Positions 1 to 64,000 are shown, numbered from the stretch's first letter. The stretch is 64,000 nucleotides of DNA from Cyanobacteria bacterium auto_48_18 (GCA_036170915.1 JAVHQC010000011.1:1-64000), one strand, 5' to 3'. Made by a program: numbers and translations. The notes: generated by a model from the letters alone, not told the origin.

Positions 1-37
1 AGAGACGATCTTAGCTAATTAATAAATCGGTCCAGAG

Positions 38-751
38 TTGCGGGTCCACCACAGTTATAGGTTAAGTCAGCGGCCGTCAGAGGGTTCTGTGGCAGTAGGT
101 GCCATCAGTCGACTTAAGGCTATTGAGCCTCTCTTGCGTTATGCAACTAGCGTCAAAACCTATTCAAGTTCAGCTCACGTTAGCGCTTTTGAAGTTACCC
201 TCAATGAGGGAAAATTCTTTCTGGTGCTAAGTCCAAATGCAGCCCGCGGCTTTTCGGGAGAAGGGCAAGCGCTTTCTGATCTAGCCGACCGAGTTGCAGA
301 CGTCACTGTTGCCAAAGTAAGAGCTAATCTTGCTTGGCAGAACAATCTTGACCCAGATAAATTAGCCTTAGAGCTTGACGCGAAAGCTGATGACATTACA
401 AATGCGCTTAAGATCTTAGGCACGAGAGGACTAGTTGGCTACGATTTATCCAACAGCTCTTACTTCCACCGCGAATTGCCTTTTGATTTGTCACTGGTGG
501 AAGATCTTAGCCCCCGCGTGAACAAAGCGCGTAGGCTTGTCCAAGACGAAGCAGTGCGCATTACTGAAACTTTTGCTCAAGGAAGTAAAGTCTTTGCCAC
601 CGTCAGCGGTGACAGAACAGATCACTTGGTTGAAATTCAGGAGGAGAGCTTTCGCTGCACGTGCGATTGGTATGCGAAATATGAGGGTAATAGGGGCCCA
701 TGCAGCCATGTTTTGGCCGTTGAGATTAAGATTCAAGAGGCTGAACAATGA
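38..751 (+). CDS. SWIM zinc-finger protein, apparently 5'-truncated
   Basis: C-terminal CTCDW-x-GPCSH SWIM motif and YFHRELPFD motif. Stop overlaps the next start (ATGA). All three forward frames are closed within nt 1-25. Confidence 0.7.
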   Translation: MRVHHSYRLSQRPSEGSVAVGAISRLKAIEPLLRYATSVKTYSSSAHVSAFEVTLNEGKFFLVLSPNAARGFSGEGQALSDLADRVADVTVAKVRANLAWQNNLDPDKLALELDAKADDITNALKILGTRGLVGYDLSNSSYFHRELPFDLSLVEDLSPRVNKARRLVQDEAVRITETFAQGSKVFATVSGDRTDHLVEIQEESFRCTCDWYAKYEGNRGPCSHVLAVEIKIQEAEQ

Positions 752-3700
752 AAGCCATTACAAGCGAGAATCTCCAACAGTTTATTGAAGACAACAGCAC
801 TGAATCCCTTATACAGACTCTGTCTGAAATGACAGAGAAAGATAGGCATGCGCTTCAAGATTCGGCGCTTAAAGCCATCGCGCACTTTTGGCAGGAAGCA
901 GCCGAACAAACCAACAAAACCTCTGAATTCGTACATGAGTGGTCTGGAATGTTTGAGTTAGAACGCAACCAAATAGAGAATCTCAAGCTGATCAGTCCCC
1001 GTACTATTGAGGTGATAGAGTCAGCCAAGGTTGCCGTCTTGTACTGTTGCGACTTTGTCGCGCTAAAGGAGGCCGGTTTTAAAGGACTGCCAGCAGCTGC
1101 TCACGCCTATCGCGTCCTTCATCACCGTCAACCTAAATGGCTTAACAAGTGGGCCGCGTGGGCATTCGGCTATGCACCACGAGCACAATGGAAAACCGTA
1201 ATCGATCTAGAAAACGCCGGACTTGTGCAGATAAAACATAAGCCTTCATACTACGAGAATCTGGCCTTGGGTTTGAGTTCTGTTGATGATATGGCGAAAT
1301 ATATTAGTGAAACAGCGATTCTGAAGAATGAATTTTTTGACTTCTTAACTTTGCCTGCCACGCTTAAAGCGATCGGCACTCCTGTCAAATTTGTCTCTGA
1401 CATGTGGCAACATGACTTTATGACCAGCAACAAATATATGTACGGTTCGTTCAGTGCCTTACTGTCAACAAATAGCTTACTTCAGCAAGGTCATACTCTC
1501 GAGAACCGATCTTTCGATCCAGAGCAACACACCAAGCTTTGGCTTGAATGTCTGGACAAACTGGCGAGTCAGGAAATTATAGACCGGGACCGATTGGTAA
1601 ATTTGTCATTCCAATTGCTAGTAAGTAGTGCCGAACAGCCAGAGAGACGTCAGCTGAGGATTACCGCTGATGAATCAGTCGCACTCTTTCTATGCTCTCT
1701 AAATAACCTTATCTGCCCAGACAAATCGAAGTTTATTTCTCACTACCTGGCGTTAGTTGGTGCAGCCAATAAATATATTTCCCGCTATGCCATTAAAGTC
1801 TTTCTCGATTTAGATCACAAGCTCATTCCAATTAATGAGCTATGCCAGAGCCTTGGTCAAACATTTCGCAATGGCGACGCAGAACCTTCTCTTTCAGCCT
1901 TACAACTCATTGAAAAAATGGTTAACCAACGCGACAAAATTGCAGACAATGAAAAAGAATTGCCCGCCCTAGCACTGGTCGAAGCGTTCACCAGCAAGAG
2001 TAAGGCGGTTCATAATCAAGCCCTGAACCTGCTCAGCAAATATCAACTGCTTGAGTCCGAATCAGCTAGGGCGAAGCTACTAAGAAACTTAGACTTATTG
2101 CAAGGAACGAACAAAAGTATAGCCGCGAAACTTGTGGCTAAAGCATCCACGCAAACCTTTGTCACGCTGCCAGAGGACAAGGCTCCACATACTGAGCTAA
2201 ATGTGAGTGCGCTTATTTTACCAACTCTTGATGAAGCACTCGACGAGCAGCTTTCACAACTAGCAGGAATTGCGGGCATTACTAGCACTCACATAGAGAA
2301 ATCAGCGAATGATTTGGCACAACTGATAAATGCTCCTGTAGATTTGTTCTCAATGGAATCACCGAGGTTGCATGTAACTCAAAGATGCACGCCTCTCACA
2401 GAACTTGAGGATCTGATATTTCTCGCTTCTGCATCACTAACAACTGAGCAGTCATTAGACAAAATGGAACTTCTGATAGATGGTATTTCCAGGCTCTGGC
2501 AAGAAAAAACTCATGACTTCGAAAGCAAAATTCGCAATGCGCAGGCTCGCTTACAAGATGTGGCTCGCTATGGCCTGGGCATAAACGGGTTTTCTTTTAT
2601 AGTTCCCATTCATATGTGGCTCAACGGCGTCGAGCGCGACAAAATCGAAATTTTGTTTAAGCCGACACTTTTCTCTGCTCGGTGCCTTGGCGTTGCAGCT
2701 AGAATGAAAGCGAAACTATCGCTGCCACTGCTTGCGGTACCAACTCATAAAGGTGGTTGGGTAGAGCCTAGTGCTCTAGTAGAACGCGTCAAAGTCTGGC
2801 AATCAGAAGGCAGGCTATTAAAGCATTCCGGAGATTATTCCGCCTGGACAAGCCCGAGTAAGTTTCACAACTGGCTCGCCGATCCACACACTAATGCATT
2901 CCACGCTGATGCCCCAGAATTCATACAAGCTCTTCTGAGATTGGCACCAGAAGGTCGAATAATTGCCCTCGCGCAAGCTCAAGATTTAAAAGGCGATTTT
3001 GGCAAGTCAATTAGATTCGCCCTTGGGGAAGGAAATGTGGATGATATTGAGAGGCCTGAACTAGCCCTTGCCGCCTTTAGATCTCGCTATCCACGCGGTG
3101 TTTGCACAACTAAGGCGAATAAAATTCCAGACATGCCTGACGGTATTGAACCAGCCAAATACACTTTCAATCCAGCTGCAGTTGAAGAGACTGCCAAGGA
3201 TCATTACAGAATAATCGCAAATCTCCTTCCGGATTTTCTCACCAGTGAATCAGCTGGGAGATCCAATTTCCCCGTTTGCAAAGAGTACGGCAGGTCGCAC
3301 CGGATAGCAGACCACGTACAAATAAATTTTGAGCAATGCCAATATCACCTGTATGCCACAGTGGCTATGCATAGCAATTTGGTCAACCATTTCAGCACAG
3401 AATATTGCACCATTTGGCTGCAAAACAGAGAGCCACTTCTTGCACGACTGAGTAAGGCGCTCTTGCTCACCATCAACAGCATAGGTGCATTCAACCCAGA
3501 TAATTACTCCTTGTTTTTTGACCCAGACTTGCCGCTGAGTGAAAATGGCTCTTGGTTTCTAGCTCTTATCTTGGTGGCAAAAAATGATGATTTGAGGCGG
3601 TTAGGGCTAGATATATTAATAGCCGCGGTAGAAGAGAATCGTGCTTCAGCCCTAAATCTAGCCCATTCTATGGCTCTACTCGTTGGCTTTACCCAAGTGA

Positions 3701-4041
3701 GGTGGTTAAAGTCGCTGCGTGAATTAGCCAAAGTGTCGGCTCTGCATGCAGTTTTTGCCTGGGAAGTTTTAACTAGCTATGTACTAGATAGACAAAAGGA
3801 GACGCCGCTAGGATTTCTCGAACTGCTGTTGGAGCTTGCAGAGGAACATGGTTTCGGGCTCTCACCAGAAGCAGTTCAAGCCTTGGAACAGTTTACCGGT
3901 GCAGGAAAAACTGCCAAATTGGCAAAGAGTCTTGCATCGGAAAAATCGCATTGGAAGAGCTACGCTACGCTCAACGAAGCGGCTCAACAAAGTCTGCGTT
4001 CACGGGCATCAAGGGTCAAGCGCTGGCATCGCTTCTCATAA
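748..4041 (+). CDS. Large helical protein, DUF6493-like partner of SWIM proteins
   Basis: 1097-aa ORF coupled to the SWIM gene. Motifs LLAVPTHKGGWVEPSALVERV and FIQALLRL resemble this family. Confidence 0.6.
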   Translation: MKAITSENLQQFIEDNSTESLIQTLSEMTEKDRHALQDSALKAIAHFWQEAAEQTNKTSEFVHEWSGMFELERNQIENLKLISPRTIEVIESAKVAVLYCCDFVALKEAGFKGLPAAAHAYRVLHHRQPKWLNKWAAWAFGYAPRAQWKTVIDLENAGLVQIKHKPSYYENLALGLSSVDDMAKYISETAILKNEFFDFLTLPATLKAIGTPVKFVSDMWQHDFMTSNKYMYGSFSALLSTNSLLQQGHTLENRSFDPEQHTKLWLECLDKLASQEIIDRDRLVNLSFQLLVSSAEQPERRQLRITADESVALFLCSLNNLICPDKSKFISHYLALVGAANKYISRYAIKVFLDLDHKLIPINELCQSLGQTFRNGDAEPSLSALQLIEKMVNQRDKIADNEKELPALALVEAFTSKSKAVHNQALNLLSKYQLLESESARAKLLRNLDLLQGTNKSIAAKLVAKASTQTFVTLPEDKAPHTELNVSALILPTLDEALDEQLSQLAGIAGITSTHIEKSANDLAQLINAPVDLFSMESPRLHVTQRCTPLTELEDLIFLASASLTTEQSLDKMELLIDGISRLWQEKTHDFESKIRNAQARLQDVARYGLGINGFSFIVPIHMWLNGVERDKIEILFKPTLFSARCLGVAARMKAKLSLPLLAVPTHKGGWVEPSALVERVKVWQSEGRLLKHSGDYSAWTSPSKFHNWLADPHTNAFHADAPEFIQALLRLAPEGRIIALAQAQDLKGDFGKSIRFALGEGNVDDIERPELALAAFRSRYPRGVCTTKANKIPDMPDGIEPAKYTFNPAAVEETAKDHYRIIANLLPDFLTSESAGRSNFPVCKEYGRSHRIADHVQINFEQCQYHLYATVAMHSNLVNHFSTEYCTIWLQNREPLLARLSKALLLTINSIGAFNPDNYSLFFDPDLPLSENGSWFLALILVAKNDDLRRLGLDILIAAVEENRASALNLAHSMALLVGFTQVRWLKSLRELAKVSALHAVFAWEVLTSYVLDRQKETPLGFLELLLELAEEHGFGLSPEAVQALEQFTGAGKTAKLAKSLASEKSHWKSYATLNEAAQQSLRSRASRVKRWHRFS

Positions 4042-4137
4042 GGCTGTTAATGCCGCTATAACCAAAAATGTTGAAAAAGGCTTTTGAAACCAGGTGATGA
4101 CAAAGTGACCTTTTGTGGCCTCAAAAGTTCTGGCACC

Positions 4138-5190
4138 CTATTGAGCAGACGAAACACGATTTAGAAGTGACTGCGCTATTTTCATTTGGCTGTTTGATTC
4201 ATCGATGAAACGGAGGCAGAGCCGTTTTGCAACTTTGTCATTACCGCGATCATGAAAACTTTTGGCCAATTCGAGAAGAGATGTTGAATCAGCGCCCTTG
4301 CCACGGTCTATTAGTCGGACAACTTCAAGGTCTGCCAGTGCTCGATCAGGTTTATTTAAACGAGCATAAATTGAAGACCGAACTCTAAGAAAGCCATCAG
4401 GGCCCGGGACAACAAACTCATAGAGCTTATTTACTTGATTGACAGCAATTGCGTCGTTTGCATCTTGCAAGGCGGCGTCCAGCTGTTTCGTATCACGGTT
4501 TACTTGACTTCGCGTGTTTAAGGCTAGGCTATCTGTCGGATCGTTGGCCAAAATCTCGTTTAGCACTGTCATGGCGCTATCAAAGTTATTCTGTTTGTAC
4601 AAAGAGAGAGCCTTTAGATTAAGATACTGATTCTTAAGTTTTGGCCAGCCATGCGCTAAGAGTTGGTCTAAATCACCAATCGCCCCTGGATAGTTCTCAG
4701 TTAAAAGATACAGTGGTGCTCTTGCTGTTCTCAGGTCGCCGTCAGCTTGTTTGTTTGATTTTCGCTTCTCAATTTCAAAAGTAAAATCATCTATTGCATC
4801 TTTTATATTCGACAGCGAGACTTTAAAGTAGCCGTGCAGTCCTCTAGCTTTGCGCGGAGAAACACTGCGGACAAAATTTGCATCATCTACTGCAAGTTCG
4901 TAGTTGTGAAGACGATTTTGGACATCGCTTCTGACGCTGCGCAGTGCAAATAATTGTGTCTGGTCAGTAGTTTCTCGTATGGACGCATTGAGTGAATCCA
5001 ACTTCGAGAGCAATTTCTTTCTCTCGCTAGCAAACTCACTTTTGATCTGATTCGTTGAGTCACTGCTCCGGTCGGCCTCAACAGCAGGTGAGCAGCCAAG
5101 AAGAAATGCGCTAAGTAGAATGACGCAGCTTTTTCTTGCATTTTCCATTATGACTTGGTGCTCCCAAAATGAGAGAATCTTACCACTCAT
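4138..5190 (-). CDS. TPR-repeat protein, probable lipoprotein
   Basis: LLSAFLLGC lipobox-like segment and TPR-like helical repeats. True start may be the second Met. Confidence 0.65.
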   Translation of the reverse strand: MSGKILSFWEHQVIMENARKSCVILLSAFLLGCSPAVEADRSSDSTNQIKSEFASERKKLLSKLDSLNASIRETTDQTQLFALRSVRSDVQNRLHNYELAVDDANFVRSVSPRKARGLHGYFKVSLSNIKDAIDDFTFEIEKRKSNKQADGDLRTARAPLYLLTENYPGAIGDLDQLLAHGWPKLKNQYLNLKALSLYKQNNFDSAMTVLNEILANDPTDSLALNTRSQVNRDTKQLDAALQDANDAIAVNQVNKLYEFVVPGPDGFLRVRSSIYARLNKPDRALADLEVVRLIDRGKGADSTSLLELAKSFHDRGNDKVAKRLCLRFIDESNSQMKIAQSLLNRVSSAQ

Positions 5191-5218
5191 AAGGCAGCAT
5201 TAGGCTTAAGGGAGGACG

Positions 5219-5641
5219 TCAGAAGTTAACATAACTATCCTGGACAATTATTTTCGGTTGTTCTGCTGAGATGACTTCGGTGATATAGCAGCTGGAAAAA
5301 ATCACAAAGTGTTCCACATTAGGGTGACAAAGCTCCAATAGGTCGTTATCTTTTCTGATGTCACTCACCCACGAGGAGGTTTGATTGACATAAGTATTTA
5401 GACCAGGCAATGTATCCGTCGCGAAATCGAATCGAGGCCCCTGCTCTTCTTCAACATTTCTAAAGGCACAGTAGCGTTCCCATTCAAACAGAAAAATTTG
5501 TCCTTTCCCATCGGCAAAAGTTTGAAAGAAGATTTGCAGACGTTTTTGCTGTCTAAGCTCGACAAAATCAAAGTTGCCTAAATTTGAAACAAGAGTAGGC
5601 CAGCTCCCTAAGCGTTCAAATTCGCTAGCTAGGAAGTCCAT
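5219..5641 (-). CDS. Hypothetical protein
   Basis: 140-aa ORF with GGAG upstream. No motif recognised. Confidence 0.5.
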   Translation of the reverse strand: MDFLASEFERLGSWPTLVSNLGNFDFVELRQQKRLQIFFQTFADGKGQIFLFEWERYCAFRNVEEEQGPRFDFATDTLPGLNTYVNQTSSWVSDIRKDNDLLELCHPNVEHFVIFSSCYITEVISAEQPKIIVQDSYVNF

Positions 5642-5791
5642 TGATCTTCTCCATTAAAGAGTGGAAATTTGCAACTTTAGCCAATTCTGCCTTCACTACC
5701 GTGACCATGTGAGTTAATTTCCCGATATTAGGGCACGAAAATTTTTTAAAGACATAGTGTGTTCCTGGAGCCATAAATGCAGCGAACTCAA

Positions 5792-6325
5792 TTATACAGT
5801 CTTGATGTCGCTCTGACGGATGATCTCGTCAACGACACGCGTTAGCGGTGCGGTGGCATCGATGATGATGCCGTGGCTCGGAATGTCTTCTTTCGTTTGA
5901 TGCAATTGCCTGATCAATTCTCGTTCCTCGTGTTTACCGCCCCACTCATCTTCCGGTCGCTCGTTGAGCCGGTTGTTCAATGTTTCAAGGTCGAGTTCAA
6001 GGACAAAAACGCCGTCAAATAGATCTATGAACTTTGAAAAGTTCCTAGATCCACCGCAGAAAAATGTTACCGCCTCATCTTGGCTGGCGATTAAAGCTCT
6101 TACTTTATCTATGTCCCAGATGTGGTGTTCATGCGTGAGGCCTTCAGTTGGTGAGCCAGTTTCTGGATCGCCTTGATAGGCCAGTTCCCTGTCGCCATGA
6201 ATGGCATGATAGCCACGCCGCTGCAATTCATTGCAGACCGAAGTTTTGCCGGTGCTGGAAACACCCTCAATCAAATAATTTCTCATGCCCATGGCTAGAT
6301 GATACCTGAAATTGCTCAGTGGCAT
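5792..6325 (-). CDS. P-loop nucleoside/nucleotide kinase-like (AAA_18-type) protein
   Basis: Walker A LIEGVSSTGKT and C-terminal IIIDATAPL. Likely start at MGMRNY. Confidence 0.75.
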   Translation of the reverse strand: MPLSNFRYHLAMGMRNYLIEGVSSTGKTSVCNELQRRGYHAIHGDRELAYQGDPETGSPTEGLTHEHHIWDIDKVRALIASQDEAVTFFCGGSRNFSKFIDLFDGVFVLELDLETLNNRLNERPEDEWGGKHEERELIRQLHQTKEDIPSHGIIIDATAPLTRVVDEIIRQSDIKTV

Positions 6326-6410
6326 AATTTCAGCATGTTTGAGCGGGTTAGCTTATGCTGCCCCGGATGAAGGGTATGTTTTACCAGCACTCCCGGATAC
6401 ACTACCCTAG

Positions 6411-8186
6411 TTGGCTTTTGAACTAAGTAACGTGAATATGATTTGTCAAACAGGCTTTAGACACCGAATTTGGATGCGCCTTGGAATAGTTGCATTCCTG
6501 CTAGTAGCGCTTAGCACGTCTAGACTAAGTCATGCCAACGACGAATTGCCATTTAACAGACTCGAATACGGAAACGATCACGGCCTGACCGACCTGAATG
6601 GCAAGGAGCTTTTGCCTCCAATATATGCCGGCATTCGCCATGTGGGGCATGGATTGTTTCTGCTTAAGCAAAGAATTCCAGATAAGAGATTTGATTGTGC
6701 TAAAGAAAAAATTCTATTAAACAGCAGGTTGGTCAAACTGAAGACTCCAGTTCCTGCTGGCACAACCTTTGAACGAATAATGTGGTTAGGCAAGCGCGCC
6801 GATAAGAGTGATGATTTGATAGGCCTTAGGTTGCCAGAGGACGCCCTCCTTGTAAATCAAGCCGACAAGTATTTCGGAGTGTGCGATAGCAAAGGCAGGC
6901 AGATTTTACCGCCTGATTGTATTTGGATTGGAAACTTGTGCGACGGTATTGCGGCACTTCGCAAGTCTGATGGTCTTCTCTATACGTTTAACTTTAAAAC
7001 ACGAAAGCTTCACAAACTGTTTTTCCAAAAGGTGCGACAGGATTGCCGTTTAGATTTCTGTGAAGGGCTTGCCGCATTTGCGACAGAGCCTTCACCGCAA
7101 AGCCCATCCATGTGGGGATTTATGGACACTAACGGTAATGCAATCATCGAGCCGAAGTTTGATTTTGCTTGGAATTTTGTGGAAGGGCTGGCTTGTGTTA
7201 GGTTTCCAGCGAGAGGCTTTAGCGATCCTGCTCACAATGAACTCATTGATAAAACGGGTAAGTTGGTCTCACTTCCGAATTTGAAAGTGGTCATGACTTT
7301 TGGACGCTACATCGAGGTTGCGGACTCATCGGGCAGCTGCGGTGTCGTTGATCGACGATTTAAATTTGTCATACCGCCAAAATATCAGTCTATTCACGCC
7401 CAGGTTACTCACCCCGATGCAGTTGATGAAATTGGTATCTGGCCTAGGTCAGCGCCCATACCAATTTTTTATTTTGCAACGCGGAAGGCGGATGGAAAGT
7501 CAGTGATTTTGTCAGCCAAAGGCGATCTGGTCTTGGAAGTTCCGTCAAACCTTATTTCACATGATTCAAGATCTCAGCCAATATTTATGGACGGTGTATT
7601 TGCTTGCAATCGTGGTCCTGGTGTGCCTCTTTCCAAGGCTACTTTTATAAACTTTAAGGGCGAGATTGTACCTGCGCCGTATAGCAATTTGTCAGACTCG
7701 GATGATGTTAGGTTTGGAAAAATTGCCTCAGGTGTTCTTCTAAAAACAGTGCAATGGAGCAAGGTGCTTCGCGATAGAGCAAGGGATAAGAACCTGCCAG
7801 AAGACTTATCTTCTAAGGAAAGAACTTTGCGACAGTATGCCTGCGACGCGCTGACAGAAGCCGTCATTGATTTTGAAAATGGCAATTTTACAGGCGCACT
7901 CCTTAAGTTGCAGAACGCAAAATTAGATGAGAGAAGAGATCCACTCTATCAGCCCGTATTTATTCGCGGATTATGTCTGCAGGCGATGGGCAATTTTGCA
8001 GAAGCTGCCGGTGACTATGCCACTGTGAATAGATCTTCCAACGATCAGCTTTTAAAAACGAAATCAAAGATAGGTTTGGAGTGTTGTTCCAAGAAGCAAT
8101 CTTCCATACCACCAGAGATGGTGACATTTCCACCACGTTGGGAAAGGGAAGGATTTGTTGAAATTCCTCTCCCTAGGCGCCGGTAA
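6411..8186 (+). CDS. Secreted WG-repeat protein with C-terminal TPR-like region
   Basis: Signal peptide. Repeats FCEGLAAF...WGFMDTNGNAIIEPKF and FVEGLACV. Confidence 0.75.
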   Translation: MAFELSNVNMICQTGFRHRIWMRLGIVAFLLVALSTSRLSHANDELPFNRLEYGNDHGLTDLNGKELLPPIYAGIRHVGHGLFLLKQRIPDKRFDCAKEKILLNSRLVKLKTPVPAGTTFERIMWLGKRADKSDDLIGLRLPEDALLVNQADKYFGVCDSKGRQILPPDCIWIGNLCDGIAALRKSDGLLYTFNFKTRKLHKLFFQKVRQDCRLDFCEGLAAFATEPSPQSPSMWGFMDTNGNAIIEPKFDFAWNFVEGLACVRFPARGFSDPAHNELIDKTGKLVSLPNLKVVMTFGRYIEVADSSGSCGVVDRRFKFVIPPKYQSIHAQVTHPDAVDEIGIWPRSAPIPIFYFATRKADGKSVILSAKGDLVLEVPSNLISHDSRSQPIFMDGVFACNRGPGVPLSKATFINFKGEIVPAPYSNLSDSDDVRFGKIASGVLLKTVQWSKVLRDRARDKNLPEDLSSKERTLRQYACDALTEAVIDFENGNFTGALLKLQNAKLDERRDPLYQPVFIRGLCLQAMGNFAEAAGDYATVNRSSNDQLLKTKSKIGLECCSKKQSSIPPEMVTFPPRWEREGFVEIPLPRRR

Positions 8187-8350
8187 GAAACCTGGCTGAA
8201 TTAGGTTTTCAAACACTTCGTGTGCCCCGAGGGGGTTGGCTATTTTTAATCGCCTGAGATTTTCGTTGTTGACCTAAATGTGGACACAAACAGAGGTCCA
8301 ACTTGCCCCAGGAACGTTGTAGACCGGACTGCTTTGCTAATAATTCGAGT

Positions 8351-9457
8351 CTATTTCGCCGTTAGGGTAATTATTTCGGCCTTGCAGGTTGGTCCAGATG
8401 CGAAATCTGCAAAAAGGCATGGTCTATAAGAACCGCCGCCGTCGATGATGTATTGACCGTTGCCTAGTCGTTCAACGCACTCTTCTATAACGAAAGCGAT
8501 ATTCGATGTTTCCGGCCCCCGGATACTAGATGGACGTTCAAATAGTCTTTCCATCCTCATAGACCCGATTTCACGGAAGCCGCCATTTATATAATCATAC
8601 CGAATAATTTTTTTCAGAGGACGTTTGTATTTTAAAGTGCGGTCGGCATCACCTCCGAAAATTAGTGGGTTGCCTTTTTCGTCAGTACAAATATTTGTAT
8701 GTGATACGCCAACTGGAAACGTTTCCTGCAACGTCAAACTAATTCAGTTCGTTATATCCAATATCTCAGCTGAATCAGTGAAGTGGCTCCGGGTTCGCGA
8801 GTGATTGCGTCCTATGTCCGACTCTCCTCCAAGACAAAAGACTTTGCCGTTCGGAAGCAGGGTTGTGCTGTGACAGACTCTGCCATAGTTCATGTCGAAC
8901 TGCTTTTCGATGCGGCTGGTTTCCGCGTTGTAGACCAACACTTTCGACAAATACATTGAATCTTCGTCCTGATTGCCACCACTAATTAGAAATCGAGCCT
9001 GTCCCAGATTTAGTATTGAACAGCCAGAAGGCCATTGGGTTTGGAGTACTTTGCTCCAATTGCGAGTCAAGCGCAGTCGATTCAGCGACTTTGCCGTTAC
9101 CTGCTTTCCGTTAACCTTGATAACATCCTGGTCTTCGAATGTGATCTTTGCAGTCGTTTTTCTAACGCTATGAGTTTTAGAATTCCAAAAATGCAGTACT
9201 TCTGAAGTCAATCTCGAACCGTTCTCTCGCAATGTTCTAAATTTCTTAAATTGAATGGGATTGAAAAAAGCAATTTGGCCGCCTTCAAGCGAAAAAAACA
9301 TTCCACCTGATGGCGCATATCCATGATAATCCAGTTCCGAATTGCCATAATGTAAGTGATTTATAGTTTGAACCTTTGACGTTATGGGTTCTTGAGCTTT
9401 CGCACCTGCACAGTTCAAAGTGATAGCCGTAAAAATTGCAAAAATGGTTTTTCTCAT
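8351..9457 (-). pseudogene. Secreted kelch-repeat protein interrupted by an in-frame TGA at 8744-8746
   Basis: ORFs 8744-9457 and 8351-8737 share a frame. The kelch pattern (FLISGG, HSTTLLPNGKVFCLGG, AEILD, LIFGG, IIDGG) continues across the stop. Confidence 0.65.
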
Positions 9458-9821
9458 GACTACAGTAAACCACCGCTACTGCAAGTGTAAATTACAGGTT
9501 CAACAGTTTGCATACTGATTGCTAGAAGGAAAAGTTCGACCAACCCAAGCACCCAGAGCTTTGCCCACGTCGATGATGCCGATTAACTAGGATATCCAAA
9601 GGCTATGGAAAAACCAGATGCGATCGGTTGGCCGGCAGCAAACTTCATCACTTTGAGTGCTCCGTGATGGCGATAGAATTCCGTGCAGGCTGGCTCAACC
9701 TCCGGCACCATTGAACGTTTGCATTTCTTGTATGTGTCAGCGCTCTATGAACTAGCGTCAAACTGGTTTCGAAATTTATTATCGATACGGGTGAGATTAA
9801 GGTGATGCTTTGATTTAAGCT

Positions 9822-10118
9822 TTAGACACTCCTGCAAGCTAGTCGCTTTACCGACTTGTGCATTTGCTCCGCACGATGTAAATCCAGTGCCATCTGCAGT
9901 TTTAGCCAAAACTGAGGCGTAGTGCCAAAAGCGTCGGCCAAAACCATTGCGGTTTGAGGAACAATACGTCTTTTACCGGTAACTATTTCTTTTACCTTTG
10001 CTTGCCTCCAACCCACATGTTTTGCGAGCGCACTCTGACTAAGCCCGAATGGAACGAGAAACTCTTCCCACAAAATTTCGCCGGGGCCAGTTGGTTCTCG
10101 TAACATGCGTCTTTTCAT
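9822..10118 (-). CDS. higA: HigA-family addiction module antitoxin (Xre HTH)
   Basis: PGEILWEEFLVPFGLSQSALA and FGTTPQFWLKLQ are typical HigA/VapI signatures. Confidence 0.85.
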   Translation of the reverse strand: MKRRMLREPTGPGEILWEEFLVPFGLSQSALAKHVGWRQAKVKEIVTGKRRIVPQTAMVLADAFGTTPQFWLKLQMALDLHRAEQMHKSVKRLACRSV

Positions 10119-10633
10119 TTCGCTTCCTCACGACGTTTCTTACTAAGTTGCTTATAGCGGCTGGTAGATTCATTGACTACGAAGCTCGGGGTTAGTGAAA
10201 CCGCTGTTGGTGTCAACCCGAGAAAGACGTTGGCTTGCACTTGGAAGTACTCTGATAAAATCTTGATCTGCGATTTGCTCATTTCGCGCTTGCCATTGTA
10301 GATTTCGCTTGCACGTCCAGACGTTTCACCAAGGATTCTGGCTAAGTCGATTTGTTTCAAGCCGTCGCAGGCCATGAGGCTGTGCAACGCTTCAAGCGGG
10401 GTTTCTTGCAAGTAGTCGTTTGGATAAGTGAGGTCCTCGTAGAGCTTGATAAAAATTCCAAGCGCCTCCAGATATAATTCCTCATCTGAATCCAATTTTT
10501 CTTTAAGGTGCAAGGCTTTCGCGATTTTGATTGCGTTTTTATACTGCGCTTCCTTCTTGATAGCAATCAGTGGAAAACTCTCAACTAACTTTTGATATTT
10601 TTTTCCAGGTCCGCTTGTCTTCACTATTTCCAC
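10115..10633 (-). CDS. HigA-type antitoxin / HTH regulator with no intact toxin
   Basis: FPLIAIK..Y, LYE, GLKQIDLA and SEIYNGKREMSKSQIKILSEYF. Paralogous to 11623-12141. Confidence 0.8.
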   Translation of the reverse strand: MEIVKTSGPGKKYQKLVESFPLIAIKKEAQYKNAIKIAKALHLKEKLDSDEELYLEALGIFIKLYEDLTYPNDYLQETPLEALHSLMACDGLKQIDLARILGETSGRASEIYNGKREMSKSQIKILSEYFQVQANVFLGLTPTAVSLTPSFVVNESTSRYKQLSKKRREEAK

Positions 10634-10689
10634 TTGCCCATTGCGTGTTGATTAGTTTCATCACGCACCTGCGAGGGGCTGTTGTTTTA

Positions 10690-10708
10690 TCCTCCCGTAA
10701 TGGGAGGA
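10690..10708. promoter_or_regulatory. Palindromic operator TCCTCCC-N5-GGGAGGA upstream of the antitoxin pair
   Basis: Perfect 7-bp inverted repeat next to a minus-strand TTGACA. Core TCCCGTAATGGGA matches the higBA operator. Confidence 0.65.
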
Positions 10709-10835
10709 ATTTGTCAAGCTATAACCTGTGAGCTTGGATGGAGTCGTAAAAGATTAAAAACTTACATGCATTTGAGGTGACGAGGTCCGCAAATTTGAGG
10801 ATACTATTGCATGGCTTGGTTCTCTGGTAATTACT

Positions 10836-11609
10836 ATGGAGCAGTCCGCACATAAAGCGTCCTTCTGGTCACAGTTTGGCTTGGCTGTCTTTACAGTCTA
10901 CTTCTTCACTTCGGCGATTCTGCTCTACTTGAGCTCCCTTGTTCTTCTGCCTTACTGTTTCTTCTTCGATAAGAACAGACGCCTGCTTTCCTATCTGGCT
11001 TGCGTCTGGGGCTATCATTTTGTCAGGCTTAATCCAGGCTGGCGCTGTCATTTTGAAGGCATGGCCAATTTCAGCCCCGACCAGACTTACATAATTGTTG
11101 CCAACCACCAGTCGATTGTGGACGTTTTTGTTCTGTCTGGGCTGGGTCGATCATTTAAGTGGGTGTCGAAAGAGTCACTCTTCAAGCTGCCATTTTTCGG
11201 TTGGAACATGTATCTCAAAAAAGACATTGCTATTCAGCGTGGTGACATGAGCAGCATCAAGGCCATGCTGAGCTCGTGTAGTGAATGGTTGAAGAAGGGA
11301 GAGACAATTTTGATGTTCCCTGAGGGCACGCGTTCTGAAACCGGAGAAATGATTCCCTTCCGCGATGGCAGTTTTCGCCTAGCGGTGCAGAATAATGTAC
11401 CGATACTACCAGTGGTGCTAAATGGCACACGCGAAATTTTGCCGAAAGAAGCCCGTCAACTCAAATTGTCTGGAGACATGCATATAAAGTTTCTACCGCC
11501 GATTTATCCAGAGCAATGCAACAACAGTGCCCCTGAACTAAAGCGCCATGTGCATAGTCTTATGAAAGAAACGCTGGCTGATATGAGGCTACCGGCGACA
11601 GAGCTGTAG
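10836..11609 (+). CDS. plsC: 1-acyl-sn-glycerol-3-phosphate acyltransferase (PlsC family)
   Basis: NHQSIVD and FPEGTRS acyltransferase motifs. Confidence 0.85.
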   Translation: MEQSAHKASFWSQFGLAVFTVYFFTSAILLYLSSLVLLPYCFFFDKNRRLLSYLACVWGYHFVRLNPGWRCHFEGMANFSPDQTYIIVANHQSIVDVFVLSGLGRSFKWVSKESLFKLPFFGWNMYLKKDIAIQRGDMSSIKAMLSSCSEWLKKGETILMFPEGTRSETGEMIPFRDGSFRLAVQNNVPILPVVLNGTREILPKEARQLKLSGDMHIKFLPPIYPEQCNNSAPELKRHVHSLMKETLADMRLPATEL

Positions 11610-11622
11610 GTTTTTCAAAGTT

Positions 11623-12141
11623 CTAAGATTTTCTCGTTGTTTTTTTAGCGGCTGCTTTAGTGCCTTCAACTCGCTTGGATGCTTTTCCTAAGAACAAATC
11701 TGCGCTCACACAGAATCTTTCAGCAAGTAGCAAAATATGCGCTTTGCTCAAATCGCGATTTTCATTCCAGATTTCGCTGGCGCGGCCGGGAGTCACGCTC
11801 AGTAATTTTGCAAGCTCCCCGGACTTCATATGATTGGCTTCAAACAGACTTCTTAGGTGCTGTATGGGCGTGAAGTTACCTGGTCTCGTATGGTGCTGCT
11901 GTTCATAACGATGAATCAAAGTGCTCAGAACATCGAGGTAATCTTGTTCGTCGTCATTAAGCCCTTCAATATTTCCATATAGATCTGTCGCCACCAAAAT
12001 GGCTTCATCTAACTGTTGCTCCGATTTGATCGGCCGCAACGGCAGCCGCTCAATCAGATCTCCATAGCTTCCCATGCTTATCACCTTGTTCCGTGAGTCA
12101 CTTGTTGAATAATCAAAAATTCTCTTTGTTATACTCCTCAT
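11623..12141 (-). CDS. higA: HigA antitoxin (true start probably ~50-65 nt downstream)
   Basis: LPLRPIKSEQQLDEA, DYLDVLSTLIHRYE and an HTH. Lies directly downstream of higB. Confidence 0.85.
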   Translation of the reverse strand: MRSITKRIFDYSTSDSRNKVISMGSYGDLIERLPLRPIKSEQQLDEAILVATDLYGNIEGLNDDEQDYLDVLSTLIHRYEQQHHTRPGNFTPIQHLRSLFEANHMKSGELAKLLSVTPGRASEIWNENRDLSKAHILLLAERFCVSADLFLGKASKRVEGTKAAAKKTTRKS

Positions 12142-12397
12142 GTGTCATCACTTTTAAAACGAATACTCTTTGCTGCTGTATCCAAACCATGGCTGCAAGC
12201 CTAAACTTATTGCCACCAATATCGAAAATCCATTTTTGGTTTCCCAAATGATCAGCATTTTTAAAAGTAGCCAGAACGTCATTTGAGTTTGTCCACTTAG
12301 CCGCCTTAGTTTGGTCGACCCAGAACTGTAAAGGGCTCTCCGAAAACGCATTTGCTTCAGCAAACTGCCACACTACCCGTTCGTTTAATACTTCCAA
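12113..12397 (-). CDS. higB: HigB mRNA interferase toxin
   Basis: W..AKW, IFDIGGNKFRL and C-terminal THEEYNK match the HigB (RelE-like) family. Confidence 0.9.
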   Translation of the reverse strand: MEVLNERVVWQFAEANAFSESPLQFWVDQTKAAKWTNSNDVLATFKNADHLGNQKWIFDIGGNKFRLAAMVWIQQQRVFVLKVMTHEEYNKENF

Positions 12398-12430
12398 TTA
12401 CTGTGCCTGTCCTTATCTATATAATTATAG

Positions 12431-12473
12431 TCCCGTATTGGGATTCTGAGCGAAGTATAGTCCCAAAATGGGA
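12431..12473. promoter_or_regulatory. Two TCCC-N5-GGGA operator boxes upstream of higBA
   Basis: TCCCGTATTGGGA (12431-12443) and TCCCAAAATGGGA (12461-12473), 30 bp apart, each preceded by TATAG. A minus-strand TATAAT is adjacent. Confidence 0.7.
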
Positions 12474-12708
12474 TAATTTAATCTCTCAATCCAAGACTTG
12501 TTCTCGATTTACAGCAAAGATTCTCGGCCCGCTGCAAGAGTGCTGTCCAGCAATGAGGGTGTGAATAATAAGCATGGTATTGCTCGTGAAGGCGTATGAA
12601 CACTCCACTTATTTTCACAGACTCAGGCGATTAGAGATCTTCTTTGGGCGTCCTTCTCGAACGTCTCATCTGTCTTGGTCAGTTTTGGACTATATATAGC
12701 CCCCAGCC

Positions 12709-13728
12709 CTAACCACCCATCAACTTTCTAATTCCATCAATCCAAGTATCGCGTTCAGGTTTTTGCTTGGCGGCATAAGCGCTGCGTGGAAGTTTTTCCC
12801 AGGTGAGTGCGTCCACTTGATGCTTTTCTGTGATCTGTGTTTCGTGTCTAAGATGCTGAACATCTTTTTGAAGATGCACTAAATCTTGATAGCGTTTCTC
12901 TGGGTCTGAGCGCAGGCACTTCCTTAAAATGCGCTCCAGCTCTCCGCCTGCAAGGTCAGGTCGCGACTCAGCAAGCGGCACTAACTTATCAGCCGCCTTA
13001 TTGTTAAAGACGTCGATAACCGAAGTACCGTCAAAAGGTAAGCGACCTGCCACCATTTCATAAAGCACAATACCAAAGTTGTACACGTCAGATCGTTTAT
13101 CGACCTTGTTGTCTTCAGCCTGCTCTGGGCTCATGTAGTGAACAATGGCTCCCTCTGCCAGTAAGGTTTGCGATTGAAGATGGGCAGCGCGAGGATGTAC
13201 CACCGAGTCGAGATCAATCAGTTTCATTTTCGACAAGCGCTCACCATCGAGCACCATAATGTCTGACGGTTTGAAGTTAGCGTGAACGATGCCGACGCTG
13301 TGCAAGTGAATTAGTGCGTCGAGCAATTGCAGGCTGAGATCGAGCACCTTATCGAGCGGTATGCTGTGAAAGTCTCTCAGTATTTTTTTCAGTGTGCACC
13401 CTTCAAGAAGGTCCATGACGAGGAACCCCTCACCGTCTTCACTTTCACCATAATCATGCACTTTGACAAAGCAGGGATGATTAACATCCATGAGCGCTAG
13501 CCCTTCTTTCGCCAGCAACTCTTGGCCGGTGTCGGTGTTGCTGTGAGCACGCAATATCTTAATTGCCACCATGGAATTGCCAGGGTATACCTTCGCTGAG
13601 TAGACCCTGGCTGAAGAGCCGGAGCCGACCATTTTTTGAATCAGATACTTTCCGGCAATGCGCTTGTTTAGATGTGGTGGCGCACATGCTACATCGTTCA
13701 GGTCTTGCTGTTCATAAGCGTCAAACAT
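12709..13728 (-). CDS. Hanks-type Ser/Thr kinase homologue, probable pseudokinase
   Basis: Gly loop, VAIK, YMSPEQ and SDVYNFG are present, but HRD reads HAN and DFG reads DLD. Confidence 0.8.
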   Translation of the reverse strand: MFDAYEQQDLNDVACAPPHLNKRIAGKYLIQKMVGSGSSARVYSAKVYPGNSMVAIKILRAHSNTDTGQELLAKEGLALMDVNHPCFVKVHDYGESEDGEGFLVMDLLEGCTLKKILRDFHSIPLDKVLDLSLQLLDALIHLHSVGIVHANFKPSDIMVLDGERLSKMKLIDLDSVVHPRAAHLQSQTLLAEGAIVHYMSPEQAEDNKVDKRSDVYNFGIVLYEMVAGRLPFDGTSVIDVFNNKAADKLVPLAESRPDLAGGELERILRKCLRSDPEKRYQDLVHLQKDVQHLRHETQITEKHQVDALTWEKLPRSAYAAKQKPERDTWIDGIRKLMGG

Positions 13729-13747
13729 TCTTACTCACCTATGCTCT

Positions 13748-14221
13748 TTATCCGCGCACTGCAGCCTCTATTTTAGCAACATCAATTTTACCCATTTCCA
13801 TCATCGCAGCGAATGCCCTCCTCGCTACATCGCCGCCTTTGGCCATCGCCTCTACCAGGACGCGAGGAGTGATTTGCCACGACAATCCCCATCTATCTTT
13901 GCACCAACCGCATGCGCTCTCAGATCCACCATTTCCTACAATTGCATTCCAGTAACGGTCGGTCTCTTCTTGATCATCTGTGGAAATTTGAAACGAGAAC
14001 GCTTCGTCGTGCTTGAATGCGTCTCCGCCGTTGAGACCCATACATGCCACACCGCAAACTGTGAACTCGACTGTGAGCACGTCACCTTCCTTGCCGCCCG
14101 GATAGTCGGAAGGTGCTCGGTGCACAGCCCCTACCTTACTATCTGGAAATGTTTGGCAGTAGAACTGCGCTGCCTCTTCGGCGTCGTGGTTGTACCAAAG
14201 GCAAATTGTGTTCTTGTTCAT
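13748..14221 (-). CDS. VOC family protein (PhnB / 3-demethylubiquinone-9 3-methyltransferase-like)
   Basis: MNKNTICLWY, LNGG, SFQI and CGWCKDRWGLSWQI. Start moved to the ATG at 14221. Confidence 0.9.
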   Translation of the reverse strand: MNKNTICLWYNHDAEEAAQFYCQTFPDSKVGAVHRAPSDYPGGKEGDVLTVEFTVCGVACMGLNGGDAFKHDEAFSFQISTDDQEETDRYWNAIVGNGGSESACGWCKDRWGLSWQITPRVLVEAMAKGGDVARRAFAAMMEMGKIDVAKIEAAVRG

Positions 14222-14366
14222 ACTAAGACCCCTGTCACCGCTTGGCAGTATCGCTAAGAATGATTGTTCCAGCCCAGTTCCTCTTTTAACCCTTGCTAAG
14301 GAATAATGAATATCCAAGCATTGTCAACGTGCTGCTGATAGCTTGGTAGAGGTAATCCTTAGTTGA

Positions 14367-15116
14367 TTGGCCTTCAAGGTGAAAGCAATGGACAAAAAAC
14401 CATATTCGCAGTCTTACAAAAACAATACTGAGACGACGCAGGCAGCAAAGCGTGGTGGGCTTGGATTTTCTGAGTTTGATGCTCAGGCTCTCACTCAGGG
14501 CACATTGGTCAGCAAGGTGGCTTTGCTCACAAGCGTTTCCTTTATGTTTCTTGCGGCGGGTTCATTCTTTGGCATTAAGATTGAGCCCAATATGTTTCTC
14601 TACATCGCCACAATAGCCATAACTTTCGGTGGCTTATTCTTTCTCCCCAGAGTCAATTCTCCGGTTTCTTCTATGGTCGGCCTGGCCCTTTGGAATTCAG
14701 TATTTGGAGTGCTGGTTGGTTTTGGTTTACAAGGCTACATTGAAACGATTGGCGCAAATACAGTCGCTGTCTGCCTTGCTGGTACTGCTGGAGCTATGGC
14801 AATCGTCGGATCTATCGGCGCATTCTCCGGCGTAGACTTCAGGCCCATGCAGCGATTTCTCATGTTTGCCCTGTTTGGTTTGATTCTTGTTGGTCTCAGC
14901 CAGTTCTTTATTCATTTTGCGGCTGGAGTCAACATTGCCTATGCAGTAGGCGGCCTGGTTGTCTTTACCGGCTTCTTCTTGGTCGACTTTTGCCGTCTGG
15001 CTAAGTCAACTGATAACAGCTGGCCTGAGGCCACCAACATTGCTCTCAGCATTGTTCTCGATTACGTCAACTTCGCCTTCTACCTTATGCGCCTCGTGAG
15101 AGAGCTCAAGAAATAA
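14367..15116 (+). CDS. Bax inhibitor-1/YccA family membrane protein
   Basis: About seven hydrophobic segments and C-terminal ALSIVLDYVNF. Confidence 0.8.
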   Translation: MAFKVKAMDKKPYSQSYKNNTETTQAAKRGGLGFSEFDAQALTQGTLVSKVALLTSVSFMFLAAGSFFGIKIEPNMFLYIATIAITFGGLFFLPRVNSPVSSMVGLALWNSVFGVLVGFGLQGYIETIGANTVAVCLAGTAGAMAIVGSIGAFSGVDFRPMQRFLMFALFGLILVGLSQFFIHFAAGVNIAYAVGGLVVFTGFFLVDFCRLAKSTDNSWPEATNIALSIVLDYVNFAFYLMRLVRELKK

Positions 15117-15149
15117 GGCGCCTCTTTTGTGAACACAGGCGGTATCTAG

Positions 15150-15950
15150 TTAAGTTTGGCCTTTGATCTCTAGCTTGTTAATCAGCCATTTTTTCACGCG
15201 CGGAAAATACTTGTAGAGGTTGTCGGTGTTCTCATTGCGACCGCCCATCATCGAGCCAAACATTTCCGCGCATGTCTCGCGAGCTCCCCAATCATCGGGT
15301 TTAGTGAACTCTGCAACTTTGGCCCGCGCTTCCTCTGGAATTTCCCTTTTGTCCGCTTCGTATTCTTTGCGCAATTCAGGGTCTTTAGATAGTGTCATAG
15401 CGTCACCATCAACCACCTGGAAGCACATATCTCCAACTTGGAGCTGTATGTAAGCGGGTGCGCGCGCCGGACCCAAGTCGGTTGTGCCGCGCTTTTTCGG
15501 GCGCTCGTATACGCACATATCAGCGTTACCGTAAATGCGACCAGGTTGTTCCGCTAGAGTTGGTCGCGGATCATTTTCATTCAAATCCTTCACACTATCT
15601 GGCCATCTATCAATCATGTTTGGTGAGATGATGACGCGTGCTTCGCTTTGATCTAGCTTTGTGCGAACAGGCGCCGGCAGCGCCAGAATTGCATTTTTTA
15701 CTGCTTGAATGCTCTCTTCACTCACAGCCGGGTGTTGAAAAGCCGGAGGATTGACGACCATGCGACTCAAAAGAGTGGTGTTATTCGTTTGAGTGGATAC
15801 ACCAGCAGGGCCTATAACACTGCTTGGAACAGTCGACGTCGGCTCAGTTCGCGGAACTTCATCGATACAGCCGGTGAGAGCACCACAGGTAATGCTAAAC
15901 GTCAGAGCAATTCTTGCAAGTTGCGCAGTCCGTTTTTCTTTAATTTGCAT
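15150..15950 (-). CDS. Lipoprotein with degenerate zincin (ATLF-like) domain
   Basis: LTGC lipobox. ARETCAEMF and YKYFPR resemble the ATLF/Pro-Pro peptidase C-terminus, but there is no HExxH. Confidence 0.5.
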   Translation of the reverse strand: MQIKEKRTAQLARIALTFSITCGALTGCIDEVPRTEPTSTVPSSVIGPAGVSTQTNNTTLLSRMVVNPPAFQHPAVSEESIQAVKNAILALPAPVRTKLDQSEARVIISPNMIDRWPDSVKDLNENDPRPTLAEQPGRIYGNADMCVYERPKKRGTTDLGPARAPAYIQLQVGDMCFQVVDGDAMTLSKDPELRKEYEADKREIPEEARAKVAEFTKPDDWGARETCAEMFGSMMGGRNENTDNLYKYFPRVKKWLINKLEIKGQT

Positions 15951-15960
15951 TTGAAGTCTC
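15932..15960. repeat. 29-bp direct repeat, copy 1 (partner at 17219-17247)
   Basis: gtttttctttaatttgcatttgaagtctc versus gtttttctctaatttgcatttgaagcctc, 27/29 identical. Confidence 0.8.
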
Positions 15961-16079
15961 CGAAAAAATCTCAGCGAGCCGATGTACATGATATAAAATT
16001 TTTGCCGTAATGGGCAAAGTAATGTTCAACCCCCAGGTTATTCATTTAAAAATGAGAACTACTGACATCGGCGCGTTGC

Positions 16080-17237
16080 CTATTCAGGAAGCAAGCGAAT
16101 ATTGCGAATCAGCAACTTGTCGATGGGTCCTGGCCAAGATTCTACGCAGAAAAGACCCGGTCGGATAGGAATAATGCTGGTCTTGCTGAAAGGCTCTCCT
16201 GGCCTGCTTATTAGACAATCATAGATGACACTTTTCTTGAGATTGTTTTTGACATTCAGTAGGGTCATTTTTAATTCTGGATCAAATGAAGCAGAGAAAT
16301 CGAGTAACTCAGCTTTGGGGTTCGCTGCGTCACCGGCAATCGTACTTCTTTCAAGATGCACAAGCTTTTGATCGATCACATCAAATTTGATTGAAAATTT
16401 GTCGCCTGGTGCCAGTACCAAAACACCAGCTTCATTTAGTTTATTTACATCCAGCAAAGACAGCAACTTGTCTTGGGCAGGGTGCGATCCTAAAGCAGCA
16501 GCTTTTTGATACCACTTTAGCGCTTCGTCTTTGTCGACCGGCACACCGATGCCACTTTCATACAATTCGCCTATGCCGTATATGCCAATAGATGACTTTT
16601 GCTCAGCTGCCTTCTGAAACCACTTCATAGCTTGTTGTCCGTCTTGAACTACTCCGTGACCTCTTCTGTATTTGCCGGCCATGTTTTCTTGGGCTGACAC
16701 ATCGCCCTGTACCGCCGCTTTCTCGCACCACTGTGCTGCCAATTGAGCATCTTCAGGCACCCCACGACCGCGAGAGTACATAACAGAAAGATTGTTTTGA
16801 GCTTTGGCGTGTCCTTGCTCCGCTGCTTTGCGCCACCACTTTACGGCCTCCAGATCATTTCGCCCAGTGCCTCTGCCTGAAGCGTATGCCATACCCAAAT
16901 TGTTTTGCGCTTTGACATCACCTTGTAGAGCCGCTTTTGTGTACAAGTCAAAGGCCGCTTCGTTTTCACCGGAGGCAAATTTCAGATCGCCCAACACATT
17001 CTGCGCTGCCGCTACATTTCGCTGCGCCAAAGGAGTGACAAGATCTTGGGCCTTAGAATAATCGTTATCTGCTATAGCAGCTCTAGCCTGTTCGACAATT
17101 TTGGTATCATCGTCTGTAGCCAACGTTGGCGATACGCTATAAAGTTGAATCGCAGCGAGCAGAATTACAAGCCTGATGCTTGTTTTAATCGTGGGGCAAT
17201 TTGCACGTTGTGCCATGGGTTTTTCTCTAATTTGCAT
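16080..17237 (-). CDS. Secreted SEL1-like repeat protein
   Basis: Repeated AQNNLG..Y..G.G....A.KW..KAAEQG units and a signal peptide. Confidence 0.9.
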   Translation of the reverse strand: MQIREKPMAQRANCPTIKTSIRLVILLAAIQLYSVSPTLATDDDTKIVEQARAAIADNDYSKAQDLVTPLAQRNVAAAQNVLGDLKFASGENEAAFDLYTKAALQGDVKAQNNLGMAYASGRGTGRNDLEAVKWWRKAAEQGHAKAQNNLSVMYSRGRGVPEDAQLAAQWCEKAAVQGDVSAQENMAGKYRRGHGVVQDGQQAMKWFQKAAEQKSSIGIYGIGELYESGIGVPVDKDEALKWYQKAAALGSHPAQDKLLSLLDVNKLNEAGVLVLAPGDKFSIKFDVIDQKLVHLERSTIAGDAANPKAELLDFSASFDPELKMTLLNVKNNLKKSVIYDCLISRPGEPFSKTSIIPIRPGLFCVESWPGPIDKLLIRNIRLLPE

Positions 17238-17247
17238 TTGAAGCCTC
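17219..17247. repeat. 29-bp direct repeat, copy 2
   Basis: Matches 15932-15960. Spans the esterase stop / SEL1 start junction. Confidence 0.8.
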
Positions 17248-18000
17248 TGCAGTCAGTTTAGAGTTTGTGCGCAGGTACAACAAAAGCATTTGCTTCCAGT
17301 ATGGCCAATCATGAGCGAATCCATCCCATGTGATGAAATCGTGAGGCAACTGTTTTTCTGTCATCGCTTCCGCCAAAAGTCTGTTGCCTTCGTACAGCGG
17401 GTCCGTCTGTCCAATTGGAAAAATTAGTTCCACGCAAGCAAGTTTTTCGATCTGTGCCTCAGGTAGCGATTTGAGTAAAAGTACCGGATTGCTTTGCACA
17501 ACGTTGTCGTCGCTGTAGTGATGAATCCAATCAAACACATTGTATGGCGCACTCATCTGCGCGAAATCATAAGGGCCGCTCATGGCGAGGCATTTATTGA
17601 AGCTTTGAGGGAATCTCAACGTCAGATTCATGGCGTGATATGCACCCATGCTGGCGCCGAGGGCGATGACATAGTCATTGTCGTTGAGCTTTTTCGAGAA
17701 TGGCAATACTTCTTTGATGATGTAGTCGTGATACTGAAGATGACGCTTGACTCTTTCTTCTGGTTGCACTTCCATGTTCCACCAGCTTTCGGCATCGACA
17801 CCATCGACACAGAAGACTTGAAGTTCACCTTGCTCGATTTGAGGCCTGAGGGTTTCGATCATTTCGCGATTTTCCCAGTCGTAAAATCGCCCGCAGGAGG
17901 TGGGAAAAACAATCGCTCTAGCACCGGAGTGGCCGAAAACAAGCAACTCCATGTCACGATCGAGATTGGGGCTGTGCCTTTTGTAATATTCTCTGTTCAT
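17227..18000 (-). CDS. Putative esterase (alpha/beta hydrolase)
   Basis: GASMG nucleophile elbow and C-terminal HDWPYW. Confidence 0.9.
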   Translation of the reverse strand: MNREYYKRHSPNLDRDMELLVFGHSGARAIVFPTSCGRFYDWENREMIETLRPQIEQGELQVFCVDGVDAESWWNMEVQPEERVKRHLQYHDYIIKEVLPFSKKLNDNDYVIALGASMGAYHAMNLTLRFPQSFNKCLAMSGPYDFAQMSAPYNVFDWIHHYSDDNVVQSNPVLLLKSLPEAQIEKLACVELIFPIGQTDPLYEGNRLLAEAMTEKQLPHDFITWDGFAHDWPYWKQMLLLYLRTNSKLTAEASNAN

Positions 18001-18111
18001 CTTTGTGGTTCTTCTCTGCTGCCAGCAAATAGTTACGCCTGCTGATTGTACCTTCTTTTTTTGGCCGTCTCAGTCAAAGTGCAGGTACACTAGGTAAAAG
18101 GAGGAGCAAAA

Positions 18112-18564
18112 CTGTCTCTAAAATTTAAAACCTCAATTGTTATTGTTCTACCAGTGGCCATACTGGTCTACTTTGCTTTTTTTAACTTCCCTCCAGACCA
18201 CAGAAGCCGGCTAACTGAGACCATGGAAGGAATAAATCACGCATTTCGGCAAAATAGGGAGCCAACTTTAGAAGAGAGAAAAGTTGGAATGTCTGCTTTC
18301 AAAAAGTGGAAGTCATTAAGTCGCAAAGAAAAAAATATTTTGGCCAGCGATATCGTACTGAGTAAAGTGTTGATTGGCCTGACTCAGAAAGAAATTGTAG
18401 TCTATATGGGTCCTCCCGACGCCTTTGGCGCTCTGCACGATATTAATCCACAAATTGTAGAAACTGGATACAACGTCATGGATGGAGAGAGCCAATGTGA
18501 CCTTATGATTATGCTAAAAAATAATGGAAAAGCGTCGGATGTTTATCTCGACGTAAATTATTGA
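18112..18564 (+). CDS. Membrane-anchored hypothetical protein (probable CTG start)
   Basis: AGGAGG at 18099-18104 lies 7 nt before an in-frame CTG. The track start is the GTG at 18154. Contains a LIGLT..EI...MGPPD SmpA/OmlA-like motif. Confidence 0.55.
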   Translation: MSLKFKTSIVIVLPVAILVYFAFFNFPPDHRSRLTETMEGINHAFRQNREPTLEERKVGMSAFKKWKSLSRKEKNILASDIVLSKVLIGLTQKEIVVYMGPPDAFGALHDINPQIVETGYNVMDGESQCDLMIMLKNNGKASDVYLDVNY

Positions 18565-18660
18565 TAGGCTATTTGAACGCTAAAGTATTCTGCCTTTGAC
18601 TCTAAAAATAAGCAAGATCCACTTCAAACAGAGTGAACAGTCGATGATGCATCTCGAACA

Positions 18661-19641
18661 ATGAAATTTGACAAATCAAAACTCGCACTTTTTATAACCC
18701 TGGTGCTGTCAGCCGGCCAATGCCTGGCGGCACCCGATAAAAAGTTGTCTCCGACGCCGCATTCACAAAAGAGAACTCTGCATTTTCCCGATACGTCTCT
18801 GGGCTTTATACGCGTTACGCCTCGTGATAAAGGGTCTGAAAATAACTCGCCGTGTGTTGCAGCTGCACGAGGCAAGGTCGTAGTAGACGTTCCTCCAGGC
18901 CACATAGTCGCTCTTGATTTGAAGGGCAGAGTGTTTCAAAACCTCGCTCTGCTCGATTTAATAAAAGATCAACCTATTGAATGCGTACGCGCTAGCTTTG
19001 TTTCGATGGATGACAGCGAGATGGCCACAACTGACAAGGCACTAGCTCATATTTGTCAAATGCGAAAACTCGAAGAAATAAATGTTGATCGCTCAGACGC
19101 AACTGATGCCGGACTGAAACTTATCCGCAATATGCCTGAGCTGCGCATAATATCGATCTTTATGTGTGAATCAACAGGTGCCAGTCTTAAAGAGTTTGCC
19201 ACATGCCCTAATTTGCGACAGCTTCATCTGTGGAGTTCTGGTCTTCATGAGGGTAACCTCCAATATTTATCGGGTTTGAAGCGACTTGAGTTTTTAAATG
19301 TAAGTGCCACAAGATTGACCAATAGTGGTCTTAAATTGATTTCCAGGTGTATTAATTTGAGAACCCTGCGCGCCTTCGATAACCCAATTGATGATGGCTG
19401 CATAGACGATATAAGAAAGCTTAAGTATCTAGACTATCTCGACTTGGCCGGCACTAAAGTCACCCTATCTGGTATCAAGCGCCTTCAGGGTCTGCCTCTC
19501 AAAAGACTTGTGTTACCTGCTTCAGTAGGTGCGGTGCACGACCGAGAGCTTTCAAGACTTTTTCCTGGAAGCGTTTTTCAGCACCATGCGCCGAAAAAAG
19601 TAACTCAGGATGATATGGTAATTTTCGCGCCCACTCACTAG
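18661..19641 (+). CDS. Secreted leucine-rich-repeat protein
   Basis: Signal peptide and LxxLxxLxLxxTxxTxxGL repeats. Confidence 0.85.
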   Translation: MKFDKSKLALFITLVLSAGQCLAAPDKKLSPTPHSQKRTLHFPDTSLGFIRVTPRDKGSENNSPCVAAARGKVVVDVPPGHIVALDLKGRVFQNLALLDLIKDQPIECVRASFVSMDDSEMATTDKALAHICQMRKLEEINVDRSDATDAGLKLIRNMPELRIISIFMCESTGASLKEFATCPNLRQLHLWSSGLHEGNLQYLSGLKRLEFLNVSATRLTNSGLKLISRCINLRTLRAFDNPIDDGCIDDIRKLKYLDYLDLAGTKVTLSGIKRLQGLPLKRLVLPASVGAVHDRELSRLFPGSVFQHHAPKKVTQDDMVIFAPTH

Positions 19642-19663
19642 CTTCTTTAGCCTTTTCTGAGCA

Positions 19664-19705
19664 TCAATCCAATGGTTGAGTTTGACTTTTCATACCGAAG
19701 GTCGA
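19664..19705. promoter_or_regulatory. Two 7-2-7 inverted-repeat boxes (putative NarL-family sites)
   Basis: TCAATCC-AA-TGGTTGA (19664-19679) and TCATACC-GA-AGGTCGA (19690-19705). Confidence 0.55.
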
Positions 19706-19760
19706 TTCATATTGACGTTCGTAGCGACATACTCTTCAGTAGTGTTCTAGGGGAAGAATA

Positions 19761-20201
19761 ATGTTGCACAAGAAACTCAGGCTTATTGGTTATATTCGCT
19801 GTGGTGGCACTGATTTCGGTTCAGCGCAGCAGCGCAGAATGATTCAAAAATTCTGTGATGATCACGGCCATACTCTAGTGGGTTTCAGTGAGACTGACGG
19901 CAGTGTACCTGGTTATGGTTTGCATGAAGCTATTGACGCACTGGGAGCTAACGACGGCATAATCGCCATCGATCTCGACAGGTTTGTCCGGCACCACGAT
20001 GACCGATTACTTGACCTGCGGCCCTTGATTGAGAATATGCTGCACAATGGCAAAGTGTTAATCACATTACTGGATGGTATCGAAACTCTAACAGCGAGGG
20101 GTCAGCAGGTTACTCTTGATCTCTTAAACTCTTGGTCTGAAAGAGCAGGCGTGATAATGTCTCCAACTTTGGAAGGCCATCGTTCGGAGCAGGCCAATTA
20201 A
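19761..20201 (+). CDS. Resolvase N-terminal-domain protein lacking the catalytic Ser and the DNA-binding domain
   Basis: IGYIRCG in place of YARVS, followed by QQRRMIQKFC and DLDRFVR. Only 146 aa. Confidence 0.6.
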   Translation: MLHKKLRLIGYIRCGGTDFGSAQQRRMIQKFCDDHGHTLVGFSETDGSVPGYGLHEAIDALGANDGIIAIDLDRFVRHHDDRLLDLRPLIENMLHNGKVLITLLDGIETLTARGQQVTLDLLNSWSERAGVIMSPTLEGHRSEQAN

Positions 20202-20206
20202 CAACA

Positions 20207-21313
20207 ATGAATGTCACCACTGACATTCGCGGCGGCTCAGCTAAAGAAATAATTTTAGAGATCTGCTCTGAGTGGCCTGCCGATATGGTACTACTAGGCT
20301 CCCACCGTTTGGCCAGCTTACAGCGCTTTGCCCGCGGTAGCGTATCACTGGCTGTAACTCGAACCCAATTTAATATCTCAGCAGGAGCAAAACATATGAA
20401 GGTTCTCGTTGCAATTGATGACGCCGTCTCGGCTAAGGTCGTTTGTCAGTTTGTATCTAATCACAAATGGCCAGACGACACTGAATTGATGCTAACTCAC
20501 GCTGTCGACCCCGCCAGTTTTGACCTCAATAATATTGCCTTCAGCGATCTTGTAAATATCACTGAAACGGAAGCAGAATCAGATGCGCAGAAATTACTCA
20601 GTAGCCTGGCTGCAACAATCAGCTGGAGCCATCCAAAAGTTAACTGCCAAACTCAGATTGTTCGAGGAGAACCTGCTGACTCCATCATTCAGCTCACTCA
20701 ATCCTGGTCTGCTGATTTACTCATAGCTGGCTCACATGGCCGTTCTGGTTTTAAAAAAATTCTACTCGGTAGTGTTTCGATGACACTTCTGGCAAAAGCA
20801 CAGTGTTCAGTGCTCCTGGTTAAACCTGATCTGGTTCAAGATGATGAAAGCTTGAAATCCAAAAATAAATCGACCACGCCGATTATTGGCAGAATTCTAA
20901 TTGCCATGGATGAGACTGAAGTTTCCGATGAACTTATAACCTTCGTCACACAGCACATCTGGTCTAAGGCGGCACAGTTCAAAATTATTTCTGTAGTGCA
21001 CTATGCCCACACCATTGGTGTTTATCCTCCTCCAGAGATAGCCGGTCGTCTGGAGGCGATTTTAGATCAACGCCGTGCACACATGAAAATAGCTGTTGAG
21101 AAACTTCAAAAAGCACTTCCGAACCACAGTGTAATATCAGAAATAGTGGAAGGCGATCCCAAAGAAGAGATTGCCGAATTTGCAAAACACTGGTATGCCA
21201 GTATGGTAATCATCGGGCACCACAACCGCAAAGGTTGGGCAAAATTATTTGGCAGCACTTCTCTTGCCACTTTTTGCAATGCGCAATGCTCGGTGTTGAT
21301 GATTAGGAACTAG
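20207..21313 (+). CDS. Universal stress protein, two USP domains preceded by a half-domain
   Basis: MKVLVAIDD at 20396 after AGGAG, GSHGRSG...LLGSVS, and a second domain RILIAMD...GHHNRKG. Confidence 0.9.
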   Translation: MNVTTDIRGGSAKEIILEICSEWPADMVLLGSHRLASLQRFARGSVSLAVTRTQFNISAGAKHMKVLVAIDDAVSAKVVCQFVSNHKWPDDTELMLTHAVDPASFDLNNIAFSDLVNITETEAESDAQKLLSSLAATISWSHPKVNCQTQIVRGEPADSIIQLTQSWSADLLIAGSHGRSGFKKILLGSVSMTLLAKAQCSVLLVKPDLVQDDESLKSKNKSTTPIIGRILIAMDETEVSDELITFVTQHIWSKAAQFKIISVVHYAHTIGVYPPPEIAGRLEAILDQRRAHMKIAVEKLQKALPNHSVISEIVEGDPKEEIAEFAKHWYASMVIIGHHNRKGWAKLFGSTSLATFCNAQCSVLMIRN

Positions 21314-21384
21314 CTTAAGAGCAAGATCAATCTTCCTCTGCTACTAGCTTGTGAATTAATGGCTCTATTAGTTAAACCACAGTT

Positions 21385-22290
21385 TTAAGCTCTTTCAAGA
21401 TTACCTGCCGAAATCACTTGCTGCTCAGTGCAATCAGGTTGCTTCGGAGGCAAAAGCAAGGTTGCAGATGCCCCTAGATCTCGCACAAAATGATCAAGAG
21501 CTTGTCCTGTACAAAGATATTTTCCGATTTTGGTACTGCTTGTGGTTATTACCAGTAACGATTCTTTTTCCTTTTTCGCCGCGTCTGAATAGAAATCTTC
21601 TATCTCGTGAAGCTTTTTGCCTATTACAGCGACATTTGATTTAGTCGGTAGGTCAGCCTGCACCTGGTCAACAAGTTGACTTATGGTTTTCAGTCGACCA
21701 GTACAAACGATTTGCGCCTCGATGTCAAAATCTTGCTTGAGCTTTAGAAAATAGTTTAAAACGGACGTGTTATAGGTTTCTTCGCAAACCACCAGTCGAG
21801 CTCGTTCCCAGATGTGGCAAGGCCGCTGTACTATCAATATTGGTGTGGCGCAAGCTTCAGCAACTTGCTGACAGAGACTTTGTTTCATATGTCCATGTCT
21901 GAACTGGTTATCAAAACGACTGATTTCCTGATGTCCGATGATCAGCAAGTCATGATGCTCTGCTCGGCGGCAAATTTCTTCTTTTACGTTACCGTCGTCA
22001 ATTACCATTTCAACTGAAAGTTCGCTGCTAAACCTGGCCTCACAAGCGGTAACTAAAGTTTCGGCTAAAGATTTTAAGATCGTCTGCACGCTCTGATAGG
22101 CTGCCAGGTAAGGCCCGCTACCAATAATGCCAGGAAGCTCTTGACCAATTAGTTTCCACACGGCCTGACTGTTAACCACTGTTTGTACGGTTAATTTGGA
22201 ACCGGTTTTGCTGGCTAACAAGGCCGCGAGGTCCGCAGCCCACATAGCTTCCTGTGAACCATCCATAGCTAGCAGAAATGCCTTTTGCAT
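21385..22290 (-). CDS. Universal stress protein (long, divergent)
   Basis: FLLAMDGS, DLLIIGH and TPILIVQ. Start set at MQKAF. Paralogue of 43555-44490. Confidence 0.8.
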   Translation of the reverse strand: MQKAFLLAMDGSQEAMWAADLAALLASKTGSKLTVQTVVNSQAVWKLIGQELPGIIGSGPYLAAYQSVQTILKSLAETLVTACEARFSSELSVEMVIDDGNVKEEICRRAEHHDLLIIGHQEISRFDNQFRHGHMKQSLCQQVAEACATPILIVQRPCHIWERARLVVCEETYNTSVLNYFLKLKQDFDIEAQIVCTGRLKTISQLVDQVQADLPTKSNVAVIGKKLHEIEDFYSDAAKKEKESLLVITTSSTKIGKYLCTGQALDHFVRDLGASATLLLPPKQPDCTEQQVISAGNLERA

Positions 22291-22378
22291 TAGCCTTGAC
22301 CTTTTTGTACTTAACAAATCTATTAAACAAAAATACAAGGCAATCAGGCATCGACTGTAGGGATTAATCCCGTTGGCC

Positions 22379-23287
22379 TTATTGCCGTGGTGTGGGCTTT
22401 TTGCTTTCAGGTAAGGATTTTAAAAAATCGACCATGGCACTCATTTCTTGCGGAGATAGGTGCAAGGTGCGAATCATTTCTGGTTCATCATTGCCGCCTC
22501 GCAAGACCGCTTCCATTTCGGATCTACTCATCCTTGACGCGATTCCATCTAGCCTGGGGCCAAATCTTGTGGCTGCGCCATCGATTGTGTGGCATGCGGC
22601 GCATCCTCTGCTAAGAAACAAGGCACGACCTTTTTTTATTGATTCGGCACCACCAGAAGTGGCAGTGGTTTCCGCTTTAGTTGTTTTTGTTTCTTTTTTA
22701 GGAGCTGCCTTAGCATGCGTTGTTACTAGAAAACCATTTTCTGGGTCCGGTAAAGTGAGCAGGTAGGCTGTTATTAATTTCGCCTGGTCTAAATCAATAC
22801 CCAGATGCGGCATGATATTTGAACGACCGCCAAACAACACCGGAAATTCAAGCATCTGCTTTTCGGGGTCGAGAAGATGCGCGGTTATGAACTGTTCTCC
22901 GCGAGCCCCGCCAATACCATCAAGGGGAGGCCCTAGAGTACCACCTGCGCCCTCGGCCTCGTGGCAGCTGGCACAATTGTGTTTTTGGTAGAGGAGCTTG
23001 CCCTGACGGCTGGCATCAGACTTTGCTGGTGGTGTGTAACCGCTCGGAGGAAGGCGATAATGCTGTACAGTGCCGGCGCATTGGTTCATTCCTTCGGCCA
23101 GGTCTGGCACCGGTGTTGTAGGCCCTGGCAACTCTTTGCCGCTTTTATGCAGGCCGGTTACGGCGGGGGCGTTATGGTTTATCTTGCCTGAATAAATTTG
23201 CCTTTTGGCAAAAAGAGGTGCACTGCAAAACAAGATTGCGCACAGCAGCGATACCATTTTTGACGCGTTACGTAAGCCTCTGGTCAT
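22379..23287 (-). CDS. Exported di-heme cytochrome c
   Basis: Signal peptide. CASCH and CAACH, each followed by GP.LDGI. Confidence 0.9.
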   Translation of the reverse strand: MTRGLRNASKMVSLLCAILFCSAPLFAKRQIYSGKINHNAPAVTGLHKSGKELPGPTTPVPDLAEGMNQCAGTVQHYRLPPSGYTPPAKSDASRQGKLLYQKHNCASCHEAEGAGGTLGPPLDGIGGARGEQFITAHLLDPEKQMLEFPVLFGGRSNIMPHLGIDLDQAKLITAYLLTLPDPENGFLVTTHAKAAPKKETKTTKAETTATSGGAESIKKGRALFLSRGCAACHTIDGAATRFGPRLDGIASRMSRSEMEAVLRGGNDEPEMIRTLHLSPQEMSAMVDFLKSLPESKKPTPRQ

Positions 23288-23288
23288 T

Positions 23289-23726
23289 TTATATTACTGT
23301 TACCGAACACGGGGAATGCTCCACTACTGCCCGCCCCACGCTGCCGGGCCGATTGGTTGGGCAAATGTCTTTACCATGTGACCCTACAAGAATGGAATCG
23401 GCAGACCACGCTTCTGCTTCTTTGACGATTTCTGCCCAGGGTGCACCGTCTTTGATTTGATATACAGTACTGGTCTGCGGAAAAGTAGACTCTATTTTTT
23501 TACAGACTTTTTCACACAGGTGGCCGGCATCGTTTTTGCGCTGCTCGTAGATCTCCGCGGCGGTGTGGGAAAATTCGGATATGGTCACATCTTTAAACGA
23601 AACACAAACTGGCTCGAGGACTGTAATAATTTTGAATTCGGTGTTTGCAGGCCAGTCTCGCTCAAGCACAGAATCAACAACTTTGTCTGAGGTGGGGCTA
23701 TCGTCGATTGCTAGAATGATTTTCAT
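23289..23726 (-). CDS. Universal stress protein
   Basis: MKIILAIDDS, VGSHG, GSVGRAVVEHSPCSV. Confidence 0.9.
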   Translation of the reverse strand: MKIILAIDDSPTSDKVVDSVLERDWPANTEFKIITVLEPVCVSFKDVTISEFSHTAAEIYEQRKNDAGHLCEKVCKKIESTFPQTSTVYQIKDGAPWAEIVKEAEAWSADSILVGSHGKDICPTNRPGSVGRAVVEHSPCSVTVI

Positions 23727-23790
23727 TGCTTGAGCCTATGCAGAGTGCTGATACCTATGCCAAGTTTAGCGATAGAGGAAAAGTTTTACA

Positions 23791-23806
23791 TCATTCGCGT
23801 GGATGA
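23791..23806. promoter_or_regulatory. 7-2-7 inverted-repeat box
   Basis: TCATTCG-CG-TGGATGA upstream of the USP/cytochrome unit. Confidence 0.6.
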
Positions 23807-23841
23807 TACTTGCTGTCTTCCTTAGTCTTTATCTTTGTTTT

Positions 23842-24720
23842 CTATCTCCGCATTTGTTTTCTAAGCCAGTCGTACCAGCTATTTAGGCCGCTACCTTGGC
23901 GAGCTGAAATTTCAATGATTTTGATTTTCGGATTGACTGAAAGAGCATATTGTTTGCACAACTCGATGTCAAAATCGAGTTGTGGCAGCAAATCGATTTT
24001 GTTTAAAAGCAATATTTCAGCTGCCCTAAACATGTGGGGATACTTTACTGGTTTGTCCTCACCTTCGGTGATTGAGAGAATAGCCACTTTGCTTTTCTCA
24101 CCTAAATCGAACAAGGCCGGACAAACCAAATTGCCCACATTTTCAATAAACAGCACCGAATCGCGTGGTGGATTTAATTGTTTGAGACCGGCCGCCAGCA
24201 TCTGAGCATCGAGATGACAACCGGCCCCTGTATTGATTTGCACCACAGGGCAACCAGTCTTCTTGATGCGCTCGGCATCATTGAGAGTGGCCTGGTCTCC
24301 TTCAACCACACAAATTGAAAATTCATTTTGTAAATCTTTGATGGTACGCTCCAGCAGCGCTGTTTTACCAGCACCAGGAGCGCTGACTAAATTCAGAGCC
24401 AGTATATTTGTGCCTTCAAACCAGCCTCGATTTCTTTCGGCGAGAAGGTCATTTTTAGCGAGGATTTTTTCTTCTAGAGTAATTGTAGTAGAGACTTTGT
24501 GGGTGTGTTGATGATCGTGATCATGCCCGTGCTCATGCACATGATTATGTGTGTGGTCATGGTCGTCATGGCTATGCCCGTGACTGTGGCTGTGATTATG
24601 GCTATGATCATGGTGGCTTGTATCCACGTCTTGGTCGCTCAACATCGAGACTGAATTACCGGTTTGCAAATTTACTATTTTTGGGCTGGCATCATCTGAA
24701 CATCCACAAGTTGTGCACAT
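23842..24720 (-). CDS. hypB: Hydrogenase nickel incorporation GTPase HypB
   Basis: MCTTCGC N-terminus, His-rich tract, GAGKT, CHLDA and ENVGNLVCP. Confidence 0.97.
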   Translation of the reverse strand: MCTTCGCSDDASPKIVNLQTGNSVSMLSDQDVDTSHHDHSHNHSHSHGHSHDDHDHTHNHVHEHGHDHDHQHTHKVSTTITLEEKILAKNDLLAERNRGWFEGTNILALNLVSAPGAGKTALLERTIKDLQNEFSICVVEGDQATLNDAERIKKTGCPVVQINTGAGCHLDAQMLAAGLKQLNPPRDSVLFIENVGNLVCPALFDLGEKSKVAILSITEGEDKPVKYPHMFRAAEILLLNKIDLLPQLDFDIELCKQYALSVNPKIKIIEISARQGSGLNSWYDWLRKQMRR

Positions 24721-25049
24721 CACATCACCTCCATTTCTATTATGTTGAGTTCTTGACCGGCAAGGCAAACAATATCGCGAGAGCCGCATGGGCAAATTCC
24801 AGCCAGCAACGAAAGCTGCATTTCTTCTGAGCAGTGCTGACACTTACCGCGACCGGCTATTTCTTCAATTTCTAGGGTGGCTCCTTCTAAGAGAGTGTCT
24901 TGAGCACAGACATCAAAACAAAATCTGATCGCATCAGGCACAATTGCCGAGAGCATGCCGATTTCAAGCTTCACTCTAGTGACTTTTTGCTTGCCTGCTT
25001 TTTCACTAACGATGGCAACTATATTCTGGGTGACAGCGAGTTCGTGCAT
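24720..25049 (-). CDS. hypA: Hydrogenase nickel metallochaperone HypA
   Basis: MHEL N-terminus, CQHC, CPCGS and GQEL. Confidence 0.97.
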   Translation of the reverse strand: MHELAVTQNIVAIVSEKAGKQKVTRVKLEIGMLSAIVPDAIRFCFDVCAQDTLLEGATLEIEEIAGRGKCQHCSEEMQLSLLAGICPCGSRDIVCLAGQELNIIEMEVM

Positions 25050-26119
25050 TAGCAGATCCTCGGTAATTGATCGCCAACCAGCATGTCTACAATGCGCTCG
25101 CCACCAAATACAGTTTTTAAGATCACAGTTTCGGCCGGCGTACTAAAAACTTCGCCAATGATGGTGCTGTGTAACCCAGCCGGGTGATTGCGCATTGCTG
25201 CAAGTGCGGCCGAAGCCTGGTCGCGGGGTAAGATTATTACTACTTTTCCCTCATTTGCCAGGTAAAGCGCATCTAGACCAAGAATTTCGCACATGCCTCT
25301 GACCTCAGTGCGAATAGGAATTGCCGCCTCATCAATTTTGATGCAGCAACCGCTGCTGATGGCGAATTCATTCAGAACTGTTGCAATACCACCCCTGGTA
25401 GCATCACGCATACAATGCACTTGAGGACAGGCTGCAAGCAAGCTCTCAACTATGCCATTGAGAGGCTGACAGTCACTCTCAATATCATTTTCAATAGCGA
25501 GATCTCCTCTTGCTCCGACAATGGCCGCGCCGTGGTCGCCGATATAGCCGTTAATGAGAACGAGATCGCCAGGTGCTGCCAGTTGGGCGCCAACGTTAAT
25601 GTGCTTAGGTATGATACCAATGCCGGTGGTATTGATAAATATTTTGTCGGCTGCCCCGCGATCGACAACTTTGGTATCACCGGTAATTATTTTTACCCCG
25701 GCTGCATCAGCAGCCAGTTTCATTGAAGCTGTTATGCGGCGCAAGTCAGCTACCGGTAAACCTTCTTCAATGATGAAACTGCAGGTCAGGTAAAGGGCAA
25801 TTGCGCCTCCTACGGCTAAATCGTTGACAGTGCCGCAAACAGCCAGTTTGCCGATATCACCACCAGCAAAGAAAATCGGATCCACTACATATGAGTCGGT
25901 GGTGATCGCCAGCCTGTCACCAAGTTTGGTCAAGGCTGAAAGATCAACTCTTGCTTGATCTTCCATCATCAGCAATTCTTGATTGTCGAAACTTTTTAAG
26001 ATCACATCTTCAATTAAGTCGCGCATGGCCTTACCGCCGCCGCCGTGAGACATATTGATGGTCTCACTGGTCAAGATGCCACTACGCCGGCGCGTTGCTT
26101 TAGGGTTACTGCTGCTCAT
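25049..26119 (-). CDS. hypE: Carbamoyl dehydratase HypE
   Basis: HGGGG, GDTKVV, MRDATRGG and C-terminal PRIC. Confidence 0.97.
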   Translation of the reverse strand: MSSSNPKATRRRSGILTSETINMSHGGGGKAMRDLIEDVILKSFDNQELLMMEDQARVDLSALTKLGDRLAITTDSYVVDPIFFAGGDIGKLAVCGTVNDLAVGGAIALYLTCSFIIEEGLPVADLRRITASMKLAADAAGVKIITGDTKVVDRGAADKIFINTTGIGIIPKHINVGAQLAAPGDLVLINGYIGDHGAAIVGARGDLAIENDIESDCQPLNGIVESLLAACPQVHCMRDATRGGIATVLNEFAISSGCCIKIDEAAIPIRTEVRGMCEILGLDALYLANEGKVVIILPRDQASAALAAMRNHPAGLHSTIIGEVFSTPAETVILKTVFGGERIVDMLVGDQLPRIC

Positions 26120-27276
26120 GGCAGAGCCTCCTGCTTTTCCCTGGCCAGCTTCAAGGCCAACAATTCAGGAAGACTGCCAAAGTTGTAGTAGGCCGCGCAG
26201 GCGCCCTCTGACGAGACCATGAGTGCTCCCATTGGCGTTTCAGGAGTACATGCGCCGGCAAATACTTTGCATTGCCAGGGTTTAATTGCGCCTCTTAGTA
26301 CGTCGCCGCACTGACATGATTTTGGATCTGTAATTTTGACATTTGGCACCGCAAATTTTCTTTCAGCGTCAAATCTGGCGTACTCGTCTTTTATTTTGAT
26401 GCCCGAGTTATCGATAGAACCAAGCCCTCGCCATTCGAAAAATTCTCTCAGTTCAAAGACACGTTCCATTGCTACCAGAGCTTGTCGATTACCTCTGCTT
26501 GCCACCACTCGCGCGTACTGATTTTCAACCTCGGCCCGTTGCTCTGCGATTTGCTTAATCAAAAGCCAGATTGACTGCAATATATCGAGTGGTTCAAAGC
26601 CTGTGATCACAATTGGTTTTCTATATTTTTCAGCGACAAAGTTAAAAGGCTTCTCGCCCACTACCATGCTCACATGGCCTGGTGCCACGAATCCGTCAAG
26701 TTGCATATCTGAAGTATTCAAAATTGATTCTATTATGGGCACGGTGGTAATGTGATTGCAGAATAGAGAAAAGTTGTCTAAGCCATCAGCTTCGGCTTGA
26801 AGTACAGTCAGTGCCGTGCTTGGCATTGTTGTTTCAAAGCCCAGAGCAAAAAATATAACTTCGCGATTTTTATTTTCGTGGGCCAGACGCAGCGCATCTA
26901 GTGGTGAATAAACCATGCGCACATCAGCCCCATCTGCTTTTGCCTGAAGCAAGCTCATTTTTGATCCGGGCACCCGCATAGCGTCGCCAAATGTGGTGAG
27001 AATCACCTCTGGTCTTTGTGCCAGCGAAACACAGTCGTCAACTCGACCCATGGGCAACACACATACTGGGCAACCGGGACCGTGCACAAGTTCGATGCAT
27101 TTTGGCAATAATTGTTCAATGCCGTAGCGAAAAATTGTATGAGTGTGGCCTCCGCAAAATTCCATCAACTGTATGGGCCGTTGTTTGGAAAATTCGATCA
27201 CTTCAACCAGTTCGTTTATTTCCCGCACTAAAGTCTGTGCTAAAGCCGGGTCGCGAAATTCATCTACGTATTTCAT
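26116..27276 (-). CDS. hypD: Hydrogenase formation protein HypD
   Basis: MEFCGGHTH, GPGCPVC, GFETT and MVSSEGACAAYY. Confidence 0.97.
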   Translation of the reverse strand: MKYVDEFRDPALAQTLVREINELVEVIEFSKQRPIQLMEFCGGHTHTIFRYGIEQLLPKCIELVHGPGCPVCVLPMGRVDDCVSLAQRPEVILTTFGDAMRVPGSKMSLLQAKADGADVRMVYSPLDALRLAHENKNREVIFFALGFETTMPSTALTVLQAEADGLDNFSLFCNHITTVPIIESILNTSDMQLDGFVAPGHVSMVVGEKPFNFVAEKYRKPIVITGFEPLDILQSIWLLIKQIAEQRAEVENQYARVVASRGNRQALVAMERVFELREFFEWRGLGSIDNSGIKIKDEYARFDAERKFAVPNVKITDPKSCQCGDVLRGAIKPWQCKVFAGACTPETPMGALMVSSEGACAAYYNFGSLPELLALKLAREKQEALP

Positions 27277-27551
27277 ATGATGGTGCTCGTCATTGAGTCT
27301 AGTTCTTTTTGTGCCTCACCCAACTCTTGCAAGAGTGCCAGAGTCTTTTTTGCCTCTTCTTCTTCAATGCGGCTCATAGCGAAACCGACGTGCACCAGCA
27401 CCCATTCACCCAGACACGAATTGATGGGATGGTCTTGATCAACGATGCAAGTAATGTTGACTTCACGCCGAATTCCAGAAATAGCAACTTTTGCCAGATT
27501 TTTTTCGGGGTCGACTATTTCCACTATTTGACCAGGTATGCCAAGACACAT
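27273..27551 (-). CDS. hypC: HypC/HupF chaperone
   Basis: MCLGIPG and VLVHVGFA. Start moved to 27551. Confidence 0.97.
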   Translation of the reverse strand: MCLGIPGQIVEIVDPEKNLAKVAISGIRREVNITCIVDQDHPINSCLGEWVLVHVGFAMSRIEEEEAKKTLALLQELGEAQKELDSMTSTII

Positions 27552-27555
27552 GGTT

Positions 27556-29985
27556 TTATTCCTCATTTTGTCGAATTTGTATGGCCGCACAAATCATTGC
27601 TTGACCCAGAGCCAGCCCACCATCATTGGCTGGCACCTGCCTGTGCGTTAAAACGTTAAATGAATCTGCTTCGAGGGCGCTCTTTACCAGCTTTTCTAAA
27701 ATTTTATTTTGAAAAACACCACCAGATAGCGCAATAGTGGTCAGCTGCTTTTCTTCGCGCATAATCAACTGTTTCGCCATGGCAACTATAGAATTTGCCA
27801 GGGCTTGATGAAAGCGGGCCGCTATAATTTCTCTCTTTGTCCCTCGCAGCAAATCATCAAGAATAGCTTGCCAGACTGGTTTTGGGTCAATGTATGGCCC
27901 AGCACCATTATTCTCATTGCTTATATCAAATACGTAGACTTCGCCATCGTCGAGTTCTTCTAATAGTTCTAGATTCACAATGGCTTCTAACTCTATGGCC
28001 GCCTGACCTTCATAAGTAGCAAGCTCGCGACAGATATTCAGTGCCGCGGCAACTGCATCAAAAAGTCGGCCGCACGATGAAGCCATGGGTGAGTTAAATT
28101 GTGAGGCCAGCATTTTATTTAGTGTCGCCAGCGGTTTCGTCTCGAAAAATTTGGTCAGCTCGAGGTCCGCATATTTGTGTTTGAAGTCTGTCCAATTTAT
28201 GCAGCTGATCACATGCGCGTAAGTATTTCGCCAGGGTTCTTTCATGGCCAGGTTGCCACCAAGCAAAGCCACAGGCTTGAAGCTACCGAGCCGCTCGAAA
28301 GAGTGGTAATCAGCCACCATGAACTCTCCGCCCCAGAATGTATTGTCGCTGCCAAAGCCCAGACCGTCTAAAGCGATGCCCAAGACAGGGCCGGCATCGT
28401 ATGCATAATTATTGTCGGCCAGGCAGGAGGCAATATGAGCATGGTGATGCTGAATTTCGACCAGGTGCAAGGCTTGCTCGGCTGCCATAGCACGGCCTAA
28501 CTTACTCGACAAATATTCAGGATGCAAATCTACGGCTATGTGCTTTGCTTCGTGTTGATAAAGGTCTTTATACAATGCCAAGTTATGTTTGTAGTCAGCA
28601 AAGGTATTTGCTTCTTCAAGATCGCCTAGATGTTGTGAGACTATGGCTTTGCCGTTCTTTATTAAGCAGAAGCTATTTTTCAGCTCGCTGCCCATGGCAA
28701 GAAGATCAGGGGCTTTCTCAAAGCCTTGAGGCAGCGGTATCGGATTTGGTGCTAAGCCTCTACCACGTCGCAAGTAAGTTTTTTGTTCACAGCTAACTTG
28801 CGCCACCGAATCGTCCAGGCGATTGACTATTTTTCTATCGTGCATGAGCAGGTAGTCGGCAATCTGGGCCAGACTTTTTCTGGCGCTGTCATTGTCGATA
28901 CACTGCGGTTCTTCTGAGCGGTTGCCGGAGGTCAGAACTATGGGCCCGCTGAGTTGCTCAAAGAGCAGGTGATGCAGTGGAGTGTACGGAAGCATGAAGC
29001 CCAAGGTCTTTTGACCAGGAGCCACCGAGGGGGCTATCTCTGAACAGTTTTGTTTTTGAGTAAGCTTCGCGAGCACCACTATTGGTGCAGAAGTGTCGGC
29101 TATTGTCTTTGTCTCAATGGTGTTCAGACAACAATAATTTTCAATCATGGCAATATTTTTGGCCATCAGCGCAAATGGTTTTTCATATCGCTGTTTGCGC
29201 TGCCGCATGCGGGCCACAGCATTTTCATTGGTAGCGTCGCAAGCCAGGTGGAATCCACCGATACCCTTAATCGCTACGATTGCTCCCTGCTCAATTAGTT
29301 TTGCCGCAGACTCGATATGATCGTCGGGCAATGTCACGTCAGAAGGCACATGTGTGCCGGTGGCCTCAAGCCAAACTCTTGGACCACAGGCGTGGCAGGC
29401 GTTGGGTTGAGCGTGAAAGCGGCGATCGTGCGGATCGTCATATTCGCTCTGGCAATCGTTGCACATTGCAAAAACATCCATGCTTGTGCAAGCACGGTCA
29501 TATGGAATTGACCTGACAATAGAAAAGCGTGGTCCACAGTGCGTGCAATTCGTAAACGGATAACGAAAGCGACGATTAAGCGGGTTGAATACATCTTCAA
29601 GACAATCACTGCAAACTGCGGCGTCTGCTGAAACATTAGTTGCCGACTGACCTTTTGCGCTGCTTACAATCAAAAATGCAGTTGGTATTCTGCACAAATT
29701 TTCACTCAGTTCACCAAGCTCTTCAATAACAGTGTGTTCTATGGCTTCAATTTTAGCCAAGGGTGGTGACTGGGTGCTAATTGATTGAAGAAATTTGGTC
29801 AGTTCAAATTCTCGAGCCCAAGCTTCTATCAAAACTCCTTCGCCATCATTGAAAACACGGCCAGTTATGCCTAAGTCTGTGGCCAGCTTGAAAACTGTGG
29901 GTCGAAAGCCGACTCCCTGTACTGTGCCGCGCACTCTTATTTGCCAACATATTACTGACTGATTTTCCAGCTTTGGCAAAATCAT
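27556..29985 (-). CDS. hypF: Carbamoyltransferase HypF
   Basis: Acylphosphatase domain VQGVGFRP, two zinc fingers, QHHHAH and PANDGG. Confidence 0.97.
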   Translation of the reverse strand: MILPKLENQSVICWQIRVRGTVQGVGFRPTVFKLATDLGITGRVFNDGEGVLIEAWAREFELTKFLQSISTQSPPLAKIEAIEHTVIEELGELSENLCRIPTAFLIVSSAKGQSATNVSADAAVCSDCLEDVFNPLNRRFRYPFTNCTHCGPRFSIVRSIPYDRACTSMDVFAMCNDCQSEYDDPHDRRFHAQPNACHACGPRVWLEATGTHVPSDVTLPDDHIESAAKLIEQGAIVAIKGIGGFHLACDATNENAVARMRQRKQRYEKPFALMAKNIAMIENYCCLNTIETKTIADTSAPIVVLAKLTQKQNCSEIAPSVAPGQKTLGFMLPYTPLHHLLFEQLSGPIVLTSGNRSEEPQCIDNDSARKSLAQIADYLLMHDRKIVNRLDDSVAQVSCEQKTYLRRGRGLAPNPIPLPQGFEKAPDLLAMGSELKNSFCLIKNGKAIVSQHLGDLEEANTFADYKHNLALYKDLYQHEAKHIAVDLHPEYLSSKLGRAMAAEQALHLVEIQHHHAHIASCLADNNYAYDAGPVLGIALDGLGFGSDNTFWGGEFMVADYHSFERLGSFKPVALLGGNLAMKEPWRNTYAHVISCINWTDFKHKYADLELTKFFETKPLATLNKMLASQFNSPMASSCGRLFDAVAAALNICRELATYEGQAAIELEAIVNLELLEELDDGEVYVFDISNENNGAGPYIDPKPVWQAILDDLLRGTKREIIAARFHQALANSIVAMAKQLIMREEKQLTTIALSGGVFQNKILEKLVKSALEADSFNVLTHRQVPANDGGLALGQAMICAAIQIRQNEE

Positions 29986-30104
29986 ATTCTTGGCCTAAGT
30001 GTCAGCCACCGGATGTTTTTCATCAAAAGATCTTACCGCGCTTTGTCTGAAGATTATTCGTCTGAGCCATTCATATAATTATGGACATCAAACGGTAAAT
30101 GAAA

Positions 30105-30120
30105 TCATCCCCAGGGTTGA
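30105..30120. promoter_or_regulatory. 7-2-7 inverted-repeat box in the divergent hypF/cytochrome promoter
   Basis: TCATCCC-CA-GGGTTGA. Confidence 0.6.
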
Positions 30121-30165
30121 TGAATATATTTGCCGACAGGTGCAAGCTGGGAGCAATAATAATGG

Positions 30166-30954
30166 ATGAAGGTAATGATGCCCAGAAGCTTAAAACTGAA
30201 GATGCTGTTGCTTTTCTTGGCTCTCCTGACAATAAGTCATCCTGCAGGGGCCGGCGATGCAAAGAAAAAGGTACCCTTGAATGTTCAGGCCAAAGGTTAC
30301 ATGGCGCTTCCCGTTTCTGCTGACAGTAGGGCCGGCAGATTAATCTTCCAGAAGAACAATTGCGCCCAGTGTCACACTGCCTCGACTAATGGAGGCTGTC
30401 TTGGTCCGTTGCTAGCCGGAATTGGTGGGCGGCGTAGTAAAAAGTTCATTCTTCACCGCATTACTGCCGGGCAAGCTGAAGAGAGAGAGTTTGCCGCTCT
30501 TTACGGACAAGCAGAATTAATGCCGCATCCACGTTTGCCGCGAGAACAGTCGAGTCTAGTGGTATCGTATTTGATGACTCTACCAGAGCCCGAAGGTGGT
30601 TTTGCTGTTAAGCCTCATGCTCTTTCTAGTCAGGCGTTAAGCACTGCAACCACAACTGACCAACCCACGGCTCAATCTATAGCAGCAGGCAAGAAATTGT
30701 TTTACAATGCCGGCTGCATGTCATGCCATTCTATAGGTAAAGTTGGTGGTCAATTTGCCGCCGCGCTTGACGATGTCGGTAGCCGCAAAGGGCGCCAGTA
30801 TATAGCCGACCGCGTCAATGGTGCTGAAATGCTTACTTTGGGCTCTAATGATGAGTATAATCAACGTGGCACGTCGATGCCACCTTCTAATTTGAGCCCG
30901 GCCCAAGTCAAGTCGGTAACTGATTTTCTTATGTCACTCTCGACAAGAAAGTAA
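30166..30954 (+). CDS. Exported di-heme cytochrome c
   Basis: Signal peptide, CAQCH, CMSCH, MPHP and MPPS. Confidence 0.9.
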   Translation: MKVMMPRSLKLKMLLLFLALLTISHPAGAGDAKKKVPLNVQAKGYMALPVSADSRAGRLIFQKNNCAQCHTASTNGGCLGPLLAGIGGRRSKKFILHRITAGQAEEREFAALYGQAELMPHPRLPREQSSLVVSYLMTLPEPEGGFAVKPHALSSQALSTATTTDQPTAQSIAAGKKLFYNAGCMSCHSIGKVGGQFAAALDDVGSRKGRQYIADRVNGAEMLTLGSNDEYNQRGTSMPPSNLSPAQVKSVTDFLMSLSTRK

Positions 30955-30975
30955 GAAACTAAAAAGGGGTTCTTC

Positions 30976-32367
30976 ATGTATGTCACCTTATATGGTGCTG
31001 CTCAAGAAGTCACCGGATCATGTTATTTGCTGCAAACAGCCACTTCGAAACTGCTTATTGATTGTGGTATGTTTCAGGGTTCAAAGCGTTTAGAACTTCA
31101 AAACCGCATTCCGGCTAGCCTCAGTGCAAAGACACTTTCAGCCGTGCTGCTCACTCATGGGCATCTCGATCATTGTGGCCGACTGCCGCAATTGATTAAG
31201 GCCGGATATACAGGACCTATTTTTGCAACTGAGGGCACAGAGGCTATTGCCAAACTAATTCTCACAGATGCAGCGAAAATTGAAGAAGAAGATACCGAGA
31301 AAGAAAATCGCAAACGAAAAAGAGAGAAATTGCCGCTGATTAAGCCACTCTTTCGCCTTAGCCACACCAGACAAGTTTGCCAGCAATTTCATCTTATCGA
31401 GTACTGTCAGTGGTTTACTGTCGCCCCTGGCATCGAGGCCCAATTTATCGAGGCCGGCCATATTTTAGGCTCTGCCAGCATCGTGCTTAAGGTGACTGAA
31501 GATAATAAAGTCAAACATTTGGTTTTCTCCGGTGACCTGGGCCGCTGGGATGCACCCATAATGCTAGATCCATCACCACCTGTAGAGGCTGATGTAGTTT
31601 TTCTTGAGTCTACTTACGGCGATCGCGTCCATCCTCCGCTGGCTCAAACCCTGACAGAATTTGAAACCCTGATTAAACAAGGAATTGAGAAGAAAGGCAA
31701 AATTCTTATCCCCACTTTTGCCGTTGGACGCACACAACAAATTCTCTATCAATTGGCTTCAATGATTCGAAGAAAGGTGATTGCGCCCCTGCCGATTTAT
31801 CTTGATAGCCCCATGGCCATTGCTGCCACAGAGCTATACGCCAAGCACGTAGCTTTTATGGATAACGAAGCAAAAGAATTGCAAATCACCGGTCAATTGC
31901 ACAGCGATCTTGCCACTCTGAAAACCTGCCTCACTGTTGAAGAATCGAAGGCGCTTAATAACATTGACGGCCCGGCAATTATTTTAGCCGGCGCAGGCAT
32001 GTGCAATGCCGGTCGAATTTTGCATCATTTTTTGCGGCAGCTTAACAGCCCTGAGACTCTTGTAATTATTGTCGGCTATCAGGCCAAAGGATCAATTGGT
32101 AGAGATTTAATTGCCGGAGTAAGCCAGGTGAAAATTCTTGGTGAGACTGTTCGTGTTCGCGCCACTGTCGCGGGCATAGACGGTTTTAGTGCCCATGCTG
32201 ACCAGAAAGATTTGCTACGCTGGCTGCATCCTTGCGCTATGGGACGTCCGCGAGTAGTGCTCACTCACGGCGAGAGTCACTCAATTGACCAGCTTGCCTA
32301 TCAAATTGATGAGGCGTTCAAGATTAAGTGCGAAAAACCTAAGCAAGGCGCAAAAATTCAATTTTGA
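30976..32367 (+). CDS. MBL-fold beta-CASP nuclease (RNA-processing type)
   Basis: THGHLDH, AGHILGS, SGDLG, ESTYG, SAHAD and HGE motifs. Confidence 0.92.
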   Translation: MYVTLYGAAQEVTGSCYLLQTATSKLLIDCGMFQGSKRLELQNRIPASLSAKTLSAVLLTHGHLDHCGRLPQLIKAGYTGPIFATEGTEAIAKLILTDAAKIEEEDTEKENRKRKREKLPLIKPLFRLSHTRQVCQQFHLIEYCQWFTVAPGIEAQFIEAGHILGSASIVLKVTEDNKVKHLVFSGDLGRWDAPIMLDPSPPVEADVVFLESTYGDRVHPPLAQTLTEFETLIKQGIEKKGKILIPTFAVGRTQQILYQLASMIRRKVIAPLPIYLDSPMAIAATELYAKHVAFMDNEAKELQITGQLHSDLATLKTCLTVEESKALNNIDGPAIILAGAGMCNAGRILHHFLRQLNSPETLVIIVGYQAKGSIGRDLIAGVSQVKILGETVRVRATVAGIDGFSAHADQKDLLRWLHPCAMGRPRVVLTHGESHSIDQLAYQIDEAFKIKCEKPKQGAKIQF

Positions 32368-32386
32368 AAGCGAACAAGTGAGATAA

Positions 32387-35146
32387 GTGGTGCCAGAAGA
32401 AGCAAGTTTGATCAACGATACGCAGCCTGCCGTTTGTAGCAGCGAGAGTGAGCTTAGCGATCAGCCAGTGGCCTTGCTTCTCAAAGATCTCGGCACTGAT
32501 AGAGTCTTGGGTTTACCTGCCGAAGTGGCAGCTCACAGGCTTGCCACCGATGGTACCAACGAGTTTGCTAAAGCACATTCGGTTAGTGCCTTCAATGTGC
32601 TGCTTGAACAATTCAAATCGAGCGTTGTGATTTTGCTCATAGTTGCCACTGTGATATCACTTCTGATGCATGAATATCTTCAGGCCGCCGGAATTGTTGC
32701 CGCCCTGGTAATTAATGCCACCATTGGTTTTCTGACTGAGTATCGAGCCAAAGTGTCTCTTGCGGCGCTGGCTAAAATGGCTGGCGCTGTCATTCGCGTC
32801 AGGCGTGCTGGTCGTGAGTCAGAGTTGGCGGTGACCGAACTTGTGCGCGGCGATATCATTTTATTAGAGTCAGGAACTCGAGTACCAGCCGATTTGCGCC
32901 TGATTGAAAGCGCTGCATTTTCCATCGATGAGTCAGCGCTTACCGGCGAAAGCGTTGCTGTTTTTAAAGATGCCGATGCCTTCAACACCGATGATAGGCT
33001 CGCTTCACAAGGCACCTGCGTTGTGAGCGGGCGCGCTGTAGGTGTGGTTATTGCTACCGGCGACAGAACCAAAATGGGTAAGCTGGGTGCAATTCTCCAT
33101 GATGTGCAGCTTGCTGAAACGCCCTTGACCAAGGCTCTAGACGCTCTCGGCCGCCAGTTGACCATGCTCGTGATGGTATTGTGTGTGGTTTTTGTTGTGC
33201 TCGGTTTATTGCGGCACACATCTCTTGAACGAATGTTGGAAACCAGCATCGCACTGGCAGTGGCAGCTATTCCTGAAGGTTTGCCAATTATTGCCACCCT
33301 GGCTCTGGCCGCCGGCATTAGAAGAATGATTGTGGCCAAGGCACTGGTCAGACGACTGGCCGCTGTTGAGACTCTGGGTTGCACCACGGTTATCTGTACT
33401 GACAAAACCGGCACACTGACTGAAAACAAAATGCTGGTAACGCACATAATTTTAGATCGTCAGGAATTACGTATTTCAGGACGAGGCTACGAACCCACCG
33501 GCGAACTAACCAGTATTCATGCAGATCTTACGTTGAGCAGTCCTGTAGTACGAGATTTTCTGGCTGCAGTCAGACTTTGCAATGATGCTCGGTTAGAAAA
33601 ACATGATGGGGCGGAAGGCTGGCATATTCACGGTGATCCTACAGAAGGCTCACTAATCACAGTCGCAGTTAAACTTGGTCTTGACGACGAGCAGCTTTGT
33701 GCCGACTTCCCGAGAGTGGCTGAAATTCCGTTTGATTTAAGCCGCAAAAGAATGACTACTATTCACGCCAGGCCTGACACAGGTCATGTGCTTTATCTTA
33801 AAGGGTCTCCTGAAGCTGTGCTTTCAGTCTGTCACCAGTGGCGTAGTGCCGAAGGCAATAAAGAACTAACTGCAGAGACAAGGGAATGGTTTCTCAATGA
33901 AAATGAGAAATTGGCACGGCAGGGGCTGAGAGTTCTAGCTGTAGCCACTAGCGATTTGGAAAAAGTTCCTGATGATCTGGACAGCTCTATTGTCGAAAAA
34001 GAACTGACATTGCTTGGTTTGGTAGGTATGGCTGATCGGCCGAAAGAGAATGTGGCTGAGGCAATTGCCATGTGTCACGATGCTGGTATTCGCCTGGTTA
34101 TGCTTACTGGCGATCAACCTGAGACAGCTAAGGCAATTGCTGTTGAACTAGGCATCACTGATGGTGTGACAGATCAAAAGTCGATTCTTTCGGGCAGTGA
34201 TCTGAACAAGCTAACAGATGAAGAGATAGTACGTGTGCTCGCTCAAGTTACTGTGTTGGCTCGCGTTACACCTGAGATGAAATTAGATATTGTCAAACGC
34301 TTACAAGCAGCAGGCCAGATAGTAGCCATGACCGGTGACGGTGTAAATGACGCACCGGCCTTACGGCAGTCAAACATAGGCATCGCTATGGGGCTTGCCG
34401 GCACAGATATGGCTCGTGAAGCGTCGGACCTTGTTATTACTGATGACAATTTTGCCACTATCGTCAAAGCTATTAAACAGGGAAGAATTATATACGGCAA
34501 TATTCGCCGAGCGGTTGGATATTTGCTTACTGCCAGCCTGACGTCGGTGGTTGCTATTGGTCTTGGTCTTCTTGCCAATACTGGGCTCTTTCTTGAGCCA
34601 TTGCAACTACTCTATCTAAATTTGATCATGCATGTCTTTCCCGGCCTGGGCATCGTGCTGCAAAACGATCCGGCTGACGTGATGAAACGCCCGCCACGAA
34701 AACAAAATCAAAACTTACTGGGCCGGTACGAACAATTTCAAATTCTTACTCGCAGTGCGCTAATTGGCATTATCACCCTTATAACCGTGGCCATAGACCA
34801 AATCTATTTCAATGCTGCCAATTGCGCCACTGTGGCCCTGTCAACCTTGTCGCTGGCTTTGATATTGCAATCATGGTCGTGGTTGAAAGCCGGAAGCATA
34901 AGCATTGAGCGCGGCCACCAGAGCCGGTTTAATGCTCCTATGGTGGGAAGCACCGTTATTAGTCTGGTTCTGGTGGTGGCAGCAATTTATCTGCCGCCAT
35001 TGCAGATAGCTTTAAACACAACCATTCTCAGTCAGGCAGAAATTATTCTTGTCTTGATTTCAGCCTTGTTTACATATGTGCTATCTATGCCCCTTTCGGG
35101 GCGGCTGACCAAGCCATTGACTGAAATGCTGAAAAGCGACCGTTAA
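32387..35146 (+). CDS. Cation-translocating P-type ATPase (type II-like)
   Basis: TGES, PEGL, DKTGTLT, KGSPE, TGD and GDGVNDAPAL. Confidence 0.95.
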   Translation: MVPEEASLINDTQPAVCSSESELSDQPVALLLKDLGTDRVLGLPAEVAAHRLATDGTNEFAKAHSVSAFNVLLEQFKSSVVILLIVATVISLLMHEYLQAAGIVAALVINATIGFLTEYRAKVSLAALAKMAGAVIRVRRAGRESELAVTELVRGDIILLESGTRVPADLRLIESAAFSIDESALTGESVAVFKDADAFNTDDRLASQGTCVVSGRAVGVVIATGDRTKMGKLGAILHDVQLAETPLTKALDALGRQLTMLVMVLCVVFVVLGLLRHTSLERMLETSIALAVAAIPEGLPIIATLALAAGIRRMIVAKALVRRLAAVETLGCTTVICTDKTGTLTENKMLVTHIILDRQELRISGRGYEPTGELTSIHADLTLSSPVVRDFLAAVRLCNDARLEKHDGAEGWHIHGDPTEGSLITVAVKLGLDDEQLCADFPRVAEIPFDLSRKRMTTIHARPDTGHVLYLKGSPEAVLSVCHQWRSAEGNKELTAETREWFLNENEKLARQGLRVLAVATSDLEKVPDDLDSSIVEKELTLLGLVGMADRPKENVAEAIAMCHDAGIRLVMLTGDQPETAKAIAVELGITDGVTDQKSILSGSDLNKLTDEEIVRVLAQVTVLARVTPEMKLDIVKRLQAAGQIVAMTGDGVNDAPALRQSNIGIAMGLAGTDMAREASDLVITDDNFATIVKAIKQGRIIYGNIRRAVGYLLTASLTSVVAIGLGLLANTGLFLEPLQLLYLNLIMHVFPGLGIVLQNDPADVMKRPPRKQNQNLLGRYEQFQILTRSALIGIITLITVAIDQIYFNAANCATVALSTLSLALILQSWSWLKAGSISIERGHQSRFNAPMVGSTVISLVLVVAAIYLPPLQIALNTTILSQAEIILVLISALFTYVLSMPLSGRLTKPLTEMLKSDR

Positions 35147-35164
35147 AGAGAAGACTACGGCTCT

Positions 35165-36505
35165 TTAAGACAAAAGTCTTCCATGAAGTTCAAAACATTG
35201 TTTCTCGAGAGAAGCACGGAAATTCGGGTGAGCAATTTCAACTAGAGCACGCATTCGCTGGGTCAAAGATCTGCCGTGAAGCTGTGCGATACCATATTCA
35301 GTGACAACATAGTGTACATCCGCCCTGGTTGTCACTACGCCGCTACCTGGTGCCAGGCAGGCAACAATGCGCGATACGGTGTCAGCTTTGGCTGTTGACG
35401 GTAAGGCGATAATTGCTTTGCCGTCTTTTGACCTTGACGCCCCTCTGATAAAGTCGAGTTGTCCACCAAAGCCGCTGTACAAATAAGATCCAATTGAATC
35501 TGATGAAACCTGGCCAGTGAGATCTACGGCCAGTGCTGAGTTAATTGACGTCATGCGGTAGTTTTGCGAAATTATAAATGGATCGTTGATGAAATCTACA
35601 GTTTGAAATTCTACTGCTGGGTTGTTATCAACAAACTGATAAAGTCTTTGCGTACCCATAATGAAGCTCACCGCAACTTTTCCGGGAAGTACGGTTTTTG
35701 CATCATTTGTCACTACACCAAGTTCCATTAAATCTACTATGCCATCAGACAGCATCTCGCTGTGAACACCCAGATCTTTTTTGGCTGTTAAATGTCCCAG
35801 CACTGCATTTGGTATCGCACCAATACCCAGTTGTATTGTTGCTTGATCGTCAACCAGCGAAGCTACATTTTTGCCAATGGCCTGATCAATCACACCGATA
35901 TTATCAGGAGCCAGCTCTGGTAATGGCCTGTCTGTTTCAACTATATAATCAAGCCTGCTCACATGCACAAAGGATCGACCAAGTGTGCGGGGCATTTGTT
36001 TGTTTACTTCAGCAATGACAATGCGTGCGGCTTTGCGGGCAGCGATTGTACAGTCGACAGATACACCATAGCTGCAATAACCATGGGCATCTGGTGGCGA
36101 TACTTGAATTAAGCAGACGTCGAGCGGCATTTGTTTGCTCTCGAATAACCTGGGTATTTCGCTCAAAAAAATTGGCGTATAGTCAGCCCGTCCCTCATTT
36201 ATAGCTTGCCGAACGTTAGCGCCGATAAACAGCGCGTGTACTTTAAAAGAGCCTTCATATTGCTTGTTTGCATATGCAGCTTTTCCCATGGTCATTATGT
36301 GCACGATTTGAACGTTTTGCAATTGGTTGGCCCGACCCACCATGGCGTCAATCAAGGGCTCAGGGGCAGCAGCATGAGAATGAATGTAAACTGAATCTCC
36401 TGACTTGATGGCCAATACTGCTTCTTCAGCAGAGACGAGTTTTTTATCGTAAGCTGCTTGCCATTCATTTTTTGGTGGAGTGGTTTCAGTTTGAGTTTGA
36501 GTCAT
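35165..36505 (-). CDS. Acetyl-CoA hydrolase/CoA-transferase (4-hydroxybutyrate CoA-transferase family)
   Basis: IQLGIGAIP, HSEM, GFGGQLDF and VVTEYG. Confidence 0.93.
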   Translation of the reverse strand: MTQTQTETTPPKNEWQAAYDKKLVSAEEAVLAIKSGDSVYIHSHAAAPEPLIDAMVGRANQLQNVQIVHIMTMGKAAYANKQYEGSFKVHALFIGANVRQAINEGRADYTPIFLSEIPRLFESKQMPLDVCLIQVSPPDAHGYCSYGVSVDCTIAARKAARIVIAEVNKQMPRTLGRSFVHVSRLDYIVETDRPLPELAPDNIGVIDQAIGKNVASLVDDQATIQLGIGAIPNAVLGHLTAKKDLGVHSEMLSDGIVDLMELGVVTNDAKTVLPGKVAVSFIMGTQRLYQFVDNNPAVEFQTVDFINDPFIISQNYRMTSINSALAVDLTGQVSSDSIGSYLYSGFGGQLDFIRGASRSKDGKAIIALPSTAKADTVSRIVACLAPGSGVVTTRADVHYVVTEYGIAQLHGRSLTQRMRALVEIAHPNFRASLEKQCFELHGRLLS

Positions 36506-36520
36506 TCTAGTTTCGTCCTT

Positions 36521-37018
36521 TCATGCTTGCTCACAGAGGGCGTGCTTGTTGATTTGGTCGATGATCTGGGCAGCTACTTCAGGCACCAGGTCAGCCACCA
36601 CATCACTTAAGTTTTCGAATAAACCAAAGTGACAACTACCAATGGCATAGAGCCAGGCTGGCGGATTGTGATTATACAAAGTCTGACTTAACTGCATTAG
36701 TGTCAGCGGGTTACAGCGATGACTGAGAAATATTGAACTGCCACATTCTAACTCTGAGCTGATGGATTTTTGCAAATCAATCTTTTTGGGTAGACCATCA
36801 GTGAGAGCAGCGCTAGCATCGATGAAAATCACAGCGTCGGCAATGTTAATATCTTCTAGCAGCTCAGGGGCGAGAATTCTGGTAGCAATCACTTTGATGG
36901 TAATTTGCATTGCCAGGTCATAGGCTGCTCGCTTTTTGATTTGCTCGGCTACAGCAATACCAAAACCGTCATCACCTGCCAGATCATTACCAAAACCAAT
37001 TACAAGCCAGTGCATCAA
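36521..37018 (-). CDS. hoxW: Hydrogenase maturation protease
   Basis: IGFGNDLAGDDGFG, LAPEL, FIDA and SH. Follows hoxH. Confidence 0.88.
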   Translation of the reverse strand: MMHWLVIGFGNDLAGDDGFGIAVAEQIKKRAAYDLAMQITIKVIATRILAPELLEDINIADAVIFIDASAALTDGLPKKIDLQKSISSELECGSSIFLSHRCNPLTLMQLSQTLYNHNPPAWLYAIGSCHFGLFENLSDVVADLVPEVAAQIIDQINKHALCEQA

Positions 37019-37033
37019 GAGTCCTATTTTAGC

Positions 37034-38443
37034 TTAGCGTTTAACCCTGTCTAAAACAGTACCACCCACATCAATTAGTTGTACGTCTAGAGCCATTTGT
37101 CCCACGGCATGTGTGGAGCAACTGAGGCAGGGGTCAAAAGTACGAATCACAGCTTCAATGCGATTTAAAATGCCTTCTGTCAGTTTGTCGTTTTTGATGT
37201 AATGCTTAGCAGCCTGAGTAATGCCTTTATTCATGGCTAAGCTGTTGTGTCCTGTGGCTATAATCAAGTCAGCATAGGTAATCAAGCCGTTATCGTCAAT
37301 TTTGTAATGGTGCATGAGCGTGCCACGCGGTGCTTCAGAAATACCAAAACCCTCGTGAGCATTGGCGGCGGCATGAGCGCGCACATGACTGTCTAAAATC
37401 ACGTCGTCGCTCAGCAACTGTTCAATCATTTCAAAGGCGTAGAGAATTTCAATCAGTCTTGCCAGGTGATAATGAAAAGCACTTTTGTGATCGAGTTTTT
37501 TAAATTCAGTCAGTGCTTGATCTGCTCTGGGAGTGCCACAAGTTTTGGCGAGGTGCAGCCGCGCCAGGGGCCCAACTCTATAGAGACCAGCGGGATAACC
37601 CTGCGGTTTATAATAAGGAGATTTCAAATAGCTGTGTGGATTAATGGCCTCAGCGACGATGGTTTTATAATCTTCGGCTGGTAAATCTGCCACCACTGTT
37701 CCTTGATCGTCAGCCAAGCGCAAGCGTCCATCATAGGTTTCAAGCTCATCGTGACTTCCTATCAGACCCATAAACAAGCCCGGAAAATTGGCAAAAACTG
37801 CTATTTCTTCACTAAACTTTTCTAGTGCGACGCTAAACCATTTGATTGTTTGTTCGGCTATTTGAATGGCTTCCGGCAATTTTTTCAAAATGTAATCACG
37901 ATGTTCAGCGCTTAATGCGTGACTGACTCCCCCAGGTACTACCCAACCCGGGTGTATCTTTTTGCCGCCTAGAATTTCGATGATTTCCTGCCCCAGCGCA
38001 CGCAACTGCACTCCACTTCGAGCCAGCTCAGGATTTTCCCTGGCCACTCCAACGATATTGCGTTTGGCTGGGTCCGAATCCATGCCTAAAAGCAGATCTG
38101 GCGAAGAGAGATAGAAAAAACTGAGAGCGTGTGACTGCGCTATTTGAGCCAGATTTATAATTCGTCTTAATTTGACGGCAGTAGGGGGGATGCGTACCGA
38201 CATCAACATGTCGCAAGCTTTGGCTGAGGCAACTAGATGGCTGACGGGGCAAATGCCGCAAATTCTGGCCATTAATGAAGGCATTTCATGAAAGGGTCTG
38301 CCCTCAGCAAATTTTTCAAAACCACGCAACTGCGTGACGTGAAAAAGCGCTTCCTCCACTTCGCCTTGATCATCAAGGTGAATGGTTATTTTTGAGTGTC
38401 CTTCGATTCTGGTGACCGGATCAATAGTAATTATCTTGCTCAT
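37034..38443 (-). CDS. hoxH: Group 3d [NiFe]-hydrogenase large subunit
   Basis: PVTRIEGH, L1 RICGICPVSH and L2 DPCLSCSTH with a cleavable C-terminal tail. Confidence 0.96.
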   Translation of the reverse strand: MSKIITIDPVTRIEGHSKITIHLDDQGEVEEALFHVTQLRGFEKFAEGRPFHEMPSLMARICGICPVSHLVASAKACDMLMSVRIPPTAVKLRRIINLAQIAQSHALSFFYLSSPDLLLGMDSDPAKRNIVGVARENPELARSGVQLRALGQEIIEILGGKKIHPGWVVPGGVSHALSAEHRDYILKKLPEAIQIAEQTIKWFSVALEKFSEEIAVFANFPGLFMGLIGSHDELETYDGRLRLADDQGTVVADLPAEDYKTIVAEAINPHSYLKSPYYKPQGYPAGLYRVGPLARLHLAKTCGTPRADQALTEFKKLDHKSAFHYHLARLIEILYAFEMIEQLLSDDVILDSHVRAHAAANAHEGFGISEAPRGTLMHHYKIDDNGLITYADLIIATGHNSLAMNKGITQAAKHYIKNDKLTEGILNRIEAVIRTFDPCLSCSTHAVGQMALDVQLIDVGGTVLDRVKR

Positions 38444-38467
38444 GCAGACTTCCTAAAATATGCTTGC

Positions 38468-39007
38468 TTAGAGGCCAAAACGAGTGATACCGTGCAGATC
38501 TGGTGTTCTTCCCGCCAAAAGCTCTGTTAGTACCGTGTGAATAGTATCGGCTGAAGGTGGGCAACCAGGTACGTAGACGTCGACTTTAACAACGGTGTGA
38601 ACCGGCCGCGCGTGAGCGCAAAGCAAAGGCACCGTATCTGGTTGCTTGGGTAAGCCGCCGTTGCTTACTCTTTCAAGGATGGCATTTACTCCCAGTGGAT
38701 TGCGCAAAGACGGTACATTAGCGGTTACTGCACAATCACCCAGTGAGACTAAAATTTTGGTATGCTGGCGTACCATCAGTATTTTTTCAAGGTCACTTTC
38801 GCTGCTGACTGCCCCTTCCACAAGGGTAATATCAACATTGTCGGGAAAGTCTTTTCGATCAACTAATGGGCTATAAACAAGATCCACTTTTTCAAGCAGA
38901 GTGAGCAGGCGATGATCCATATCGAGCAATGACATGTGGCAGCCCGAGCAGCCATCTAACCATACCGTGGCCAGAGTTGGCAAAGCTTCGACTTCAGTTC
39001 TGCTCAT
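38468..39007 (-). CDS. hoxY: [NiFe]-hydrogenase small subunit
   Basis: WLDGCSGCHMS, GDCA and PGCPP. Confidence 0.95.
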   Translation of the reverse strand: MSRTEVEALPTLATVWLDGCSGCHMSLLDMDHRLLTLLEKVDLVYSPLVDRKDFPDNVDITLVEGAVSSESDLEKILMVRQHTKILVSLGDCAVTANVPSLRNPLGVNAILERVSNGGLPKQPDTVPLLCAHARPVHTVVKVDVYVPGCPPSADTIHTVLTELLAGRTPDLHGITRFGL

Positions 39008-39711
39008 GATTTTTCCGCTTTCATGTCGGCCAGATAGACGAGGAATTTTGGATCTTTAACCATTTCTCCGGCTGCCTTACCTTTTTCGAACAAGGCGCCA
39101 GTGGGACACGCCTCTACACATTTGCCGCAACTGGTGCAACTGGTAGATTCACCCCAGGGCTGATTCAAATCAGAAATTAATTGTGATTGAATACCGCGAC
39201 CGGCGACATCCCAGGTATGGGCTCCTTCTACTTGATCACAAACACGAACGCAGCGTGTACAGAGAATGCAGCGGTTGGCATCGAAGATAAACAGATCGTG
39301 AGAAGCATCCACGGCTCTGGCCGGGTAACGATATGGTAGGGAGATATGGTCAATTTTTAAATCAGAAGACATGTCTTGCAATTCGCAATTATTATTTGAA
39401 ACACAAACTGAGCAGATATGATTGCCTTCAGTGAAAAGCATTTCGACGATTGTCTTACGGTAGCCACTCAAGCGTTCTGATTCTGTGTTGACCACCATGC
39501 CTTCGCTTACTTTAGTGACGCAGGCAGCCGAAAGTTTTGCACTGCCTTCGATTTCTACCAGACACAGACGGCAGCCGCCCCATTCTGATATGCCATCAAG
39601 TTGGCAAAGTGTAGGAATTTCTATGCCGTGTTCCCGGGCCACGTGCAAAATGTCTTCGTCTTCGCGGCCGCTCATTTCTTGGCCGTTTATTTTTAAGGTG
39701 ACAACGCGCAT
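39004..39711 (-). CDS. hoxU: Diaphorase subunit HoxU
   Basis: IPTLC, CRLC, HICSVC, CILCTRCVRVC and CTSCGKCVEACP. Start set at MRVVTL. Confidence 0.95.
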   Translation of the reverse strand: MRVVTLKINGQEMSGREDEDILHVAREHGIEIPTLCQLDGISEWGGCRLCLVEIEGSAKLSAACVTKVSEGMVVNTESERLSGYRKTIVEMLFTEGNHICSVCVSNNNCELQDMSSDLKIDHISLPYRYPARAVDASHDLFIFDANRCILCTRCVRVCDQVEGAHTWDVAGRGIQSQLISDLNQPWGESTSCTSCGKCVEACPTGALFEKGKAAGEMVKDPKFLVYLADMKAEKS

Positions 39712-41390
39712 GTGGGCCTCCTGATGTCTTGGCCAATGGGGGCGCAAACTCCTGCAGGGCAGGTATGTCCAACTATGTGAGCCAGATATTCACTTTTGAA
39801 AAAGCGTAAAGTACTGAGCACCGGATTCGGTGCGCCCTGACCCAAGCCACAAAGGCTTGTAAATTTGACCACATCGCAAAGAGATTCGAGTTGTCCCAAT
39901 TCTTCCATGGTGCCTTCGCCTTTAGTGATGCGGTCGAGCATGTCGTGCATATGGGCTGTGCCAACCCGGCAAGGAACGCATTTGCCGCAAGACTCGGCAG
40001 CGCAAAATTGCATGAAAAACTTAGCTACATCTACCATGCAAGAGCTATCGTCCATAACAATCATGCCCCCGGAGCCCATAAAAGAGCCCAGCTCCATTAA
40101 CGTTTCGTAGTCGATGGTGGCGTCTAGATGTTCTTCCGGAATGCAGCCGCCAGCAGGCCCACCCGTTTGCACCGCCTTAAATTTGTGACCGTCAGGCACA
40201 CCACCACCAATATCAAATATCATCTGGCGCAGTGATGTTCCTAATGGCACCTCCACCAGGCCGGTATTCATGATTCGGCCGCTCAGGGCAAATGTTTTGG
40301 TGCCTTTGCTGCGCGGGGTGCCGATGGTGGCATACCACTCTGCCCCATTAGTGATAATCGGCACTACATTGGCGAATGTTTCAACGTTGTTGATTAGCGT
40401 GGGCATGCCCCACAACCCAGATTCGGCTGGATAAGGAGGCCTTGGGCAAGGTAAACCTTTGCCACCTTCTATAGATGAAATCAAGGCCGTTTCTTCACCG
40501 CAAACAAATGCACCGGCACCTAGTCTAATTTCTACGTGAAAATCTAATGACATAGAGCCGATTTTGTTGCCCAGTAGGCCGTGTTTTTCAGCGCTGCGAA
40601 TGGCCTTTGTCACTCGCTCAACTGCTAGCGGATATTCAGCTCGCACATAGACGTATCCTTTGGTGGCGCCCACTGCATAAGCAGCTATAGCCATGCCTTC
40701 CAAAACGCGAAAAGGATAATCTTCCAGTACGCTGCGATTCATGAAGGCACCAGGGTCACCTTCGTCGGCATTACAAATCACATATTTTTGTTCGGCTCTG
40801 GCCTTGGCCACTGTGCTCCACTTTAGCCCGGTTGGGTAGCCGGCACCACCGCGTCCGCGCAGCCCGCTCTTCTGCAGCTCCTGCACCACATTGTCTGGAG
40901 AAAACTCAGCCAGAGCTTTAAGCAAAGCGCGAAAACCGCCGGCGGCAATGTAATCTTCGATGCTTTCTGGATTAAGCAAGCCGCGGTGATTGGTAACCAC
41001 ACGATTTTGCTTGACGAAAAAATCGCTTTTGTTATCGCACAATAAACGACTGACTGGTGCACCGGCGAGTGCATCAACAATTTCTTTGGCATCAGCAGGT
41101 TGAACTGTCTGATAGAGCAAATCTTGCTCTGGCACCGAAACTAGAGGAGCGCTGGCGCAATTGCCCTGGCATCCACCAGGTGATACCAGACATTCATTGT
41201 CGCGCCCTTTGTCTTTAATTTCTGCTTGCAAAGCAGCAAGTACCGCGCCGCTTTGCACTGATTGGCAGGCAGTGCCCATGCAAACAAAAACGCGGTGTTG
41301 GTATTGAGCCTGCCAGGCCTCTTGTTCGGCCGCTACTTTTGCCAGGTCTTCTGCCGACGCAATTTGCTGAGTTATTTTTCGATCTATCAT
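39693..41390 (-). CDS. hoxF: Diaphorase flavin subunit HoxF (NuoF family)
   Basis: N-terminal thioredoxin-like [2Fe-2S] Cys motif, GRGGAGYPTG, GAGAFVCGEETAL and ESCGKCVPCR. Start at 41390 overlaps the hoxE stop (ATGA). Confidence 0.95.
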   Translation of the reverse strand: MIDRKITQQIASAEDLAKVAAEQEAWQAQYQHRVFVCMGTACQSVQSGAVLAALQAEIKDKGRDNECLVSPGGCQGNCASAPLVSVPEQDLLYQTVQPADAKEIVDALAGAPVSRLLCDNKSDFFVKQNRVVTNHRGLLNPESIEDYIAAGGFRALLKALAEFSPDNVVQELQKSGLRGRGGAGYPTGLKWSTVAKARAEQKYVICNADEGDPGAFMNRSVLEDYPFRVLEGMAIAAYAVGATKGYVYVRAEYPLAVERVTKAIRSAEKHGLLGNKIGSMSLDFHVEIRLGAGAFVCGEETALISSIEGGKGLPCPRPPYPAESGLWGMPTLINNVETFANVVPIITNGAEWYATIGTPRSKGTKTFALSGRIMNTGLVEVPLGTSLRQMIFDIGGGVPDGHKFKAVQTGGPAGGCIPEEHLDATIDYETLMELGSFMGSGGMIVMDDSSCMVDVAKFFMQFCAAESCGKCVPCRVGTAHMHDMLDRITKGEGTMEELGQLESLCDVVKFTSLCGLGQGAPNPVLSTLRFFKSEYLAHIVGHTCPAGVCAPIGQDIRRPTCALSP

Positions 41391-41935
41391 GATGGCGATT
41401 TCGTCTCGTTCAATTCTAACTCTCTCAACCAACCGTCTACCTGAGCTTCCACCAGCGCCGGTGACAGATTGCCCAACACGCGGCCGTCGAAAATGCCTGC
41501 TGGAGCTATGCCGCACGCTCCGAGGCACCGCGCTTCGAGTAATGAAAACTGATTGTCGCTGGAAGTGCAGCCCACTTTGAGACCGTATTTTTGATCAACC
41601 TTTTGCAACAATTTAGCGCTGCCTTTGATATAACAGGCGGTGCCCATGCAAATAACACAGTTATGTTTACCCTGTGGTTTAAGACGAAAGTGGCTATAGA
41701 AAGTAGCGACTCCGTACACCTTGCTCAGCGGTATGCGCAAGCTATGAGCGACAAAAGCTAAGGCAATATCATCGAGATAGCCGAAAGTGGATTGCACAGA
41801 GTGTAATGTTTCAATCAGCGCGCTTTGAGCTGAACCGTGTTTTCGCATCACTGCTGCGACGATTAACCAGCGTTTGTCATCTGACGGAACTTTGACAGCG
41901 ACAATTTTCCGTGTTGCCCGGGTATTTACCGACAT
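41387..41935 (-). CDS. hoxE: Diaphorase subunit HoxE (NuoE family)
   Basis: VYGVATFY, CMGTACY and CLGACG. First gene of the hox operon. Confidence 0.93.
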   Translation of the reverse strand: MSVNTRATRKIVAVKVPSDDKRWLIVAAVMRKHGSAQSALIETLHSVQSTFGYLDDIALAFVAHSLRIPLSKVYGVATFYSHFRLKPQGKHNCVICMGTACYIKGSAKLLQKVDQKYGLKVGCTSSDNQFSLLEARCLGACGIAPAGIFDGRVLGNLSPALVEAQVDGWLRELELNETKSPS

Positions 41936-42057
41936 AACTGGATTATTACTCCGGTATCTGGTCTATTAATTTTCAATTTTGAATTTCGACCATGAGTTTA
42001 CTCGAAATTGATTATGAATCTCGAAGTTTAGTCTAGTTCGATTGGAAAAATAAGGTA

Positions 42058-42073
42058 TCAACCGCAAGAGTGA
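42058..42073. promoter_or_regulatory. 7-2-7 inverted-repeat box upstream of hoxE
   Basis: TCAACCG-CA-AGAGTGA. Confidence 0.5.
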
Positions 42074-42120
42074 TTTGAGTTGTTTTGATTTGATTATTCG
42101 ATGGCGTGAGCAAAATCAAA

Positions 42121-42936
42121 TTATTTGGCTGGCGGCAATGACATCAGAAAGTCAGTCACAGCTCTGATTTGCGCCGGCGAAAAAGCAGAAGGGCTCATGA
42201 TGACTTTATCTCCATGCTTTTCTTCTTCGCTAAGCGTATGAACCTCGGCAGCAGTGAGAGTATTGGCAATAAAGGCACGATCTCGACGCTGGCTTATGCC
42301 GTCGAGTCGCGAGGCAAATTGTCCGCCACCGTTTCCGATACTGTGACATGAGAGGCAGTTGCGTCTGAGAAAAAGACTTTTTCCGGCTTTAATCGATTGC
42401 GCTGTAGAGATTTGCTCTGGCTTGATTGAAGCGGTTGAATTAGCTTCAGCCACCGGGTGACTGCCAATTTTAAAGCCTCCCGCCGGTTCAGGCAGGGTTA
42501 GCAAATAACTGACTAGATTTTTAGCTTGCTCTGCCGGCACTCTTGGGTGAGCAAACAACTCACCTGTAGAGTTCAGTTTCGCGTACTCATCTACTGCTGC
42601 TCTTCCTGAAGTAATTCGTGCCAGCATGAAAGCACGCGAGCGGCGAGCACCGATGCCGTCAAATGGTGGTGCCATGCTACCCCCGTGACCTTCAAGGGAG
42701 TGGCAGGCGGCACAATTTTGTCTTGCGGCTAGTTTTTTTCCTACGGCACTGCTGGGGCTTTCTAATTCTGGTTTGAAACTACTTGACGCTAGATAGACAT
42801 TGGTTTGAGGCTCTTTGGCCTGACTATTGCTGATACTTAGCAGGCTCAAGCACATCAATAAAGCGATACTGGCAATCAAAGGGTGATTATCTTTGTTCAT
42901 CAATCTTTGCCATGGGAAGATTTGCTCAATATACAC
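42121..42936 (-). CDS. Exported di-heme cytochrome c
   Basis: Signal peptide, CAACH and CLSCH. Paralogue of 30166-30954. Start may be 42900. Confidence 0.9.
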   Translation of the reverse strand: MYIEQIFPWQRLMNKDNHPLIASIALLMCLSLLSISNSQAKEPQTNVYLASSSFKPELESPSSAVGKKLAARQNCAACHSLEGHGGSMAPPFDGIGARRSRAFMLARITSGRAAVDEYAKLNSTGELFAHPRVPAEQAKNLVSYLLTLPEPAGGFKIGSHPVAEANSTASIKPEQISTAQSIKAGKSLFLRRNCLSCHSIGNGGGQFASRLDGISQRRDRAFIANTLTAAEVHTLSEEEKHGDKVIMSPSAFSPAQIRAVTDFLMSLPPAK

Positions 42937-43057
42937 CAGTCCAGTTACAAATTTGCTCTTGAGCTCGATTGAAAAAAAACCGCTCTAAAGTATGATGTGC
43001 GCCACTAACCAGGGCTGGTAAATTGCAGTAGTGACGAGCTCAAAGAGTTGACTCTAA

Positions 43058-43552
43058 ATGAAAAATTTAAATCGAAATCTAATTGTTGCCCTTGCTGTTT
43101 TAGGTATTGCAAGTATCGTTTTCTCGAATCTCTCTCAGGCTAGAAACATTGAGAACAAAGCCAGTTCAAAAGCTACTGCAGACTCTTTGTGCGTGGGCCA
43201 CTTAGCACCTGTCAACAAAAAGAAAGGCGATCAATCTGAGGCTAAGGCAGAACCGGTTAATGATGCGAAACACACCAATGGTCGCGTTGCAGAAGGTCGA
43301 ATGCTCTTCTACGATCGTGGCTGCATAGTCTGCCACACGGTGCGCAATCGAGGCGGTCGTGTGGGCCCTTCCCTTGATGGCCTGGGTAAACGACACGACC
43401 GTCAGTATGTGGCCGGTCGCATTAATGATGCAGAATTCGTAGTCAAGCTAAAAAAAGATAGCGGTGAGCATGCTGCTTATGCCATGCCGCCTTCGGGGCT
43501 GACCAAGTCGCAGGCAGACTCATTAGCTGATTACATTATGACTTTACCCTAA
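43058..43552 (+). CDS. Exported mono-heme cytochrome c
   Basis: Signal peptide, CIVCH, GPSLDG and MPPS. Confidence 0.9.
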   Translation: MKNLNRNLIVALAVLGIASIVFSNLSQARNIENKASSKATADSLCVGHLAPVNKKKGDQSEAKAEPVNDAKHTNGRVAEGRMLFYDRGCIVCHTVRNRGGRVGPSLDGLGKRHDRQYVAGRINDAEFVVKLKKDSGEHAAYAMPPSGLTKSQADSLADYIMTLP

Positions 43553-43554
43553 CA

Positions 43555-44490
43555 TCACCTGACGTCGGCATGTTCCAGCTTTTCTGCGCCTGTTTCGCTG
43601 TGGTTCTTATATTCAAGATATTCCTCTGGCATGAGTAACATCGAGGAAGCAGTCAGGCAATGAACAAATGCCGAAGCATTGACGTCCAGCAGACTGACTC
43701 GCGCACCGGCAATCGCTCGTGTTGGTACTACTGGCAGAGTCGTGTCATAAGAGTCAGATGCAGCCTGCGATACTGAAAGATCGTCCAGCGAACTCAAGTT
43801 TATCTCAAGGTCTTTGGTCCTGGGATTAGCCTCCCTGAGCTGACAGATAATGTCCTCTGTGGATTTCGCTCGATTGTCAGTACCAAGGCAAACAATTATT
43901 GGCTTCAAATCCAGTAGCTCAGCAAAGTCAAGACAAGCGTCAATATATTTTTCGTTTAGATGTTCTAGTGAGACTAAAATTGACATTGTATTCCAGCTTT
44001 GACCATTGTCTTGAACAACCAAGAGTGGAACTGGACAGCTGTGAGTCAGGGCCTCAGCAAAAGAAGTACGCTCGACACTTTTGTGACTCTGTTGTTTGGC
44101 AGTTATTGAAAGGGGGGCCTTATGGTGGTGACCAACAACCACCAGGTCGTGGGCTTTAGCGCGCTCGCACACTGCAGTTACCGGATCACCTTTTTCGAGG
44201 ACAAAACTGGAGGTGACACCATATTTGGCGGCTTCATTCAAATATCGATTTTGCAATTGCTGGCCAATTGCCCAGAGAGATTTACTCAAATAATCATAGA
44301 CAGACTTGTACTCTTTAGATGAAACAAAGCCCTCGGGCTCTCTTATGACAAATTCTCTAGCGCCTTCAGTATCAACTACATGATGAGCTACAACACTTGC
44401 ATCGGCTGCATTGGCCAGCCGAAAACACAGATTTGCAGCATGAACTGCATAAATTGATCCGTCCAGAGACAGCAATATAGACCGGTTCAT
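43555..44490 (-). CDS. Universal stress protein (long, divergent)
   Basis: ILLSLDGS, GDP, DLVVVGH and CPVPLLVV. Start set at MNRSI. Confidence 0.8.
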   Translation of the reverse strand: MNRSILLSLDGSIYAVHAANLCFRLANAADASVVAHHVVDTEGAREFVIREPEGFVSSKEYKSVYDYLSKSLWAIGQQLQNRYLNEAAKYGVTSSFVLEKGDPVTAVCERAKAHDLVVVGHHHKAPLSITAKQQSHKSVERTSFAEALTHSCPVPLLVVQDNGQSWNTMSILVSLEHLNEKYIDACLDFAELLDLKPIIVCLGTDNRAKSTEDIICQLREANPRTKDLEINLSSLDDLSVSQAASDSYDTTLPVVPTRAIAGARVSLLDVNASAFVHCLTASSMLLMPEEYLEYKNHSETGAEKLEHADVR

Positions 44491-44594
44491 TTTCAACCTT
44501 CTCCACCGTTGGCAAGTATAATTAACCGTACAAGCAAAGGACAACTCATCTGCTGCACCAGCATTATTATGCAGCTTACTTTTCAAGCTTAATA

Positions 44595-44610
44595 TCGACC
44601 TAAAGGTTGA
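44595..44610. promoter_or_regulatory. 7-2-7 inverted-repeat box between divergent USP genes
   Basis: TCGACCT-AA-AGGTTGA. Confidence 0.6.
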
Positions 44611-44713
44611 ATCTTTAGAGAAGAATGCCGATTTGTTTGATGCTTAAGGTGGATGGCGTTTGCAGATAAATGATGGAAAATACAGTGAACGCACAGGTTT
44701 AAGGAGCGATGGA

Positions 44714-45229
44714 ATGAAAGTATTGATTGCAGTGGACGATTCACTTTGTTCACACGAGGCAGTAAGCGTTGTGGCTAATCGACCCTGGGCTGATGGCACG
44801 CAGTTTAAAATTGTTCACGTGGTAGAGCCCATTGCCGCACAATATGGGCTGGTTGCTCCTGAGGCTGTTAGTCTAATGCTAGAGGCCGAGAAAAAGCTTA
44901 AGGCGTATGGTGTCAAATTTACAACCGACATCGGCGACTATCTCAAAGAAATCTTCGGCGACCAACAAGTGAGCTCAGTCGTTATTGGTGGCTATATTGC
45001 CGACTCAATTATTGAGCTGGCAAGAGATTGGCATGCTGATGTGATAGTAGTCGGCTCACATGGTCGTACTGGTTTGGACAAAATTTTGCTCGGTAGCGTT
45101 GCCGAAAAAATCGTCAACCGCTCACATTGTTCTGTTGAAGTGATCAAAATGAAAATCAAAAAAAATGATGACACATCTTCTAAAGATGACGGAAGTAATG
45201 CACTCGCAAAACAAAAACAAGCCGTATAG
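44714..45229 (+). CDS. Universal stress protein
   Basis: AAGGAG before MKVLIAVDDS. ATP-binding motif GSHGRTG...LLGSVA. Confidence 0.93.
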   Translation: MKVLIAVDDSLCSHEAVSVVANRPWADGTQFKIVHVVEPIAAQYGLVAPEAVSLMLEAEKKLKAYGVKFTTDIGDYLKEIFGDQQVSSVVIGGYIADSIIELARDWHADVIVVGSHGRTGLDKILLGSVAEKIVNRSHCSVEVIKMKIKKNDDTSSKDDGSNALAKQKQAV

Positions 45230-45255
45230 TCGCATTCATTCATTCAGGTGAAAAA

Positions 45256-45714
45256 ATGAAAGTAATAATTGCCGTCGACCAAACAGATAACTGGAAGCAA
45301 ATTATTGAAGCTACAGTTAAACGCTCATGGCCGTCAGATACCATTTTTAGAATTCTTACTGTGGTCGAGCCTGGTGCTGATGCTCTGGACAAAACAAAAA
45401 CGCATCAAGCACATACTGCCGATAGGGTGGTGCATGAAGCACGGGCACTAATGTTTGAGCATTTGCCCGGATGCACTGTTTATAGCGAAGTACGAAAGGG
45501 CAAAGCCGCCGATGAATTAGTCACTGTTGCCGCCAATTGGATGGTTGACAAAATCATATTGGGAACCCATGGTCGCAAGGCAAATCGCCTGATACCAGCG
45601 ACGGTGCCGCAGCTTGTCAGTCAAAATTCTTGTTGCTCAGTTGACCTTGTTAAATTAACACCAGTAAAAGCTTCTGTGGGCGAATCATCACTAACCCAGG
45701 CCACTGCTCAATAG
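45256..45714 (+). CDS. Universal stress protein
   Basis: MKVIIAVD and LGTHGR. Confidence 0.85.
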   Translation: MKVIIAVDQTDNWKQIIEATVKRSWPSDTIFRILTVVEPGADALDKTKTHQAHTADRVVHEARALMFEHLPGCTVYSEVRKGKAADELVTVAANWMVDKIILGTHGRKANRLIPATVPQLVSQNSCCSVDLVKLTPVKASVGESSLTQATAQ

Positions 45715-45742
45715 AGCACCACCTTTTAGACAAGGAAATACA

Positions 45743-46534
45743 ATGACAGGCACCCACTGCAATAAGTTAACACTGGCCAAGACTCATATTCAAGTTGCCC
45801 GCATGGCATATAGCGCCGGAGAATATACCGCCGCCTTCAAAAATTTGAATACGGCTGAGCGTGAACTGGAGGAACATGATCTTTCTGTGGACGACTTAAC
45901 GCTTTTTGATCTGAGAAAATTCTTTGGCAAAGTGCGTGTTGCACTCGGCATGTTCGGTCAAGCGGAGGGTGATTTTCAGCGGGCGCTCGACCTGGCCAGG
46001 ACCTCTTCTGAAATTCCCGAAAAAAGTTTGTTTTCCATAAAGCGTCATCTGGCCGATTGCATTCGTTTGAGAAGCCGATTCGACCAAGCTGAGTCTATTT
46101 ACCGTGAACTTATAGGCGCTTTAGAAGATAAAGAACCGCCAATAGGCAATCAACTTGCTAAATCATACATGGGTCTTGCAACTGTGCTTATAGATAGTGG
46201 TAAGACAGGGGAAGCGCGACCCTTTATCGACAAAGCCATTCAATTAATTGAAGACGGACCAGGCCGCAAGTGTTTTTGGTATGGCAGAGCACTGATTGTT
46301 AAAGCACGGTTGTGCTGTGCTATTGGTCAGAAGCTGGAGGCACATGAGCTATTTCAACACGCACTGTCTATCGTCGAACCATTAATTGGCGCAGAACACC
46401 CGCTGGCGCGCTTGCTTGAGCGAAAGAAGAGCGAGCCTGTTCACCTGATTTTTGCAGAATTGAAAAACATAGAAAAACAGCTAAAAGACCACCAGCTAGA
46501 TAGTGAACATTCAATTTCAGGCAGTCTGCTTTAA
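45743..46534 (+). CDS. TPR-repeat protein
   Basis: TPR-like helical repeats and a GAEHP motif. Confidence 0.75.
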   Translation: MTGTHCNKLTLAKTHIQVARMAYSAGEYTAAFKNLNTAERELEEHDLSVDDLTLFDLRKFFGKVRVALGMFGQAEGDFQRALDLARTSSEIPEKSLFSIKRHLADCIRLRSRFDQAESIYRELIGALEDKEPPIGNQLAKSYMGLATVLIDSGKTGEARPFIDKAIQLIEDGPGRKCFWYGRALIVKARLCCAIGQKLEAHELFQHALSIVEPLIGAEHPLARLLERKKSEPVHLIFAELKNIEKQLKDHQLDSEHSISGSLL

Positions 46535-46966
46535 CGAAACCAAAATCACTGAACAGGGCCCCTCGTTAACAATGGCTCGAGCAATGCTACCAAGGGTAAA
46601 TTTGTTTGCTCCGCGACGGCCATGAGCGGCTACAGCTATAGAATCTGCCGACCATCTCTTTGCATTTTCAACAATAGTGTCAACGACAAAGCCGTTTTGT
46701 ACCTCTGCTGTTACTACTGACTGAGGAAAAATCGAGCGCAGCATTTCTGCCGTTTCGTGCACAACCTTCTCTCCATCTGCAAACGCTTTTTGTTTAATTT
46801 CATCGAGCATTGGTCCAGGAAGGATGCTCATGTAGCTCCCCACCGTCAAAGGCTCAACTACGTGTAGAACCTTCAGTTCGTCGCCTTCGGCTAGCTTAAA
46901 GCCGCGCAAATAGTCAACTATATTTTGACTCGAACCACTCTGATCAATGGCAACTAATATTTTCAT
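46517..46966 (-). CDS. Universal stress protein
   Basis: GAGGA before MKILVAIDQS. HGRRG...LGSIA and GPCSV. Confidence 0.9.
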   Translation of the reverse strand: MKILVAIDQSGSSQNIVDYLRGFKLAEGDELKVLHVVEPLTVGSYMSILPGPMLDEIKQKAFADGEKVVHETAEMLRSIFPQSVVTAEVQNGFVVDTIVENAKRWSADSIAVAAHGRRGANKFTLGSIARAIVNEGPCSVILVSLKQTA

Positions 46967-47057
46967 GGCTTTTCCTCTTTTCTGATTATCTACTAGCGCC
47001 AGCCTTCTAGCTTCCATCGCATAGCCTATCTTAAGTAGGCCGCGATGAGAACAGTTT

Positions 47058-47077
47058 AGTCATTCTAAAGGATGACT
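47058..47077. promoter_or_regulatory. Strongest 7-2-7 box, between the divergent USP and globin genes
   Basis: AG-TCATTCT-AA-AGGATGA-CT, a 20-bp near-palindrome. Confidence 0.65.
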
Positions 47078-47180
47078 GTAATCTAAAATTCATACTCGAT
47101 CAGGATGTGCAAACCGGGATTAATTGTGAACATAGGAGGATAGAAAACAGCTTGCACTGCCATAGGAAACGGTTAAGAGA

Positions 47181-47702
47181 ATGGCTCTAAATGTAGCACT
47201 CCTAACAGAAAGTTTTGAGCGCGCCAAACGTGAGAGCGGTGGTACAACCAGTCTGGGCATGAGCTTTTACAAAAGGCTTTTTGAGAAATACCCATCTGTA
47301 AAACCATTATTTACGAAGCCTCCGGAAGTTCAGCACAAAATGTTGATGTCTGCTCTGGCCACAATTGTTGCCCAGGCAGATCAATCAGATCAGCTCGTTC
47401 CTTATCTTCATGCGCTTGGTATTCGGCATCTTTTATATAAAACCGAAAATGCTCATTATTCAGCTGTGGCCGAGAATCTTCTTGCTGTTCTGCGCGAGCA
47501 TTTAAGCAAGGAAGGTGAATGGACCGACGCCATGCAAGAAACGTGGACAGCCGCGATTGCCTTGATTGTCAAAGTGATGATGGAAGCGTCGAATAATCCT
47601 GAAGCATACGCCGAAGAATTGGCAAATCATGGCTATGGTCCAAACGGATTGGTAATTCAGAAATGTGGTGTATCAACTGATGGCAGACCTGAAGTTTCCT
47701 AA
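47181..47702 (+). CDS. Single-domain globin (Vgb/flavohemoglobin-like)
   Basis: FYKRLF (B10 Tyr), PLF (CD1 Phe), Gln at E7, LGIRH (F8 His) and HYSAV. No reductase domain. Confidence 0.9.
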   Translation: MALNVALLTESFERAKRESGGTTSLGMSFYKRLFEKYPSVKPLFTKPPEVQHKMLMSALATIVAQADQSDQLVPYLHALGIRHLLYKTENAHYSAVAENLLAVLREHLSKEGEWTDAMQETWTAAIALIVKVMMEASNNPEAYAEELANHGYGPNGLVIQKCGVSTDGRPEVS

Positions 47703-48102
47703 TGTGCGACTTCAGCTTCATGATCTGATCGCTAAAGATAAACATTCGCCACCATATGCAATGGCACACCTGGCCGTACTTTCTGGTCTCATTCCAGAGC
47801 ATGCATTAAAAGCTATTGTCGCGGTTGAGCCGCTGGACATGTGCCTCTGCATGGCATCTGCCGAACAAATTATTGAAGAGTACTTAAGAAACTTACCAGC
47901 GAAGACTAACTTCCCCTCAATCAAGGCATCTCACATTGGTTGCAGTTTGGCTAAAGCAGCTGAAACGCATATTAAAAGCACCACAAGCGATAACTTTCTA
48001 TCTGCTGGTATGAACCTGCCCAGCCACGATTGTCATCGCTTTGCTCCCATACTTTTTGATCTTATGCTTCAACAATTGATGCGTTATCCGGGCCTTGAGT
48101 AA
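47680..48102 (+). CDS. Hypothetical protein
   Basis: ORF fills the gap after the globin and overlaps both neighbours slightly. Confidence 0.4.
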   Translation: MADLKFPNVRLQLHDLIAKDKHSPPYAMAHLAVLSGLIPEHALKAIVAVEPLDMCLCMASAEQIIEEYLRNLPAKTNFPSIKASHIGCSLAKAAETHIKSTTSDNFLSAGMNLPSHDCHRFAPILFDLMLQQLMRYPGLE

Positions 48103-49714
48103 GAAGTTTAAAACTAAATGTCGCCCCAGGGCCTGGGCTATCACGGCACCAGATTCTACCGCCGTGTCCTTCAATAATGCGCCGACAAAGGTAAAGCCCT
48201 AACCCGGTACTAGCATAGTAACGACCCGTCGAACCAGCTTGCCAAAATCGCTGAAATAATTTTGGCCGATTTTCCTCTGGTATACCCTTCCCTGTATCAC
48301 TGATACTAAATGTAGTGTACTGATCATCTTGTTTCAAACTAACTTCAACCGAGCCGCCGTCAGGTGTAAACTTCAATGAGTTGTCAATCAGATTCTGAAT
48401 TACCCGACGAATTTCCTCCTGATCGCAGCGAACTTCTTGCGATGCTTCTGGTAGTTTTGCGCTCAATGTCACGCCCTTCTCTTTAGCGAGGGGCATAATC
48501 TCGCTGAGCAATTTTGTGATTAGTTTGACTAAATCGCATTTCTGCAGGTGAAATTCTTTAACGCCGCTATCGAAACGATAAACATCGAGAAGGGTTTGAA
48601 CAAGGCTGTAAAGAGCAGTATTGCTCTGCAAAATTGTCTCTAGCACAACTGTCTGTGATTCGGGTATGGGCCCGAAGTCGCCGTCGAGCATGAAACGCAC
48701 CGCTCTATTGGTGGCGGATACTGGCGTCTTTAGATCGTGGGTTAAGGTAGCAACAAAATCTTCGCGCTGCTGTTGCAGCAAAACGCTGGCGGTCGTATTG
48801 GTAAACATGGCCACCAGGCCCGTCATATTGCCGTCATTGTCTTTAACTGGCCATGCAAGCCAGTCCCAATAATTATTATCGCCACTACCTTTTTTTGAAA
48901 GTTTTAGCGGGTCACCAGTATGCTTGATAAACTGGCCGCCCTTTAGTACTGCTTCAAAAAGTTGAGGGGTCAAGGCCGGTGCAAATTCGAAAAGAGGCTT
49001 AGCGACTAGATCAGCACGGCTGCCACCATCAACTTGTTCGACAAACTTGTCGTTGCATTCGAGACAAATCATGTCGCGGTTTAAGCTGATAATGCCCACA
49101 GGAGAATTTTCTAGAATAGACTTGGTTACTCGCCTCTCTGTTTCTAACTCGCGAATTGAATCTGTGTGATATCTCAAGGCAGCTTCTTTAGCGGAGATGT
49201 AGCAATCTATTGCCAGGCCCATATCTAAAAACACCAATTTCATCAGTGCTGAAATAGCCTTACACAGCTTGTCCGAGTCACCTTCATATTTGCCTATTAC
49301 TTTTGGTAAAAACCATCCTAAAACCCGATTATAGGCGCCGATATACCACTTGGGGTCAAGCTCGATGCGATGATGCGTGGCACCAACCCTCAATCTATCA
49401 TTGGCATAATCGGTGCCGTAATTTCCTTTGGTTAGCCTGACAAAATAGTCTTTTTGAGCTGCTTGAGCCCTTTTTAGGATTTGTTCATTGGGAAAATAGC
49501 TACGTGTCTCTTCAAAGGTTAGAAAATGCGCATACATTGACTCGATCAATTCATCAATATGATCAGTAACCAGCTTGTCAAGCTCGAGTTCAATCATCTC
49601 TTCGTCGCTAGCCGAAAATTCTAGCCAACGTTTGCGCAGCTCAACTTCTTCAGCGTTTAGCGTCAATGCCGAGGAAGGCCTGTCGGGCTCTCTCTTCAAT
49701 TCAAACTTCCCCAT
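48062..49714 (-). CDS. Globin-coupled (protoglobin-type) PAS sensor histidine kinase
   Basis: Sensor globin (SMYAHF, RLRVGATHHRIELDPKWYIGAY, KLVFLD), PAS domain, THDLKTP, NSLKFT, DTGKGI and GLGL. No TM segments. Confidence 0.92.
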   Translation of the reverse strand: MGKFELKREPDRPSSALTLNAEEVELRKRWLEFSASDEEMIELELDKLVTDHIDELIESMYAHFLTFEETRSYFPNEQILKRAQAAQKDYFVRLTKGNYGTDYANDRLRVGATHHRIELDPKWYIGAYNRVLGWFLPKVIGKYEGDSDKLCKAISALMKLVFLDMGLAIDCYISAKEAALRYHTDSIRELETERRVTKSILENSPVGIISLNRDMICLECNDKFVEQVDGGSRADLVAKPLFEFAPALTPQLFEAVLKGGQFIKHTGDPLKLSKKGSGDNNYWDWLAWPVKDNDGNMTGLVAMFTNTTASVLLQQQREDFVATLTHDLKTPVSATNRAVRFMLDGDFGPIPESQTVVLETILQSNTALYSLVQTLLDVYRFDSGVKEFHLQKCDLVKLITKLLSEIMPLAKEKGVTLSAKLPEASQEVRCDQEEIRRVIQNLIDNSLKFTPDGGSVEVSLKQDDQYTTFSISDTGKGIPEENRPKLFQRFWQAGSTGRYYASTGLGLYLCRRIIEGHGGRIWCRDSPGPGATFSFKLLTQGPDNASIVEA

Positions 49715-49758
49715 CTTATTGGCAGGCTATAATTATGACTCTTCGGTAAAGGCTCATT

Positions 49759-50499
49759 ATGTCTGACCAAACACCTTCTGCGACTGTTAACTCCATAAAT
49801 GTATTGCTGGTTGAAGATCATGTTCTGACGAGATTGGGTCTCAGAGCTGCTTTGCAGAGAACTCAAGATATCCATGTAGTTGGTGAAGCCTCTAATGGAG
49901 AGGAAGCGATCGGCCTGGCCGAGTCATTGCAACCGCATGTCATTCTTATGGATGTTGGTATGCCGGTGATGGATGGCATTCAAGCGGCTGCGAAAATCAT
50001 CGGACGACAACCGGCTATTAAAATTATCATGCTCACGCAGCATGATAATGAGTCAGACATTATGGCTTCTCTAGGTGCAGGTGCCAGTGGCTATTGCCTG
50101 AAAGATGTGGAGCCTGAGAGGCTATACATGGCTATTCGGTCGGTTAATGCTGGTGATGCGTGGCTCGACGCGGCCATAGCGAGCAAGGTGCTGAGACATT
50201 ATTCACCAGTGGTGGCACCAACTAAAGTTAAAACGACTGCCCCAGAAGCAAAGTCTGCGCCCAACCACGTAGATGAAAGTAGTGCTGATATCGACCGCCC
50301 CGCACCAGATGCTCTTTCTCCTCGAGAACTAGAGGTGATGAAGCTGATTGTTGATGGTCTCTCCAATCAAGAAATCAGTGACAAGTTATTTGTCTCACTG
50401 GCCACGACCAAAACCCACGTGCGCAATATTCTCAACAAGCTGGCTGTGGACGATCGTACGCAGGCAGCTGTGCATGCGATGCGTCGTGGGCTGGTTTAA
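49759..50499 (+). CDS. NarL/FixJ-family response regulator (REC + LuxR HTH)
   Basis: VEDH, MDVGMP, LKD and LSPRE...NQEI...KTHVRNILNKL. Confidence 0.95.
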   Translation: MSDQTPSATVNSINVLLVEDHVLTRLGLRAALQRTQDIHVVGEASNGEEAIGLAESLQPHVILMDVGMPVMDGIQAAAKIIGRQPAIKIIMLTQHDNESDIMASLGAGASGYCLKDVEPERLYMAIRSVNAGDAWLDAAIASKVLRHYSPVVAPTKVKTTAPEAKSAPNHVDESSADIDRPAPDALSPRELEVMKLIVDGLSNQEISDKLFVSLATTKTHVRNILNKLAVDDRTQAAVHAMRRGLV

Positions 50500-50515
50500 C
50501 AGCAAGCTCGAGCTA

Positions 50516-50558
50516 TGCACCGTAAGGCTGATTTGCTTCGACTAGTCCTAACGGATGG
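50516..50558. promoter_or_regulatory. Two degenerate 7-2-7 boxes upstream of the aeRF1-like gene
   Basis: TGCACCG-TA-AGGCTGA (50516-50531) and TAGTCCT-AA-CGGATGG (50543-50558). Confidence 0.45.
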
Positions 50559-50616
50559 CGAGAGCAACAGTTAACGCTGCTATGGTAATCATGTCGACCG
50601 ATTAACAGGACATATC

Positions 50617-51633
50617 ATGAACGAAATTATCAATGAGCTACTGCAGTGTGAGAACGAACCGGTGCTTACCCTGATAGTTGATCTGGACATGAATCGAAAA
50701 GAGAACGAGGCAAAACTAAAACACCTTGCATCAGAAGTGCAACATCTGAAATTAGATCTCCCCGATTCGACCCGCGACATACTTTTTAAGCGGCTTGAAT
50801 TGATTTTGCAAAGTATTGATGGAACATTGTTTAATGGCAGCGTTGCCATTTTTGCTGCTGCCAACTTCGGCAAAATTTTTCCCTTGCATTACCACGCTAA
50901 ACCTCGAGTGGTTGCCGACAATGGTTTTGCTCTCACTGAAATAGCTTACAGCACCAGCACGTTCCCTCTATGCCACGTCTTAGTTTTTAGCTGCCATGGA
51001 GTGCGGGTATTTAGCAAAAATGGAGAGCATGTATCAGAAATTGCAGACAACCCTGCCGCCGCTCATGCCACTCATCTGCTCAAAGCATTGGCTCACAGCG
51101 GACACGTAAATGAAGCCAAAAACAGTGGACGTGGAGTAAAGGCATGCTCTGATCCGAAACTCAAGGCGGCGATTTCTGCTCTGTCAGAAACCCTTGAAGG
51201 ACCAATGATCATTGCTGGAGCCTCGCACGCCGGAGAGTTGCCACCATCGTTGGACAGCCGAAGCATTGCCACCGTAGATGGTTGCTACGAGAACGCATCA
51301 ATAGCTGATATTGCAAAAGTCGCGCAAGAAGCATGCGAGAAAGCAAGCACCGAAAGAGCACAAAATTACCTGGAAGCCATCGAAGCATTTTTGCATGAGA
51401 AGCGTCTTGGCTCTGGCAACGATGAAATTGAGCAACTAATTTTGGCAGGCCGGGTGCAGACACTTTATGTGGAGGATGATGCGGCTATCAGCATTAAGGC
51501 TTCCGAGCAACATAAACTCTCGGAAGAAGATCGAATGATAGCGTCGGCTCTGCGATACAAAGGCGAAATCGTCTTTCTGCCAAAAGAGAGTTTGTCGAAC
51601 TATGGTGCTATGGCCGCAGGCTTGCGATTTTAG
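50617..51633 (+). CDS. Bacterial aeRF1-like protein (baeRF; Balon/Rv2629-like)
   Basis: SVAIFA, PMIIAG, GRVQTLYVE and C-terminal ALRYKGEI...GAMAAGLRF. No GGQ. Confidence 0.75.
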   Translation: MNEIINELLQCENEPVLTLIVDLDMNRKENEAKLKHLASEVQHLKLDLPDSTRDILFKRLELILQSIDGTLFNGSVAIFAAANFGKIFPLHYHAKPRVVADNGFALTEIAYSTSTFPLCHVLVFSCHGVRVFSKNGEHVSEIADNPAAAHATHLLKALAHSGHVNEAKNSGRGVKACSDPKLKAAISALSETLEGPMIIAGASHAGELPPSLDSRSIATVDGCYENASIADIAKVAQEACEKASTERAQNYLEAIEAFLHEKRLGSGNDEIEQLILAGRVQTLYVEDDAAISIKASEQHKLSEEDRMIASALRYKGEIVFLPKESLSNYGAMAAGLRF

Positions 51634-51672
51634 TGCGCGACCAGGCAATTAGAAGTCTAGATACTGGTTTGG

Positions 51673-52170
51673 CTAGACGATTTTTCTCTTAGGGCCATTT
51701 GACTTTTTCTGGGCTATTAATTTTGGAAATGGCGCGTCAGCTGAAAGCTTATTTTGCGCCTTTTTCGTGTGTATCAAATCGGGCAGGGTTGTTTGATATA
51801 CCATCTTTGTCAAGGCATACAAGGCAAACTGATTTAGCGATGTGTTCTCCGTCTGGGCAGCTTGTTTCAGGCCTAAATGCAGCGATTTGGGTATGCGCAA
51901 AACAATTGTGCCACCCACTTCATCTGCTTCTGGCTCGCGTCCTTCTGGCGTGGGAATATTAGCGTTTGATTCTACCGCCGCCTTAAGATATGCAGGCAAC
52001 AACTGTGCCACCTTTGATAGTGCTTCAGCCTGGCTAGCTGCGAAGGTTGAGCAATTTGGTAGTTCAGAGACCCATGCCCAATAGCCTGGCTTACCATCCC
52101 ATTCTGACGATTGAATCGAAAAGTGCCATGGCATACTTACATACTCGTCAAGGTTTATTTTCTTACTCAT
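51673..52170 (-). CDS. hicB: HicB antitoxin
   Basis: ELPNCST, IPTP, GTIVLRIPKSLH and ENTSLNQ. ATGA overlap with hicA sets the start at 52170. Confidence 0.88.
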   Translation of the reverse strand: MSKKINLDEYVSMPWHFSIQSSEWDGKPGYWAWVSELPNCSTFAASQAEALSKVAQLLPAYLKAAVESNANIPTPEGREPEADEVGGTIVLRIPKSLHLGLKQAAQTENTSLNQFALYALTKMVYQTTLPDLIHTKKAQNKLSADAPFPKLIAQKKSNGPKRKIV

Positions 52171-52424
52171 AATTCTTTGCCCTCCTCTTCGATTTCTAGT
52201 TCGAGTATTACTTTGTTTACGTCCATAGGGTGACAGAATTTGTTGTTGCCATGCGGCTTCACTATTAGTATCGGAATTCGGCCTGTTTTCGAATAAATAT
52301 GGTGTGAACCATTCGTGCTTTGTAATTTCCATGCATGTCGTTTAAGGATTCGCTCTATAACTGTGAAGCGAATGTTTTTCTTGTTACCTTTCAGCATGCA
52401 AAGATAATCTTGCTTTTTCGCCAT
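52167..52424 (-). CDS. hicA: HicA toxin
   Basis: NIRF, GSHHIY and KPH. GGAGG ribosome-binding site. Confidence 0.85.
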   Translation of the reverse strand: MAKKQDYLCMLKGNKKNIRFTVIERILKRHAWKLQSTNGSHHIYSKTGRIPILIVKPHGNNKFCHPMDVNKVILELEIEEEGKEL

Positions 52425-52440
52425 AAAACAACCTCCATCA

Positions 52441-52460
52441 TGCTAGCACATGCGCTAGCA
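52441..52460. promoter_or_regulatory. Palindromic hicAB operator
   Basis: TGCTAGC-A-CATG-C-GCTAGCA immediately upstream of the hicA RBS. Confidence 0.65.
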
Positions 52461-52569
52461 CTCCGCAATAATCGTGATTTGAGTCGGGGGAGATTAGAAG
52501 CTAAGTCTATTTGTTTTGTAGGGTTTGAACAATGCGCAAGAGACAGTAAGTTTAGGCATTGAGAAAGGA

Positions 52570-52971
52570 TTACTCAAATGTTTTTTCGTGATCAGGAGTT
52601 TTTTGCCACGGAAATTTTGGAGCGCGATTCGGTTCTTCCCAGCGACCTACTTGAATTGCCCTTAGAAAATCGCCCACAAATAACTCGGTCTTTTTTCCTT
52701 TATCAGTTACGTACATCATTGCCCAAATGGCTGGCGCTAAAATATTCAACGAGAATCCAACTGACGCGGAGAGTTCATCCTCAAAGTATCTTCTGCCAAT
52801 CATCGAAAGGTCGAGTTGAAATTCTTTAGAGATCTGCTGAATTAGCAGGAACGCCTCATCTCCAGTCAACTCTAGATCCTTTTGTATTGACGTGGAAAGA
52901 CTTAACGGAGAGTTTGGCTCTGCATATTTCTCAATTAGCGAGAAAAGCTGTCTTTTCATGCGTTCCGTCAT
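52570..52971 (-). CDS. DUF1493-like (ACP-like fold) protein
   Basis: TSIQKDLELTGDEA, EFQLDLS, YFEDE and IQVGRW. ATGA coupling to the upstream gene. Confidence 0.65.
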   Translation of the reverse strand: MTERMKRQLFSLIEKYAEPNSPLSLSTSIQKDLELTGDEAFLLIQQISKEFQLDLSMIGRRYFEDELSASVGFSLNILAPAIWAMMYVTDKGKKTELFVGDFLRAIQVGRWEEPNRAPKFPWQKTPDHEKTFE

Positions 52972-53606
52972 TCCTGCCACCTTTTGCACGTCTCCCGTCT
53001 CAAACATTCTGCACTCACAGATGCTTTGCCATCGAACTCGTCACCGGCTGGTCCGATCCATATGGCTGAACAATAGAAACCGCAATGATGCAATAGCCAT
53101 TCGACATCTGTTGATGAAAGATGCGGTCGTTTCAGTAATTTTGCGGTGCCATTTTGTTCGCACCACTTTTGCAACCAACTATATTGGACAGCCCTTAGTG
53201 GGATGCGATCACATTCCGGCACAGTCATCCACATGCTCTTACTTTTATTCCAGCACGTGTTGGTATGTTTCAAATTTCTGCCTCTAGCTCCAATCAAGCC
53301 AGAATATTCTTTTACCATTTTTATACGAGCATCTGTTGGTAAGTGCGGCCAGGGGTCTCCCTTATTAAATGCTTTCGACATTTGCAGATCATCAACATCT
53401 TCGATAAGCGAACCAAGCGGATCATCCAAATTTTGAAAAGTGGCCCCTTCATTTCGCAAATATTCTTTGGCGCTAAAGTTATTGTGAAAATGCTTGTTCT
53501 GCTGAACCGTGTTTGATGGTCCTGCAGACGCCGCGTTAGCAACAATGATAACTACTCCAACAATGCTGGCAATTTTGAAGGCAGTTTCGAATTTTGATTT
53601 GAGCAT
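52968..53606 (-). CDS. Secreted hypothetical protein
   Basis: Signal peptide ending ANAASA. Cys/Trp-rich. Confidence 0.55.
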   Translation of the reverse strand: MLKSKFETAFKIASIVGVVIIVANAASAGPSNTVQQNKHFHNNFSAKEYLRNEGATFQNLDDPLGSLIEDVDDLQMSKAFNKGDPWPHLPTDARIKMVKEYSGLIGARGRNLKHTNTCWNKSKSMWMTVPECDRIPLRAVQYSWLQKWCEQNGTAKLLKRPHLSSTDVEWLLHHCGFYCSAIWIGPAGDEFDGKASVSAECLRRETCKRWQE

Positions 53607-53682
53607 TTAACTATCATAACTGTTTACCTGAGGCTAATTTTTCCGCCGTGGGGGCATATAACCGGCACAGGAGAGCCCTCAA

Positions 53683-54723
53683 TTGAAAGAATTCTGCGAA
53701 ATTAAAGAAGCAGTAAAACTGGTCGAAGTTGCGAATAGCGACCACAGCGCAGTGCCGGCCGTGGGTGAAATTGAAGTCGACATGGCTACCTCTAGCTCTG
53801 CTGTATCAACTTGTGCGTCTTCCTCGGTAAATTTCACACCGTCACCAGCTTTTGCGAGCGGAAGTGCATCCCCCTCCGCTGGCCCTATCCATAAACCTTC
53901 AGCCTGGTATAACTTCAGCCAGCGTGCGGCCATATCTTCAATTGTGGTTGGTTCGCTAATGACTTATCTGGTCATTTATTTACTCTCTGGCCATTTGTTC
54001 TGGCATCTCACGGGAGTACAGACCAATGATTACGTTTACGCGACTGTGAACGCATGCGGAATTGGTCTGGTGCTGACTGCAGTATGCTATATGGAATTTC
54101 TTCATCGCTTTGTAAATTTGAAGAATAGTATTTTTGGGCTATTTGCTTCAGTGGCAGCGGCGCTCTTTGTTGCTGGCTCGCTCACAGAGGGTCTGCAAGG
54201 AGTCTGGGTAACACTTGCTTGCTGCCTCGCGGCCTTAGTAACTGGCAAATTGGCTCAACAGGCAAGGCAAGCTATACCCTCTAGTTTCCGCTATGGTAGG
54301 GCAGTTCTTATCAGCGCTTTAGCCTCACTGCCGGCAGCGTTTGTTAGTATTTTTACTTTCGCGGCTGCCGCTGCTGATACCAGTACTGCTCCAGTTGTTT
54401 TTTCTAACAGCGTCTGTGGAGATGAAATTGCTGCGGGGATAGCTCTATTTGTTTTCCTTGCTGTTCCAGCCTACGCCTTTGCTCGTTGCGCGCGCACTAG
54501 CGAAGCAAAGCCTCTGATTGCTCTGGGCTTCTTGCAAATGTCGCCGTTGATTATAGGTGTTCTCGCTCAGCTCATACTGTTGTCTTCTGCTGGTAATGCC
54601 GTTGCCCTTGCGACATCAGGAATCACTGCATTAGCCTGTGCCGCAATTTGCGTGGCCTGGGGCTCGAGCGCCGGAGCGCTGGTGAATGGTTTGCGACATC
54701 GTCGGAAAATGAGCAAGGCTTGA
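53683..54723 (+). CDS. Multi-pass membrane protein
   Basis: About nine hydrophobic segments. AGGAG before TTG. Confidence 0.65.
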   Translation: MKEFCEIKEAVKLVEVANSDHSAVPAVGEIEVDMATSSSAVSTCASSSVNFTPSPAFASGSASPSAGPIHKPSAWYNFSQRAAISSIVVGSLMTYLVIYLLSGHLFWHLTGVQTNDYVYATVNACGIGLVLTAVCYMEFLHRFVNLKNSIFGLFASVAAALFVAGSLTEGLQGVWVTLACCLAALVTGKLAQQARQAIPSSFRYGRAVLISALASLPAAFVSIFTFAAAAADTSTAPVVFSNSVCGDEIAAGIALFVFLAVPAYAFARCARTSEAKPLIALGFLQMSPLIIGVLAQLILLSSAGNAVALATSGITALACAAICVAWGSSAGALVNGLRHRRKMSKA

Positions 54724-54752
54724 ACCGGAATAATCATTCCTGCTGTCAGATT

Positions 54753-55838
54753 TTATCTGGAGAGGTGCTTGTGGCTTTCTAAAAGAGCTGCTTGCGCTGG
54801 AATCAAGTAGAGATTGCAGTCCTTAATCAGTATTGCTTTGTCGTACTCATAGTGTTCAAGATTTTTCTTTGACGCCTTATCTTTGCTGAATTTAATTACG
54901 TGGTGCAAAAGCGTTACTGCATTGGAATACTGCTTTGCTTTGTTGTAGACAAGTGCCAGCTGCAGCTCTGTTTCGACAGTTTTCCACTCATTCGAATTTG
55001 ATTTATGCAAAAGAATCAATGCTTTTTGACAAGTAGCAATTGCATCTGAATAACGACCCATGCCTTCGTATGCCCTAGCCAAATTACATAAAGGAATTGC
55101 TTGGCCAATATCAGAACCCTTGTCGATGTCGATGGCCTCTGTTAAAACAGTTACGGCCTTTTCAAACTGCTTGGATCTAATGTAATCGCAACCCAAGAAG
55201 TTGAGCGATATCGACAGAAAGGCCCCACTATTTTTCAGGCTGCGCGCTAAGGCGAGCATTTTTTCCGACTCATCCGTCGCTTCCAGGTAGCGTTTTTGCT
55301 CAGTCAAGATAAGACTGAGATGGCGATGCAAGCCATACTCGGCAGCACTTTGTTTTCCTGACTTTTGACATGCCGCAATTGACTGGCGAATTAGCGAACT
55401 AGCCTCTTCGTCGCGGTTTTGCGATCGCAGATAAAATGCGAGCTGATCTCTTGCATGCAATGTGTCACTGTTAAGCTCGCCAAGTTCTCGCGCATAAATT
55501 TCGGACGCAGTACGGAGTAATCTTTCCTTTTCTGGATTTGCTCGCTTGGACATAAAGGGATAATCTGGTGGCAAAAACCGTTCCAGTTGAATTGCAATGT
55601 CAGCATAACTGAGAGCGTCCGTGCCTGTAGATGGCATTTCCCGAAGAATCTGGCTCCAGAGGCGGATACCCTTTTCATAATCATGCGCGGTAATCGCACG
55701 ATCGCCTTCTTCGTATAGAGCACACCAGCGAGCTCTATTTGAATAGTCCACTAAATTCGGAGCAAACAGAATCGACATTGCCGTTAAGACGGCAAATATT
55801 ACTCTGATAGTTATTGAATTTTTCTTGATCGCTAGCAA
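54753..55838 (-). CDS. Membrane-anchored TPR-repeat protein
   Basis: N-terminal hydrophobic segment and TPR repeats such as LCNLARAYEGMGRYSDA. Confidence 0.8.
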   Translation of the reverse strand: MLAIKKNSITIRVIFAVLTAMSILFAPNLVDYSNRARWCALYEEGDRAITAHDYEKGIRLWSQILREMPSTGTDALSYADIAIQLERFLPPDYPFMSKRANPEKERLLRTASEIYARELGELNSDTLHARDQLAFYLRSQNRDEEASSLIRQSIAACQKSGKQSAAEYGLHRHLSLILTEQKRYLEATDESEKMLALARSLKNSGAFLSISLNFLGCDYIRSKQFEKAVTVLTEAIDIDKGSDIGQAIPLCNLARAYEGMGRYSDAIATCQKALILLHKSNSNEWKTVETELQLALVYNKAKQYSNAVTLLHHVIKFSKDKASKKNLEHYEYDKAILIKDCNLYLIPAQAALLESHKHLSR

Positions 55839-55963
55839 GACTTCAGCCTCCGGGTCGCTGAATGGTGCAACCGCAGGCTAACATAAAACAATGAAGGCTC
55901 CTATGGGAGGCACCCCCCTGAAGCATTCAGGCTTGGCAATTCGCTTTAACCAGTGAGACTGCC

Positions 55964-56812
55964 TTACGGCAAGACCTTCAACCGACGCTCTTTACGTTTT
56001 GCTTTGACGCCGTCAGCAGCTGGGGGAACAATCTCCATAATCTCTCTCTTGGCCTCAGCAGCCAGAAACTCTTTGAATTGCCCAAGCAATTGTTCAGGAC
56101 AACAAATTGTTTTGGTGACTTCTCCAATGAAGAAGTTAAGAGCCATATCTTCAGTCATCTCATGGCGGGCGATGACCGGTAAAACAGCGTTATTCATCCA
56201 ACGGTAGCCTTCTTGCAAAGGCATAATGAAGTTGTCGCCAGGCTTCAACACCTCGACATTGGTTACGCCTGCCTGAGCCAGGTGATTTGCCAAACCCTTA
56301 GATAAGGGGGCGATAGTGGCACTTTTCGAAAAATAGATAAAGGCCTGATATGTAGACTTTTCTGCGACCTGGAAGAGTTTCAACCCAGATATACCGGCAG
56401 TTGAAAGCGCAGCGCTGAGTTTCTCCCAAATTTCTCGATCTTCGTCACGGCCTACCGATTGAAACTGCAAAATCAAGAATGATTCTGATTGTTCTAAAGT
56501 TAGAGCTCTATATGCTTTCGACTCTTTAGATATAGATTCAAGCAATTCTTGATCGCTCAACTGATGGAATTGGCTCAATTTTCGCCAAGTAGCACTACCA
56601 GCAGTGCGAGCGTAGCTACCACATCTTGACGAAAAGAGCTTAAGAAAGAGTGCTTTAGAATCTGGTGCGACTACAGGTACTAGAGACGCTGCAACGCTCA
56701 TTGGTGGCTGAGATGTAGTAATGACCGAGTCCTCAACGAATGGCGAGTGGGTGACATCAGATTTAGTACCGCGAATTGTTGTCATCTTAATGCCGAATGC
56801 CAAAATGTTCAA
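55964..56812 (-). CDS. Hypothetical protein resembling a degenerate AEP (TOTE-type) primase domain
   Basis: FLKLFSSR..SYA, W, L.D..L, FLILQF, YQAFIYF and IMPLQ follow the family motif order, but catalytic residues are absent. Confidence 0.45.
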   Translation of the reverse strand: MNILAFGIKMTTIRGTKSDVTHSPFVEDSVITTSQPPMSVAASLVPVVAPDSKALFLKLFSSRCGSYARTAGSATWRKLSQFHQLSDQELLESISKESKAYRALTLEQSESFLILQFQSVGRDEDREIWEKLSAALSTAGISGLKLFQVAEKSTYQAFIYFSKSATIAPLSKGLANHLAQAGVTNVEVLKPGDNFIMPLQEGYRWMNNAVLPVIARHEMTEDMALNFFIGEVTKTICCPEQLLGQFKEFLAAEAKREIMEIVPPAADGVKAKRKERRLKVLP

Positions 56813-56883
56813 GTCGTATATCTATGCGTGGAGAATTTGTATATATCAGTCGGTGGTATCATGAAGCCCCCGGGGGAATTTTC

Positions 56884-58092
56884 ATGCATAACTTTGCTTT
56901 CCGTTCAGTCGCTTTCTTGTTTTCAATGGTAATAGCTAGCCAAGCTTTACCAGCTTCTGCCGCACCAGAGCCGGTATCAATGCCAAGTGCTGTTTCTACT
57001 GAAGTAGCTATAACGCCTGCACAAGAAGTAGCCATTGTTGAGGCCGCACAAAAGCAACTGAAAGTTTTTGGTGGCAAGCAGCCCATACCGGGAGCCTACA
57101 TCGCAATCTATATGCCAGGCAAAGCGCCGTACTTTAAAGCTGTTGGCGTGGCCGATCTGAAAACAAAAGCAGAGTTTCAAAGGTCGGATAGATTTCGCAT
57201 CGGCAGCAATACCAAAACTTTTGTGGTCACTGTTTTACTACAGCTGCATGATGAGCATTTGTTGAGCTTGGATGATCCTATTAGCAAGTTTGATATTGGC
57301 GTAAAGGTACCGAACGGTGATCACATAACTATCAGACAGCTAGCCGAAATGCGCAGCGGCTTGTTCGAAGCCTACAACACCAAAGAGTTTAATGGGCTTA
57401 ACTTTAGACCGAATATGCGCATAACGCCGGACGAAATGATCAGCTGGGGCGTTGCTCACAGGCCGCTCTTTGCACCCGGTGCGCGCTGGAATTACAGCAA
57501 CACAAACTATCTCATTCTTGGACGAATTATTGAAGCCGTTACGCACGATACCGTCGGTAATCAAATTCGCAAGCGATTGATAGAGCCTTTGGGCCTGAAA
57601 GAAACTATTTTTCCCGATACGGTCGACATGCCATTGCCGTTCGCCCATGGTTATGATTTTAACTCAAAGGGTAATTGGGTAGACGCCTCGGAGACACTTT
57701 CACCCGCAGTCACATGGGCAGCCGGTGCGATGATTTCATCTATTCCTGATATGGCACGTTGGGTCAAAGCTTATGTCACTGGCACCACTAATAGTGCAGA
57801 ATCGCAGCGGGCGCGTCTGCAATGTTTGCCCATCGCAACAGGCACTAAAATGGCGTTTGGTCTGGGCATAGGCAACAGTGCCGGATGGTACGGATATACC
57901 GGTGGGCTACCCGGCTATCACACCGCCGCATATTATCTGCCAGAAAAAGACATCACGCTTATTGCCTTTGTCACTGCTCAAAGAGAAAAACCTGCTCCTG
58001 GCGCTGCTAATTGCATTATTCGCGATATCTCTCGCATTATCACTCCGCAAAATGTAATCTTTGCCGACGCACCACGGTCAGAGCCGAGGTAG
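56884..58092 (+). CDS. Secreted serine hydrolase (beta-lactamase / D-Ala-D-Ala carboxypeptidase family)
   Basis: FRIGSNTK (SxxK), YSNTNY, GYTGGLPG and a signal peptide. Confidence 0.9.
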   Translation: MHNFAFRSVAFLFSMVIASQALPASAAPEPVSMPSAVSTEVAITPAQEVAIVEAAQKQLKVFGGKQPIPGAYIAIYMPGKAPYFKAVGVADLKTKAEFQRSDRFRIGSNTKTFVVTVLLQLHDEHLLSLDDPISKFDIGVKVPNGDHITIRQLAEMRSGLFEAYNTKEFNGLNFRPNMRITPDEMISWGVAHRPLFAPGARWNYSNTNYLILGRIIEAVTHDTVGNQIRKRLIEPLGLKETIFPDTVDMPLPFAHGYDFNSKGNWVDASETLSPAVTWAAGAMISSIPDMARWVKAYVTGTTNSAESQRARLQCLPIATGTKMAFGLGIGNSAGWYGYTGGLPGYHTAAYYLPEKDITLIAFVTAQREKPAPGAANCIIRDISRIITPQNVIFADAPRSEPR

Positions 58093-59265
58093 CTAATTCT
58101 TTTGCTGGCTAATTCGAGTATCTAAATCAGACGCTTCTATTAAATGCCCTGACATGCGCAGAAATTGAGAATATTCAATAAAATAAGCTCGTAATTCTAT
58201 ATTTTCAGAGAGCTGTAATTTATCTATAACCCCCAAGGCACGAGAAAAAATCTGCCGTGCTTCGGCTGGCTTATTTTGTTTGAAATACATGCCTGAGAGC
58301 TCGAGTAGAGATTTTGCGGTTGTCGGATTTATATATCCTAATTTTCTTTGCTTTGAAACTAAGGATTTAGTGGCCAGCGAAACCGCTTCTGTATAGCGTC
58401 CTTTACTGCAAAAATACCGAGATAATCGATCAAGATTTTCAACCGCTTCGTCACTGTCTAAGCTGGAAGTTTTCTTCTCATCGGAAAGAATTTCGCCTTG
58501 CCTTTGAATTTTCGCCCAAAAGGCACTGTCAAACGAATTACTGAAGCTGTAAAGTAACTTTTTCAAGTGCTCTACTTTTGCTTCTAAAATTGGATCGCCC
58601 AGCGCTCTGTAGCTGACCCACGGATGATCCACCATAATGCGAGCAAATACTTCAGCTTTGTCCTCGCTTGCACTAACTTGTGAATACGGGCTTACGAATC
58701 CAGCCTTTTGCAATGGGCCTTCTCCTGATCCGCTCTCATATTCACTATTTGATTTGCCATAGTGAAAGCTTGGAGCGTTCATTGACTCCCATTCACTATC
58801 GGGCTGATTAATTTTCCGATCAATCATATGAAAAAATTCGTGATGCAGTGCTTCGCGCAAATCTTTCGATGACTCCACTGTAGTGATGTTCAGATACAAA
58901 ATATTTGACGGTCGGACACAGACACCCATCTTTGGAACACCCTGAAGTGCAAGATTTTGACAAAAAACTATTTTTCTAAGTTGAGTTTTGGCAATAACTT
59001 CAGCCGGATATCTTGAAAATTCAGCAACGAACAATTGTAGATATTGATCAACAACGTGCGGGGTTGGTTTGTCAGCTGAGGCATCCCCGTCTCGAAGTAA
59101 TTGTGCCATTTCTGAAACTTGTGACTCAGATAAATCTGTCTGAATTTCAATACTCAACTTTTGTGCGAGAGCCTTGAGCTGCTCCTGTGATGTATCCATA
59201 GATTGAGCGGAGCTCGGCAGCACCGCAAATAGGAAAATTATTAAGGAGGCTGGGATATGTTTCAC
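58093..59265 (-). CDS. Secreted zinc metallopeptidase with C-terminal TPR
   Basis: HHEFFH, GFVSPYS and EDKAEVF. Confidence 0.75.
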   Translation of the reverse strand: MKHIPASLIIFLFAVLPSSAQSMDTSQEQLKALAQKLSIEIQTDLSESQVSEMAQLLRDGDASADKPTPHVVDQYLQLFVAEFSRYPAEVIAKTQLRKIVFCQNLALQGVPKMGVCVRPSNILYLNITTVESSKDLREALHHEFFHMIDRKINQPDSEWESMNAPSFHYGKSNSEYESGSGEGPLQKAGFVSPYSQVSASEDKAEVFARIMVDHPWVSYRALGDPILEAKVEHLKKLLYSFSNSFDSAFWAKIQRQGEILSDEKKTSSLDSDEAVENLDRLSRYFCSKGRYTEAVSLATKSLVSKQRKLGYINPTTAKSLLELSGMYFKQNKPAEARQIFSRALGVIDKLQLSENIELRAYFIEYSQFLRMSGHLIEASDLDTRISQQKN

Positions 59266-59331
59266 ACCGTCATCAACCTCAGCGGAGAGGAATTATTTGG
59301 ATGGTAGCATTTCATCGGCTAGAATAGTTAC

Positions 59332-60135
59332 ATGCCCCTGACCATAGCTCATGCTGCTGCTGTTCTTCCATTTAAAAAGTGCTGTCCACGCTTTTTGAGT
59401 TTTGCCGCTTTAATTGCTGGTTCAATGGCACCAGATTTGACCTATCCATTTCATCTATTTCAACTCTCTGCATATGCGCATTCATTTACTGCATACTTTC
59501 TGATCAACCTACCGGCTGGCGTTCTTTTATTGATGATTTATTTCTTTAGTAAGAACTTGGTAGCAAGCCAGCTGCCCTCTCCGCATCGAGAATTTTGGAC
59601 GGTTCAAAGTATTACTCTTAACGACGCTACTAAAGCTAACTCGCTGCTGGCCCCGATCGCAGTTTCAAGTCTTTTTTGTTCTCTATTGATAGGTTCTGCT
59701 ACTCATATTATCTGGGACAGTTTTACCCATCAACATGGGTTTGCTGTGGAAGCCATTCCATTATTGCAGCAGAATTTTTTGCTGAGCCAGAAAATTGATT
59801 TTAAGGTCTACAAGTTTTTGCAATATTTTTCCAGTGTTACTGGATTGATCATTATTTGTATCTTTTACAGCAGACAAATCGCCGCGTCAAATATTGCCAG
59901 TATTCCCGACGCTAGAAGGAAGGTCGACGAGCGGAAATTTTTTAAGCTTGTGGCATGTTCGGTTTTACTCGCTACGCCATTGACTGTTTTTCAGGCAGTA
60001 AATGCGGTCGGACAGACTTTCGCTCATTTAGGATTTGTTTTCATCGTTAATAGCATGGTAATGCTTCCTGCTACATTAGTTGTAAGCGGTCTTATTGATC
60101 GTCTGATCACACGTCAAGGTGACCGTCCTAGATGA
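59332..60135 (+). CDS. DUF4184 family membrane protein
   Basis: MPLTIAHAAAVLP, GSMAPD, THIIWDSFTH and LQYFSS. Confidence 0.85.
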   Translation: MPLTIAHAAAVLPFKKCCPRFLSFAALIAGSMAPDLTYPFHLFQLSAYAHSFTAYFLINLPAGVLLLMIYFFSKNLVASQLPSPHREFWTVQSITLNDATKANSLLAPIAVSSLFCSLLIGSATHIIWDSFTHQHGFAVEAIPLLQQNFLLSQKIDFKVYKFLQYFSSVTGLIIICIFYSRQIAASNIASIPDARRKVDERKFFKLVACSVLLATPLTVFQAVNAVGQTFAHLGFVFIVNSMVMLPATLVVSGLIDRLITRQGDRPR

Positions 60136-60833
60136 ATTACTACATTGACACGGAATCCGTCCCAATCGCTGACGTTGCGGCAACTGTCTATAGATTAGTT
60201 TGTCGGTGCGATTTTTCGAGTCCCGGTTTTGCACTGGTCAGGCAATCACACGTAAGCGATTCGCTAACGCACAGGCGTGAACTCGTAGCAATTAAAGAAG
60301 CACTATCGATGATACATTCGAACGAAACTGGCATTGGTTTAGGATGGTTCACAATGAGCCGATTCGATCAGAAGAACACGACCAAGCTGCATCGCGATGG
60401 CGGTCCCAGTGAATCGCTGCTGATCTTAGGCTACGAACCGACTGAAGTTGTCAGTGAAGTTTCGATAGCCGATTACTCGGCTTGTGCTCATGACTTGAAC
60501 ATGACTCCCGACGAATTTCTTGAAAATTTCAACCCAATGTACGGCGAGGGAGTCGATAAGTTGATGCCTTACACAACATCCCTCGAAAAATTTGACCGAA
60601 GTGCCTTTCAGATATTGATAGTAAACAACAGTTCTTCTCCATATCATCCTAGTTCTACAAGGTGGCAGGGTGTTCTGCACGGAGCAAAAATGGTCCGATA
60701 TGAAGATGCTGAACAGCGCGTTATAAACTCAACGAGTGTAGTGCCGGTGGCCGCAAGAGTCGACGAGGCGGTTTCACCCGAGCGAGTGCAACAATTTCTA
60801 AGCGGCGAACCCCTTTCGGTTTCTAGCTATTAG
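60132..60833 (+). CDS. Conserved hypothetical protein
   Basis: RFDQKNTTKLHRDG and GVLHGA suggest an HxD...H metal site. Coupled to the upstream gene. Confidence 0.6.
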   Translation: MNYYIDTESVPIADVAATVYRLVCRCDFSSPGFALVRQSHVSDSLTHRRELVAIKEALSMIHSNETGIGLGWFTMSRFDQKNTTKLHRDGGPSESLLILGYEPTEVVSEVSIADYSACAHDLNMTPDEFLENFNPMYGEGVDKLMPYTTSLEKFDRSAFQILIVNNSSSPYHPSSTRWQGVLHGAKMVRYEDAEQRVINSTSVVPVAARVDEAVSPERVQQFLSGEPLSVSSY

Positions 60834-61155
60834 TTACTGCTTCGGTAGCTGAATCTAAATCATACTTATCTACGATGATCCGGAGAGCTTCCAAAAAGGA
60901 AACTTTTTTGAACTTCTGCACAAAATTGAAAATATCGCCGCCCTCGCCGCATGTATAGCACGCAAAACGTTCTTCTTTGGACACCGTAAAGAACTGACCA
61001 TCCTCGTGTCTGCAAAACGGGCAGATGCCCACATAGCGCTTGCCTTTTAATTTAAGTGTGGTGTGCTCCGATATGATTTCGACGATTTTTACTTGCGATT
61101 TCGCAGCCGAAATTAATTCAATCATTTTCGCATCGTTTGACTCATCGTAATCCAT
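60823..61155 (-). CDS. Stand-alone DnaG-type (CHC2) zinc-binding domain protein
   Basis: LKLKGKRYVGICPFC, FACYTCGEGGDIFNF and SFLEAL. Confidence 0.85.
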   Translation of the reverse strand: MDYDESNDAKMIELISAAKSQVKIVEIISEHTTLKLKGKRYVGICPFCRHEDGQFFTVSKEERFACYTCGEGGDIFNFVQKFKKVSFLEALRIIVDKYDLDSATEAVTNS

Positions 61156-61808
61156 CAGAATTTTCCTTCGAGCCATTGTGTCCATTGTACTGACGGTATG
61201 ACTTGATGATAGTAAACGATTTCGCCAGCCTTGATTGGTTGGCTAGTTACTCTCCCGCTCGCTATCCAAATGTCACCAACTGCATCGCTAGGACACCTGC
61301 TCTCTCGAATTTGTTCAACCCTCAGATTTGCTGGCAGAGTCACAGAGCCAGTTGAAATATCCTTCAAGCTTCGAACAACAGGAATTTGTCTATCTTGCTC
61401 CATTTCCTCCGCATGGAGTGATGGATGCCCCTGCAATTGCAAAATATGCATTTTGTTCGCGGTAGTTAGTATGGATTCAGGAAACACTTGATCAAAAAGC
61501 ACCTGCTTGCCAGCGGTCAGCGGTTTAACTGCGCGCCTTCCAATTGCAATCCATGTGTCATACAAGGCATCCTTAGAGCGAACATTCCGGTCAACAAATT
61601 TGCGCTTAAGGCAGTCGCCAGTTACCACTTTATTGGCCGCGACACTCTTTGTGCAGTAAACGACTTTCACTAATGGCTGTTCGTTGGCCTTGGCGTCTGA
61701 TTGTCTAGTAATGGAAGGGAGAATACCCACTAGTGCCAGGATAGCCGTCAGTAAAAGTGTAGGACGTCTCAATTTAATACCCTGCTGCAACTTCTGCTTT
61801 GAAGCCAA
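61155..61808 (-). CDS. Tandem SAF-domain secreted protein
   Basis: Two copies of VV....I..G.V.....L...P.DA..D.WIA.GR....P..AG. Confidence 0.75.
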   Translation of the reverse strand: MASKQKLQQGIKLRRPTLLLTAILALVGILPSITRQSDAKANEQPLVKVVYCTKSVAANKVVTGDCLKRKFVDRNVRSKDALYDTWIAIGRRAVKPLTAGKQVLFDQVFPESILTTANKMHILQLQGHPSLHAEEMEQDRQIPVVRSLKDISTGSVTLPANLRVEQIRESRCPSDAVGDIWIASGRVTSQPIKAGEIVYYHQVIPSVQWTQWLEGKF

Positions 61809-61990
61809 CTTTGTTCATTCTAAACCCTTTGTAGATATGCAGGAACGAGCGTTTGCCATCAGCGCCCGGAAACAAATGCCCAGATTAGACGTCTCAGATC
61901 TGAACATCCATTTTAATGGATGCAAGGCCCAGGCTTACCTGCATTGCAAGATGGCCTTGATAGGAATCTGTGGTATCCGGGGAAGTAAGC

Positions 61991-62776
61991 ATGAGGCGAT
62001 TCTTTAACATTTCTTGTCTGGCAGCCGTGGCTACCTGCCTTCTGTCAGTGAGCTTAATTGGTCCGATCCAGGCGCAGTCTCTCCCATCAATCCACTTTGC
62101 CCCGCCACGGAATAACTTTCGGCCTTATTATGGCGGGGGTCGCTTTCAACAATATTTTTCTAACCCGCCTCCCATTGCTCCCTTTTATGGAGGGTCAGCG
62201 GCGTCACGAGAATTTGAAGCTGCTACCAGCGGCTGGAGCGCTCTGCCGGGGTCCGTTGCTCGCTGGCCTGCGCAGAAACTCCCGCTTGCCGTGTATATAG
62301 CGTCTGGCGATGGCGTACCAGGTTACCGCCCATCGTTCAGCGATATTGCGGTTGAAGCATTGCGCGATTGGTCACAGGTCTCAGGTGGAAAGCTGAAGTT
62401 TCAATTGGTATCAGATCCACGTTACGCAGATATTACTCTGTCATGGTCAAGCTCTGCACCCGGCAATGAAGCGATGCTGGAAGCCGGAAATACGCTCACC
62501 ACTGCTAGTATCAACAGACGAAACGGCAGCCTATTTATAGAACACGCCCGCATTTCTATACTTACTCAAATTCGCGGCGTTTCATTTACCCCGGCAGAAA
62601 TTAAGAAGATCGTGCTTCATGAGTTCGGTCACGCAATCGGCATCAAAGAACATTCTCCAGTTCCGACAGATATTATGTTCGCTGTGACTTCACCAATGCA
62701 GCAGCCAGCCTTGTCTGTGCGAGATATCAATGCGGTCAATCAGATTTATCGCGGTTATCCGGCAGCGAACCTTTAA
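61991..62776 (+). CDS. Matrixin-family (M10) metalloprotease
   Basis: HEFGHAIGIKEHS, DIM Met-turn and a signal peptide. Confidence 0.9.
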   Translation: MRRFFNISCLAAVATCLLSVSLIGPIQAQSLPSIHFAPPRNNFRPYYGGGRFQQYFSNPPPIAPFYGGSAASREFEAATSGWSALPGSVARWPAQKLPLAVYIASGDGVPGYRPSFSDIAVEALRDWSQVSGGKLKFQLVSDPRYADITLSWSSSAPGNEAMLEAGNTLTTASINRRNGSLFIEHARISILTQIRGVSFTPAEIKKIVLHEFGHAIGIKEHSPVPTDIMFAVTSPMQQPALSVRDINAVNQIYRGYPAANL

Positions 62777-62851
62777 AATCTCCAAGAGGTAAGATAGTGT
62801 TGGGCGTTGGCGCGCCTATCTTATGCGGACAGTTATAGATGGGGATATTCA

Positions 62852-64000
62852 ATGATTAGGGGCCGACCATTCGTCAGCATTGCAAACCGATCGGCTGTTG
62901 TCATGGCCTTCTCTCAGGCAGTCCTTGTACTAATCTCCACGCTTCCAGCAACGGCTGGTTCAGAAGGTTTATTTAGTGAGACCTACAAACGCATTACCGT
63001 TGCCAGCGATGCAGAACAGTTAGTGATTGAGCGTGAAGCGGACCAGGCGTCCAAAGCAAAGAATTATTGTGAGGCCAGCGCCAAATATCTAGCGGCTGCT
63101 GCGCACCTTTATATAGCAGGAAACTTTGAACGCGCCCGGCCAGCCTTTGACAAGGCATTTCTAATGGCAGCACAACTTTCGCCTGAAGAGCAAAAGCAGA
63201 TGCTTTTGACTTTGAGCAAAGTGATTTCGAATAGTCGCGGTGACCGCGATATTAACGCATACAAATATTTTGCGCAGCAGCGACTGAAGCTGTTGCAGAA
63301 AAATTCGACGGCGACTCCTGATCAGCGCTATTATGAAGTGCAGACTCTTGCATTGAGCTGTTCTCGACATGGGCGATTTAAAGAAGCTATATCGCTATTG
63401 CTCGATACTCTAAAAGATCTAGAGTCTATTAAGCCACTGCCACGATCTTATGGCACTTGTCAGGCCACTTTGGCGCGAGTCTATGATGAGAGCGGCGATA
63501 AGGCTAAAGCTCAAACATACTATGAGCGAGCGCTCGAGTTTACCCGGCAATCACCCGATACAAATGGCTATGAGCATGTTCTTCAGAGCTATCTCGGGTT
63601 TCTTCTGAAAAATAGAATGGGTAAAGAAGTTGGACCAATCGCCGAAGAGTATTACAAGTTCACTACCGCACCGGGCTATAGCAGATGGCGAGATCGCGTA
63701 TCGTACGGAACAATGGCTCAAAAGCTCGCCGAATTAAATGTGGATCTGGCGAATAAATACTATCGTGCTGCTTTTGAAAATCAGGTGGCAGGCACCAGAA
63801 CAGCCATGAATATGGGCTACGGACAGACATGTGTTGAGTGGGCACAAATGCTGCATGCGGCTGGCAGAACCCCTGAGGCAATAGACGTGTTGCAAAATGG
63901 AATGGCTTTTTGCCGCAGCGCAAAGTGGCCTAATGCATTTGAGCGATACATGCCAATGATGCTCGATCCGTGCGAAGGATACCTACGCCTGAGCAATCGT
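62852..64000 (+). CDS. Secreted TPR-repeat protein, runs off the window end
   Basis: Manual translation from ATG 62852 stays open to 64000 (e.g. LARVYDESGDKAKAQTYYERAL). Missing from the ORF track because it has no stop. Confidence 0.75.
   Translation, partial: MIRGRPFVSIANRSAVVMAFSQAVLVLISTLPATAGSEGLFSETYKRITVASDAEQLVIEREADQASKAKNYCEASAKYLAAAAHLYIAGNFERARPAFDKAFLMAAQLSPEEQKQMLLTLSKVISNSRGDRDINAYKYFAQQRLKLLQKNSTATPDQRYYEVQTLALSCSRHGRFKEAISLLLDTLKDLESIKPLPRSYGTCQATLARVYDESGDKAKAQTYYERALEFTRQSPDTNGYEHVLQSYLGFLLKNRMGKEVGPIAEEYYKFTTAPGYSRWRDRVSYGTMAQKLAELNVDLANKYYRAAFENQVAGTRTAMNMGYGQTCVEWAQMLHAAGRTPEAIDVLQNGMAFCRSAKWPNAFERYMPMMLDPCEGYLRLSNR

Follow-up and report, generated by a model that had tools for sequence, protein, structure and literature searches.

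The cluster at 19664..51633 of Cyanobacteria bacterium auto_48_18 (GCA_036170915.1 JAVHQC010000011.1:1-64000; this whole stretch of 64,000 nt is referred to as the window) raises the question of whether a hydrogenase, its neighbouring USP genes and a globin-bearing sensor kinase answer to one low-oxygen switch, and with which sign that switch would operate. Genome and protein names place the organism in the Obscuribacterales, in agreement with the first-pass annotation, which had taken it for a probable melainabacterium.

Gene content of the cluster

Every gene listed by the first-pass annotation was found in its place, including seven USP genes and four c-type cytochromes (three with two CxxCH motifs, one with one). 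Two genes had been overlooked, a resolvase-like domain (19761-20201), which recurs in the island at 23 of 73 kinase loci, and a Cys-bearing gene (47680-48102). G+C is even across the window, where no long repeats that would mark a mobile island were seen, an Rfam search gave no match and a generic promoter and terminator scan stayed at chance level. The features are:

19664..19679, unstranded: box (palindrome TCAWYC-N4-GRWTGA), 15.3 bits with the matrix from other genera; upstream of the resolvase-like gene and a USP gene
19690..19705, unstranded: second, weaker box, 9.9 bits; CATACT 22 nt downstream
19761..20201, plus: resolvase-like catalytic domain, usual serine absent (PF00239, E 2.5e-7)
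20207..21313, plus: tandem USP; probable start 20396, half a USP domain in frame before that start
21385..22338, minus: USP, long form; probable start 22290
22379..23287, minus: diheme c-type cytochrome, two CxxCH
23289..23726, minus: USP, domain match
23791..23806, unstranded: box, 16.7 bits; TAAACT follows at 22 nt on the side of the USP-cytochrome genes
23842..29985, minus: hypF-C-D-E-A-B hydrogenase maturation operon; NCBIfam equivalogs above cut-off
30105..30120, unstranded: box between hypF and the cytochrome/beta-CASP/ATPase operon, 19.1 bits
30166..30954, plus: diheme c-type cytochrome, two CxxCH
30976..32367, plus: beta-CASP metallo-hydrolase, metal motifs intact
32387..35146, plus: type II P-type ATPase; TGES, PEGL, DKTGT and GDGVND present
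35165..36505, minus: acetyl-CoA hydrolase/CoA-transferase, final gene of the hox run
36521..41935, minus: hoxE-F-U-Y-H-W, group 3d [NiFe]-hydrogenase; HoxU above cut-off, HoxE 219/224 bits
42058..42073, unstranded: box upstream of hoxE, 15.5 bits; TAGACT 22 nt downstream
42121..42936, minus: diheme c-type cytochrome, two CxxCH
43058..43552, plus: monoheme c-type cytochrome, one CxxCH
43555..44586, minus: USP, long form; probable start 44490
44595..44610, unstranded: box between divergent USP genes, 16.1 bits
44660..45229, plus: USP; probable start 44714
45256..45714, plus: USP, domain match
45743..46534, plus: TPR protein, domain match
46517..47017, minus: USP; probable start 46966
47060..47075, unstranded: box between USP and globin, 15.8 bits
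47181..47702, plus: single-domain globin (Tyr30, Phe44, Gln51, His83)
47680..48102, plus: 140-aa product with two invariant Cys, matching no known family
48062..49714, minus: globin-PAS-HisKA-HATPase sensor kinase (Tyr61, His114, His326 with DxxT)
49759..50499, plus: NarL-family response regulator (Asp65; helix SLATTKTHVRN), head-to-head with the kinase
50516..50531, unstranded: box upstream of the Balon-fold gene, 14.1 bits
50543..50558, unstranded: second, weak box, 8.9 bits; TATGGT 22 nt downstream
50617..51633, plus: predicted Balon-fold (aeRF1-like) protein, no GGQ or NIKS

The aeRF1-like call for the last gene was supported by structure modelling. The model (pLDDT 86) had Balon as its top structure match (E 2e-19, TM 0.63) and gave TM 0.68 against Msmeg1130 and 0.61 against Rv2629, ahead of or among release factors; a single-sequence model reached pLDDT 41.5, and a single-sequence PDB search returned only a weak pelota match. 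On the model, the product is an aeRF1-like three-domain Balon fold without GGQ and NIKS. It shares this fold with the Balon factors (P. urativorans Balon, Msmeg1130, Rv2629) but scores 73 bits with the curated Balon family model, whose cut-off is 330, is 13-17% identical to Balon proteins and does not keep their ribosome-contact stretch, T-H-R-x-H-P. Rv2629 and Msmeg1130 are induced in hypoxia (PMC10901736), and a ribosome-hibernation-like role is predicted for the protein here. Only 2 of 14 loci show a strong box for its gene.

The palindromic box and its distribution in the Obscuribacterales

A promoter motif shared by these genes had been proposed, and it proved to be real. The pattern TCAWYC-N4-GRWTGA, with at most one mismatch, matched 11 times in the window compared with 2.24 ± 1.48 in shuffled sequence (0 of 100 shuffles reached 11), a count that is post hoc because the pattern had been chosen by eye from the same window. 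An independent test with a matrix trained only on other genera gave seven cluster sites of at least 14 bits against 0.23 expected, all of them upstream of genes. The de novo motif run on those genera, in which coding parts were masked (unmasked input gave the USP start-codon sequence), recovered the consensus TCATCC-N4-GGATGA with a log-likelihood of 225 compared with 65 for shuffles, and 57 loci kept out of training held 148 sites compared with 6.0 with permuted matrices. A -10 element (TAnnnT) lies 22 or 23 nt after the box in 63 of 218 non-redundant sites (10.3 ± 3.3 in controls), and a -35 fitting it was found in only three of those 63; judged from sequence, this spacing is that of an activator position. 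No box of at least 9 bits stands directly upstream of this genome's oxidases or 2-oxoacid oxidoreductases, and O2-using cargo, namely a desaturase and the globin, is also boxed. In photosynthetic cyanobacteria, two genomes had a regulator with a similar helix and 12 pattern loci were without hydrogenase or USP targets, so presence of the system there is unsupported. OrrA was considered as a candidate counterpart, and the review consulted names no binding sequence for it.

The kinase orthologue was found in 14/14 genomes of the same genus, 17/22 of other genera, 3/3 of the sister family and 0/21 of other orders; within the order, each of the 31 relatives that carry a group 3 hydrogenase also carries the kinase, and the five kinase-less genomes lack that hydrogenase as well, counts drawn from related genomes that are not independent samples. 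Co-conservation of kinase, regulator, box, USPs and group 3 hydrogenase holds among relatives. What did not hold is a fixed cluster: the genes change order between genomes, and three components vary, namely Hox, the Balon-fold gene and the single-domain globin, the last present in the island in only a few genomes. 'Self-contained' was likewise too strong a description, because about eight further USP genes and further strong boxes stand outside the cluster, the latter on other contigs. What emerges is a predicted regulon whose members are shuffled, and its constant cargo at 73 loci is USPs and group 3 hydrogenase. The island of relatives also holds narGHJI, qNor, PEP synthase, Hsp20, FtsH and acetate kinase, as well as NnrS, which is boxed with qNor and nar.

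HoxH carries both nickel-binding motifs and shares 65-67% identity with proteins whose names point to Chloroflexota and to a cyanobacterium; going by these motifs, hoxEFUYH and the maturation genes, the enzyme is a group 3d [NiFe]-hydrogenase. The five-subunit layout with HoxW and hypFCDEAB is shared with the cyanobacterial-type HoxEFUYH (3d), whereas here Hox lies under the globin-kinase box and alternates among relatives with a 3b enzyme. Group 3b is the type in 22 of the 31 relatives, in a four-gene beta-gamma-delta-alpha layout (in genome G003 the sulfhydrogenase beta, gamma and alpha models were best or near best, all under archaeal cut-offs). The box precedes whichever hydrogenase a genome has, a site of at least 11 bits lying no more than 7 kb upstream of 20/20 large subunits examined (19 group 3, one other), including operons on other contigs.

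The sensor-regulator pair and its known counterparts

The kinase is composed of Protoglobin (PF11563, 122 bits), PAS, HisKA and HATPase domains, without GAF. The residues aligning with Tyr45 and His99 of AfGcHK are its Tyr61 and His114, invariant in 19 orthologues, and its layout is of the AfGcHK type, in which a kinase is fused to a sensor globin that has a distal Tyr and a proximal His. The regulator is a receiver-GerE protein, head-to-head with the kinase in 70 of 73 Obscuribacterales loci.

The first-pass annotation had compared the cluster with the mycobacterial DosS/DosT-DosR regulon. By gene families and descriptions, both put USPs, a group 3 hydrogenase, a cation ATPase, Hsp20, PEP synthase and a Balon homologue under a heme kinase (predicted as such here) that is paired with a NarL-family regulator; in M. 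smegmatis, DosR controls Hyh (group 3b), HspX and PEP synthase (bioRxiv 2023.09.11.557286). Most relatives share group 3b with M. smegmatis, whereas this genome has the 3d Hox. The sensor here is globin-PAS and that of DosS/DosT is GAF-GAF, and the kinase is of class HisKA, unlike DosS, which is HisKA_3. The DosR box (up to three mismatches) had two matches in the window, none of them in the cluster, with 3.9 expected. The likeness is not specific, because other hypoxia regulons, among them the lxa locus of Burkholderia cenocepacia, hold cargo of the same kinds (USPs, cation ATPase, Hsp20, FtsH-like protease). The predicted system works like DosR but is not DosR, since sensor, kinase class and box differ. 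Its independent assembly, also suggested earlier, is upheld by the missing DosR box and by the kinase core, which falls in the lineage's own clade apart from other globin kinases (in a tree without AfGcHK).

Clustered hypoxia islands are already known from lxa, a ~50 kb cluster with six USPs, a cation ATPase, alpha-crystallin and a Zn protease, induced at low O2 (PMC3721108). Its genes also stand behind one palindrome, but the motif is TGA-N6-TCA, Fnr/Anr-like, and no globin kinase or hydrogenase is mentioned in the description consulted. An FNR-type box (TTGAT-N4-ATCAA) was not enriched and matched six times in our window against 4.15 expected, never in the cluster.

The closest sensors are AfGcHK (Anaeromyxobacter) and NmpRSTU (Myxococcus xanthus), sensor-globin histidine kinases that share the distal Tyr and the proximal His with the kinase described here; the regulon under Nmp control is a low-oxygen one with a USP among its members. 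AfGcHK works in its O2 complex and is silent in the deoxy form (PMC8697598), and in Myxococcus inverting the sign of the globin kinase takes a second kinase (PMC11841059). These O2-on systems reach an NtrC/sigma-54 regulator via the inverting kinase, whereas here the neighbour is NarL-type, PAS intervenes between globin and kinase, and the promoter is anchored at -10. No hybrid inverter kinase of the Nmp type is conserved at the 73 loci, and in 70 of them the neighbouring regulator is receiver-GerE, not NtrC-type. The wiring predicts a kinase that is on without O2, opposite in sign to AfGcHK. The earlier phrase 'a globin in place of GAF-heme' hides a sign problem, because AfGcHK is switched on by O2 and off in its absence.

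In family f8, from another order of the class, the most similar regulator has a FixL-like PAS kinase as partner and comes with the same box, which in one case lies ahead of cytochrome c-narGHI, and this pairing was seen in only three of five f8 genomes; the sensor here, unlike that of FixL/FixJ, is a globin. A paralogue on contig C4 of our genome has the same K-T-H-x-R helix letters as the regulator. The orthologue and f8 regulators form one side of a branch (84/64) with the paralogue included, the alternative grouping not being rejected (p 0.33), and a clade of orthologue and f8 regulators that leaves that paralogue out is rejected (p 0.014). The two are at most putative orthologues.

Proposed mechanism and alternatives

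The domains, heme-site residues, head-to-head pair, box enrichment, -10 spacing and box before both hydrogenase types are seen in the sequence. Taken together, they make it likely that this is the core of a conserved Obscuribacterales regulon in which the globin-PAS kinase senses O2 and, at low O2, activates the NarL-type regulator, turning on box-driven hydrogenase, stress and hibernation-like genes. The kinase globin would bind heme and probably read oxygen on it; as oxygen falls, the deoxy kinase would phosphorylate the neighbouring regulator, and with O2 it may act as a phosphatase (DxxT after His326). The phosphorylated regulator would be the reader of TCATCC-N4-GGATGA, activating from about -42.5. 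Hox would then reoxidise NAD(P)H or ferredoxin with H2 as output, phosphoketolase (from another contig), acetate kinase and CoA-transferase would help to make ATP at the substrate level, and metabolism and translation would be damped by the USPs together with the Balon-fold protein. We infer H2 evolution and translational dormancy at low O2.

Several points count against this reading. AfGcHK has the opposite sign, and the Myxococcus inverter kinase is without a conserved equivalent here; the unboxed oxidases and 2-oxoacid oxidoreductases of this genome, the boxed O2-using cargo, the rarity of a strong box at the Balon-fold gene, the boxes in kinase-less genomes and the helix letters shared by the C4 paralogue weigh in the same direction. 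The kinase might be O2-on like AfGcHK (measured) and NmpU (modelled), the heme-site Tyr and His being the same; either an accessory part, such as the PAS or the 140-aa neighbour (whose predicted complex with the PAS-kinase dimer scored 0.01 and carries no weight here), would then invert it, or the regulon would be a micro-oxic or re-oxygenation programme, as the O2-using boxed desaturase and globin could suggest. We think this unlikely. Homologues of the 140-aa gene occur in 31 kinase loci but are absent from over half of the 73, no second kinase is conserved beside the pair in these loci, and the box stands at a predicted activator position ahead of hydrogenase operons and nar. It seems improbable, too, that the input is NO, CO or heme redox state and the regulon a gas-stress response. 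The boxed qNor, NnrS and nar of relatives fit such a response, as do the resemblance of the single-domain globin to the flavohemoprotein globin domain and the response of AfGcHK to CO and Fe(III); however, the qNor-length enzyme of this genome has no box and adjoins its own probable Rrf2-type regulator, and the constant cargo is not NO detoxification but USPs and group 3 hydrogenase.

Another NarL paralogue, or several, could read the box, the globin kinase pair being a mere island passenger. Helix letters are common to paralogues, and the gap between kinase and regulator in the window has no box. Boxes also occur where the pair was not found: genome-wide counts of the strict pattern bear no relation to kinase presence (6-17 in the five kinase-less genomes, at a similar rate per Mb), and boxes precede a globin (G016) and a phosphoketolase (G016, G020) in genomes in which no kinase was found. 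We nevertheless hold this to be very improbable, as 15 loci around other NarL paralogues (208,821 bases) gave 0 strong sites against the 148 at the 57 held-out orthologue loci, the helix is near-invariant across the family, and another order has the same box with the most similar regulator.

Beyond the low-oxygen regulon itself, we put forward tentatively, at somewhat less than an even chance, that a globin kinase which is on without O2, the inverse of the known sign, and which acts directly on a transcription activator is the master low-oxygen switch of aerobic non-photosynthetic cyanobacteria, that the box and its regulator predate the sensor (in a sister order this box goes with a heme-PAS kinase), and that 3b and 3d hydrogenases have replaced one another under the box five times or more.

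No description of O2 sensing in the non-photosynthetic sister lineages of oxygenic cyanobacteria was found in the literature searched. For that lineage, the analysis yields a predicted sensor, regulator, binding site with promoter position and target list, all open to test with a 16-bp oligonucleotide and two purified proteins, with no need to culture the organism. It also raises the question of whether a globin-coupled kinase can have the opposite sign to AfGcHK, with PAS as the cause. The exchange of 3b and 3d under one box suggests that both serve one function at low O2, and the overlap in cargo with DosR and lxa, whose sensors are unrelated, suggests a low-oxygen gene set that recurs among aerobes.

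Island genes and the kinase-regulator pair

All of the genes listed in the first-pass annotation (hox, hyp, USP, cytochrome, globin, kinase, regulator, P-type ATPase and others) were found in the window, the first 64 kb of contig C11 from a genome (G000) of 4.94 Mb, estimated to be 86% complete. Judged by the names of its closest proteins, the genome belongs to Obscuribacterales, relatives of cyanobacteria that do not photosynthesise. We found two genes beyond that list, given here with the kinase and regulator.

19761-20201 (+): resolvase-like domain, usual serine absent, YIRCGG at the expected place of the serine motif
47680-48102 (+): 140-aa Cys-bearing protein of no known family, invariant Cys55 and Cys118
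48062-49714 (-): globin-PAS-HisKA-HATPase kinase
49759-50499 (+): NarL-type receiver-GerE regulator

The resolvase-like gene, a boxed stand-alone catalytic domain lacking a DNA-binding domain, occurs in 23 of 73 kinase loci and may be an inactive recombinase recruited as a stress protein. The 140-aa protein, which had no Pfam or NCBIfam match at the thresholds used, possibly represents a metal or Fe-S protein; most members of its family carry a third Cys, and the gene is usually convergent on that of the kinase. In frame ahead of the tandem USP, positions 20207-20395 (+) encode half of a further USP domain, its C-terminal part, which is likely a deletion remnant. G+C content is uniform over the window and no long repeats were found at the cluster flanks. 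HigA/HicB-like antitoxin-type genes lie on either side of the cluster (9822-10633, 11623-12141 and 51673-52562), HicB alone being confirmed by Pfam and the others read from sequence. Elsewhere in G000, the 5.6-kb contig C7 (50% G+C) encodes proteins read as proteobacterial, a possible bin contamination.

The full-length kinase was present in all 14 relatives from the same genus, in two of which a contig end truncates it, in 17 of 22 genomes from other genera of the family and in 3/3 sister-family genomes; a search of 21 genomes from other orders did not find it. A 400-genome sample of the phylum yielded a related globin domain in nine further genomes, the two best of which, when read, lacked the kinase core. 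From 80 collection loci we used 73, excluding seven proteobacterial ones (six globin-GGDEF/EAL, one globin with a STAS-looking C-terminus). The first-pass annotation described a self-contained cluster, which overstates its unity: kinase and regulator are head-to-head in 70 of the 73 loci and USPs lie within 10 kb of the kinase in 60, while gene order is freely shuffled among relatives. The three exceptions are a locus without the regulator, a truncated contig and a non-orthologous globin protein. Within the same distance were hydrogenase or hyp genes (36 loci), c-type cytochromes (28) and a P-type ATPase (27). Islands of relatives additionally contain narGHJI, qNor, PEP synthase, Hsp20, FtsH, acyltransferases, acetate kinase and a desaturase (127 unlabelled ORFs scanned in six genomes). 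Globin proteins that end in a STAS-like tail adjoin RsbS/RsbT-like genes at L165 and L166 (G081 and G165), which belong to two further families of the phylum; this arrangement resembles an O2-sensing stressosome.

A shared palindromic box and its promoter position

A 16-bp palindrome was first suggested by reading the intergenic DNA of the window. Because this first guess came from the window itself, the motif was relearnt on other genera by an unseeded EM search of 101 masked upstream segments, which returned aTCatCC-N4-GGaTGAt (log-likelihood 225 versus 65 for shuffles). Applied to G000, this matrix bore out the shared promoter motif claimed earlier, with 7 sites of at least 14 bits across the 32-kb cluster where 0.23 would be expected. 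Strong sites precede genes in 7 of the 10 cluster upstream regions as counted, with weak sites in two others and no box site in the kinase-regulator gap; genome-wide, 0.65% of 4128 ORFs have an upstream site of at least 14 bits. The 57 loci outside the training set held 148 sites, compared with 6.0 for column-permuted matrices, and 49 had at least one, although such counts overstate independence because the genomes are related.

Off the island, strong boxes in G000 lie upstream of a phosphoketolase, a rhodanese/TauE operon and a desaturase; sites of at least 12 bits were found at 10 of 30 phosphoketolase loci. The oxidases of G000 have no box. A second box group (C18, 24.3-33.0 kb, L057) precedes the rhodanese-TauE-metallo-hydrolase operon, the phosphoketolase, which adjoins a glycogen debranching gene, and a TPR/bestrophin pair. 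At C18:20755 is a USP whose reading frame contains an internal stop. In another genome (G036 C38:59-145 kb; L042-L044, L009, L010), an island of ~85 kb has 24 pattern matches versus 3.4 expected and contains a group 3b hydrogenase, narGHJI, qNor, radical SAM genes, PEP synthase and phosphoketolase.

TAnnnT started 22 nt past the box in 44 of 218 non-redundant site flanks and 23 nt past it in 19 (other offsets, mean 5.9 +/- 2.4), a pooled 63 against 10.3 +/- 3.3 in permuted-matrix control sites (control maximum 20 in 88 sets). Only 3 of these 63 had a -35 match of 4/6 at 17-nt spacing. The hoxE box in the window has TAGACT 22 nt downstream. Standard sigma-70 geometry places the box at -50 to -35, centred at -42.5, where class II activators bind; by this geometry, the box occupies an activator position.

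Exchange of the hydrogenase and other variable parts

Among 39 relatives in the order, Hox (group 3d) was found in 9 (HoxH 70-96% identical), a four-gene group 3b type in 22 and neither in 8, with a single match each. The kinase was present in all 31 hydrogenase-bearing relatives; the five without the kinase also lacked hydrogenase, and three had the kinase only. All 20 large subunits examined (19 of group 3, one of another type) have a site of at least 11 bits in the 7 kb upstream, mostly at the operon head, and this holds for operons located on another contig as well. On the kinase tree (41 rows) the 3b/3d label requires 8-9 changes, at least five of them forced by strongly supported branches. 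Judged from these sequence comparisons, hydrogenase type is exchangeable under the box; repeated transfer and differential loss both fit. In G027 (C49:242-256 kb, L005), the island that holds Hox also contains a second [NiFe]-hydrogenase, different in type (large subunit of 539 aa) and accompanied by hyp genes of its own and a 17-bit box.

In the 86%-complete G000, hoxF was the only NuoF-like gene that BLAST found; in members with Hox, HoxEFU might therefore supply complex I as well. Neither PFL nor narG was found in G000. We infer the direction of H2 flow from M. smegmatis Hyh, the sequence itself not fixing it.

The single globin lies inside the island in the window, in G006 and at 2 of the 73 loci from the collection; it lies outside the island without a box in 13 other genomes and with a box in 2. 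The aeRF1-like protein (50617..51633, +) is mostly genus-level (13/14; 8 of 73 loci), and 2 of 14 loci have a strong box. Its model (22-row alignment, pLDDT 86.3) matches Balon, Msmeg1130 and Rv2629, but the protein scores under the family cut-off, lacks Balon's THRxHP stretch and has a profile match leaning on closer paralogues within the alignment, so that a role in hibernation is likely.

Origin of the sensor and direction of the signal

The kinase core grouped with kinases of G000 and related orders (SH-aLRT 99, quick tree), apart from 15 globin kinases drawn from 47 scanned of the 150 best representatives. The globin domain is a mobile module that also occurs on cyclases, chemoreceptors and other kinases; the globin-PAS-kinase layout is likewise found elsewhere. 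The most similar regulator was found in a family of another order in the class, in 5/5 genomes; three pair it with a FixL-like PAS kinase and have boxes close by, two are arranged differently, and in one a 22-bit box precedes cytochrome c-narGHI. The tree allows, short of proof, that this regulator is orthologous to that of the window. In another order (G056 C1:432-452 kb, L113 and L159; G045 C17:3-11 kb, L163), this box comes together with a FixL-like PAS kinase, c-type cytochromes, Rieske/cytochrome b, USP, beta-CASP and a nar operon.

NarL-type regulators activate once phosphorylated. Taken with the directly adjacent regulator, the box at an activator position and the hydrogenase and nar targets, this points most simply to a kinase that would be on in the deoxy state. 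Box position and targets argue against a kinase that is on with O2 and whose signal is turned over by an inverter. Yet kinase Tyr61 and His114 align with Tyr45 and His99 of the Anaeromyxobacter kinase AfGcHK, reported as its distal and proximal residues by a study that also gives AfGcHK as active in the O2 complex and inactive as the deoxy form (PMC8697598); M. xanthus is reported to reach low-O2 activation from an O2-on signal via a second kinase (PMC11841059). We consider an O2-on kinase with an inverter unlikely in this system. Slightly less probable is an input of NO, CO or redox in place of O2. A CxxC in the PAS domain of the kinase (residues 217-220), common in close orthologues and not universal, is a possible second, redox input.

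That another paralogue reads the box would agree with strict-pattern counts per genome that do not follow kinase presence, and with boxes in G016 and G020 (89% and 94% complete), where the kinase-regulator pair was not found. One paralogue moreover has the same helix letters K-T-H-x-R, whose base-contact role is known from NarL. However, 15 paralogue loci are devoid of any strong site, and we give this explanation the lowest probability.

The first-pass annotation had likened the cluster to the DosR regulon. It works like DosR, but both tests of closer identity failed: the sensor domain differs and the DosR box is absent from the cluster. Globin kinases, regulation of a group 3b hydrogenase by DosR (bioRxiv 2023.09.11.557286) and clustered USP-rich hypoxia islands such as the Burkholderia lxa locus (PMC3721108) are already known. 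The combination in Obscuribacterales was not found in the open-access full text searched, and subscription papers and supplements could contain it. The original observation is real, and as read from sequence a deoxy-on globin kinase would probably act through the NarL-type regulator and its box on hydrogenase, stress and hibernation-like genes.
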